Part shown: positions 1-64,000 of the stretch, piece after piece
Numbering within the stretch: position 1 is the stretch's first letter
Layout: each line of letters starts with the position of its first letter
DNA from: Yuukianura sp. NJ FZ-2021
Lineage: Eukaryota
NCBI GenBank assembly: GCA_046563655.1
Contig: CM102285.1
Location: 10,726,001-10,790,000 of the forward strand
DNA length: 64,000 nt
Reading direction: 5' to 3'
Translations under genes and position numbers: made by a program
Notes under the pieces: model-generated
Told to the model about the DNA's origin: nothing
Databases searched by the model: none
What the model saw: the letters and a program-made list of their open reading frames with translations, nothing else

Positions 1-104
1 TTGTAAAAAAAAATCAGAAAACTAGTCAAACGATAAAGAGAAAAGAGGATACGGAAACTTAGCAGCCTGCAAGTAAATCTACGTGTGAGAACCTTCAACT
101 TTAC

Positions 105-468
105 CTTGTTGTACCATCTCAGCAAATGCTTGCCTCTTCATCCTTGAAAATCTGTAACTTCGTTTCTGAATGGCAGAAGTCATTTCCTCCATATTGATAT
201 AGACTAAGTCTTGATTGCTCATCAGATACTAATAAGGTATAAGAAAAGAAAAAAATGTAAAACCATGTCCAGGCAGACATGACAGAGATACAAACTATTT
301 GTGGTGGGGTGGTATCCTCTGTGAAGTAGTAAACTAACGTAAGTTAACAACTAATCGTAATAGTAGTAGGTCTGGACCGTGATGTGACCTCACCTCTTCC
401 ACAAACTTCTTCAGCGACATGTCTTTCGTCGGCAACAGCTTCCTGCCGTTGCTCGTTGTCAATGGCAT
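105..468 (-). CDS. NVL: Nuclear valosin-containing protein-like AAA ATPase (NVL/smallminded), first two coding exons; gene continues off the left edge
   Basis: Not in the ORF track. Exons 468-394 (ATG...GAG|gtgag) and 228-105 (ttag|TAT...CAAG|gtaa) splice in frame to MPLTTSNGRKLLPTKDMSLKKFVEE-YLMSNQDLVYINMEEMTSAIQKRSYRFSRMKRQAFAEMVQQ. This resembles the NVL N-terminal nucleolin-binding domain (human LKQRVIQYLTSNK..YVDI..LASDLQRVY..DYGRRKRNAFRIQVEK, recalled). Confidence 0.7.
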
Positions 469-1490
469 TTCCAAAGTCGGTGTCGCGTCCCCGTCGTACT
501 ACGTTAGGCTTACGTACTCGAAGTCGCACGTATATTCACAGTGACAAATTCTCAATGTCACTCACAGTACTCTTTGTGTGATTCCCTTTGATGTGTCTCA
601 CCTGAAATGAAAAGGAAATAAATTCAATGATTAGAATCTGAACATACTTATTAGATTCGCAGGCTTCACGAATAAAAAGAAACTGTTAGAAAGAGTGAAG
701 AGTCCGATCAAAGTCAAATCGTTAAGCAAACTTTGGAATGATCATTTTCTTAAAATCTATCAAGAAATCGTTGAATTTTAACTATAAATAGTTCCAAAAT
801 TTGGGTTGGATGTGGGTAAGGTTTAACAAGCCCAACAAGCGTCATAGCCACTTTTCGGCTTACATAAGGTTACGCGGCTACTTAAATTGCCACTTAAGAT
901 TAGACTTGGATAGGTTAGAGCGGATACAAATGTTGCCACTCATTGTAGCCACACAAGATGGCCGGAGTGGCTACACCGTGCGGCTACAACAATGACACTC
1001 GTTAAACCTTGCCTAAACCAAAATTGCCTTAACCAAATTACTACGTAATTTAAGAATACTGTACACAATCTCTCCCAGTTCGATGAGCAGAAAAGAATTA
1101 ACACTACCCAACCAGGGGTGCGTGCGTTGTCTTTGGTATGATTCGTTAATTACCAGAAATAATTAAAGTCCTTGTTCTAGTTTCTTGTAATCCAAATTCT
1201 AAAACCTAAACCGTGAGCTTAAAAAACCGAAGAAAGACAGAAGCACAAGCACATGTTCTGTTGGGCACCTAATACTCTGAATAACACAAAAATGCCCTGT
1301 TCGTTCGTTTCTCACCCATCGCATCAGCTGCTGAACTCCTGCGACGCGACAATCTACCTAATCTCAATCTCTATCTATTACTACATACTAATGAGCTACT
1401 GTAATTCCGGAATTGTACAGCAACCCATAGTTTGTTGACTTCGACGTCCATGATGACCACATATTGTGTTTAGCACGAGAATGAATGCTC

Positions 1491-1832
1491 CATACTCCGA
1501 AACCTCGAGTTTCCGAGGGGGGTGTCCCGACGGCAAATCAGGGTGGGGGGTGTCCCGTGAGGTACCGATTTTCGTGTTAAAGCACAAAAATGGCTTGAAA
1601 ACATTGCTCGCGCCGTAGGCGCGACGAAATTTTGAGTTTTTGACGCTCAAAATTGGTGAAAAGCCTCGAAATACATTAGAAAAGTAGCCATCGCGCCGAA
1701 GGCGCGACCGATTTTCGTATTTTAGGTCTCTTCGAGAGCGTTCGGACACCCCTGAGAGCCGGGGGGTGTCCCTCGGACCTCCCCTCGAGGGGGGTGTCCC
1801 CGAAATACATAGACTAGAGGTTTCGGAGTATG
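1491..1832. mobile_element. 342-bp non-autonomous DNA transposon (MITE), P- or hAT-type by its 8-bp TSD
   Basis: TIRs catactccgaaacctcgagt (1491-1510) and actagaggtttcggagtatg (1813-1832) match 19/20. Perfect 8-bp TSD gaatgctc at 1483-1490 and 1833-1840. Four internal GGGGGTGTCCC repeats; GC-rich relative to the flanks. Confidence 0.9.
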
Positions 1833-1902
1833 GAATGCTCCACGCTTATTTCCCCTAACTCTGTAACACCTTAATTTTTTTTATTAATCTCACATCGGCG
1901 GT

Positions 1903-1988
1903 TGGATTATACCCATATGGCATGGGCGCATGTTAAAGAAATTTTTCTAAGTTTTTAACATGCGCCCACATGACATGGGTATAATCCA
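1903..1988. repeat. 86-bp imperfect palindrome/hairpin
   Basis: 14-bp stem (1903-1916/1975-1988), 6-nt internal mismatch, 15-bp stem (1923-1937/1954-1968), 16-nt loop. Confidence 0.8.
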
Positions 1989-2948
1989 GCAGGAATTTTA
2001 GATTTGAAGGTCACCTTTTTAAAAAAAATTAGTACGCTTGATGCGTTAAGTATTAAGTAACTACTGCTAAGACGATTGAACGGGTGTCGCCGAGCCCCAC
2101 CGAGAATTCGACGCAATCTCGTTCTATCAATCCCTTTGACAAGTGATTAGCTGTTGTTGCTACATATACTAGTATTTCATAGTATTTCTAATTAGGTACC
2201 AAAATTTCCTAGTGTTAATTAATTTTGTGCATTGTTGCAAGTGGTTAGGATCTTGTTTGTTTGTTTGTTCATGCAATTGGACAGAGCGGGCGTTTATGGG
2301 CAGCAAATGATCACGAAAACTGAAACGCAGCATTTCAATTTATAGCCAAATTCAGACGAAGAGCGTCTGCCAAGTAGTATCTGTTATCTCCTAGTATTTG
2401 CGCCAAACAAAGACTGAAAATTTCCGGTAGTGATAAATGTGACAGCGGAAATAAGCATTTCCATATGATAAGCACAACATAAACTGTGCATTTGTGCAAG
2501 TGTCTCCGTAAATTTTGTAGCTGTAAAACAAGGAGTATGTAAATCACAAATAGACAGACAACAGTTATTTTGAGGTTTTATTTTGTGCTTGCTTGGTAAG
2601 GAGTTTGTAGAAACTAAATTGAATGGACAGGGAGACTGACGTGCGGACGTGCTATTGTTAACTACGCTGGCTGGCATACAACAATTATAAATTGAATTTA
2701 CTACACGTCTGTCACTGCCTGTTGCTAAATTCAATTCGTGGCTTGGCATCTTTTTCGCGGAATCGGGACAGCTAAGAACTACCTATTTAGCGACTAAGTG
2801 ACTCACCGGTGCTGAGTTGGCTTGGTATTGGTTAGTTTCAGTTTAGCTTTTGCTTTGATATCCTTGTTTGGTTAAATTTTAATTAACTTCGGTTTCAACG
2901 CGTTTCTATTCTTTAGATAAACTAAACTCCCACCAGCTAGCTGCAGGA

Positions 2949-4500
<1,552 letters not shown>

Positions 4501-5667
4501 GCACTGCTGACTGTCAATGACCAAACTAAAACCTGAATTCGGATGCAGCCAAATCCTCAGCAGCTTCAAAAAAGTAAAGTTACCATTCGTTCCCAGCATT
4601 CCCAGCAACATTCAACTCTTGTGGAATATTTTTACAAATTGAAACTTTCAATTTGAAAGTGCAAAAGCCTTGCCTGTCTAATTTTAAACTCATAAAATAC
4701 GAATAAATAAGAATCGTTTCACAACAAAAACTCGAATTTTCCTGAAATTGATCGTAAGTTCATATTCAGAAGCGAATTCAAATTCGGTTGGACTATCCAC
4801 AACATCTTCCTGAGATGCCAAGATTTGGCGTCCGTCAAAAACATTCCGATGTTTTGTTTTTGTCATCTAAGATTCCAATTCCAATGTGTTCAAAAAATGT
4901 GGTTGACAACCTTACTTTTCATCCTTGTCGGCAACTTTAGCGTTTTTAGGAGTGAAAGTAAAACAAAATTTCCAGTTTTTATGATCTTTTTGTTAAGTAA
5001 ACGGATATTTAGGAAGCGTGGAAGCAGAAGGTGGCCTCCCTCATCGTTTCTAATAATCTGTACTAGAATAATGCTCCCCAATGTCTGTTTCAATGTTTTC
5101 TTATTTATCTCTTCAAAATCTTTAAAACTTTCACACACACACAGAAGTATACTACGCAGAGACATGCCCAGACTACGCTGATGCTCAAGAGACTCCTGAA
5201 TAATCGCTGCCTTTTAGTCAATACGGTTCTTCAACAGACGCTCCCAATGTTTTATTTTTCCATCATCAACCGCCCGTATCAACTAAACTCTCACAAGAAG
5301 GTAACCTACAAATAACTGACTCTCACATTTTAACCGCTAAATTACTAAACAAAGACACTAATTCTATTGCTCGTTTCAGGATATGATAGTTTTCCTTTGG
5401 AGAAACAACAACAATGGGGAGGGTAATAATAACATATCGATGCAAAACCAACAAACACATCGCAAAAAGAAAAAACACTAAAAAATCCAAAAGTCTTTAA
5501 AAACGTTAACTTGGCTTGGTTCCCTCTCTTTTTAGGTTTTTTGGAACCAGAGCGTCCTTCAGTCCAAACCTTGTCGTGTGCCAAGAAACAATTACACGTG
5601 TATCTAGTACTACGCTGTCCAATATTTACAATTCTTGTTCAATTTCTACACAAGTTTCTATTTAAAA

Positions 5668-6369
5668 ATGCAACCGTATTATCCAAGAAGTGATCACACA
5701 CAAATCTTTCCTAGGGACCTCTCTAGACTCAAAAGATTTTCAAAGCTGCAACATCAAGTGCGTGAAACAGAAACTTTAGCAAGTCAATTTTATGAAAAAC
5801 CACCCTACTCGTACATCGCTTTAATTGTAATGGCTATTCAAAGTTCACCCGAGAAGAGACTAACGTTGAACGGAATCTACAGATTCATCATAGACAACTT
5901 TCCATTCTACAATTCAAATCGACAAGGATGGCAGAATTCAATTCGGCACAATTTGAGCCTCAACGCCTGCTTTTCAAAAATATACAAAGAGAGAGGTCAA
6001 GGAGGCAAAGGAAACTACTGGACAGTGGATTCCAATTACTTGGACATGTTTGAATGTGGAAATTACAGAAGAAGAAAACGGAAGATCCAAACCCAGCCTA
6101 CTCATGGTAATAATTCAGAGCTCCAATTTCAATCGATTCCAAACAGCAATCCAGATTTACGCAAAAACTTTCCAGAAAAAAGTGAAAAACTTTTGGCAAA
6201 AGTGAAACTCGACTCATCAGAACATGCAAGTTTGAATCCCGTTTTTGAAAACGCCAGTGTAGATACTACATGCAATGTAGAAAGAAAGTTCTGTGAAATG
6301 AATTTTCTGCATCCCTACATGTCAGAGAAAGCAAGAAATTTTAAAATTGAAAATTTGATACATTCGTAG
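5668..6369 (+). CDS. FoxL1: Forkhead box protein L1-like, single exon
   Basis: Forkhead domain [15 protein letters not shown]...[16 protein letters not shown]...[27 protein letters not shown]. The NRQGWQ and [15 protein letters not shown] signatures are FoxL1-type. C-terminal eh1-like FKIENLI. First ATG at 5668 (the ORF track starts at an upstream TTG). Confidence 0.85.
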
Positions 6370-9300
6370 CCTATACTTTTGAAAAAGTTTAAGTTTTTTT
6401 TAGCTACAGTTGTACGCCATTCCTACAAAAAGATTTTTCCGCTCTACGAAAAAAAAAATCCGTTTTAATTTTTAGTTTTCTTGTTTCACTGATTGACTTT
6501 TTTCAAGAGCAAAATTTATGGAATATGGTTTTTCCATTTTCAAAAGAAAAAAGAAACGTTCGCTTGAAAACATTCATTTGATGTAATTACACAGTGAAGA
6601 GGATGATGACAAAATAAATCTGTGTTTGAGATTTTGTTTATTTTGAGAACTAAATCATTTCTCAATTTCCCGTTTCTTTTTTTCCTTGGATGTTGAAAGG
6701 GATGAGAATAGAAACTTATAAGAAATCTGTCATAATAAAATGACTGTTCCCACGCAAAAGCTTCAAAAGCAGTTAAGAATTTAACTGAAGAGACACAACA
6801 TATGGATGTGTATGGTTCGTCACTTGGTTTCTCAGAATTTCAAAGAAATTAAAAGATACTTTAAGCTCTTCGTTATTAACGCCCCCACAACAATTTAATA
6901 AACGAAGAAGAGCAGAGATAGACCAAGGGGAGAGTATGGGTCTTTTCATCTTCAAAATTTCAAGAACTTTTAAGGCTGAAGGAAGACGGTTAACTTTTCC
7001 TTTGACACATCCAAGATGTTTTCATCCTTGACATCTCACATCATTGTCAACGCTTGTCTTTTGACTCAGAACCTAACCCTATACTCCCATGTTCCCATAA
7101 TTTTCAGCTTTCAAATTCCAGAATTTCTAATTTGACATTTCAGTTTGAGTTGTCTCTTACCTTGTCTCCGGTAATCGTTGTCACGAATGAGTTGTCCCCG
7201 GTGCACCCCTGTTGAAGTTGCAGATTGTCACAGGTCGATTTGCCAAGAATACGTTTTGAGGTTGTCGATCAATTGTATGCTTTACGGTTGAAGTTAGAGT
7301 CTCAAGTCGTGTTCATCTGTACCTAAAGTTGAAGTACACATTTATGAGAACAGTAATACCACAGTTTATACACAGTATTTGATAATTTGATAATGAAACT
7401 GACAGGAAGATCCAACTTTCACTAATCAATCCAATCCAACTAGGTCAAGGTCAAACTAATGGCTTCATTTTTTCATTTCTTAGTACATAATGAATTCTTA
7501 CCTTCCGGAACTTCTGTGGGAATGAATACGTCAATCACACGTACCACGTCGCAATTAAACGATTATGTTGACGTTTGTCACACGAAATCCCGTTAGAAAC
7601 TGGCAATCAATAAGCATCTTGTCGAAATCCGAGTGCGAAATAACAATTCGTTGCGAATTCGTTTCGGAATTTGCGAAATACGAACCATAATAAAAGCAAC
7701 CAATCAGAATCAAGGAATTAAATCAGCAACTTTTCAAATTTCGCTTGTTCCCGCCAAAACCAAAAAGTCAAAAACACTCTATAACAGTCACCCACTAATC
7801 ACACTGAAACGTGTCGGTTGCGTGTCACGACCGACATTCACTGTGCTAAATTTTCTTCTTCCTCTGCTTTAAAATATTTCTTACACGGCGTACTAGTAAA
7901 ACGAATTAATAATAATTATTAATTGGTAGTTAAATATTAATTTAACCAAGAAATTATGATATTCAACTTCCTACTTCTACAACTAACTCCCTTTTCTCTC
8001 CTGTTTTTAACCCTGAAAGTGTAACTTGTAAACACACATCAAAAGAAATATTTCAACATTCATAATTTAAAAATTTTCAAGGTACAAGCTGGAAAAATGA
8101 AAATTTTTGGATTTTTCATTGAACATTACAGTAGTGTCTTGTTGGAGGCGTGCCTAAGTTGTGTAAATAGAAATGACAATGAGGATGTCGTTTTCGGTTG
8201 TTGACACAAGTTTGTGGTCATGATGGGTAAGTTGGTGGTGGTGCTTAAGCACCCACTATGTTGACTTCGGAACTTGGAGCAAGTGACATAGCCAGTCCTT
8301 CCTGTCTTGACTTAGTCACGGAAGTGATCATCTTCCTTAAGAAAAATCAACATTCGGGCAATTTCGGTTCCTCAGAAATACTACACTTTATGAAATTCTG
8401 TACATTTGAGACGCGGAAGTGGCATTGTTGCTCGGAATAATACTTGGAATTTCAAACGCCGGCATTTTTCAAGATGAGTGGTTTAATTCGCATGTTTCGA
8501 AAGTTTAGCAATTGAAAAGTAACGCTTACTTTGGTGGAAGTTAACAACATAAACATGGAGTTTGAATCGGGAAGAAAACAAAAGAAAACGGCGAGAGAAA
8601 GGAAGCATGAAAGGCCTTAAATCTTGTTTTGAATTTAAACAAAACTTTGAAACCATACCACCAACTAGGATCTTCCAGAACTCCCTTGATCTATTATCCT
8701 CTCCTTAGTCCTTACGTAACACGTAAATTCAGACATCATTGGTAACATAAATTCGGAATTGAAATGGAAATGTGTATTTGAATTGAGTGCATTAGCAGTG
8801 CTAGCGGGAGCAGTAACTACACTTACGCGTATTATCACTCCCAGCGTCTCCGAGTTTCTATTCATAAGGGATCTTCTTAAGACTTAACTTGGGCATTTAA
8901 AGTTCTATTGACGGAACACGGAAGGGAGCAAGAGGCTTTCTGTGGGACTTAAAGACTCTCTGCCACTTGCCTCTTGTTGATATTTTCACACCTCATCTAA
9001 CAAAGTACTCAAACTGCTTGAATAATTTAACAGATCAAACTTCATTATTCAAAACAAACAGTGCTCTCCTCGCCCAGCCATTTCATCTACAGTTCTACTA
9101 CAGGAACTTTGTGTTTCCGTTCAAACTTTCACCAAAGACTATGAAAATTAAAAGAATTTTTTTAAACCTCCAAAATTTTTGAAAGTTTGGGAAAAATTGT
9201 GCCGCCCACATAAGTTAAAGCAAGATGGAGAAAGTAAAAGTGAAAGTGTTTTTTACAGAAAAGAAATTAGTGGCAACTGGCTATGAAAATTTCAATTCTA

Positions 9301-12300
9301 TTTTATTAGGATTAAGGTTTTCAGAATTTTTTTCTCGAAAATTGCATTTGCTTTTCCCAGTGCCACATACATAGCCTAATGAATCCGCGTCTGATGCTTT
9401 GAAATTCAGTGCAATTTTTTGTTAGGCTAACCGTCCTCAGTTTAATATTGCAGTGAAGTATGGATGTGAGGAAGTATATTTCGTTCAAGTAGGAAATGCT
9501 GTTTTATAAAGATGGTGTCTTGAGTAAACAAACCACACATGGCGAAAATATTGAACTTTCTTCCACTCCATTATGAAAGTGACAAAAGGTTCCTCCTACT
9601 CCGTTACACAAGCATGGCAAAGGCCTCCCTCCAATTCAGAAACCACTTAAGAGTTAGCCCAGGAGCCCTTCATCAAAGTGAGGCATTCAATTGATCTAAT
9701 AAAGCCCACATTTCAAAGACACTCAACATCCAAAGAATCCAAGCGAAATGTCCTGGAAAGAACTTTCAAACTTTCAACTTTCGTCTTATCATCCATTTAA
9801 GCAAAAATTATCACAAATCAGTTAAAATTCAAGTAAACTTTGGCTTGAAATCGTATGTATTTTCGGAAAAATTAGGTTTACCGTTCGGAATTCAAGCTTA
9901 GTTGAAGAGTCAATAATGGACTTTGGTTGGTTTCCTCGTGGCGATATGCACAAACAATGGTTTTATGGAAATTGACTTTCACCATAGCCTGATCCTGGTA
10001 ACTGGATTCATTCTAAATCCAAAGACTTATTGTGTATTCAACAATAGATTCCAATATCAATATCATAACAGACAAAGTCAACAGAAGGGGTTCACCACTC
10101 CAAAGTAAAGTGAAAGTTCCATTATTACACGCCGCACAGCATCCACTTCATTTCAATATTCATGCTTTCACCACATCACACTCCGCCTAACCTAATCCTC
10201 TTTCCACGCAATTCTCTCTACTATGGGATTCCGCAAATTCAAATTGGAAACTACAGTCCTTTTGAAAGCTGAAATTTCTTCTGAAGCTTTGCCCACAGGC
10301 CAAGATCAGGATCACATTGATTACTTTCTAACAGGGAAATTGGTTTGTAGGGGTAAGTGACACTTCCATTCAAAACTAACAGGCATCCAAATCCATAGAT
10401 TCAAATTTAGTTGCTGTTAAATTTTAAGAATGATTTGAAGTGGTACAGTTTTTGTTTTTAGTTAAGCGGTTTTGTTCCACTTTGGACATCAAATGGCCCA
10501 AGAAAGTGACAGGCGTGACATTAACCTTTGTCACCAAATTGGTTTGAACCCAAAGTCAGCAGGGAGTCTTAAAATTTTTGTCATTTCGAATTCTACCACA
10601 GACCGTTTTTTGGTTTTTCTTGTTCTGGAAAATCTTCTAAAAAGGTTTTCTCGACATCTTTGAACAAGAAATTTGAGATCTTTTCAACTCCAATTTTCTA
10701 AATACTTGGCTGCTTTCCCGCTGTGAGAACTTAAATTAGGAAAGTGTGACATTTTATTCCCGTTCTTTGTGTTAACTTCATAACCACGCAATTACCAACT
10801 TTTTCTTGCAATTGTTAAAAGCGGACTTTCGAACAAAATTGTTACCGTATTTTCGAAAAAGACAAAACTGTTTGATTTTTTTTTTCTAAATAGGTTTGGT
10901 TTTACAAAAGGGGAACTTAATGGCTTAATCCAGTGAGAGGCAGCCGTACCATAGTTGCCCCCGTGTTTATTTTGCGGCATAAAAATTTGTCTCCAGGGAG
11001 GATATCGTCAGAGATGTGGAAAAAATATTACAGGGAAGACCAAGCTGGATGCTTTCTGGATTGGTAAAAATGGAAAACCCTCCTGCGTTCTTTTTGAGAA
11101 GAGAGTTTGAAGTGAGCATAGCCTGAAAAAGAAGCTGCTTCAATTTCATTGTGTTTCCAACAGCTTTGAAAAGAGGGAAGAAAGGAGATCATTGAATTGG
11201 AGGTTTTGGCGGAGAGAAGTTCATGATGCCTAGGATGGATATAATGGGGAAGATACGTTGTGTGGGGAGGTTTATCATATGAATTGAATTGTTATTTTAT
11301 GGGGTGCGGAGAGCTGAGCCAAAAAGTAGAATACTTGAATTTGTTTGCTCAATTTGAAGTAGCTCAATGGACTTCACCCTTAGTCCATCCAAGTCCCAAA
11401 CTTCAAAAGAAGCAGTCCATAATCTCTTGCTTTCAACTTTTCAGAAAAGGGAAAGTGGCCTTAGCCAAACGCTTTCATGAAACAATATTCCAATGCTACT
11501 TTTTAAGAGGTCTTCGGAGTGTCAAAAGTGTCAGGAACAACAATTGGTAGGTTGAATTGCCAATTCACGTTGTTACTCTTCTCGAGCAGTTCAATGATTG
11601 GTGCTTCACTTTTAAAATTTAACAACACAGTACTAGCGAAAAAATTAGAAAGTGAAAGCTAAAAGTTTAAAAAGAGAAAGCATTTTGTTTTTGAAGTTTT
11701 GGTTTTCACATGCGATTGGATCAGAATCAGCTTATGTGCGGTTGATTCCAATCGGAAATATTTTTCCGCTTGGTTTGCGACCTTAATGAAAGTGAAACTA
11801 GCCTAAAGCTTGTGAACGGTGAAAGCTGCTCTGCGCCGTTCCTTACCTCTTTCCCTGCCATTCCATTCCCATTTGAAGTTTCGTCCACCGTTTCAGTTCG
11901 GATGCTGCTGCCTGCTCGTTGTGTTCGGATCGATGATATGGAAACGGCGGAGTCTGTCTCTGTGGGAAGTGGCTAGGGATTGGGTAAGGGGAGTTACAGA
12001 AGGCTGGGAATTGTTGGTGGAGTGCGAACCTATCTCTGTATTCCATGGGCTTGGAGATCTCATCACCTTCCAACCTAAAAATAGTCTCACAAGACCATCT
12101 TCCCTTCAACCCAACCCCAACAAAGATGCAGTTCGAGTCCAACCGAAATCAACAACCAACCGTTGAAACCTAACCAACACACACAAGAAGAAGCTCAGAC
12201 TTTGGGTTTTAAAGCTAAAAGCTACAAGGAAAACAGAAATACAGAGGAATTCATTCATAATATTCTAAGGACAGATCACACAAGGAAGAAAAGGCTCTCA

Positions 12301-12765
12301 ATATTTTCCTTTCTACAACACCCTCCTCCCTTTTGATTGTTGATCTTTCTCTAAAAGTTGAGTTGGTGTGTGGTGTTTTTAATTCAGACTTACAACGTAC
12401 AGTGTTCCGACTTGTTTTTACAACTCAAATTTTGGAGTAGTCAAAAAACGGAAATAATAAGGCGCATTCAAATAATTTCTGTTTTCAAAACAATCAAATT
12501 ACTGTTTTGATTCCAGCTTCAAAAACATCAACATCTTCAGCACAAGTTAAAAACTCTAAAAAGTTTTTATTTCAATCCAACACAAACAGTCGAACAGTTC
12601 CGCAGTCAAAGGCCGATGAACTGTGAAAGTTGGTGAAAGTCGAGACCATAATAGAAATACTTGCGTGTTTGCTGTAATTTGACCACACTGATTAACATCT
12701 CTAGTGAATAAAGTGAAAGTTCACCTTTTGACCTCCCACTACAGAGAAAATTAAATAGTTTTTGA

Positions 12766-15150
<2,385 letters not shown>

Positions 15151-18100
15151 ATCTTAAAAATTTTAGTAATACGTTAGTCCAACTCCTTTGAATTCTCAAA
15201 TTTTCATTTTACAGTAAAATTTAAAAAGTTGAGTGAAAGTCGCTAGATCACAAATTAGTTACCACCATGAATTTAGTAATTACATTTTTAGATAAAGTTT
15301 TTTAATTGAGAATTTAAAATTATGTAGTGTTATGATTTTTACGTGAAAATATACGTTATTTCAGTTTTACCATTTGTATGCTTCTATAATTTGATTTTGA
15401 ACAATTATTTTGCAAAATGGTTGATTTAATAAATCCATCGTACGTTTCTCATTTACAATTGAAATTTCGTGTCTGATGTTTGTTGGTGTTTAGCTCAGCA
15501 TGGACCAGAGCGTGGATTTTGGAGAGTAAAAAAATCAAAATTTTGAGGAAGAAAGTTAAAACGTCGTTTTACATAACACTCCATTAGGATTTTGTCCGAA
15601 GAAGACCTGCGTCCTTTGTAGCACTTTCTTTTGAGCTAAAACATCTTAAAATACATTTTCACTCAAAGTCTTTCCGAACCAGCTTTTCCGGAAAAGTAAA
15701 AAGTTTGGAGAGAAAGTTTTGTGAAAGTTGTTTGAAGACAACCACAAGAAAGGAAAGTTAGGATAACCTTCCTGCTGCTTCCTCCCTTTTGATACGTCTA
15801 AATGCAATGCAAAATGGATTCATTCATCCGTCCAGCAGCCGTAGTCTATCACTTCTATTCTGCCTTTTGGAGGAACCTCTGTCGATTTTAAGTTTAAGCC
15901 AAAAGGCTTCTAGAAAATAACCATTTGTCACTTTCCCACACGCCTCAGCTCAAGAGCCCCAGCAGTACTTGAAGGCATCTTGCCCAAAGGAAGAAGGGGA
16001 TCCTACATGCTAGAAAGGGAACAAATTGTTGGTTAGGTTGAACCATTCCTCAGAGAGTTCTGGAAAACCCAAATTATTATTAGCTTTGGATCTGAGGCAA
16101 CTGAGGCTTTCTGTACAATCCGAAGTGCTCTTAATATTTCCTGGAAAATGGAAAAGTCTCCAAAGTTCAAGTCAAGTTAAGCCTCGGTTGAGCTATACAA
16201 ACTCACTTTTGGAAGTTAAAAGGCGGAGGAAGGGGAGAAGTGTGTTTGGATTTGGAAAGTTCCTCAAAGGTCATGTAACCTAATTTGTAGTTGTAAGCAA
16301 ACCGTAAACTAATTCCTGGTTATAAATTGAGCTTTCACTTTTTCAAAACAAGGCAAAGTTTGCCGTATTTTCAAAAGTTCAGCATAACAAAAAATCTACA
16401 ACGTATCCCTTTAATTTTTAATTTAATGTTCTCTTTTCAATCCATTTACAAAATTTGATGAAATTTGGAACTGCGAGATGATTAAAAAAAGTTCCTTCGA
16501 AGCATTGTTTGCATTTTAGAAATAGGAATGAAAATTCTACTTTTTATTTTCAAAAAATGCAGATTTCTTTTTGGATTTGGATTTTGAAATTTGGATTTTA
16601 ACTTGAATCTATTAATCTTCTTCTGCTGTCGTTTGTCCTGAAAGGTTTCACCTTAAGGTGACGGTTTCGTTTTTTGTTCAAAAATATATTTGCTTGCATA
16701 GACTCTCTGGAGAGAAGGAGAAGCATTTTTTCAAATAAAAATTCTGAATTTTCTCACTTTTTTGAAAAGAGCTAAGCATTTTGAATAGGCTTTGATCACG
16801 ACCACAGTTTGAGAATCATTTATTGTGGATGTGGGATGCGATAAAAGTTTAATACTCTACCGCTAATGTTTATTATTGTTGCTTGCTGAGTGAATATGTT
16901 GACTTCAGACGTAGTGTAGAAAAATATTATCAAAGACAACATTTTAAGGTCTCAAAAAGAAATAAAAAATAATGTAAAAATCGGTTGGAAATTTTGGAGA
17001 AAGCTTTCTATCCAACAACTCACCACATGAAACCACTTTTTCAAAGGCGTTACTAAACTAAACTTTGGAGATGATGAGATAAAACTGCTTGAGAAAGCTC
17101 CAATTTTGTTAGGTTTAGAAGATAAAAAGTTATGTGAAAAGAAACCTTATCACCCTAACTTCAAATAATATTTCCGCCGTAGCTTTCTCTAAAAATACAA
17201 AAAAAGTGACTTTCACAGCCTTCAACTTTCTCCGCTTGGCCAAAGTTATATTGCTTTTCTGAGAACCAGTTTGGATAAATATTTTGAAAAAGAAAGTTAA
17301 TTTGGCAACTTCTAATGGACACTTAATGTTAGGGAAAGTTCGGGACTAAAAGTTCCCTGTGCTCTGGGGAAACAATAACTCAAAGTGAAAGTCCCCGCAA
17401 CGAAAGAACAACAAAAGAAGGTTTTCACACAAACTAATTCTACAGTTCAACGCCTCTCCATTGAGCTAATAATCACACTAGAATGATGTTCTGCAAACGC
17501 CGCTCCTACTTTCACTCCGCCTGCTCTCCGCCTCCAGCCGTTGTTTGAACTTTGAAGAAAGGAAATGAAACGTTGGAAAACGTAATTTCTCGCCTCCCTT
17601 CAGTCCTCTTCTCTTGTTATTTCTACAAACAAACCGATTTCGATTATGATAACAGGAGGCGTTCTAATATGAAAATGGTAGTGCGTACTTATGCTAGTGC
17701 TTCTAGAAGATCTCAAAAGTAAGCACAAGATAGAAGGCGTAAAAGTAAAAGCGGGAGTCACTATTGGTCAAAAGTGAAAGTCCTCGGCCTTCTCCAGACT
17801 GTGTTTTAGTATTTCAAAAAAAAACTTCTCTGTTACATTAGCAGCGAAAAGTGAATTCAAATCTAAATTGGTCATAATCATAAAATCATATGTTGGAAGA
17901 TCAAAATTTTACACATCACGAGTCCTGTGTAGCACGTATTTGGCAAAGGCTAACTTGCCAATGTCAAGGATCCTGATTTTTCTTTTTCAAAAAAAAGTGT
18001 CTTTGGTGGTCTCGTATCTCTTTTGATTAATTTCTATTTTTAATCTTACGAGCTCATTCAAAAAATTTAAAGCAAGTTGAAGCAATTTTATTTCGGGAGG

Positions 18101-20017
18101 TTTAGATCTCCATTTGATTCAGAATTTAATTTCTGAAAATAAAATTGGCAAGACACAAGACATGAGCTCTCAAACGAAGGATTTTTAAGTTGAAATTCTT
18201 TGTGTTTGGTATGAACAGATTAAAATAGTTACTCCCTTCGCGTGTCCTGAGATTTCCTCACAAAATAAAACAGTTCTAGTATCAGACCAATAACTTTGAT
18301 GCAATGATGAGTACATACAGTGCCCTATGTTCAAAAAACTTTCAAAAAAACGGTCTGCTTCTTTCAAAAACTTTCCTTCTGCTTCAAATTAAGAAGTGCG
18401 AATGAGGAGTTGAATTTCTTCACACGTTCTTTACCATCAAACCCATCAAGTTTTGGATAGTTAAGCAAGCTGTGAAGCAAAAACTTGAAAAAAAATGCTG
18501 CAGCGTCAGGCGAAGCTGCTTCGGAAGCATTTTTTTTGGAGGGTTTAGGGTTTTGCAGAACCTGAGTAAGCTCTGGACGTGGCGTGTGTTACGAAAAGCT
18601 GCATTAACCAATGTTCCTTACGACGATACTAATTCATTTTTAAGTTAAACTCCCCAGTCTCCCAGCCTCATCTGTCACGGATCTTTGGCAAGGCTATAAA
18701 TATTGTTTGACAGTTGACACAGAGAGAGATGCTCAAGACTTATAACAGGGAACGCAGTCTCAGCAAGACTTTTGAAACGAAACAGACTAAAGCCAAATGA
18801 CAAAAAATGTGCAAATTCATGACTATGTCCATTTTCAACACGAAAATCGTTTCGCAACTCTTGCTGTACCTCATAAACGTCAAAAGACTGTCACTTGATT
18901 CGAGCGAATTTGCACGAGTGAAGTAAATTGCCAGATTTTGCAAAACACGAGCGAGTCCCTTAAGTACCCGCACAAAACCTGAGCTTTGAATCACGATTTT
19001 ACAACAAAAGAAAGAGTAAACTAACATAAACTGTTGCATCTTTTTTCTCAATAAATCCGTCATGACTTCTTATACTTTCTTTATACAGTTTTTGTCTTGA
19101 AATTTTTTAAGCCTTCTCTTTTTCAAAATGTACCTCAATTTGTTCCCGTTGTCTTCAAGATTGTTACTCCTTTTGAACACAAAGCTCTCCTGCCTACACT
19201 ATGATCATAATAGCCCAGCTATAAAGCACCGAAAAAAGAAAACCTCCCACATTGTGTTTGAACAGTTTCAGTTTTTGGGCATTATTTGAAAATTAGAATC
19301 GTGTTTGACATGAAGAAGACCACACCGTTTCTTCCTCAGAAGATGAAGATGATCTTGGATGATCTTAGGATGAAAGGAAGGGGTTTCTGGAGGCTCCATT
19401 CACTTCCTTCCAGAACATACACCTAACTTAGTCTGTTTTAGTTTTAGGTTAGGTCTCTAGCCTAACCTAAAGTGAAGGGAAAAGGAACGACCGAGGAAGA
19501 AATAAATCCCTGAGCAACATTCCTTCTTCCCTCTAAAATGTTCAAGTACAGGGAAAAATCTGCTGTTGAAGAAGATTGAAGCGCATCGCTGAAATGCTGC
19601 TGAAATGCTCTTTTCTTAGATCATCTTCTCCGGATCCTAAATACTTCCAGCTGTCAACTTCATTTGAACACCATTTGAACAGGGAACAACATGGAGCTAG
19701 TATGGGAAAGTGGCTCAAAAGGCTTTAGTTTGTACGCTTACAGCTCACACTGACAAGAAACTTTTAACTCTTTCATTTTTCATTCTGCATTTTTCATTTT
19801 GGGCTTCCGATTTCCAGTTTTCACTAATTTCAAAACTTTAATTTTTCAAAGTCACTTTCTTTCGCGTTTCTCGACAGTGAAAACTGTCAGTGTAGGTTAG
19901 GTAAGAAGCGGAGTGGATTTAGAAAGAAAATGACTTAAGTCTAGGTTAAAATCAATCTTGAAATGTGAAAAAAACTTAAAATTCATGACTTTTCGGTTTT
20001 TAAAAAATTGAGACACT

Positions 20018-20061
20018 CCGTTTGACATTCGTTTTGAACCCGTTTGACATTCGTTTTGAAC
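20018..20061. repeat. 22-bp perfect tandem duplication
   Basis: ccgtttgacattcgttttgaac occurs twice in tandem. Confidence 0.8.
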
Positions 20062-23000
20062 TTGAGGATTGAGCTGGAACCTAATAATTTGATAATTAAT
20101 TTTAGTTTTTCTAAGATTTAGAACATAGAGAAGGAATTGATGAATTGATGCATCGATTGACATGGACCAACACACTCCACACTCCGTTCTGACACTTCAT
20201 CACTTTTAACTTCATTTTGATTTCATACTCAGAGTGAAATTTCCCTTAATGCAAAACTAATACCTTACCATAGTAAAGCTTCTTCCTTCCGAAGATGCAA
20301 AGGAAGATGAATTGACAAATTGAGGGGCATGCCCCGGGGATTTGCATGGCCAAAAACCTCAAGGAACAAAATGAATTGCTTCACCAGAGATCTTGGAACA
20401 GAGTCAAACTTTGTTCAAAACGGAAAGACTCTTCTGGATTCATCTCCGTCCTTTGAAGTCTTTTCTCGGATTAAGAAGATGACACACGACTTCGGAGAGT
20501 TAGAGGAATTAAGGCCAAAATCCATTTTTCAAGTTTCCAAATCCTCGAAAATTTCAATTTGTTTTAACTTGCAACAGTTTGACCTTTGACCCCAAGAATT
20601 CGCTTTCTAATCTTATATTCATTACTCTTCTCAGACGCCTACTTTTTAATCATTTTAGAAAATAGTTTATAGAATGCACTTTCTTTGCAGAAAAAAAGTA
20701 AATTGTGCCTTGGTGGTGTTAAATTGAAGTTTAATTTGTTGTCATCCACTTTGTTGTGGGTAATGTCACGTTACTAATAAGATTAAGTGTTATAGAAAGC
20801 AGATGAGTTACATTTTACAAAGTTAGAATCTTGGGCTTTGCAAAAGACGCTCTTTCAAAAGCGTGACTCCCACAAAAGCGGAACATTTGTTGTGACTGTT
20901 CTTTACTACCTTATTACACGCTTCCATGATTTTATGAGCTTCATTAAAAATTTGTAACTTCAGTGATGGAAAATAAATAGAAAATTGGGATTGCCTAACT
21001 CCTCAAATTGAAAAATATTTTGATCAAAATGTTGCAAAAAAGATTGCAACGAATTCAAAATCTGCTTATAGTACAATTCTGATTTGATTTAACAGGATTA
21101 CGAACCAAACATCCAAATACTAAAAAAAGAATCCCTAACGCCCTGTGTTGCTTTACATGACACTAGATCACAGCGGCCAAGGGTGGAATAAATGAACAAG
21201 ATATAAAAACTCATTAAATAAGATTTTCACTAATTTTAACATTTCTGTTTTGAAAACTATTTCGAACCTTAAAAGTGAGAAAAAAAAACAATTATAAAAG
21301 ACTAACAAGTTTTCTTTGTTAAGTACTTTTTGTTTACTACAGGAATTTTTTAAATTAGGGTCTTGTGCTGAACGTCAATTCTGAAGAATGTTAACGCGTA
21401 ATGATTTATTTGTTTCAGAAACATTAGACATGGTTTGTTTAAAAAGAAAAACTTTTGAAAAGAAAAGTTATCCGGATATAGTACATAGTCCATTCTGAGA
21501 CACTTTGACATTCACTTTCTCCAAACAAATATTTCTGAATTGTTTTGGAGAAAAAATAGTTTCAGATTTCGAAAATCAGATGATCAAACGTTAAAAAATT
21601 AAGCCACTGCGTTTAGTTTGCAATGTCTTACAAAACAAATTCTGAAATTCGAAATTACGAGCTGCTAGACTTGTTACTTACTATCAAATTTCGTTCCAGA
21701 ACAGGAAGCGTCCCACCCCACTTTTCTGGGTCAAGGGAGGTGTCAAATATCTGGTTTTTAGTAGGGAATGGACCATGACACTGTGTGTTAGGTTAAGTTT
21801 AGAGTAGTAATTAGGCTATGTATGTTTTCAGTCTCCTAATAGTTATGCGGGGGGTAGAGTTAGCATTGTCCATTCATAAGTTGGGACCCCTTGAGTAGTT
21901 CATGGGTGTCCAAGGGTCCATGATCATCAGAAGGAAGTCGACAGGCTGTCTGGCAGCTCCGACTTCAAGAAATGCCAGAGAGACCTGCCTCTTGAAGGGC
22001 CCTCGTTCGAATCCCCTTGGGAAATGAATGGACTGTAAAGGGTACCTGCTGCAACAAGGCAGATGGAAAACAATAAACCGCTTAACACTCGACCTGCAAA
22101 ACATTTCCCAAGATTCAAATACCAGAGACCACTTGAGATGCTGAGAAGCTGAGCCCTTCAAGGGCCACTTCAACACTTCTCCATCATTCGACCTCTTCAA
22201 ACCATTCCAGAAAAGCAAAAGTTACTGCAGGACTTATGATGTCCAAGGGCGCGTCAATTCTAAAATCTAAAGCTAAAATCTCGTCAGCCAAAATTGGAAA
22301 TGCTGTCTCAAATATTTCAATTCTTCTTTTCGAAAAACGTTTCCAAAAATACAGTTTAGATTGTACTAAAAGTATAAGATTCAGCTAAAAATCTAACTTT
22401 TGACGTTTGTGTACTATGTTAAACTACAGCGGAAATGAGGATTCATTCATTACTAGAAAAAACCGGGGATTTCATTCTTCTGTTTTTTCCTAATGTGTTG
22501 TCACGAAGTCGGTGTCTTTGTAACACTGTCCCGGAAATTCAGGAGAAAGACGAGCTAGATTTACGACAGTCGGCTTCACTTTTTCTGTCTAAAAACAAAA
22601 ACTTTTTAGTAGGTACAACACAAAAAGTGTAAGCACAGAAAGATGCAACAAAATTTAAAGCTGAATTTAATGAAGCGTTGGTTCTGTGACATCATTCCGC
22701 AGTGGATTCGGATCTGTGAAGAAATGTTTGGCTCCCTTTTAGGAACATTGGAGATAGAAGATGCATTTATGATTGAGTCAACTTTGAAAGACAAAAACAA
22801 GGAGTGAGCAGAGTACATGGCATTTCCAATGAATCCGTTCACCAAAGGAATGCTGACTTGGCCAGACTGCTTGGCTCCTTCACTTGTTCAGAGTTCTTCA
22901 AGGGCTTTTCAACAGGACTTCTTTCATCACCACATCATCGTGACGAAACTACAATTTGAACAATAGAAAAAATAGGTACATCTCCCAAAATAGCTCTCTC

Positions 23001-24097
23001 CACCACCACCTTAATTCTGATGCATAAAACTTAAGATCCGAAGCGTATTATAACATGCAGATCTACCCAAGAAATATAAAGTGTATTAAAACGTAATGAT
23101 GTGATGAATTTACAGGAATTTGTTTGTTTTTAACAAAGAAGTTACAAGTGTAGTTTTAATAAAAAAAAATGCGAATGCAAAAATCGTTCAAATATTTGTT
23201 GGTACATCTGAATATTGTCGTATTTCGAAACTGCAAATTTTTACTATCGCACCACCAATTGACTTTACCAACAAAATTTTGATAAATCATAATTTAACAA
23301 GACAATTCTAATTTTTAAAAATTACCTTTTGAATTTAATCTTGATTCAAAAATTGAAGGAAAAAACTAAACTGTTTAATATGTTCCTTTCAGCATTTGGG
23401 TGAATTATTTTTTGACTGGAGGACAAGCGAAATAAAATTCTGACATTACGATTCTTGATTTTGTGTGTGAAAGAGCCATCTAAGTCGCATTTGATAACTT
23501 TTCGGTGCAGAATCCGTCCGTTGTAGTGATGTTAAAGTTTCTTCAGAGTTGGAGTAGTGGTTGGTTTCATTTCTGGTGATCTTTTCGACATCTGCAGAGA
23601 GATTTCACACTTACCAGAAGAGTTGGTTGCTTTTGAAAATAAAACTACGAGATGGGTCTCAACAGCAAAGCGTCAGATTCTTCATCTCCACTTCAGTTTC
23701 ATGCTTTCCGTAATTGTATATTTAAATAGTATAACTTATTTTAATCGTTTTTAAAAACTGTTATTTTATGTTAAAAGTTTGGCTACTGACACAAACTATA
23801 ACAAGAGCCGCGCAGTGGGTAATTGCAATTACTAATTAGAGGTAACATCTCCAAAATCAAAATTCAAAATGTTCAAAGTTTTCAAAATTTTCGATTCTGT
23901 CTTATACTCGGTTGCAACTTATCTTGATATAACTTGTCAAAATTTTGAAGCATTTGTTTCAAAGTAGATGAACAGGATTCAGTTTACTAGGGATTTTTAT
24001 TTCACAAACTTCAAATACAAATTCAGTCCAATTTGTGTAACACGTTCAGTTTTCAACTTTTTTTGGAAATTTTCACACTAAATTTTGGAAAACAGGT

Positions 24098-25857
24098 TTA
24101 ACGAGGCAGCATGTCCTGCAGATCTGCTAAAATGTAGGTCATAGCGGTGTACATGCCCAAGCAAATGTCCAGTTTATCCGATTCCATCATGCTAACCGTG
24201 TCTCCAGCACTGTCAACATACCAGTACAAGTGACCATCGTCACCATTCAAGGTCAAACTTGGAACAGCAGCCGGACTGTTTCCAATGCCAATCGTAGGAG
24301 TCGAGAAAAAGGAAGCATCAGAAACAGTTCCATTGACATGAATCAGACTACCGGAAGAGCCAATCAGAGAAGGAGAAAAAAGACGCAAGATGTCGTAAAT
24401 GATGCAAGTAGCCTGCGGAGTCCCTGAAAAAATGAAGCCCTTGGCCACGCGACATCCGAGATTTGCTGAAAGTGCTGCGGCATACTTTCGATTCAAATCG
24501 TTTTCATGATTGTCCAAGTATTTTTGGACTCCAAAATTTCCAAATTTCGTTCCAGCAAAGAACGCTGCTCGAACGGTTCGTCGTGGATAGAGTTTGAGCT
24601 CATCAAAGATCCGAGCCAGTTCGTAGGTTAAGATGGCACTTAGACCATCGACTGCTCCTTGGCCAATGTCCCAAGAATCGAGATATCCCGAGGCTACAAC
24701 GAAGTGATCCAAGTTCTCACGACCATCAAAATCACCAAAAACGTTTTGGACTATAATGGGAGTATGGCCTTCAGTATTTTCTAAAACGAGCTTCATCCTA
24801 ATCATTTTCCCTAAAAAAAATCAAAAATTACCAAAACTTGTTTCAGCATTGCTAAATCGCTGCGGAATACCTGAGGGGACACTTTTCTTGTAAAGTCTGG
24901 CCAGCAGTTCAGCATCTTCTAGTGTGATTGTTGCAGCGGGAACTCTTCTGGCTTTGTCAGTGTATTGAAGTAGTGTAGCGTGAATTGAATACAAGGAAAA
25001 TGGCGCAGGAGATTTCATTAGCACCGCGGCGGCTCCTAGGAAAGCTCCGCGAGACGCTGCGCTGGACAATATCAGTTTGGCTTCGTCGAAATTCAGATTG
25101 AAAACCAAAATTTTTCCAGCAACCTTTAAAAAAATTGAACATTCAAGTCCATTTCCAACTTATTTCAGAAAATTTCTTCAAAATTTTAAAAAATTGGCAT
25201 GTTTACATTAAATTTGTTCAAACGCAGCTCTTCCAAGCTGTCAATCACAATCACGTCAGCTTCAATCGGTCCGCGTGTAGGAATAGTCAAGCCCATGCCC
25301 TTCACCTCAATCAACTTCGTGATTGGTTGTAGAATTTCTGCAGTTTCGAATCCTCTAAACTCAAAATAAAGAAAATTTGAAACCAAATTAGTAACAATTT
25401 GAAAATTTTCAAAAAGTTACGAATTTTACCGTCTCCAGTTTGGAATAGAAACGTCTTCAACAAACAAGCGTCCTGCCAAAGTAGGAATTTTGAGCAATTG
25501 CTTTGTAAAGAACGAAACTGCTTTTCCATAATCTGGCGACGTGACAATGCGTGGCCCAAAGCTGTCCGTAAAATGTGCCAAATGCTTAAACGTTTCTCCC
25601 TTAAAGGCTCCCGAAGTGACCAATTTCATGATTAAATCAACATCCGCTTGGTAGCCCTTGATTTCCTTCTTCAACTTTCGGTCCAAGTTGCAACTACTCC
25701 CATCAAATTCTCCGAAACTTTCCCAGTACGAGTACCGAGTCGTAATTTGAGACCGAACTTTCGGTGTCGGTTCGGAACGAATCGGTTCGTCGACATTCTT
25801 AGCCGCCTGGGATACCGCTGACCCTAGCCAACACACTACAACTATTGTTCGCAACAT
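24098..25857 (-). CDS. CPQ: Carboxypeptidase Q (peptidase M28)-like secreted protein, predicted catalytically inactive, 4 exons
   Basis: Exons 25857-25430, 25354-25207, 25123-24871, 24810-24098 splice in frame. Signal-peptide-like MLRTIVVVCWLGSAVSQA. CPQ-like segments FTDSFGPR, IPNWRRGFETA, PAATITLEDAELLARLY, LDSWDIGQGA, PRRTVR, ILADLQDMLPR. Confidence 0.88.
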
Positions 25858-26713
25858 GGTAAAACTGGATATGATGTTTTAGCTCTACTGAGTTAGGAAT
25901 AAGCAAAAGCTGATGAAAAAGAACAATTCATTGGATGAAAATTAATCAAATTGAGTTCATTCACACTTTAATTGGAATTTGACACTTGTGACAGGTTAGT
26001 TTGGCGAAAAGTTTTGCAAATTGTTCTAACTGTCAGGTCAGGAACAAAGGTGTGAATGTTTTCGAAAAAGAGAAAAAGTGAGTAGTAATTTGTTAATTAT
26101 TATAATTTCAATGTTATAAAAATTATAATAAGTTATACCATTGTTTTTCGTTCTATTCAAGGAAGAACTGAACGGAGGATGCTTCTGAATAAAGTTAAAG
26201 TGAAAATGTTAGGGTATTATTTTTAGTTTTTCTTACTTCTAAAAACCCACGCTCCCTACTTTTCATTTTTCTGGAAGAAGGGAAGGGGATGAAGGGAATT
26301 TATTGTTGTCGTTTTTCTTCCTTGGCTTCCCCAGTTTGGAAGGTGTTGGACTGATACTAAACATGTTCCCTCTAAAAAACACCCTGACTTGAAATTATTC
26401 ATAAAGTTTTGAAAAGTAACATTTTTTGAACAAATTAAAAAGAAGTTGAAGATCTGAGGGCGTAAAATTGTAAAGAAAAAGGTAGTGGAAGAGGATTCAA
26501 ATCCTTTAATTGCTCCATAACTGTCCCAAATGCCAAAGTGAAAAGATGCAGCTACCTTTTCACAATTTCAGTTCTTATGCCCAAAGTAACTTAAAAAATA
26601 GGTCTTCTACTTTCGTTTCTTAACGTTTTGTGTTAAAAAAGTAAAATTTCAATACAATGCAAATCCATACCATGAATTCTATATTAATTTGATCCTTTCA
26701 ATTTGAAAATTGA

Positions 26714-26815
26714 GAAACTGAAACTGAAATCGCGACAATTCGGAATTCGAAACTTAAAAATTAACAAACTGAAATTGAAATTGTTACAATTCGGAATTTG
26801 AAACTTGAAAATTGC
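26714..26815. repeat. Imperfect ~50-bp tandem repeat, 2 copies
   Basis: aaactgaaa(c/t)tgaaat..acaattcggaatt(c/t)gaaactt(a/g)aaaatt repeated twice. Confidence 0.6.
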
Positions 26816-29800
26816 AGTTCGGATTTAAACTTTTATGGTCAGCATACATTTTGGCTAGAATTTGCTATGGAACAAAGTATTGCCGACAACCGGAAGTGTC
26901 GAAGTGTTTCGGAACTGGAAAATCAGCGACTGCTGGAACTTTCTAGTCTGAATGCTGAAAACAATGGGCTCCAGAGAGCTTGGATCGGCTGCTTAATAAC
27001 TCATGTCCATTTGGTGGGCTGTCGGTAGTTAAAGTGGGTCCTAAAATCCAGCAGGATGGTTTTGGGCTGGAGAGGAGCGGGTTAAGGGTTAGGGTTGGAT
27101 CGGTTTTATTACCAGACTTGGAGTGTTTTCCTTAAATCATAAATCCTCAAAATGTCTGACTCCAGAACGTTGTTTCCTTCAGGAGAACTAAAAAACATAT
27201 GCCGATACCACAGTGCTTAGAGGACAAGAAATAAACAACTTCTCTTTCAATCTTCGATTCAAACCTTGTTTTACAAAAGTTAGGGGTCAGCAAATAGCTT
27301 ACAAGTAAGAAATGACGCACTTGGACTACAATTTAGTGCAAAAGTGTGCTTAGGTAATACAATTTAGCACGCGTCTTTATCGGTTCAACTGAAATTAATG
27401 AAATCATTTGGCACTATGGACGGAGCTATAAAGAATTAGGAATGGGAAAACGACCTATTCATTGACGAGGCTATTATGTTGCTGGTCAGCTATAAAGTGG
27501 CTCTCGGAAATTGTTAAAGTGCCGACAATACATCGGCCCATCAAATTGTTTCAAGCTGCACCCAACTGGTTTCATATATTGAAGAAAATATCAAATCTTA
27601 GTTTAGTTTTTGAAAAAATACATTCAAGTTTTTTAAAATTTTGAAAGACTGACATTTTTCCAGGCGACAAAGTTGAAATTGTGTGGTAGGCTTTTGTTGT
27701 CTAATTTTTGTGTGAACCGCAACTTTTTTGTATAACTAGATTTTAACAAGGAGTGAAAAGAAGAAAACCGGGGAGTCTTTGGGTGTAAAAATCTTGTTAA
27801 ATGAGTAAGTAGTAAAACTATTAAGAAAACCCCGAAGTTTCTTTCAATTTTTTTCTAAAGAATTTTTTTTGAACAGAAAGTTCAGAGGCAGGTTGAAGTG
27901 GAAAGTGCCAGAAGCGGTGGACCCTCCGCTATTTGCTTATTTGTTCTTCCCAAAACACATTTGAGATCCAATGTCTTCTTTCACTTCTCTTTTTACTCCG
28001 TTTTTACCCCATTTCCTTCAAAATTTTAATTTTTTGAAACTAGCCGCCAAAAAATGGCTGAGAAGACGCTTTCAAATAGGATGGAATTTCCAGAACTTTG
28101 CGTTGGATGCTGATTCATCACTTTTCGAAGATTTTGAGACCAAAGAAATATTTTTGTCAACACTTCGTTTTCGTGTTTTGAAATCAAAATTTTTTGTTTC
28201 CATTGTTCAACATTTGAGCGTCTTTCATCACAGGAGCAGAAGCGGAAGATGGTTGTAATGCAATCCTACACTAATATTTTCGTTTTTAAAGGCTTTTGAG
28301 ACCAAAGAAGCGCCGGAGGTCAGGTCAGCAACGATTTGGTGAGTAATGCGGCGTCTCCTGGTTTAGCTGATGTACCAGAATCGTTGTTGAACTTCTGTTA
28401 CGCTGACGTTTGAACGAGACCTTTGACTCCCAGCCACCATTGACAGCTAGTGTCTCTAACAGTTTATTCAGTCTTTTAGACTTAAGTAAGTCTTGCGGCA
28501 TTTTTGACTAAAAACAATGAAAACAAAAGGATCCCACCACCCACGAACGAACTTGGCCTTTGAGTCTACTGCAGAAGCCGACCTCTGAGACCTTCCAGCA
28601 ATTATTAATGGTGTCAATTAGCACACCCCATTAAGAGATCACACCCCAGGATAATAGGAACAGGATCTCAGAAATACTCGACCACAAAATGCTTACTCAT
28701 CTTTAAAATCTACGGACCAGAAACAAATGCTTAAAAACGAAAATTAATACAAGAGGAAAAAAGCTTTGTAGATTTAAATTACACACAAACATCGTTTAGC
28801 ATTCAGAAAATAATTCTCAGAATAAGTTTTTTCGAAATTAATAAAAACATAGCTTGCTTTGCATTTTGTCAAATTTTCAAAAACAAAATTGTTTTTTTTG
28901 TCCATTGTAAGTTTCAAATGTAGTGTGAGAAAATGTATTGTACCAGCTTTTTGAAAAAAAAAATTAAATCGAACCTTACTCAAAATTCAGAAAACTTTCA
29001 CCAAGGCTTCGAAAGAATAAGAAAGAAAGAATGAAAAAATTTTGGAGAAAGTTCGTCGCCTGAAAGTTAAAATTTTTGGATAATCCAACAACCTAAACTT
29101 CCTACATATATTTTCAAAGATTAAAAGATATTTCTGTCTTTGGCAATAAATCGAAATTTTGAAAACGTGTTAGTTTTTGGATATTTAGTGTAATAAGGCC
29201 AGTTATCAAAGGGTTAGAAAATAAACAAGAAAAATAAGCGTGGCTAAATGCCTGTATTTTGTTTTTTATCAACTTGAGGAGAATATCTCCCAAAAACAAT
29301 TCCAGAATCCAGATTCTTCAGTTTTTTTTTAACTTGAAGTTAAGATCTTGTTACAAAACTAAAAGATCTTCATCCTCCAGTTTTCTCAAGAAATATGTTC
29401 AAAGTCAAAGTGTAGGATGAAGAAAGGGTTAAAAGTAAAAACATGATTTTTATTCTGTCGAGAGTGAAAATACAAGCGTCTTTTAGGCTTTTGGAATCTT
29501 TTAAAAAGTCTCAAGAAGAATCCCTGGTTCCTTTCCTATTTCTTTCATTAGATTTTCTTTAGTTTCAAGGGAGCAAGACGCATAGTGTCTTAAAAGTTGC
29601 TTTTGGCAGAACCCAAAAAACTTAACTGTTTTCCTTGTTCAGAAAAATAGGGAAGACTCCTTTGGCTATGTTCAAACATCTTCCATCTTCATCTGGCTCC
29701 TTTGGTTATTTCCCATCTCCATGTCTTTCATCTTTGATCTCCTGCTCAATCAGATCATTCTGGGGATGCTCAATGCAAAAGCATCACACTCTTAGGGAGC

Positions 29801-30182
29801 ATCTTCCAGATTTTTTGGAGCTTTGAGCCAATTTTTTTTCATCTTCAAAGTCTTGGTTCTTATTGGAGGTGGAGAGAACGGAAGGCAGATCTTTAGGAAG
29901 ATTTTGAGTTACCAAAAAAAGATTCTCATCTCTAAAGCACCTTGTACTAAAGCGTACCCCTTTTGAGTATTTTGCAATCAACTTCTAAGAATTTAGTTCA
30001 TTTTGGAAGTAACCTTAGAAGGTTACGTGAGAACCTTGTTGGTCGTGATAGTTACAAAAGTGACACCCGAGACGCACTTCGCTTGAAATTTTTTTGTGAT
30101 GTCAGGTGAACTTCCATTGTGATTTTTACTAACTACTGCCCGTGTTTGCCCACATCACGACCAGTTACGTCCGGCAAGAACA

Positions 30183-33100
30183 ATGAAATCGGAAAGTTAT
30201 TACAGCGAAAGAGACATTTTGAGTCATTTGAAATTGAGCAGTTCACCGAATGGGAAAGGCATTTCCTCTACAACCCCTTGTACCACAAGCAGTAGCAGCA
30301 TTTCCAGCGTCTTTAGTTCCCAATTGACGACTTCTCAGTCGACCTTGTCCATAATGCCTGGAATGATGGTTGACCCCGGGTCATACCTTCCCTCCAGTTC
30401 CTATCTCCCTTTAAGCCATAACCATATTTCAAGTGCCTCTTCGACCTCACTACGTCGCATACCCACATCCAGCACCCCGCCAGAACAAGATCTGGAAGAT
30501 TTGGGCTCTGAAATAGATGACGAAGACGAAATTGGATCCAGTTCAGAAGGAAAGGTCAGCAGAAGTCGGAAGCATTTTGAAGGCAGCAGCCCCCCAGGGG
30601 GCGGTGGTGGCCTAAGTCCTAGTGGTGGGATTATGAACAACACGGTGAATACGAGCAGTAGTTGCAGTGGAACTGGTGGGACCAATGGTGGCAGACGACA
30701 AGAAAAGCCACCATATTCATACATTGCTTTGATCGTAATGGCAATCCAGAGTTCACCGACAAAAAGATTGACGTTGAGTGAAATTTACCAATTTCTGCAA
30801 CAGAGATTTTCGTTTTTTCGGGGACCGTACCAGGGATGGAAAAATTCGGTTCGACATAACCTGAGTCTTAACGAGTGCTTTATAAAGTTGCCTAAAGGAC
30901 TAGGAAGACCTGGAAAAGGTGAGTCAAAATTTTCAAAGAACTTGTTTTTCAAATTCGTTTTCTAAAATGTACTTCCGATGAGTCAAACTCACGCGTGCTG
31001 AATTCAGTTTTGGAACAACGTAAAGAACGTAACTATTATTATTGGCTCACCGCCCTCAGCCAGGGAAAGGTGAAAGAAAGCAGATGGATTCCGGTGGCAT
31101 TAATGATTTCTTGAAAACTTTGTTAAATTCCGCAAATCCGGGAAGTAACTTTTCGAAATTTCAAAAAAAAACAAAAAACTCCTGTACCACAGTTATTTTC
31201 AAACTTGACACTTCAAGCACAACTTAAGCTTACATTTAAGATTACATTTCATTGAATTTTGAGGTTGATTGACATTGACATAACAAATCTTGGTTTGCAT
31301 TCCAGGTCACTTTTGGACCATTGACCCCTCATCAGAGTACATGTTCGAAGAAGGCAGCTTCCGAAGGCGTCCCAGGGGATTTCGCCGGAAGTGTCCAACC
31401 CTGAAGCCCTTCAACTACTACCCACCAACTTCTGGTCCATCCAATGGTGACCTCAACAACAATGGCACCAACAATAGCCTAGGACAAGATCTAGGTTCAC
31501 CTGGAAACTCAACAGCATCTCTGTACCCGGGACACGCCCTCGGAGTCCCCCTCATACACTACCATCATTCAGTCCCGCAGAATCCCCTGGGCCTAAATGG
31601 GCTGTCCCAGAGTCTCACCCACCCTCAGGCCCAGCACAGTCCCTACACCACCTCTGTCACTCATGCGACCAACGGAAATCCAGCCTTAATGGACTACCCG
31701 CAACATCCCATGTCACCTTCATCCCCCTCCCCCTCCATCAGCGTCATACAAAACAACCCCTTTGTTTACCAACAACAAAGTCAACAAAACCTACCCTCAC
31801 CAGCAACTACCCCATCATCAGCCTACCTTATTGCAACGCCAAATCAACTGGCCTCGTATGATCCTCTGCCATTCTACCCCACTGCGTCGGCCCAGCAACA
31901 CCATTATGACATGATCCACTACGAAAATTCACACTATGGCAATAACAGCAACAGCAGCGACAGGAATTCGGATTTTGAGCCACCACATCACGGTGGTGCT
32001 GGCATAACTCCTCCGCCGTATCCATCAAATCCGAATTACGATGGAAATAACATCGCAAATTCTCCTGGACTGTCGGCTCAGGCTGCAGCTAATTCTTGGC
32101 TACTGAACTACTGCGGCCAGACACCGCTTCAGAACAGCTTTAGTTCCGGTTACTATGGCAACCACAGCGGAGGTCACTGCCATCCCTCTTCCAGAGCTTC
32201 TGTAAGTCCAAGTCAAATGCATTCCCAGTCTCCAACGGATCCATCCGAAGGGGATGAAGACACGCTGCCTTTTGGACACGGTGTCATGGACAGTCAACCT
32301 GGACAAACTGTTTCCAATGAACAGGCAATTACAGGTGCTTTGCTTTAACTTTTTAGCACAAGATTAGAGAAATTGTGTTTTTTGTTTCAAAAATTCAAAA
32401 ATTTCAGTTTTAAACGGGGAATTTAAGAGCTGAAATTGCAACCGCATTCTGTCATGTCATTGCAGCATCTTCGTATCATTTTACATCATAATCGCTTTAA
32501 AATTTTCAAGGGTGTAAAGAATTTTGAATTTCTTGAAAGGTCAAATGTTATCGAAAGATGAATCATTTTCTACGGTTACTTAAAGTAGTGAAGTCAGTGA
32601 TGTGACAAAAGACTTTGACAGTGGAACAATTAAGTTCTTAATGACCATTTTGTTCACAGAGATGAAAGATGCATTTATGTTGCACATGCACTTGACATCT
32701 TTTAAAACTGAATTTAAAACCTCTCCCACGTCCCATTGTTTTTCAAGATCCATTTTAAAGTTTAAACTTGCAACTCTAAAAAAGTGGAAAAGCCAACATT
32801 TGCTTTTTGGAAACCGATGACTTTTTGAGAACGTGTTAATTGACACGTAATCTCGATTTAAATTTAGATTGAGTTGACATGACCTCCAGTTAATCTACAT
32901 CGCATTTATTAAGTTGACCTAGGGTCAGTTCGGATATTCCAATGTTCGCTAAAACTTTTAATATGAAATGGAATTTAAACGTTAAGTTTATTAGCGCTTA
33001 AAGCTATAATTAAGTAGAGAGGACAAGTAAAGGTCACTCAATTAAAAATTGAGTAGGCTTTTTGGGAACAGCGCAAAACAGTTAAGCACTTTGAACACTT

Positions 33101-34065
33101 TCATTCAAAGTGTTTCAATTGTCCACTTCTGTGAATCTATCAAAAACGAGGTGGGTGGTACGTTTAACGATGAGTCTGACGCTGAGACACTTTCCCATTG
33201 TCAATTTTATTATTCCGGAAGGACCTTTCTTGTGTCGTGTCCAATTGAAATGAAAGTGGTTAGGGAATAACTTGCAATTTAAAATTTAACATACGACTTA
33301 AACGATTCAGAATCAGACAACTGGATCAAGTGGGTACCAAAATGTCTGCACTTAAAAACTTACACGACTGGACTATGGATTATGATTTCGAATCTCATGA
33401 ATCATGGATATTAGTTTTTGATTTATTGGTTGATTTTTTTTAAATCTGAAATTTTATTGGAGTTTCATCCAGACACACTTCTTAAACGAAGTGTCAACTT
33501 ACGCAGCAAATTATGACAGATAGGACCGAAATTTATGTAACTTCCAAAATTTATTGCAAAATTTGCAAGATTCGAGTTTAGCGTGACCCATATCTTGAAA
33601 ATAATCGTTTCCATCATTCCTGTACTAAGAGTGACCTTCATTTCCTTTTCGGTTTTAAATACTCCTAGAATACAAAAATATGAGCAGAAAAGTTATGATT
33701 TAAAATTTTAAACTAATTCATGAAAATCTTTCTCTGCTTTCTCCAAAGGAATTCGTAACTTGCGGAATCAACTGTGTGAAGACATGAAGCCTTATTTGAG
33801 CCTTGCAAGTCAATTGACCCGGGCAAGTTCTGGAAGATTAGGGTGTGGACCCTTAGGATTATACCCTGCTGGATCCGGATCCTGTGACAGATCTTCTCCT
33901 GAAGACATTGACAAAGTCAACAGTGGTACAATCATTAGATTCTCAGCATCTTCTTCTACGCTAAGGACCAGGACACGCCCACTTTCTCCAGAATCAAACG
34001 GTGTAGAAAGACCCTCCAGTAATCCTACAGCAGAATTCAGTTGTATCAAATACAAATATGATTAG
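30183..34065 (+). CDS. FoxF: Forkhead box protein F (biniou orthologue), 3 exons
   Basis: Exons 30183-30918, 31306-32334, 33749-34065. [105 protein letters not shown] is diagnostic of FoxF. Exon 3 (ccaaag|GA ATT CGT AAC) is in frame with exon 2 but less certain than exons 1-2. Confidence 0.93.
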
Positions 34066-35101
34066 TAGATTTTACAATAATTACATAATAGATGTGTGAA
34101 ACAGCCCTTTGTATTCAGTTATTAAAGTTATTCTGAAGTGTTAAATCAATTACGAGCTTTTAGTTTAGGTTACTAGTGCCTGTTAGAAGTTAAAGGAGTA
34201 ATGGCTGTATACCTTCGACTTTGTATACGTAAATGCAGTATAAATTTAAAATGTACCAATAAACTCCTGTAAAGTTGTTTGAATTTTCAATTTTCACAAG
34301 ATTTTGAATTTTAAACATTAAAAAACTTTCAAATACTACCTTACAAGAACACACCTCTCTAATCATCAGAAAAAATTCCCTTTTCGAGGGAGAAAGAAAA
34401 ATTGCATATTGTTTGTTTGCTTTTTTTTTTTGAGATTACTACTTATACGCCTTTCAGCAACAAAATTAAACTAAGCTCAACGACCTTATTGCAGCAGAGC
34501 ATAAGGTAAAACAAGCGGTGAAAATGGAAAGACGTCGATAGTTTCTAAATAAGAACCCGTTTAGTTTGTATCTAGAATTTAAAATTATAAAATTTCTTTT
34601 GAAAAACACAAATTTATCTTCAAAAAATTAATAAACGTGTTGTTCTTGTGAGGGATTTGGGAAGAATTTGAAATGTAACTTTTACACTTGTGCTATTGTT
34701 TGAAAATGTGTTATTGTACTTAACATTTGTAAACTGAATACAACAAGTAAAGCGGGAAATTTTTTAATTCAAATTCACGTGTCTCAACCTTTGCTTTTTT
34801 TTTTGCTGCTTTTTGCTTGCACATGCACATGCAATGTCTTTCGTGCTTTTATTTTTTGGCAATTATAATTTGTAAGTTGCAATTAATTGCAACTTAATTT
34901 TCGTGACCTCCTGCTGTTGTTGACGTTAGTGCCAGACGACGGTGACCTACAGGAACAGTGTCGATACGAAGATACGATAAACGGGGTTTCAATAAAGAAG
35001 TTTTCGGAAGTAAGCAGAATTTATAGAATTTTCCAATTGACGTGTATGTAGTAGCAAGTACTCATTTTAATTTTCACGTTGGCAGGTACATATTTATCAC
35101 A

Positions 35102-37587
35102 ATGGGACGAAAAGTGGACTGGGCTTTGAAACCGAAGAAAGGTCCGGGCAGGAAGTCCAAGAAGCAACCTGCTCCAACGTTTCCTGGATTGGATCCACCT
35201 AAACAGACAAAAGGAAAAGTCCAGCAGAAGAAAAGCAAAGATCCGGAACCGCAAAAGAAACGTCTCAAAAGGGACGTTGAAGAAGAATTGGAAGATGAGC
35301 AACCGTTGCTGAAACTTAAAGTCAAAACCGAAAAGGACAACAAGAAGGGCACGAAATCTTCATATAGTGAAAGGAAACTAAAGAAAGTCGAAGAAGCTCC
35401 AGTAGAAAGCGACGATGAAGACTACCTTAATGACGAATTCGACTTGGAAACAATCCTGGAAAATGAGAAATCGGAAGCTGCGGAGGGTTCAGAAGAAGAT
35501 ACTAGTGAAGGCAGTGATTTGGACAAAGATGAAGACGACGAGGATGAAGATGATCCTGGAGACGACGACGAAGAACATCCGTTTGAGAAGGAATCAAAAG
35601 TGCTGCTGGAGAAGGCCAAGAAAAGAAGGTTTTTGTTTGGAATTATATTTTTAGAGGTGACATGATGAATGAGTTTTTAATTCGACTTTCTAGAGAAGCA
35701 TCGAAGGCCGAACTGGCTACACAAATGGCAAATTCCGAAAAGTTTGTTTTCCCTTCAACCGATGACGATGACGACAAGGAGAAGCAAGTGGACATTCCAC
35801 AAGTTGAGTATAGGATACGAGAAGTCGTCAGTATTCTTCTTGATTTTAAAAACAAGAAGGACCCGGAGAGGTAAGTGATGGCGACGGCATATACAGGGTG
35901 TGGCAGCCAAAAGTAGACACCTCAATTATAAATATTTTGTTTATTTTCGTAACTCTGGGAGGAAACTTGCACCGAAGCGCAAAAATTTTTTGCGCTTCGG
36001 TAAAAAATTGTTTTGACTTTTGACAATTTTTGAATTTGGCTAAATTCTCCCCCCATTATTTACCATTTTTTCGTCGGTTACCCCTAACAACAAATTTAAG
36101 GTGTCTACTTTTGGCTGCCACACCCTGTACTTTGTTCTCCAATTTCGTTTGTAACCATCATTGTCGTTGTCTTTTTGTTTAGGAGTCGCTCCGAATATAC
36201 CGCTCTGCTACTCAAAGATTTGTGTAGCTATTACGGGTACAATGAATACCTGATGGGGAAAATCATGGAAATATTTTCTCTTGGGGAGTTACTGGAAGCC
36301 CTTGACGCAGCTGATGCACCACGGCCTATGACCATCAGAACCAATACGCTCAAGACCAGAAGAAAGGAACTTGCACAAAATCTGATTAGTCGCGGCGTAA
36401 ACCTTGACCCGATTGGAAAGTGGTCAAAGATTGGTTTAGTAATTTACTCTTCCCAAGTTCCCATTGGAGCCACACCCGAGTATTTGGCTGGGCACTACAT
36501 GATTCAAGGGGCATCAAGTTTTCTACCAGTTATGGCCCTTGCTCCACAAGAAGATGAGCGGATATTGGACATGTGCTGTGCCCCGGGAGGAAAATCTACA
36601 CATATTGGTAATTTAAGATCAATCCATTGAATCTCTATTTCATTGAATTTCACTGAGAGTTGTACTGATTGTTGCGTTTTCTTTTACATTGTAGCTGCGA
36701 TGATGAAGAATACTGGAATGTTGTTTGCCAACGAATTCAACAAGGACAGGACACATTCAATTATCGGTAATTTCCATCGAATGGGAGTGAAGAACAGTGC
36801 TGTATGTTGTTACGACGGTCGTAAGCTCGGGGAAATCATGAAAGGATTTGACCGTGTTCTTTTGGATGCTCCATGTTCTGGTACTGGAGTTATTTCGAAA
36901 GATCCTTCCACTAAAACGCAGCGTGATGCTAAGGACATTCAGCGCAGTGCAACTAAACAGAAGGAGCTTATTATAACAGCGATTGACTGCCTTAGTGCAA
37001 CCTCCAAAACTGGCGGATATCTCGTTTATTCTACCTGTTCCATTTTGGTATTGCAACAATAACAAGTTACTGTATTCATTTTCATTTTTTGAAATTTGAA
37101 ACTGAACTTCGGTGCTTTTTGTTTGAATTTAGCCTGAAGAAAATGAAGCCGTAGTTAACTATGCCTTGACTAGGAGAAATGTCAAATTGGTTTCTACTGG
37201 ATTAGATTTTGGCACTCCTGGCATGACTCGATTCCAAGAAAAGAGGTATGGCATGCCAGGAAACATTTCGAATTACAATCGGCTCAGTTTAAAATTGATT
37301 GATATTCATTGTATATTTGATCTTTTCGTTACAGGTTTCACCCTACCCTGAACTTAACACGAAGGTTTTACCCCCATTCTCACAACATGGACGGTTTCTT
37401 TGTTGCAAAGTTCAAGAAATTCAGTGATGCCGTTCCTCCAGTTATCAAGAAGGAAAGTGAAGCGGAGGAACAGGAGGAAGAAGACGAAGATTATCTAATT
37501 GAGGAACTCACAGAAGATAGCGGAATTGACACTGAAACAAAACCGAAAGGCAAAGGAAAGAAACGGAAGTTGGCCAAGAAACAATAG
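35102..37587 (+). CDS. NOP2: 28S rRNA cytosine-C5 methyltransferase NOP2, ~6 exons
   Basis: N-terminus MGRK...[11 protein letters not shown] and an acidic tract. Motifs [91 protein letters not shown]. Confidence 0.96.
35894..36127. mobile_element. 234-bp Tc1/mariner-type MITE in NOP2 intron 2
   Basis: Perfect 29-bp TIRs cagggtgtggcagccaaaagtagacacct (35894-35922 and 36099-36127). TA target duplication at 35892-93 and 36128-29. Internal palindrome accgaagcgcaaaaattttttgcgcttcggt. Confidence 0.92.
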
Positions 37588-38015
37588 TTTTCATCACTAA
37601 CCTTGAGAAGTAACTGTCACCTATCCGCAAGTCTTCTGCTATTCAGTTTTTAAAACTAATTCAAACTTATAACTGGAAATCCAATTTTATGAATTGCGAA
37701 ATATAAACACTGATTGATAAGTGTTCGGTGTTCGTCTATCGCATCCTCTCCTTCCTTTTTCCTGGGCAGGGGGTGGAAAACACAGTTACCTTGATCCGCG
37801 TTTCGGTTGTCCTCTGAAAAGTGTATCCATGGAGACCAAATTCACAACAAAACTGGATTAAGAGTTTACATGTCCATCTTTGATATTTACTTGGTTGTTG
37901 TTGTCATCAGCAGCAATTTCTTCTGTCTCTTACCACAAGGTCGAAGGTCATATCTTGGTTTTTGGGCTTTCACTTTCGTTTACAATTGGGAAGTTTTAGC
38001 TTATGCTGAAAACTT

Positions 38016-41000
38016 ATGGATCGTCGAAAAGACCGAAGAGATGCGGACTCATCATCGGGATTGAAGCTTTGCAAAGTAATGGGAAATGAAAATACTGTTA
38101 TGTCGTAAATTCACCAGCGCTAAAATGTTTGATTTTCTTAGCGTCTCTACACCTTACGTCAAGATTCGTTTGGTTCCAAGAAGGTCATATTTTCATGGCA
38201 GCCCTCTTCCGGAACTCTCCTGGCTTCAGCAATTGAGGGAAACCCGCTCGTTAACATTCATAACCGGCAAGGTCTTGTTCAAGGTCAAATTCCCCTGCAG
38301 GGGTAAGTAAATATGGATTCATGAGATTTGAATTCAAAGTATAAGTTTATGAAATCCGAAGTTTCAAAATATTTTTTCGGTTAATTTGTCCAGGAACTGT
38401 TTAGCTTTGTCATGGGATTCGGATGGAGACTTCTTGGGAATTGTCACCGAAGGTCAAAGTTCATTTTTACTCTGGGAAGCACACTCGAAGCGTCTGAGTG
38501 AAGTGGACTCCTCACTGAAGGATACTGGAAGTGCCATAGGATGGGCACCCAATGGAAAGACGCTTGCTTTTGGAACCGTCAAAGGAAACCTATTGGTGTA
38601 CAATCACAGAACATTGCGGTGAGTTTCTCTTTTTACGCTTTTATGAATTAATCAGAATCAGAATCACAATTAATCAGATTTATGGAATCATTTTCAGGAA
38701 AATTCCGATCATTGGGAAGCATTCGAAACGGATCATTTGCTGCGCTTGGTCAAGCGAAGGAATTCTGGCGTTAGGCACATCAGACAACGTTCTCAGCCTA
38801 AACACCGGAGACGGTGACGCTTTCAAGACAATTCAACTGCACGGGAAACCGCTGGATATTAAATTCGGGCATCTCAAAGAAGACCATGTTGCTAAAAATA
38901 CGGAAAACACTGTGAGCTTGATCGTCGGGGAGAAGACGCTTTACCTCCATCGCTTGGATCTTAAGAGAACACAAGGAACTCCGCTGGAGCTTGGTTTTCA
39001 AGCTCGCTATGGGAGCTTAGTCCGACACAATTGGCTCGGAGATGGTTACATTCTGGCGTCTTTTTCGGCTGGTTTTATCGTCACAATTTCAACACACCAT
39101 AAAGAAATTGGAACCGAAATCACTTTGGTGGAACTTAGCGAAGATCCTCTCAGATGGACAGACTTGTGTTCAAAAACTGGTCAAGTAATGCATTCTAAAC
39201 ATTTTTGAAAGAAACAATTTAAAATTCGATTTTGACATTGAAAATCTAAAAATTTTAATTTAGATTTGTGTGTGCTACGGAGATTCCAAAGTGGAAATCA
39301 GAGATGCAGTGGATCCTACGCAAGTCAAATGTCGAGCTGAGTTTGAAGATGAGATGGGACGCATGAGTGGTGGCGTCGGTTGCGAATTCAGTGGAGATGG
39401 CGAACTATTAGCTGTTTCAACAGGATCCGGAGACATTCATGTCTTCTTGACTTCGGTTCCATTGTTGGGTGGGCGATCTGGAGACCTCTTGGTTCAGCTC
39501 AGTTCGCTGACAGAAGTGACGCTGCACTTGTTCAATGGACCTTCAGCAGCCACAAAGTGTGAAACATTGGCACTTGACATTGAGCCGAATCTGTTGATCA
39601 TGGGAAGAAGCCACTTCGGAGCAGTTTTGAACAACCGGATCTGGTACTATAAGACCATGGAAAGTCAGGAAGGGGTGGGACACAGTACGCCAATTTGTAT
39701 CAAAGAGTACAATGCAAACGTTACGAGTGGAGCATTGAACGATGAATATGCTGCACTTCTCTCTGGGGATCGCATCTACCTTCATCCCGTAAGTTACAAA
39801 ATTATGTCAAGATTTCCGAAGTTTTGCTAATTTGTAAATCTATTTTAGATTGATCGTGAAACGGAAGATGGAGAAGTCAAATTCTTTCAAGAGTCGCAAG
39901 GGAAGAAGGAAAATCGAATTTCCTGTTTGGCCATTACCAAAGATTTTCTATTTTTTGGAACTGAGGTTAGTGCAGCATGCTAAAAGTGTTTTGCTGAATT
40001 TCTGCCATCTTGCTTAAGAATTACTGTTTGTATAGCAAGGAAATCTGCGTCTGTTTCATTTGGAACGTTGGGAAGAGCTGAATCAACTGAATGTCCGCGG
40101 AAAAGGAAAACTGAAAAGTATTCACCCTGACCTTAGCGGCACTCGCGTTGTGGTAACCACGAAGGATGGATTCGGACACTTCTATGACATGGTAAATGCA
40201 TTTTATTGCTAATGGTGCAGCAATTTTTCCAAAACTTGTTGCTTGAAATATTTTTGCAGCGATTCGATGGAATTGAAGAAATTCAAAATTTTCCTAGTCG
40301 CGTGGAAGGAGTCCATTGGGATATCTACGAAGGCTCGACTCACATCTTCATGACTTTCTCTGGTGGAGCTTCAACAGTTGACCTCTTCTGTGTTTGGAGA
40401 GACTGCAGAGCTCAGATTGAGGTCAAATATGTCGGTGCAGTCAGAATTTTTCCAACACTGGACAACTACCCGCTCTGTCTTCGAAATGGATATATCTACT
40501 CGCAGACATCGACTGGACGCTTGACCCGAACGCTGGACGTTTATACCCAACGACCGGAGTTTCTTCACCAAGAAAACGGAAAACGAGAAAAATTGTTGTG
40601 GCTTTTGGACTTGAAAAAATTCAAAGAAGCGTTCAATTTTTGTAAAACCGAAAAGCTGCCGAAACCGTTTTGGCTGAAGCTGGCTCGTGCTGCCGCGGAT
40701 GCTTTGGCCCTGCCATACGGTACGCATGTCACACCTTACAAAAAGTTCTACCAACAGTTTCACAATTGTTTTGCTATTTGTTTCAGCAAAGCGAGCGTAT
40801 TGTGAAGCTGGAAGCTTTGGCACAGCTCATAACTTGTCAGACCTTCTCCTCCAAGATGACCTACGTTTGCAACAGGGATTCGTCTCGGCAATATTTGGAA
40901 AGCACGATAAGGCGGAATCTGCATTTTTGAAATCCAGTGAGCAACTCAATGCTTTGCGAATGCGATACGATTTACGCCAATGGGAAGAAGCGTATCACCT

Positions 41001-43323
41001 AGCGACAGATCTGGCTCCGGAGGAATGTTCTGAAATTGCGCTTCGGTTTGCAGAGCACGACGAATTGGAGTATGTTTCCTGAAAACGATCAAAAATAACT
41101 AACTTTTTGGTTCAACGTTACTTATCTATTGCTGTTTCCATTCACAGGAAGAATTACAGTAGAGCGTTGGAGTCTTACACAAACGCTGCTGCTTACGCTG
41201 AAAGTTTCAATCACGCCAAGGAATTCAAGGCAGCCAGGATTGGCATCGGTCGCAATTGTCTAAGATGTGGACAAATTCAAAGAGGGATGGAAATAATAAC
41301 ACAGCCACAAGTTCCCGTTGCAGTGAAAGTCGAATGTGCTGAAATACTGGAAACAACCAAGGCAAGAAAACATTTTTGTTTCCCGATTTCAAAATTTGAT
41401 TCACAATTTATCTTGTTGTTTTTTTTGCAACAGTTTTTGGGTGAAGCCGCTTTGCTGTACGAGGAAGGTGGCAAAATAGAAAAAGCTGCAGCATTGTTCA
41501 TTCGAACTAAAAATTGGGAGCGACTGGACAAACTACTGCCACATGTCACGACGAAGAAAATCCTACTTCAATATGCTAAGGTAAAACGATTTCTGAGTCA
41601 AACCTAATAAATTGTGGTGTGAAATTCATTTCAATTTTTGATTATGAAATTAAAACAGTCACGCGAAGTTGAAGGAAACTTAAAAGCAGCGGCGGAAGGT
41701 TACCGAAAAGGTGGCGACGTCGTCAGCGCTGTTCGAGTATACTTGAAGGACGAAGATGTGGAAGAGGCAATTTCATTTGTAAAGGAAACCAGAAATCGGG
41801 AAGCCGGAACGCTGGTCGCGAGCTACTTTCTAGGCCAAAATGATCTGGATACAGCAATTCGTTTCTTGCTCATTTCACGTTTGCACGAGGAAGCGGTGAC
41901 ATTGACTTTCGAACATGGTGCGTTTGAACTTTTTGCGTCCCTGACAGCACTGTACCTGGAGAAGGAAATTCCTTCAGGAGAGACACCTCTAGCTCTTGTC
42001 CAAGGTTTCTCCAGGATGGCTGAATTCTATGAAGGACTCAAAGACCATCTGAAGGCTGCTAAGTTTTCAAATTTAGCTGGAGAGGTTGAAAAGGTAAGAC
42101 ATTTGACTGCTACTGGTACTATTGAATTTTGAATTTTCAAAAAAGATTTGATTGTTTGATTTTTTAAATTGTTAAATTTCGAAATTTTGTAGGCGTTTCG
42201 GATTCTTTTGCGTGCGGGAATGAGCGGGATGGTACAAAATGAAGAAGAATTTTTGACGCTTCTAGTTGATCTAGGAATTGAACTCGCTGAACATCCCGAA
42301 AACGCTCCGTTGGCAGCAGAGCTGGTGGAATTCCTGTTGGGAGACAAAGACGGAAATCCAAAGGCAAGTAAAAACACAACTTTCGAAGAAATCACCTCCG
42401 GAATTTACTAGTAGGAACTTTTTCACCATTCCAGGATGTCAAACACCTACTGCGTTACTACGCTTCAGTGAAACGAGAGATGGAAGCAGTGAAGACATGC
42501 TTGATTTACGCAAGCGATGAACTTCGAACAGGAACATTCCAAAATGGACATCAAGCTTTTGTGAAAACCATTCTTCAACTGCGCACGCCCGAGAACCGAC
42601 GCATCCCATTGCCACTGTACAACGCTTTCAAGCTGCTCCACTTCTTCTATTTGGCGAAACTGCAAGTTGTGGCAGAGCGTCACTACGAAGCAGGACGCCT
42701 TTTACAATTTGTATATCCGGAGTACTTGGCATTTGCTCAACGTAAGAAACAAATAGTTCGTTTCACAATTTCAGACTTCCCAGCAATTAATTCACTTTTG
42801 TAATTTTATGACAGACGCAGCCGAAATGTTGACCATGACCGTAGTGGAATGCTCGAAAGGCGGTTTGCGTGAAACTGCTCTCGACGCTTGCTGCACCCTG
42901 ATGAAGACGAACATGCGACATGACCTTGAACCTCAACTGAAGAAGAAATTCGAGTTGCTGGTCAGGAAGCGCGGAAAAGGTGGCCTGGACGTCGTCGATA
43001 CTCCCGACGAAACATCACCTTGTCCAGTATGTGGAGCTGCACTTGGAAACTACAGTCTCCATTGCTCATCCTGTGACAGCCAAGTGCCATTCTGCATGAT
43101 TTCTGGACGCCATCTTGTTGCAAATGACTTCACATATTGTCCCTACTGCCAGTTCCCAGCTCTTCACTCAGAATTGCTGAAATTGGCGTACGAATTGCTA
43201 CAACGGGGACAGCAGTTGAAGTGTCCCATTTGCAGAACCAAGCGACTTCCGCGTGAAAGTTACAGAAGACATGGCTTCGTGGATGCGTACCTCAATAACC
43301 GTTGGATTGGAAGTGATCAGTAA
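38016..43323 (+). CDS. WDR19: WD repeat-containing protein 19 / IFT144 (IFT-A subunit), multi-exon
   Basis: Spliced translation gives [93 protein letters not shown] and C-terminal Zn-knuckles CPVC/CSSC..PFCMISGRH..CPYC, collinear with WDR19. The start ATG at 38016 is inferred. Confidence 0.92.
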
Positions 43324-44378
43324 ACGGAAACTTCGAGTTGAAACCAAAACACAAGCAGTTTAAAAAACAGTATTCTCACTTATTTTAAACAGGCGCAGAA
43401 AATCAAAAACTGGATCGTAACTCGTAAGATTATCTTTAACGTTAGTTCGAGAGTGTAGGAAAAAATTGAATTAAAAGTGTTATTCAATATGAAATGGCTT
43501 TCTACTGAAGCTTAAAACTCTGTTTTAAATTGTTACAGACAAACCTTGAAATTTTGGTTGCCAAAATTGGTCATGGCTCTCACTTCCCCAATGAATAGAA
43601 ATGGTAGTATGATTTCGCATGTTAGCTTAGCCTTGGATCTCTGGATGATTGGTTATAGGAGGAAAAGAGCAAACAAAGGAATTAGCAATTTACAATTTGC
43701 AAATTCGTGCACTTCAAAAAAACATCGACTCATCTTCTCATTTTTTTACTAGGCCAGTGATAGAGATGAGTGGAGTGACGCTTTGTAGAAGTTTTTCCCA
43801 ACGATTTACTTGTTTAGTGTCAACAGTTCAGAAGTGGATGCACAGCATAACAGTGATTGATTAACTATCAAACTGGATTAGCTGTGTCTGATAATAACAA
43901 CTCCAGTTGTGTCTCGAAATTGAAACCATCCATCAGTAAAAATATTCACCAGATTTTACAAAAAGGAGCAAAATGGTGTTAATTTTGCAAATTCAGAGTT
44001 AGGCAATTCAGATTTTGCAGTGACGTGATTGGTTCTTGACTTTGGACACAACTTGGCTTTCCAAGTCATCTCCTTAAGAGATTATTATTAACCAAGGGAG
44101 TCAGCATCATCTTCTTTTGAGCATTTTGAAAGTAATTGATGCAGAGTCAGGTTCTTTCTGCTTGTTTCGTCTTTCGTCATTTCAGTTAAACTTGAATGGA
44201 AACAATTTTGTAACAAGGAAGAAGTATTTACCAAAGTTGTTGAATAACTTGATCACTTCTAAGTAATTTAAAGTGTCACTGTTTGATTTTCTCGATATGA
44301 AGTGCCTCATCTCGTTTTTGGTGTAGAGAATGACCAAAATAGTTGTTTTTTGATTCTGAAAACGCTGAATTTTGAAAA

Positions 44379-47300
44379 ATGAGTTTTGAAAGTGGAGTGT
44401 TTGGAGGTGGAGTGGGGTTTATGCCAAGGAATTCCTCCGGTTATTATCCGAATCCATTTGGAAGTGATCCGTCAATTGTTGTTCCAGATCTAAGTTCAGA
44501 GAGTGTTCAATCTGTAGATGACAGACACTGGTCATGGAGTTCGCTAAGAGTAATCCTCAATTTTCAAAATTTTCTTAAAATTTAGAAAGAAACATTTTTG
44601 AAAAATTTTCTTTGCAAATATTTCCAGGCTACTTTCAGAACACACAGTTTAGGAGATCTGTACAAACGGTACGTAGGGCGTCTGCAGAATGCTTACTTCA
44701 ACGCCTACCTCCTCCTTCAAGTCGTTTTAAGTACACTGTACATCGTTGCTATTCTGATTGCAAATCAGGTCAAAACAAATTTTTTCAAACTGGTTTCAGA
44801 AATTTTGAGGAATCATTTTCAAATTCTTATTTGAACGGCAGGAATCCCTGGATGCTGCCGTTCCGGAAGTCATAGTACACGTATCGCTCATAGCCTGTGC
44901 CTTAGCCGTGTTCTGTTTAATTTGTGATGAGAACTTGTTCCGAGCTTCTACCAATGCTCAGATTGGCATCAGTGTGCTAATTGTTTTCCTCAGTGTTGGA
45001 ACCGACCTGGCACTTTCAATCTACTTTTTCGTTAACGACGGAATCATCCGAACTGCCGGAGCATTCCAGACACTGATTGTGATTTACTTCTTCCTACCAC
45101 TTCCACGGAAAAACTACAATGTCGCCCTTGGTACTCTGGTCACCCTAGTTTATCTCTTCATGTACGGCGTTTACTTCTACGATGATACTCACGACAGATT
45201 TCAGCGCGTAAGTCTACTTTCAAACGCAATTTCAAAATTCACTCCATGCTGAAAACTCAATTGGTTCTCTAGATTGTCGCTGACTTTGTGTTTTACTTCT
45301 GCGGAAACTGCGTTGGAGTCTATTCACTATTTATGAACGAAATTGCAATTCGAAGAGCGTTTCTAGATCGAAGAGAATACATTCAAAGTACAATCAAAAA
45401 AGATTACGAAACTGCACAAGAGGTACTAAAAGTCTATGAAGCCTCGATCGTTTCTTCACTTCTTTTTAGAATAAGAGAGTGAGTGGAGAATTTTTGTATA
45501 ATTTGTGATTTTTGTCCAATTTTTGCCATTATAGGAACAGTTACTGCTAAGCATCTTGCCACAACACGTTTCCGTTCAAGTGAAGCAAGAATTGATGGAA
45601 GTATTTCGTGAAATTGAAGAAGTCAAAGCCAGCAAAAATCGAAGAGGGTCGAACAACAATCAGCATTCGAGTATAATGCATAAGAAGCCGTTCAGGTAAA
45701 ATGCTAAATAGCCTCTACTAGACTTCCAGGTTTCTTTCGAAAGTTTTCCATTCAAAAGCGAGAATATTATGTAAATGATTCTAAATTCTAAAAAAGTTAA
45801 TCGCTTCGAATTTCACAGCCAATTGTTTGTGGAGAGGCACAACAATGTCACAATTCTTTATGCGGATATTGTCAACTTCACACCATTGACAGTGACCTTA
45901 AGTCCAGAAGATTTGGTAGAAACTCTCAACCAATTGTTTGGAGAATTCGATGACGCTGCAAAGGTTAATTATTTAGAAGAAAAGAAGAGTGAAAATTTTG
46001 ACTTTTAGAAAATTTCAATGTTTAACTTTGATTTTGATTTCAGCGTCATGATTGTCTGAGGATAAAGTTACTTGGCGACTGCTACTACTGCGTCTCTGGT
46101 CTCGAGTCAAATGAGTCGCCTTCGTCAAGAGACTCCGGACGTGCCAAAAATCATGCCAAGAATTGTGTTCTCTTTGGTTTGGAAATGATTGACATTATCA
46201 AAGGAGTTAGGTGAGTTGTATATCCAGCATTTTTAAATCGCTCTTGTGGAAGTATGAGAATTCGCTTTGTTCATGCAGAGATCGACTTCATGTTAACGTT
46301 CAGATGCGAATTGGAATTCATACTGGAAATATCATCAGTGGACTGCTTGGAATCTACAAATGGCAGTACGATATTTGGTCAAAGGTGAGTGCATCAGAGT
46401 CATTTTTTACAATTCTGCATCAACGGAAAAGTCGTGGACAAAGTCCCGATTTAGAAAGTTATGCAGAATTTAGTAAGTAAGGAAATGTTAGAGTGGTTAC
46501 ATCTGCATTACTTAAAGATACTTTCAAGGATGTTACGATTGCTCATCACATGGAGTCTTCTGGAAGACCAGGGTAGGTGTAAACACCACAACTGTTATGT
46601 ATCTTTTTAAAACAATTAACACCTTCTCCAATTTGGTTTATCCAGGAAAGTGCACATCACGCAACAGACCAAAGACTTGCTGGGGGATGAATTCGACTAC
46701 GAACCGCTTGCACTTCGAGACAAGTATCTTATGGACAACAAAATTTACACTTACCTGATTGTGCCAAAAATATTGTCAACCTCCAAGGTATGCATGATAT
46801 TAACCCAAAGACTTAAGTACTATTTAATTAACCTTTTACGTAGTTAGCAGTTTCTTGTTTTTAATCTTGTTGAAAAGTTTTCCAAAGAATTTGCTCTGTA
46901 ATTTCATATTTTCCATTTTTATGAATGAGGACGCGAAGCGTGGTTTACCGGAGTGCACATGCACTAAAACACTACTATGTTATTATTACACACAACAAGT
47001 GCCGTTTTCCGCAAAACGCCTATGCGCAGGCTCGCATGCGTATTCCACATGTGACATGTCCCGTTTTACGCACTCGACAAACGGCACTTGTTGTATGATA
47101 AAGTGACGTCATCCATTCATACTCCATTCATATGCCTCCATTCATACTTTTTTATTCATTTTTTGATTTTTGCAATTTTTTTTTACTAGAGCGTGTCAAT
47201 TGCGGAAGAAAATGACGAGACAGAGGATGTGTCAAACCATTCTCCCATGTTTGCAAAAAGCCCGACTAGAAGAGATCCACTTTCTCCAAGGTCATCTGAA

Positions 47301-50116
47301 GCCAGAGTCAAGGTACGGGTCACGTTGACTTTAGTTACCATGCATTAATTAACATTTAATTTTGACCTGATTTGAAGATGACAATGAAAAAGAGTCGTCT
47401 GTCCATGTTGGAGAAAAGACAAACGGACGTGACTGGGGAAAACATCGGTATTTTGATCCGGATGCTGGGGAAAGTGGATGATCAGATGAAGGAGGCTATC
47501 GACAAAATGCCTCTGAGGAAAGTAGAGTAAGACTCAACTCAACGTTAATTAATACAAAACCAATTAAAAAGCTAGGATTTAGTGAACACTAAACTTGAAT
47601 CTGGACTGTTTTTATTTTTTCAGTCGCCAGTGGTGCGGAAGTCAAAGTGATGGAGTTAAAGTTAATCCGCTGCTGATGAACTACATTTCCTGGGACTATG
47701 AACGGAAGTACATGACCCAACCGGATCCACTGTTTAAATTCTACATTGGTTGTGCTTTGTTTGTACTCATTTGTATGGGAATTATCCAGGGAGTCATCAT
47801 GCCAAGGTGTCAAAATCATCCAAAATTCAAAAATTACGAAATTTTTGCAAAAGTTAAGTATTTTTTTAATGTTTTAGAGATCACATGATCCTGTGGATCG
47901 CTTTTGGACTAGGAGGAAGTTACATTCTGCTGCTTTTTCCATTTGCGTGGGTCGGTTACGTGTGGAATCGAATTAAAGATCCACATCATGAACTGGACTC
48001 CATTCCAGATCCTAAGAACAAACTGATTCGCTACTTCTACAAAGTCTCAGAAATAATTGCGCAAAGTTGGATTTTAAGAACCGGGATTTACTTGACAGTG
48101 GCTGTCGTCCTTTCCATTTTTGCAATAATCGATGTGGTAAAACAGTTTTTAGTACCAAAAATGGACAATTTTCGTTGCTAATTTTAATTTGAATTCATTT
48201 TTGGTCGATCTAGATTGAATGTGACAACCAATCCTTGGAAGCCAGAATTCTGAATCAAGAATGTCAGCATCCATGGGTAAGTTTAGTTCTTACGCCAGAA
48301 TCTTAGCAAATCAACTAAAAACAGTCCTGTCTCGTGTTTTCAATTTCTGCTAAACTTAAAAATATTTACAGTATTTTACATATAGCTGTACACTGGCAAT
48401 TTTGGGAATTTACGGATTCTTCCGGATTCATTTTATGATCAAAATTTTCATTTGCGTACTTTCACTCGGAGCTTACTCGTCCACAATGTTCTTTTTTCGT
48501 GCTGATGTGTTCGATGGGGTAATTTTTAACTTTTTAAAAATATTTTTTCTGAACAAACTCTTCAAGAAAGTACTTAACCTGCAAGTATTGTTTGCAGATC
48601 AATGTAGATGACGGATCGAGTCCAGCCATTGCTCCAGTATATGCTCATTTCGTTTACCTAATCAGAATAATTCTTCTACTACACATAATGGACAGACAGG
48701 TAAGTGAGAATTAAGCAACTAATTAACACCTAATTTAACGTTGTTTGCTTTCTAGATGGAATACATCAACAGACTTGACTTCATTTGGAAGATGAAACTA
48801 ACGGAAGAGCACAAAGAAGCGTCCATTACACATGCAACGAATGCTATTCTTATTCACAACATTCTCCCTGTCAAAATTGGTAACGCCAGTATTGTAATCG
48901 CTTTCGAAATACTGAAAATTCGTTAAAATTTTAGTTTGAACTTTGATTTCGTTACTTTTAGCCAAAATGTACCTGGATCCTACCAGAATGGGCCAAGGAT
49001 ACAGCAGAAGCTACACCGACGTAGCAGTAATGTTTGCGTCAATTCCTAATTTTATGGACTTTTACACAGAAACGGATCTCAATGATCAAGGAATCAAATG
49101 TCTGCAGCTCCTCAACGAAATCATTGTGGATTTTGACAATGTAAGTATTCAAATCGAAATAAAATTGGTTTCAAAATTTTTCGTTTTCAGTAATTGAGAT
49201 GTTTCCACCCTAGGCACTCTTTGAATTCGAAGATGTTGAGAAAATCAAGGTCATCGGAAGCACGTACATGGCCGCTTGTGGGCTGGAAGTGAACGAAAGA
49301 GGGCGCTCTTCGCAGTCGCGCTACGCTTCAGCCGAGTTGTGGTGCAAAATTAATTGAAAAAAAAATTCAACTTGTTTAAGCTTGCGGGACTAAAAAACTA
49401 TGTGATTTATGTAGCTACATGAACAACAGGAATATGATGGGGGATTCTTCCGAACCGAGTATGGAAAGACGGCGCAAGTCGTTAGTAACTTTGGTCAAGT
49501 TTGCTGCTGCCATGATGGTTAGACTCAAGGGCATCAACAAAGATGCTTTTCAAGATTTTGAACTTCGAGTTGGTAAGAATCTTTGGTAAATCCAAAGAAC
49601 TCTAAATTCAAACTAAAGGAATTGTTGGATCTTTCAGGAATCGACAGTGGACCAATCATAGCCGGGGTTATTGGAGGTAAGCTAATACTGAACAGAGTTA
49701 TGTGAAAGTATTGCGAATGTTCAGAAATTACTAAGGAATTGCTCATTTTTGTCAATGTTAGCACAAAAACCGCTGTATGATATTTGGGGTGACACTGTCA
49801 ACATGGCATCTCGAATGGACTCTACTGGTGTCAATGGAAAGATTCAGGTTTGGGGAAAGAATTTAAAAAAAAAACTTTCTCCCTACTCTGACCTGTTTCA
49901 ATAATTTTGTTTTTGCAGGTTGCTGAAAAATCTGCAAATCTCCTGATGCAAGAAGGTGTACGTTGTGTTTTCAGAGACAAAATCATTGTTAAGGGGAAGA
50001 AATCACTGATTCCAGCTTATTTTGTTAAACTTAACGATCGAGACGAAGTACAATTTGGAAGGAAAAGGTTCCTAGGTGTAAGCAGTCAAACCTCCAACTC
50101 CGATTCGGAAATTTAG
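44379..50116 (+). CDS. Transmembrane adenylate cyclase (class III, type-2-like), multi-exon
   Basis: Two hydrophobic TM clusters. C1 motifs [39 protein letters not shown]2 motifs [52 protein letters not shown]. Catalytic and ATP-specifying residues are present. Confidence 0.93.
46992..47094. repeat. Inverted-repeat element in an adenylate cyclase intron
   Basis: Perfect 16-bp inverted repeat acaacaagtgccgttt (46992-47007) / aaacggcacttgttgt (47079-47094), in a ~400-nt intron among ~70-nt introns. Confidence 0.7.
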
Positions 50117-50240
50117 AATTTCCAAATCGTACCAGGCAGTTTTAAGGTTGAAAAAAGTTTTGTACCTCAACTAATTTTGAAGTTCCGTGATAATTTGTTT
50201 TTGTATTTGATTCAAATTTCCATTGCACAATTAATTAAAC

Positions 50241-53100
50241 TTATTCTTCCTCGTCAGAATCAGAATCTGACGCTTCCAGCCAATCAATGAGTTGTTTGAC
50301 CTAAAAAACATTAATAAAAGAAAACGATTTTAACAATACTGTTTTGTTTTTGAAATTTTGAAAAATGCTTACCATAATTCTAAGTTCTGCTCCCACTTCG
50401 TATAGCGAAGGACTCTTGTGCCATAGTAAAATGGTTTCCTCGGGAAGTACATCTTCATCGTAGAGTAGATGCAGGACTTTGATGAGCATTGGGCGAAACG
50501 GAACATTGTCGTTTGCGTACTCCTAAGAATGATTCAGAATTAAGAATCAAAAGACATTAGGAGCATCTTAAAGAATCAGCAATTTACCTCAAGTGCTTGA
50601 ATCAAATCCTTTTGTGACTCTTCAGTTGTAACGTAATGAGTCAAAACACCTTTCAGCTTCATAATGACCTCCTTGACCTTCTCCCACTGAACTTTTGGTG
50701 ACAATTCTTCGTAAAATTCAGGATGAACTTTGGGTGCAATGTTCAGAATTCCTTTGGCAATTCCAATTGTCACCTCTTTGAATGACATGTTGTAAGCGAA
50801 TTTTGAAGAATTGATCTCAAGGACAAGATTTTCAACTGCAACGGTTTGGCGGAAGGCTCTAAGCAAACTCTGCATAACTTCCAAGCTGAAAACTAAAAAA
50901 CTCAAAATTAGCACGTCAAGACAAATTCCCTCTGAACAGATCGGGGTTTCTTAACGAAGGGGTTTCTTACTTTTAAAATCCTCATCTTGATGAGGACCAA
51001 AGTCACCATCATCTCCGCTTCCGTAGTCACCGGCTCCAATGTCGCTGTCCTCCTCTGTCTCTGACTCGTCGACATCTTGTGCCGGCAGTTCAATCGGATA
51101 AACATTTCCTTCCATTATTAGTTTGTCTTTTTGCGGAGCAGTATCTTTCCAAATCGTTCCATCAGTAATAATGCATCGATTGAGCTGACAACCCTCCTAC
51201 GGATGATTCCAAAAACAAAAATCAACAGTCAACGCCAAATGCCAATGTCAAAAGTAGTCAATGCCATGATTTTGAAATGCGTTTAGTGGGCATACCCCAA
51301 TTTCTACATTGTTTCCAATATGAGAATCCGTAATCGAAGTATCAGAATTAATTTTGCAATGAGCTCCCAAAACGCTGTTGCTGATCTTCACTCCACGATT
51401 TATCAGTGTGTTTGCCCCAATTATCACCGATTTCTTAATTTCTGAACCACTGTGATGCAAAAATAGTCAATTACTTGTTAGTCGGATTGATGAAAATAGA
51501 ATAACTTTTTCTAAATACTTACTACGCTATTTTGACGTTGTCAGCTTTGTAGACAAAGTTTTTGTGCAAATTGAAGATGGTTTGCTTGTGATTAGAGCCA
51601 AAGGGTAGGTCAGGCACGACGGGATATGTCCAGCGTTGAAGAATGTCACAACTAGAACATAAAGATTGAATCTAGGGTTACGACTATTAAAAAAAGAGAT
51701 TTCAAAAATTATAGACTTAGAAATTACCAAATGCCGTTGAAAGTATCAAAATCTACCACCCTTGACGCGTATCCAGAATCCAGTCGATGTAAGTAAATAG
51801 AGTTCCCTAAAATCTCCTCGTTGATCATGATTCCTTTGATGAAATCATCCATACAACTGAAATCGAAATTATCGGAGAATAGCGGCGGAACACTTGCTGA
51901 GCAGACAGCGATTCCAGTGTCAACAGAATCCATGTAAATATCCATTTCATCCTTCATATTCTCCTAGAAAACGATGCAAGCGGTAATCAAAATCACTCGG
52001 TACATGTTGTGGTGAAGTTTAAAATATTACCAGTGGGATGTGCAGTCTTTTTCCAGTTGGCTTAGGATCATAAGTGACAATTTTACCGGTTTGTGAGTTG
52101 ACAACTATGGCTGTACTATGATGTTTCGACCTGGATCGATGATTAGAATTCATTCTTCGGTGAATCAAAGTCAGAACCGCTCCCTTGTCTTCTTTCAATA
52201 TTTCACGGTGGAACTTTAGCAACGGTTTCAAAGCCAAGTTGGTAACCACTCCAGCGGACAGAAGAATAAAATCGTTCTTGATAACTCCTTTGGCATCTAG
52301 ATCTCTCATGGCATCGCCAAGAGACATCGCATCCTCTGACATTATGACGTTTATCGAACAATTTGGAATATCGGACCATTGCGAATTCCTGAAAAAAGTT
52401 CATATTATCATGACATTCATTGGCTAAATGATTCGAAGCTAATCCCGTCATTCTCTCTCAAATATTTACTTTATATGATCCCGGATTTCCTCAACTTCAC
52501 TGGAACAATACAGAAAGATTTCCTGGACTCCAGAAACTGTCAATGCTTCAAGCGCGTAATCTATCAGCTTCCTATTTGCAAGTGAAATCAGTCCCTGCAA
52601 TTGCAATGACACAAAGTTATCAGTGTAAAGCAGATTTGAGTTTATGAATTCTAGATTAGTGATGGTACCTCTTGCCGCAGCGGACAATCCGGGCCAAATA
52701 CTGAAAAACTGAAATTATCTGCTAGCAATACAGCTTGAAATACTTCTTCTTTCTTGTTAACTTCGGCAGCAGCAGGTGCTTTCGCTTTCGCTGGCTTCGC
52801 GTTTGTCTTAGCAGCATTAGTGTTTGGCTTCCCGGTCGCGGTCGCAGCATTCTTCACCGCTGGATTTTGCGAACTGTTCTGAGTCTGACCTCCGCCGGGC
52901 TTACATTTTCCTTGACCTTTCTGCGCCGCTGCCTTCTGACCTTCTGCGGAAGGGGACTTCGATGGCCGTGACCCTGACCCAGAGGAAGTTGGTGCTGCCG
53001 GTACGGATTCGATTGATGAAGGTTTCGGTTCTTTTTGCTTCTTCGGATTTTTGTCTTTTTCTTTTTGATGACCTCCTTTCTTTGCTCCTTCAGGCTTCAT
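50241..53100 (-). CDS. EIF2B5: Translation initiation factor eIF2B epsilon subunit, multi-exon
   Basis: Motifs FQAVLLADNF, LIDYALEAL, SLGDAMRDLDAKG, VPPLFSDNFDF, hexapeptide repeats, NLVLEINSSKFAYNMS, a W2 domain KVLHLLYDEDVLPEETILLW and terminal WLEASDSDSDEEE. Stop codon at 50241-50243. Confidence 0.95.
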
Positions 53101-56100
53101 GTTAATACAGTAATAATTCTGCGCAGAATTTAATGATAAACTTAATTAAGTGTAATTAAAATATGGTTTACAAAATTAACGTCACCTCAGCTGTTATCCA
53201 AAGAAAATCCACATTCCTCTCTCAACAGCCTTTCACTTATTCCGTGTACTTGTAACGTTGGGCAAGTGATTTGCAACAATTTGCTTGGCAGTTTTTGCAC
53301 TAAAAAAACATAAAATTGTTGAAAAGTTTTTTTTCCTTTGCTTTATGTTAAAGCCGCACGAAACATTTAATTTATCAACATTGGTTAATTGTATTCAAAT
53401 CAGGCAAAACAGTTTGTCATTTTAAAACCCCTGCTGGCGTTTAACTTGTAACTTGTTTTTGTTTTCGGAAGTTTCTGTGATAATTCAAAAGAAAAATGGT
53501 TTAGATGCTAGAAATCGTTAAAAATACATTTAGATTGTGTCTAGCGTTATTTTAGTATTTTTTATTGTACAAAAATAAATTTGGTTTCCAATTTTTCACA
53601 ATTTAGGGATTTCTTTTTGAACAAAATTAGATGTTGGATTTTTTCATTTATCTTTTAATTTAATTTGCAAAACTTGCGACGTTCTAAACATCATTAACTT
53701 CGCAAGATTATTGCGAAATTCAGTAACAACGTTAAATTTTAGAGAAGCTGTGACTAATATGATTGATGTAATATGAGTAATGATTGAAAAATAATTTCAA
53801 GAGTAATTTCAAAATTAATTTCAAACTGCAATTTTAGCCTTAATTAAACAAAGTGACTTTTTTTTTAGTTCGATGCCGCCTAAAATATACGTTTTTTCTA
53901 CCCTCCACATTTCTTCATGAAAGTCTGTGAAAATATTTTTTAACTTTTATTTGGCGTTGACCTTGTAACAATAAAAATCTTTAGTTTTTCATTCACTTTT
54001 ACAATTTCTAAAGTAGAATATTTTTTTTAATGTGGGATTTAGAGGTTTTAAATTTTTAAAAAACATCGGCTGCTTTCTCCTACGCTCCGGATAGCCTTGA
54101 AGAATTGAATTGAATTTCATCAGCACAAAATCCAGATATTTGACGCGTAACTCCCTTCGGAGGGTTGCGTAAGACAAGCAGGCCTTCTGCAATTCTGTTT
54201 AATAACGGTTTTCCGTTTGCGGAGGACGTGTAATAAAAGCGGGTGATTCCTGGGGCAGGCAGTCCAAGTTGAATTCGGAGTTTTTATAGATTCTTGGATT
54301 CTACACTGCCTAGAGTTCAGTAGCCTCCTGCCACTCCGTTGGAAAGGATCCTCTCCACGATAGCTCTCGCTTTCGTTGAAGGAAGCGCGTGCAGTCTCCC
54401 ATTTTGGTTGTGGTTTTTGCCAACTGCATTTCCTGGTTTTACCGGTGGGTCATCTGCCACGCCAAAAAGAAGCCACGAACTACTGTAGCGACTTTCTCGG
54501 GTCAAATTCAGATTTGAGTAGAAGAAAGTAGAAGAAGAGCAAAGAAGCCTAATCTCTGGAGAAATCATAGCTTAACGAGGTACCACTTCAATTTTGAGAT
54601 TACTTTTTGTACTACTAAAAGTGAAAATTTCAATTTCAAATTTTAACTTTTTTGTGGTTCATTTTTCAAATGCAAAAGCGTTAGAAATGTTTTTGCCAGT
54701 GAATCTCGTTCAACCTTGTGAATTTTAAAAAAATTATAAGCTCGAATTCCAAATTTTTGAAAACCGGATTTGAAGCTCCACGCTCTGAAGAGATTTTAAT
54801 GCGTGTGTTCGAAGCAGCCAAAGATTTTCATTGTTGATTTTAATTGAATTTCTTAGGAAATCCTGTATGTAATTGCTTTTCACAAAAGCCAAATTTGGAC
54901 ACAAAGTGCTTCTCTTTCATTGAAAATTGTGGTGCACAATGAGGCTTTTGCGTGTGTAGCTCCCAAAGTTGTTCCTGTCATTGCATCTGCATCGCCCCTT
55001 CTCCCTCCAGGTTCAAGGTTCTTTGCAACATCTCACAGATCTTTCTATTTTCATCCTGTTTTATCCAAAGTCAAATAAATAACGTATGAAAGAAGTTTTT
55101 AACATCCCTCAAACAGTAGTGCATGAAAACAGAACAGCATCTTTCAAAATATAATCAAAAGAAAAGGTTCCAAAAAATACAAGAGACGCTTCCTGTTCTC
55201 AGACAGATTTCTATTGTGATCACGAACTAGAATTTTTCCATGGTAAAGTACTGACGAAGAATTTTGGAAGTCAAATTTTATGTTTGAAGTTAGAAATTTA
55301 AATCTTGCCAAAATTTCAACCGTTCACACGAAACGTCTATCACGGTGCATTCATTCTGCAGAACACTGCTTGCCTTTCTCTTTTAACAGACAGATATCAA
55401 ACGGAAGGTCAAAGGCCATCAAATTACTCCTTTCATTAAACTTTTTTATTAATACTAGCCTACTTAGATTATGATGAACGCTATTTAGGAACTCATTGCA
55501 TAACGCAACTTAATAGTCAAAAAGCTTTTCATTTTACGAGACTCTGCTCATCCGTAATTGCATTTGACCTTACAATGAAACTTGACACGAAGAGGATTTA
55601 GGAGTGTCTGGAAATATAATGGAGCCGTTCCGTATCGTTAAATCCAAAAACTAAAACCTTCCACTCCCATCGTTGCAAATTTTGGCCAAAATTTGGCAGA
55701 CTAAGGCATACCATTTGCAATTTGCTAGAACGTGGCATTTTTTAATCAGCATTATGACGCCCCACCATTTCCTGAGGTTTCTGTTTCAATTCCCACAGGG
55801 GATTTTCATATGTTTGTACTTTGTACAAAGTTTTTGATAACTTTAAATTTTCTTAAGGTTTTACTATTGTAAAACCGCTGCGGTAAACGTCTGGGTGTGT
55901 CTTTCGTCATTGCAAAAAATCCAATTGAGTCAGCTACGATTAAAATGAAAAGTTTTGCGGTTTTTTGGTTTCCACCTCTTGTCTTTTCAGTTCTAAAAGC
56001 TCTTCCCACACATAAACCAAGCTATAAACCATATGTGTAATGTTATACTGGATTAAATGTTATGTTAGTACATACATCATCTATGGCCACGACATTTTGC

Positions 56101-56489
56101 TCTTATTTTTGCACATAAGGTTTTGGTGTTAAGTGGTTTCACACTACATTAAAAGTGTAGGTTCAAGCTGCACTGATATCATAACACTTTCCTTGAAGGT
56201 GCTCCTTGCCCTGGCTGGATCCAATTTTAGGTCAGTCAAGTACGACGACAGTGCAGTTTAAAAGTTATCAGAGCACACTAAAAGTTTATGAAGACGAAAT
56301 TGAGCAATTGACAGTTTAATGTAAAAGTTGTTTGAACATAACTCGTGAGGCCAGAGATCTGTCTATCTTCATTTGAAAAACCAAAAGTTTCGTTCTGAAA
56401 AACTTTCTGAATTGGATTACAGAAGGAAAAGGCTTTGGCAGAATTTGATCTGAAGACATTGCTTATTTGATCTGACAAAGACGTAAATC

Positions 56490-59400
56490 ATGAACAAACG
56501 CAAGGGCTACAACGTCAATGAAGGTGGAGAGGAAACAGTGGCCTTCAAAGATGGCGGCAAAAGTGGTGCTGAAGAGGCCAAAACACCAGCCCAGATGGAG
56601 AAATTTATTGAAGCGCGAGAAACAGATACCGTGGAGCTGAAAAGAAATTTGACGCTGGTTAACGGTGTAGCGATCATCGTGGGATCTATTATTGGAAGCG
56701 GAATTTTTCTCACGCCAGCAGTAAGTTTCAATTTTGAAAAAAAAATGAAGAAAGTTTCATTTTTTTTGAAACAATTGAAAAAAATTAACTCTCGAGTCAC
56801 TCAAATCCTAAGTAAGTGGATGGAAGTGCCACGCTTTTGAGTACATAAAGCACTTGAGTAGCATTGCACTTGAGATTAATTTAACCACTTTAGTAAATTA
56901 CCTTCCTTAATCCTGCCGTTAGACCAGACGATAGTTGAGTTTGGAATTAGGATTGTTTACACTAACTGCACCTTGCAAAACATAAAACAAACAAACGTCG
57001 CATCCTCCTTCCCAATGACAGGTCAAAGGTCATGTTATTCAAAATGACATTTTTAGTGCGAAAACAAACAAATCTGTCCTAATTTCCAGGGAGTCTATGA
57101 AAATGCTCAGTCAACCTGGCTAGCCATCATTGTCTGGGCACTTGCCGGAGTATTTTCAATGATTGGAGCCATTTGCTTCGCTGAACTTGGAACTTGCATT
57201 ACGCGAAGCGGTGGAGACTATGTACGCTTAACATTTTCTTGTCTAGAATTCTCTTTTAAAAATGAAATCCACAATGCAGATGCTCTTAATATCGTCTTTT
57301 TGTGGTTTGCAGGCTTACATTCTGGGTAAGGCAGATTCTGGAAGGATAAGGCAGCCTTCCATTCCTAAGATGATTCCTGAGTGGAATTCCTAATTTCATC
57401 ATTTGAACTTTCCCCCGCCGGATTCCTTAAAATCCTTTTCCCACTTTTACTTTCTCCGCTTCCAGAAAATGAATAGAAAGTGGAAGTGAATTCCAATTTC
57501 CTATGCTTTCTCTCAATATATTTTTGCTGTCGTTTTTTCCGTTAGAGGCATTTGGACCTTTTCCAGCGTTTCTTACTCTCTGGGTGACGATAATGATCAT
57601 TCGACCAGTTACTGCTGCAGTCGTAGCTTACACTTTTGCAGAGTATGCTATACGACCATTTTTTCTAGAAGGAGCCTTACCAAACTGGGCTCCTCAACTA
57701 CTGGCAACGGCTTGTCTTTGTAAGAAAAATTTTCTCCGAAAATTTTTTTCTGAAATTTCAAAGAATTTTGAGATTTTCACTACTATAACGCTTGACCTAT
57801 TCTAAGTTATCTCACTTCTTTAATCCCCAAATATTTAACCTGTATAACTTAAGCTGTTTACTGACTAGGTTTGCTAACTGCAATCAATTGCATTAGTGTC
57901 AAGTTGGCTATGAAGATCCAGGACTTGTTCACTGCTGGAAAGTTGATTGCCCTCGTTTCAATTATTGTCACGGGCTTCGTTTTTCTATTTTTGGGCTTAG
58001 CAGGTTTGTAATTTCATCCTAAAAGAAAAATACACACAACAGTATCGTATTTGAAGATGGATTAAGGATGATCGATTATGATTAATGGACTATAATTTTG
58101 AAAATTAAAATTCGATCTGTAGGAGTGGAGGGACCAGCACAAATGTTGGAAACAAACTCATTTGCTACTCCATTTGATTTCAAAGGTAATGAAAAACTTG
58201 GCTCCTACGCCAATTTATTGTACTTTCACTGTTCAATTAACTTTTTATAAAGAAAAATTTGAACAATTATTTTTCAATTTGTACAGGAGAAGACTTCAAT
58301 TATCCTAAATTATCTTTGTCTGTCTACTATGGACTCTTTGCCTATGCTGGATGGAACTACTTGAACTTTGTCACGGCAGAACTCAAAGATCCCTACGTGT
58401 AAGTGACAGGTCAAATGGGTTCTTGACTTTACTTGAAAAATTGGTCCTTCAATTTCATTAATTGAACGTATATTGGTGAAAGTGAAAGTTTTTGTACTTG
58501 AGAGTGGTAGACGGGATCATAATTGCAAAAATTCCTAACTTACTTCGTGCTTTCCATCTTCTTTCCTAAAAGAAAAGTTCCAGAATGCTCTGCAGAATTC
58601 TGAAAGTCTCTTGCAAATGTGACTCCAGAACACTGGAGCACTGAACCATAAATTGTGCTGGCAGCAACAAGTGGGTGCGAAGCGGAAAAGTATTAATGGA
58701 AATGGAAAGCACGAGGGAAATACTATTATGAACCCGAAGCCCCCAAACCCAATATCCACTCCACTTTCACTCTTGCGTCACTTTCACGTTCCACTTTCCA
58801 CGGCGTTTCAGCGTCACTTTCACGTTCCACTTGACTTTTCCCCGCATCCATCTCTTGAAAGGGCGTATCTGTTGTATCTGTTTAGCCTACTCATACCCTA
58901 CACTAGTCCTTATGTTATATACTCATCCGTCAAGCTACGGGAAATATTACTTTCTATTTCTATTTGAACAGCCCGCAGCGTTTTGTCCATTGAGTTAGCA
59001 AATATTGATTAGGAAAGCCCTACTTGTTAAAACTTTCACTTTTTTGTTCTTCCTTGTCTCTGTCGTGTTGTTTTCTTCATTAAACCAATTTAAGCCTCCT
59101 CTACAATTGATTTGAGGGAGAAAGTAGGAAAAGTACACTTCTGTATCACATTACATGTTTTCTCATGGGCTTTGAAAGAAACTGAGTTGACATGACATGC
59201 TCCTATCTAACGTAGTACTACTTGTCTCTTCCTAATGACACTTGAGCAGGAGAAAGTGGGCCAGAGAAACCCTCTGGAAAACACAATGTTGTCTGGAATC
59301 AACAGCTCGATAAGAGCTGAGGGTTCAAAGGTCAATTTAAACTTTTTGCTAGGGTCGGTTAGCTTTTGAAAATTTCAAACTTACAAAAATTTGGAACAAA

Positions 59401-60493
59401 AATTTGGATCTACAGAAATATGAAGGGAAAACTTTTATAAATTTTTTCAGAAATCTGCCTAGGGCAATTTGGATTGGTCTTCCTTTGGTGACAATAATTT
59501 ACGTGCTAGCCAATGTTTCATACTTCATTGTCCTTTCACCCGCGCAAATCATCATGTACAAGAACTCCGTTGCAGTCGTGAGATTTTCAAAAAAAAAAAA
59601 ATTCAAACCTTGTTTTAAAAATTATTCTTGAAATGTTTACTCTCTCTTTCCAGGCATTTGGAAGTGAAACGTTTGGGTCTGTCGTCTGGCTCATTCCAAT
59701 CTTTGGTATAAGCGCATCAATTTAGAAAGTTTTGAGCAAAAGTCTGAAAGTTGTGATATAAGAGTGGATTGACACTTTATGTTTGAATTTTTAGTGGCAT
59801 TGTCAACATTTGGTGGAGTCAATGGAACACTTTTTAGTTCAGCACGCTTATTCTTTGCTGGTGCAGAGGATGGCCAATTGCCTGCAGTTTTATCCTTCAT
59901 TCATATCCGGAACTACACGCCTGTTCCGGCTCTACTTTTTCAGGTTTGATTTAAAAAATAGACTTTAGAAAATTTGGATGTATAATTGTGGATTAAAATT
60001 TTGAATTTTTTGAAAATTGCAGTGTCTGATCTCTGTGATCTATTTGTTCACTGGACAAATCGGACCTCTGATTAACTGCGTCAGTTTTGTACTCTGGGCC
60101 TCAACTGGATTTGCAGTAGCGTCACTCTTGTATCTAAGAAAGAAAAAACCTGATCTTCCCAGACCAATCCGAGTTCACGTTGTTTTTCCCTACATCTACA
60201 TCGTTTGCACAATCTTCATCGTTGCATGTTCTATTTATGCTGAACCTAAAGACACAGGTAATCAAACATAACTGGAAAGTTTGTCAACTTTGCATTTACG
60301 GAATTTGACCACCAATTTCATTTTCCTTCCAGGAATTGGAACTCTGCTGACCTTGTCTGGAGTACCATTTTACTTTTTGAATGAGTTCATGAAGAAGCGC
60401 AGAAGGAGTTGCTATTGTTGGGAGGCATTTGTTCGAGACATTCAAAAACTCCTTAATGTCATTCCCCAAGAAAAGTCAGAAGTTTTACTCTAG
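56490..60493 (+). CDS. SLC7 L-type/y+L amino acid transporter light chain, 12 coding exons
   Basis: Exons 56490-56720, 57090-57221, 57313-57325, 57546-57719, 57869-58003, 58123-58185, 58287-58398, 59451-59577, 59654-59705, 59795-59943, 60023-60257, 60333-60493. Motifs [67 protein letters not shown]. Confidence 0.94.
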
Positions 60494-60972
60494 ATTTACT
60501 TTTACTTTTAAGCATTTAACTCTGTTTTTAGTTGTTAATTATTCAATAAGGATTATTACTTTGTATTTTCATAACACAAATTATACCGGTGGTGACGACA
60601 AATAAGTCAAAAATCATTTTATTTTTCACTTTCTGCAATGACCAATGAAATGATTTTATGATTCATTTAGAACCAAAAAAAATTCAAACTTGTTCAAGAA
60701 AAATTTAATTGCTATTTGTATTTATGAATAAATTTTTAAATTCTTTATTTTAAAAAATGGCTAAGATGATTATGTGTCAAAGCGGATTTGATTTAAGGAA
60801 TATAAATCCGAGGGCCAGTGACAAATTGTAACCAATCTGTAATTAATGGCATAAATCATATTAGTTAATATTAAAGTGAAAGTTGAATTTCTCAACTTTT
60901 TGAAAACAACATATGAGGAGAATTACCGTATTTTCTCGCGGATACTGCGAAAATTATGTGATGCTGAGATAA

Positions 60973-62272
60973 TTACAATCGTGTACAAAAATAGCTGTCA
61001 CAAATTTGAACAAGCTCTTCACTCTTTGTCCACAATTTGTTTGCGAGGTCATTGTTTAGATCCGGCCTATCCATGACTCCTCTCCAGCGTTTCCCGAAGC
61101 GATACATTTGTCCAGATTCGGAAGCCAATTTCTTAGACAGAGCACAAGCTAGAATAGTCTGACATCCCTGAAAGCATTAACTTACAATTTAGCACAGGTT
61201 TTTAAAGTTATGTGTATTGAAAATTGGAACAAAAAGTTAACGTTAACCTGTTGAGGTGTAAATCCGACCAATTTTAGACACATGCTGGTCAGAAATTTTG
61301 TCACACGCGGCTGGGTCGCAAAAATCTTCGTCTTGATTAGCGCAGGGCAAAGAGCGTAGGTCGTAATGCCAGTCCCTTCAAGTCTCTTAGCCAACGCTTT
61401 TGTGAAAAGCATATTCGCCAATTTGGAGTTTGCGTAAGGATGCATATTTAGCAAACCAAAACTTTTGGCCTTCTCAAGCATTAGGTCATCAAGGTCAAAT
61501 TTTGAAATCATAAACAATGTTGATGCTACGGATATGACCCGGCTTGGGGCTCCTTGCTTCAAGGAATCCAGTAGAAGGTTAGTTAGCAGAAAGTGTCCTA
61601 AGTGATTTGTTCCAATGTGAGACTCAAATCCATCTTTTGTTCTGTATAACACGCCATTTTGATCCTTAAAAATTTTGTGCAATTCAAAATTTCAAAATTA
61701 AACAAGACTGATTACGTGTTTTAGAAAAATTTAAACAAGAATGGGCTCACGAAAATTCCAGCGTTGTTGATGAGGATATTGAGTTCGGAGAATTTACTTT
61801 TAAATTCGTTTGCGAAATTCCGTATCGAATCCAAGTCTCCAAGATCCAGTTTCATTAGAATCTGATAAGGGAATAGCATGAACTTATTAAATGTAATTAA
61901 TAAATTGTATTTTAATACCAATACCAATTTTCCATTATCCGTTATGTTTCTAATATCTGCAATTGCATCTTTGCCGAATTCCAAATTTCTACACGCCATA
62001 ATCACCGTAGCTCCACGTTGAGCTAATTCTACTGTCGTTGCTTTTCCAATTCCTACAACATACAAAGAAAATCAAAATGTAATTTTGGTATAGAATTTTA
62101 CAATCGATTTTTACCAAAATGATGATTTAATTTCACGTATTTTACCCGCATTGGCTCCTGTCACGATCACAATTTTCCCTGTAACACTTTCTTCATCGAT
62201 TGGTCTATTCTTTTTGTTGTAAAAAACTACTCCAGTCAAGTAGTCTTTAGCCAACTTTGTAAATTTAATCAT
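60973..62272 (-). CDS. Retinol dehydrogenase 11/12/13-like short-chain dehydrogenase/reductase, copy 1 (intact)
   Basis: ATG at 62272. Motifs IVTGANAG|IGKAT, IMACRN, LDLGDLDSIRNFA, ILINNAG, GTNHLGHFLLTNLLL and catalytic YANSK. Last exon 61167-60973. Confidence 0.92.
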
Positions 62273-62746
62273 TCTTATAATGACGCTTTACAAGAAGTTA
62301 AGTTAGCAAGTAATTCAAAGCAGAATTGTGTCGAATAATAAGATTAGGCACTATTTTTTTGAATAGTTTATGGCTTTGTGTCAGGTTGGCACTTTCAACT
62401 GTTGCAATTTATACCGATTTGGGTTTGTCGATAAATGCAACTTGTTGTAATCTTCATGATCAAAATTTAGACATACACGTGGAGAGTTCCTGGGAATTCT
62501 GTGCCCCCTATTTCAATTGTTGCTAATTTTGGCAGCACAAAACTGCATTCCTTGACCTTCATATCACATTTAAAACTCGGTAACTAAGCATTGTCTTACT
62601 GGTTGAAAAAATATTTTCTCATCTATGAGAAAATTCAACCCTCTATCCATTTGATATAGAACTTTATAGTTTCTGGAATTAAATAATTTAATGCAATTAC
62701 CGTGTTTTCTCGTAGGTACTGCGCACATTATGTTATGTTCAGATAA

Positions 62747-64000
62747 TTAGTACAATCGTGTAGACAGATTACTGTAAGAAATTTGAACAAGCTTTTCACT
62801 CTTTGTCCACAATTCATTAGCGAAGTGATCGTCCAAGTCCGGTCGATCCATGACTCCCTTCCAGTGTTTGCCAAAGCGATACATTTGTCCAGATTCGGAA
62901 GCTAATTTCTTAGACAGAGCACAAGCCAAAACAGTATGACATTGCAATACATTAAGTTTATACACAAGTTTTGAATTTTTCAAATCTTGTAACCTGTTGA
63001 GGTGTAAATCCGACAAATTTTAGACACATATTGGTCAGGAATTTTGTCACATTCGGCTGTGTCGCAAACATGTTGGTCCTGATTAGCGCAGGGCAAAGAG
63101 CGTATGTCGTAATGCCCGTCCCTTCAAGTCTCTTAGCCAACGCTTTTGTGAAAAGCATATTGGCCAGTTTGGAATTGGCGTAAGGGATTGTATTTAGTAA
63201 TCGTAAGGATGCATATTTAGCAAACCAAAACTTTTGGTCTTCTCAAGCATGAGGTCATCAAGGTGAAAATTTGAAATGATAAACAATGATGATGCTACGG
63301 ATATGACCCTGCTTGGAGCTCCCTGCTTCAGAGAATCCAATAGAAGATTAGTTAGCAGGAAGTGTCCAAGGTAGTTTGTTCCGATGTGTGACTCAAATCC
63401 ATTTTTAGTTTTTTGATACAAGCCATTTTGATCCTTCAAAATTTTTCAAAAATCAAAATTACACAAAACTGAGCGTTTTAGCAAAATTTGACAAAAATTG
63501 AACTGACGAAAACTCCGGCGTTGTTGATGAGGATATTGAGTTCGGAGAATTGACTTTTAAATTCGTTTGCGAAATTCCGAATAGAATCCAAATCTCCAAG
63601 ATCCAGTTTCATTAAAATCTAATGGAATTTACGGAATTGCATGAACTTGTGAAATGGTTTATAAAATATGCTGTGTTTTAATATACCAATTTGCCATTAT
63701 CCGTTTTATTTCTAATTTCTGCAATTGCCTGTTTGCCTAATTCCAAATTTCTACAAGCCATGATTACAATAGCACCGCGATCAACCAATTCCGCTGTAGT
63801 TGCTGTTCCAAGTCCTAAAAACAAAAATCGAACCATCATTTTGATATTGAATTTTAGTTTTTTTAAAAAAGATTTCGTCAAAATGTTGATTTAATTTTAA
63901 AATGTTTCACCTGAATTTGCTCCTGTTACAATAACAATTTTCCCTTCAACACTTTCTTCATCAATTTGTCTTTCCTTTATGTGTTTGAAAACTATTCCGG
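62747..64000 (-). pseudogene. Retinol dehydrogenase-like SDR, copy 2 (tandem paralogue, disrupted; start lies beyond the window)
   Basis: Same exon layout and high similarity to copy 1. A 23-nt insertion near 63179-63201 gives a frameshift and TAA at 63194-63196, just at the catalytic YxxxK. The last-exon AG acceptor (~62942) is missing. Confidence 0.72.

Follow-up and report, generated by a model that had tools for sequence, protein, structure and literature searches.

The reason for the persistence of the FoxF-FoxC-FoxL1 cluster has been described as unknown (PMC8918179) and is a matter of dispute (Owenia preprint). The question is raised again by contig CM102285.1 of the springtail Yuukianura sp. 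NJ FZ-2021, where a 64,000-nucleotide stretch (referred to as the window) carries three ancient genes of mesoderm patterning, FoxL1, FoxC and FoxF, all intact and all on the plus strand, in an arrangement that an earlier note had read as a minimal retained cluster with shared cis-regulatory DNA in its spacers.

Gene content and integrity of the locus

Gene models and PF00250 matches bore out the initial description of three forkhead subclasses on one strand with a single intervening gene. FoxL1 (5668-6369) is a single exon encoding 233 aa with an eh1-like motif at residues 225-232. FoxC consists of two exons (12787-13222 and 13634-15150; 650 aa in total), the second of which encodes the eh1-like motif FSVDSLV, and its ATG more likely lies at 12811 because homologues begin at MHTLFG. 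FoxF follows with exons at 30183-30918 and 31306-32348. The spacers measure 6417, 8947 and ~4325 bp, matching the ~6.4, ~8.9 and ~4.3 kb given before, and the cluster spans 28,398 bp up to position 34065; with 32348 as the end of FoxF, the span would be 26,681 bp. It accounts for three of the 20 PF00250 matches genome-wide (i.e., C3:10731794, 10739009 and 10756702). Since exactly the three cluster-prone classes occur in their known order within 28 kb, in a 98.7 Mb genome in which 15 Fox genes were counted, chance is excluded.

The orthology of FoxC and FoxF is secure. The best named springtail matches of FoxC were the FoxC proteins of Folsomia (81%) and Allacma (78%), the domain part of FoxF exon 1 shared 96-100% identity with the FoxF proteins of Orchesella and Folsomia, and the respective clades received support of 98/94 and 100/100. 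A third FoxF exon (33749-34065) is plausible: a possible donor after 32334 would allow an in-frame GT..AG join (32334>33749) that bypasses the in-frame stop at 32346-32348, extending the model from 592 aa (unspliced to exon 3) to 693 aa. Poly(A) signals were found downstream of this putative exon, and none at a distance of less than 650 bp from the stop in exon 2. A profile of the FoxF C-terminal motif ranked it top of 119 targets, with a score (5.8 bits, E 0.07) that did not exceed that of shuffles, and BLAST against 359 proteins returned nothing significant. RNA-like contigs of run X5 covered FoxL1 and FoxC in part and with low depth, and no RNA data matching 24001-34000 were listed.

The identity of the 5668 gene was scrutinized further, and it is well supported as FoxL1 by best matches, motifs and rejection of FoxC, and less so by trees. 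Almost all of its best 120 homologues are named FoxL1, its wing motif GN[YF]RRRKR occurs in 119 of these 120 (vs. 0/118 in the FoxC set and 0/119 in the FoxF set), and its C-terminal tail with the eh1-like motif is common to other springtail-type FoxL1 proteins. The forkhead-domain phylogeny that had been called for placed it in the FoxL1 clade (82/82), and a third tree united it with the Allacma protein and five unnamed relatives in a 97/99 clade. The trees were nevertheless unstable, as its position was unresolved under the LG+G4 model and the third tree drew the genome's FoxL2 into FoxL1 on a long branch. It is conceivable that the gene is a diverged local FoxC duplicate or a second FoxL2, which would make the three-class cluster illusory; among solved structures, FOXC2 and FOXL2 came closest (no FoxL1 entry being among the matches), the dragonfly counterpart LFUL002511 is FoxC by consensus and FoxL1 by its full-length tree alone, and in the AU test FoxL2 placement did not reach rejection (p 0.054). 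Nevertheless, we consider this very unlikely, given that FoxC placement was rejected (p-AU 0.0005), that wing motif and best matches are of the FoxL1 type, that the 97/99 clade joins the gene to the Allacma protein and its relatives, that it sits at the position expected of FoxL1, and that the genome already holds a separate gene on C8 that we take to be of the FoxL2 type. No second FoxL1 candidate was present among the 20 PF00250 matches. FoxL1 is therefore present in springtails, although absent from the record of a Folsomia-based survey.

Upstream of FoxL1, on the same strand and separated from it by 1.2 kb (with FoxC one gene further), lies a GDP-mannose 4,6-dehydratase gene (GMD, the GMDS orthologue; 2949-4500; PF16363) with seven exons encoding 359 aa and six GT-AG introns of only 67-89 bp each. 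Its best PDB matches are GDP-mannose 4,6-dehydratases and it is the top PF16363 locus of the genome, the runner-up reading as a different enzyme. Together, GMD and the three Fox genes occupy ~31 kb. The single gene within the cluster is a minus-strand M28/carboxypeptidase-Q-like gene (24098-25857; PF04389) that lacks several metal-ligand and catalytic residues in an alignment to PDB 3iib. It is one of several paralogues (seven genome matches, the other copies retaining the motifs), and its introns are skipped in RNA-like X5 contigs. None of 59 other frames of at least 65 aa in the spacers and flanks reached the Pfam cut-off (two matches were sub-threshold), Rfam returned no match in the window, and the only repeats common to the spacers were the forkhead boxes and chance matches rich in A/T. 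Among the flanking gaps, most of which had been put at ~0.1-1 kb, wider ones occur, i.e., the 2.5 kb between the NVL and GMD start codons and ~3.4 kb between what are presumably eIF2B-epsilon-like and SLC7-like genes.

That the assembly is a chimera, with unlinked genes brought together across a spacer, is barely conceivable. While no run contig bridges the whole stretch and the tiling covers 5401-25400, with the FoxF side (25401-34065) outside it, all 30 bins of 5401-25400 were covered by contigs of runs X1, X2 and X4, and in X4, which stems from another study, one contig spans 9444-14109. Moreover, a second species repeats the GMD>FoxL1>FoxC layout, FoxC and FoxF lie 27.7 kb apart in Folsomia candida (PMC8918179), and the FoxC and FoxF proteins of Orchesella cincta both list the same 272,213-bp contig. 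Of the two refuting conditions named in the earlier note, a position of the 5668 gene outside FoxL1 and a chimeric assembly, neither was encountered.

Relation to known Fox clusters

The cluster is a real variant of the known Fox cluster, not a new kind of system, and its ancestral reading and gene identities hold. In the scorpion Centruroides sculpturatus, FoxQ1, FoxF, FoxC and FoxL1 sit tightly linked in this order (Schomburg et al. 2022, PMC8918179, Tables S2/S3). The F-C-L1 order is the same in both animals, whereas FoxQ1 is kept in the scorpion only, and the F-to-L1 span is 52 kb there (strands not being in the table) vs. 26.7-28.4 kb on the single springtail contig. Relative to genome size, however, the scorpion cluster is the tighter one, its genome being ~0.9 Gb. 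In the complete four-gene form (scorpion, amphioxus) FoxQ1 stands beside FoxF; here, no FoxQ1-like domain was found in the window or among the 20 PF00250 matches (a lower bound), and FoxQ1 loss has been reported in mandibulates (PMC8918179).

Among the clusters available for comparison the present one has the smallest span. FoxF, FoxC and FoxL1 lie within 189 kb in the louse, in this order, and 352 kb in the dragonfly Ladona (where the FoxL1 call is disputed), ~7-12 times more than here, where FoxL1 is 6.4 kb from FoxC (PMC8918179). FoxC-FoxF linkage has been called universal among the insects and crustaceans studied; in Tribolium FoxF and FoxC are 64 kb apart with FoxL1 21 Mb from FoxC, and the 14 annotated Fox genes of Folsomia do not include FoxL1 (PMC8918179). 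With FoxL1 absent from the Folsomia annotation, the cluster broken in Tribolium, and mesodermal expression retained without it in the annelid Owenia, linkage is dispensable in many lineages. According to the earlier note, the FoxQ1-FoxF-FoxC-FoxL1 cluster is also broken up in Drosophila. The fly genes have been counted as loosely clustered (PMC8918179).

In human, the cluster is divided over 6p25 (FOXQ1-FOXF2-FOXC1-GMDS) and 16q24 (FOXF1-FOXC2-FOXL1; PMC1634998, PMC3514665, PMC9597995). Merging both paralogons yields Q1-F-C-L1-GMDS, to which the F-C-L1-GMD of the springtail window corresponds. Polarity differs: the merged vertebrate models run Q1>F and C>L1, whereas in the window transcription proceeds L1>C>F and GMD, on the same strand, precedes FoxL1, so that the vertebrate-type F>C>L1 was not found here, while the metagenome locus L090/L095 does run C>L1. 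In the literature consulted, polarity is not treated as defining for the Fox cluster. A polarity inference from Elysia P0004 was discarded, this being a duplicated FoxC fragment and not a fusion.

Of 80 metagenome loci, two (L051 and L078) have GMD next to a FoxL1-type gene. Among the 35 loci of FoxL1 type, 33 lacked GMD, and these comprise 9 of the 10 of at least 9 kb, many of the loci being redundant and their flanks short for large genomes. The pair foxc1b-gmds is the illustrated regulator/bystander pair (Irimia 2012), and one intron of human GMDS harbours FOXC1-associated conserved elements at distances of 194 and 290 kb from FOXC1. Of the features of such a regulatory block, the springtail locus shows an unrelated bystander (GMD) that lies no more than four genes away from the regulator in widely separated lineages, and conserved non-coding elements around the regulator, which surround FoxC both in vertebrates and here (six elements, from one comparison species). 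In contrast to the long, element-bearing intron of human GMDS, however, the springtail GMD introns are minute, and no element within them stood out in the alignment to L051. The locus is therefore not a classical regulatory block; it descends from, or works like, one. In the literature searched no springtail Fox cluster or arthropod Fox-GMD linkage was found, although Mazet 2006, Shimeld 2010 or the Irimia 2012 supplement may record GMD linkage or gene orientations in invertebrates.

Spacer length and conserved non-coding elements

The length of the spacers had been taken as a sign that they hold shared regulatory DNA, an argument that failed against the unclustered Fox genes of the same genome (six genes, 12 flanks of 10 kb). 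FoxD had at least ~8 kb free of coding sequence on its upstream side and 8.5 kb on its downstream side, FoxG at least 10 and at least 9 kb on its two sides, FoxQ2 ~7 and 4.6 kb, FoxB as much as 10 kb on one side against 1-2 kb on the other, FoxA ~4-6 kb, and FoxL2 ~1 and 4 kb. These values come from an imperfect codon scan, which overlooked FoxL1 itself as well as an RPAP1-domain gene detected by Pfam, and from Pfam searches of 113 frames that covered 7 of the 12 flanks. Spacer length as a sign of shared regulation is thereby ruled out. The FoxL1-FoxC gap is moreover similar in sturgeon (7.6-8.3 kb) to the 6.4 kb here, and amounts to ~8.3 kb in L051/L128 and ~12.5 kb in L090/L095.

The long flanks of the lone FoxD and FoxG genes would also suit inertia, i.e., an unbroken ancestral leftover that is small because the genome is small, in which each gene uses its own local enhancers and linkage is unselected. 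Short intervals would be small targets for breakpoints, the cluster is broken in Tribolium and Owenia, a paralogous peptidase gene has lodged between FoxC and FoxF, and the apparent reversal of all three Fox genes relative to the vertebrate models indicates that local rearrangement is tolerated. We nevertheless regard inertia as rather unlikely, as gene order and GMD adjacency have been kept between vertebrates and springtails, while none of the other listed vertebrate neighbours was recognised among the flanking genes here, and as the FoxL1-FoxC gap has stayed short in the very different genomes listed above.

Direct support for regulatory DNA in the spacers came instead from their alignment to the metagenome loci L051 and L128, which share an exact 127-nt overlap and together yield the GMD>FoxL1>FoxC layout in a distant springtail-type genome. 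Conservation with this one comparison species revealed six plus-strand elements of 18-34 bp. Two precede FoxL1: 5247-5268 (~420 bp before the ATG, ~380 bp in L051; 28.3 bits, rank 2 in its spacer, 0/100 shuffles at that rank) and 5398-5415 (~270 bp before the ATG, ~254 bp in L051; 17/18 identical, 29.2 bits, 2/100 shuffles). The FoxL1-FoxC spacer contains three co-linear, same-strand elements of 22-34 bp, each of which beat 100/100 shuffles at its own rank, i.e., element A (8609-8642; 29/34 identical to L051, 40.1 bits, rank 2), element B (9526-9547; 21/22 identical to L128, 32.8 bits, rank 3) and element C (11331-11360, 1.45 kb upstream of FoxC; 29/30 identical to L128, 50.9 bits), the last being single-copy in the genome at up to one mismatch. 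Element D (15920-15942; 22/23 identical to L128, 38.3 bits, 1/100 shuffles) lies ~770 bp past the FoxC stop in both species. Hits of at least 40 bits numbered two in 21 kb of cluster spacers vs. none in 74 kb of control flanks. Past element D, neither further conservation 3′ of FoxC nor a peptidase match was detected in L128, which ends 8.3 kb after FoxC.

In both species, element B contains a CACATG E-box and AACCACA (which we take to be Twist and Runx sites) and element C the forkhead-type site TGTTTGC, while element D includes TTCCCACA, presumably a Su(H) site. Forkhead sites were not enriched in spacers 1-3 (11, 13 and 7 observed vs. 12.0, 16.9 and 7.1 expected) and numbered 5 vs. 2.4 +/- 1.4 in the GMD-FoxL1 gap. 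We infer that the elements are candidate enhancers or promoter parts under purifying selection.

Why the linkage may have persisted

Taken together, the locus is likely a springtail descendant of an ancestral bilaterian (FoxQ1)-FoxF-FoxC-FoxL1-GMDS neighbourhood, the FoxL1-FoxC link of which was kept by cis-regulatory constraint, since breakpoints in the spacer would separate the genes from their elements. FoxQ1 would have been lost, as in other mandibulates, and the block would have shrunk along with the genome. Factors of the Fox, bHLH and Notch-pathway kinds may read the spacer elements. FoxC and FoxL1, which carry eh1-like motifs, are probably repressors that bind Groucho and work in mesoderm and gut, and FoxF is probably active in visceral mesoderm. 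Each element may serve its nearest gene rather than several.

A stronger form of this explanation, the likelihood of which overlaps with it, is true shared regulation, in which elements A-D act on two or three of the Fox genes, and perhaps on GMD, so that order matters and polarity does not. The co-linear elements midway between FoxL1 and FoxC, the forkhead-type site of element C (which fits cross-regulation) and the conservation of order despite reversed polarity all agree with it, and co-regulation has been proposed for this cluster before (PMC8918179). However, the element positions fit single-gene use equally well, FoxL1 expression in Tribolium, Glomeris and Parasteatoda is largely in gut and nerve cord, and in Owenia mesodermal expression is retained without the cluster, and the authors of that preprint favour gene-specific regulation. 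Sharing of elements is therefore possible, if on the doubtful side.

More speculatively, and in our view unlikely, the locus could be a 31-kb miniature block that has kept its order and GMD since the bilaterian ancestor, while losing the long GMD introns invoked to explain such linkage and turning the three Fox genes in place, and in which a handful of elements of 20-35 bp (of Fox, Twist/Runx and Su(H) type) are shared among the Fox genes and also act on GMD, so that the supply of GDP-fucose is tied to the mesodermal Fox programme. GDP-fucose is needed for Notch fucosylation. In that case GMD would count as a co-regulated partner instead of a bystander.

Whichever applies, the known examples from hexapods either extend over 190-350 kb or have been broken, and in vertebrates the FoxC1-GMDS landscape covers hundreds of kb, whereas here the block including GMD measures 31 kb with six candidate elements, which makes it a good system for asking why linkage persists, with spacers that can be fully tiled with reporters. 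Moreover, two features confounded in vertebrates are separated, as GMD is linked without long introns and order is kept with polarity reversed, and both put the customary explanation, in which enhancers sit within the bystander, to the test.

Under the preferred cis-regulatory constraint, GMD itself is probably held passively, not via intronic enhancers, but by the 1.2-kb gap, the elements upstream of FoxL1 and its nesting in an intron of NVL (nuclear VCP-like AAA ATPase). The first coding exon of this minus-strand gene lies at 394-601 (ATG at 468), the remainder being located upstream of the window, where a downstream exon has NVL as its best PDB match (E 1.8e-58) and AAA domains are present. 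One RNA-like X5 contig, the loose end of which equals window positions 562-591 and both ends of which are single-copy in the genome, points to a probable 5′ UTR exon at 7161-7322 (with GT..AG ends) and a probable further 5′ exon at 7502-7620 (upstream end undefined), the GT..AG intron 7323-7501 fitting the imprecise X5 joint 7269>7499. NVL thus probably has 5′ exons in spacer 1, and a 6.56-kb intron (602-7160), seen in this one contig, that encloses GMD and FoxL1 in antisense. These probable non-coding exons also qualify the description of a single gene intervening in the cluster.

Identity of the three forkhead genes

In the 98.7-Mb assembly (22 contigs), 20 PF00250 matches (23 candidates scored) were sorted into 15 Fox genes, the class labels outside the window being assigned from characteristic motifs and the trees. 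Three matches lie in the window, all on one strand (plus) as the earlier note had it, and all three gene models are open frames, i.e., FoxL1 (5668–6369; 233 aa), FoxC (12787/12811–15150; one intron; 650 aa, or 642 aa if MHTLFG, the conserved start, is used) and FoxF (from 30183, ending at a stop at 32348 or, with one more exon, at 34065). The closest named arthropod relatives of FoxC and FoxF come from Folsomia, Allacma and Orchesella, which makes the animal a springtail. The splice ends of the probable FoxF exon 3 are canonical, poly(A) signals follow it, and it includes CEDMKPY, similar to CDRKPY (a motif of 12 of 119 FoxF homologues); its profile score of 5.8 bits is weak, not exceeding that of shuffles. 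FoxC and FoxL1 carry eh1-like motifs and FoxF carries none.

The best 120 homologues of the 5668 protein are almost all named FoxL1, and its wing motif recurs in 119 of these 120, as compared to 0/118 and 0/119 matches of the FoxC and FoxF searches. Its C-terminal tail shows an MSxKAxxFKIENL pattern (presumably an eh1 motif) that is matched by an Allacma protein and three relatives, with a close variant in a fourth. Forkhead phylogeny gave moderate support to the proposed FoxL1 identity, with the gene placed inside the FoxL1 clade (support 82/82) in a 44-row mixture-model tree. A 31-row LG+G4 tree, for which 14 rows were removed and one was added, did not resolve FoxL1; in it, constrained placement with FoxC was rejected (p 0.0005), placement with FoxL1 was not (p 0.33), and placement with FoxL2 fell just short of rejection (p 0.054). 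A third tree (38 rows) recovered a springtail-type clade at 97/99, with a long FoxL2 branch straying into FoxL1. The dragonfly counterpart gave a published survey equal classification trouble (PMC8918179). Taken together, we are highly confident that the 5668 gene is FoxL1.

No candidate for a second FoxL1 or for FoxQ1 was present among the 20 matches, and by this search the cluster is not the complete four-gene form. The overall set resembles the reduced 14 genes of Folsomia plus FoxL1, without clear J2/3 or N2/3. One locus on the small contig C19 (L014) has a divergent, orphan-like forkhead domain, and the FoxP locus L019 (G000:C8:9911532-9914618) offers a choice of two 3′ exons for the forkhead domain (…KCFMRVENVKG… or …KCFVRYEDDFG…), a pair resembling the mutually exclusive forkhead exons of FoxP in other arthropods.

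Integrity, extent and gene content of the cluster

Logan contigs of four sequencing runs (X1, X2, X4 and X5; two samples, two studies) were placed on 5401–25400. Runs X1, X2 and X4 covered 30/30 bins, and one contig of X4, which belongs to the other study, stretched across 9444–14109; no run contig spanned the whole interval. Independent support comes from the FoxC-FoxF linkage in Folsomia (27.7 kb; PMC8918179) and from a GMD-FoxL1-FoxC layout recurring in a second species. For 5401–25400, tiling and other species thus speak against the chimeric assembly that would have undone the cluster. X4 was more fragmented across the 8.9-kb spacer between FoxC and the intervening gene.

The spacers measure 6.4, 8.9 and 4.3 kb, as claimed, and the cluster spans 26.7–28.4 kb, as compared to 52 kb in a scorpion, 189 kb in a louse and 352 kb in a dragonfly, while FoxL1 lies 21 Mb off in Tribolium, unlike the linked FoxL1 here (PMC8918179). 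"Very compact" therefore holds for the span, the smallest among the clusters compared from that source, but not for the FoxL1-FoxC gap, which is ordinary next to sturgeon gaps of 7.6 and 8.3 kb. Moreover, since the flanks of lone FoxD and FoxG genes in the same genome are as long as the cluster spacers, spacer length says no more than that the genes are developmental ones and the genome is compact, and the reading of long spacers as a sign of shared regulation falls away.

The single intervening coding gene, also as proposed, is an M28/carboxypeptidase-Q-like gene (24098–25857, minus strand) that is intact and that X5 contigs show in spliced form. It has YLDSW, GAVDG and GTKFG where PDB 3iib and genomic paralogues have HLDSW/HMDSW, DD and EE, so that with several metal-ligand and catalytic residues replaced it is probably inactive; it probably encodes a secreted pseudo-peptidase. 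Because its family has seven genome matches, with active-looking paralogues on contigs C3 and C4, it is probably a later arrival.

In the block downstream (35102–63242), Pfam supports a NOP2-like methyltransferase, WDR19/IFT144 and one of two tandem short-chain dehydrogenases; the second dehydrogenase and adenylate-cyclase-like, eIF2B-epsilon-like and SLC7-like transporter genes are labels we presume. Some 30 kb upstream of the window (L021–L023), translations suggest what we take to be several M14-carboxypeptidase-like genes in tandem, together with a glycerophosphodiester-phosphodiesterase-like gene.

Linkage to GMD, polarity and NVL

GMD (2949–4500, plus strand), the only GDP-mannose 4,6-dehydratase gene found in the genome, ends 1,167 bp upstream of FoxL1. 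Human 6p25 reads FOXQ1-FOXF2-FOXC1-GMDS (PMC1634998), Irimia et al. show foxc1b-gmds among ancient conserved pairs of a developmental gene and a non-developmental partner (PMC3514665), and FOXC1-associated elements lie 194 and 290 kb away within one human GMDS intron (PMC9597995). Merging 6p25 with 16q24 gives an ancestral order Q1-F-C-L1-GMDS, against which the window reads F-C-L1-GMD. Since all six GMD introns measure only 67–89 bp, the standard explanation of enhancers inside a bystander gene does not fit here, and a classical bystander-intron block is ruled out. The three-gene form of the known cluster in the window is real; its distinguishing traits are GMD kept without long introns and the reversed polarity.

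In a metagenome survey of 80 forkhead loci, GMD was carried by 2 of the 35 FoxL1-type loci and not by the other 33, many of them redundant or short. L051 has a springtail-type FoxL1 with GMD, small-introned, upstream on the same strand. L078 (2545–8925) has an insect-type FoxL1 followed, on the same strand, by GMD 3.6 kb further downstream, which suggests that the link survives in some insects too; its library also contains a FoxC whose best matches are ant proteins. Our literature searches turned up neither a springtail example of this cluster nor arthropod Fox-GMD linkage, although the latter may stand in Mazet 2006 or Shimeld 2010.

In vertebrates, merged gene models show transcription C>L1 in duck and Q1>F in a fish. 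A 25.5-kb invertebrate contig (L090/L095), with FoxC and a FoxL1-type gene ~12.5 kb apart and presumably a MOB-like gene upstream of FoxC, shares the C>L1 polarity, whereas springtails run L1>C(>F). Reversal of direction with order kept would require local inversions.

Run X5, recorded as 'DNA?', covers 13/30 bins of 5401–25400; it behaves like RNA, since its listed long pieces fall on exons and two peptidase introns are skipped with canonical ends. One X5 contig joins 7161 to 601, both single-copy, across GT..AG ends, making 7161–7322 a probable 5′ exon of NVL (first coding exon 394–601, minus strand). From this single RNA-like contig, GMD and FoxL1 probably lie whole and antisense in a 6.56-kb NVL 5′ UTR intron (602–7160), with an NVL promoter probably within the FoxL1-FoxC spacer. 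The putative NVL 5′ exons had no match in L051. Between NVL and GMD (1491–1832) sits a 342-bp element bounded by terminal inverted repeats and flanked by a target-site duplication of 8 bp (GAATGCTC), which we take to be a hAT-type MITE; with four more full-length genomic copies at 90–99% identity, it looks recently active.

Conserved elements and persistence of the cluster

The 3′ end of L051 equals exactly the first 127 nt of L128, a springtail-type FoxC locus, so that GMD>FoxL1>FoxC recurs in a second genome, where L1 and C lie ~8.3 kb apart. In alignment, the two FoxL1 proteins share 48% identity, and the spacers are unalignable apart from short elements. The spacer comparison proposed earlier thus did return conserved non-coding elements, in one comparison species. 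Elements A (8609–8642; 40.1 bits), B (9526–9547; 32.8 bits) and C (11331–11360; 50.9 bits) lie on the same strand in the FoxL1-FoxC spacer, are co-linear in both species, and each beat 100/100 local dinucleotide shuffles at its own rank; C is single-copy in the genome. Two elements 270–420 bp upstream of FoxL1 were reached by 2/100 and 0/100 shuffles. Element D (15920–15942), ~770 bp past FoxC in both species, was reached by 1/100, and nothing beyond it downstream of FoxC rose above chance against L128. Control flanks (74 kb) gave one match of at least 35 bits and none of at least 40, as compared to three and two in the cluster spacers (21 kb). In both species, C contains a forkhead-type site, B contains CACATG and AACCACA, and D contains TTCCCACA; we presume these to be Fox, Twist and Runx, and Su(H) sites, although motifs this short prove nothing alone.

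FoxC and FoxF have mesoderm and gut patterning roles in other arthropods, and such a role has been reported for FoxL1 there. The conserved elements are most likely enhancers or promoter parts whose loss would be selected against, keeping the FoxL1-FoxC link, while the eh1-bearing FoxC and FoxL1 and the eh1-less FoxF would pattern mesoderm and gut, and GMD would be held by proximity and interleaving. That some element serves two genes is a tentative idea that we consider rather doubtful. Inertia alone seems unlikely as well; in its favor, published sources report the cluster broken in Tribolium and Owenia, and FoxL1 absent from the 14 Fox genes annotated for Folsomia (PMC8918179). X4 divergence is ~2% over 9444–13286 (mostly non-coding, upstream of FoxC), like FoxC exon 2, and ~4% over 5401–6831, which hints weakly that the DNA upstream of FoxC is constrained.
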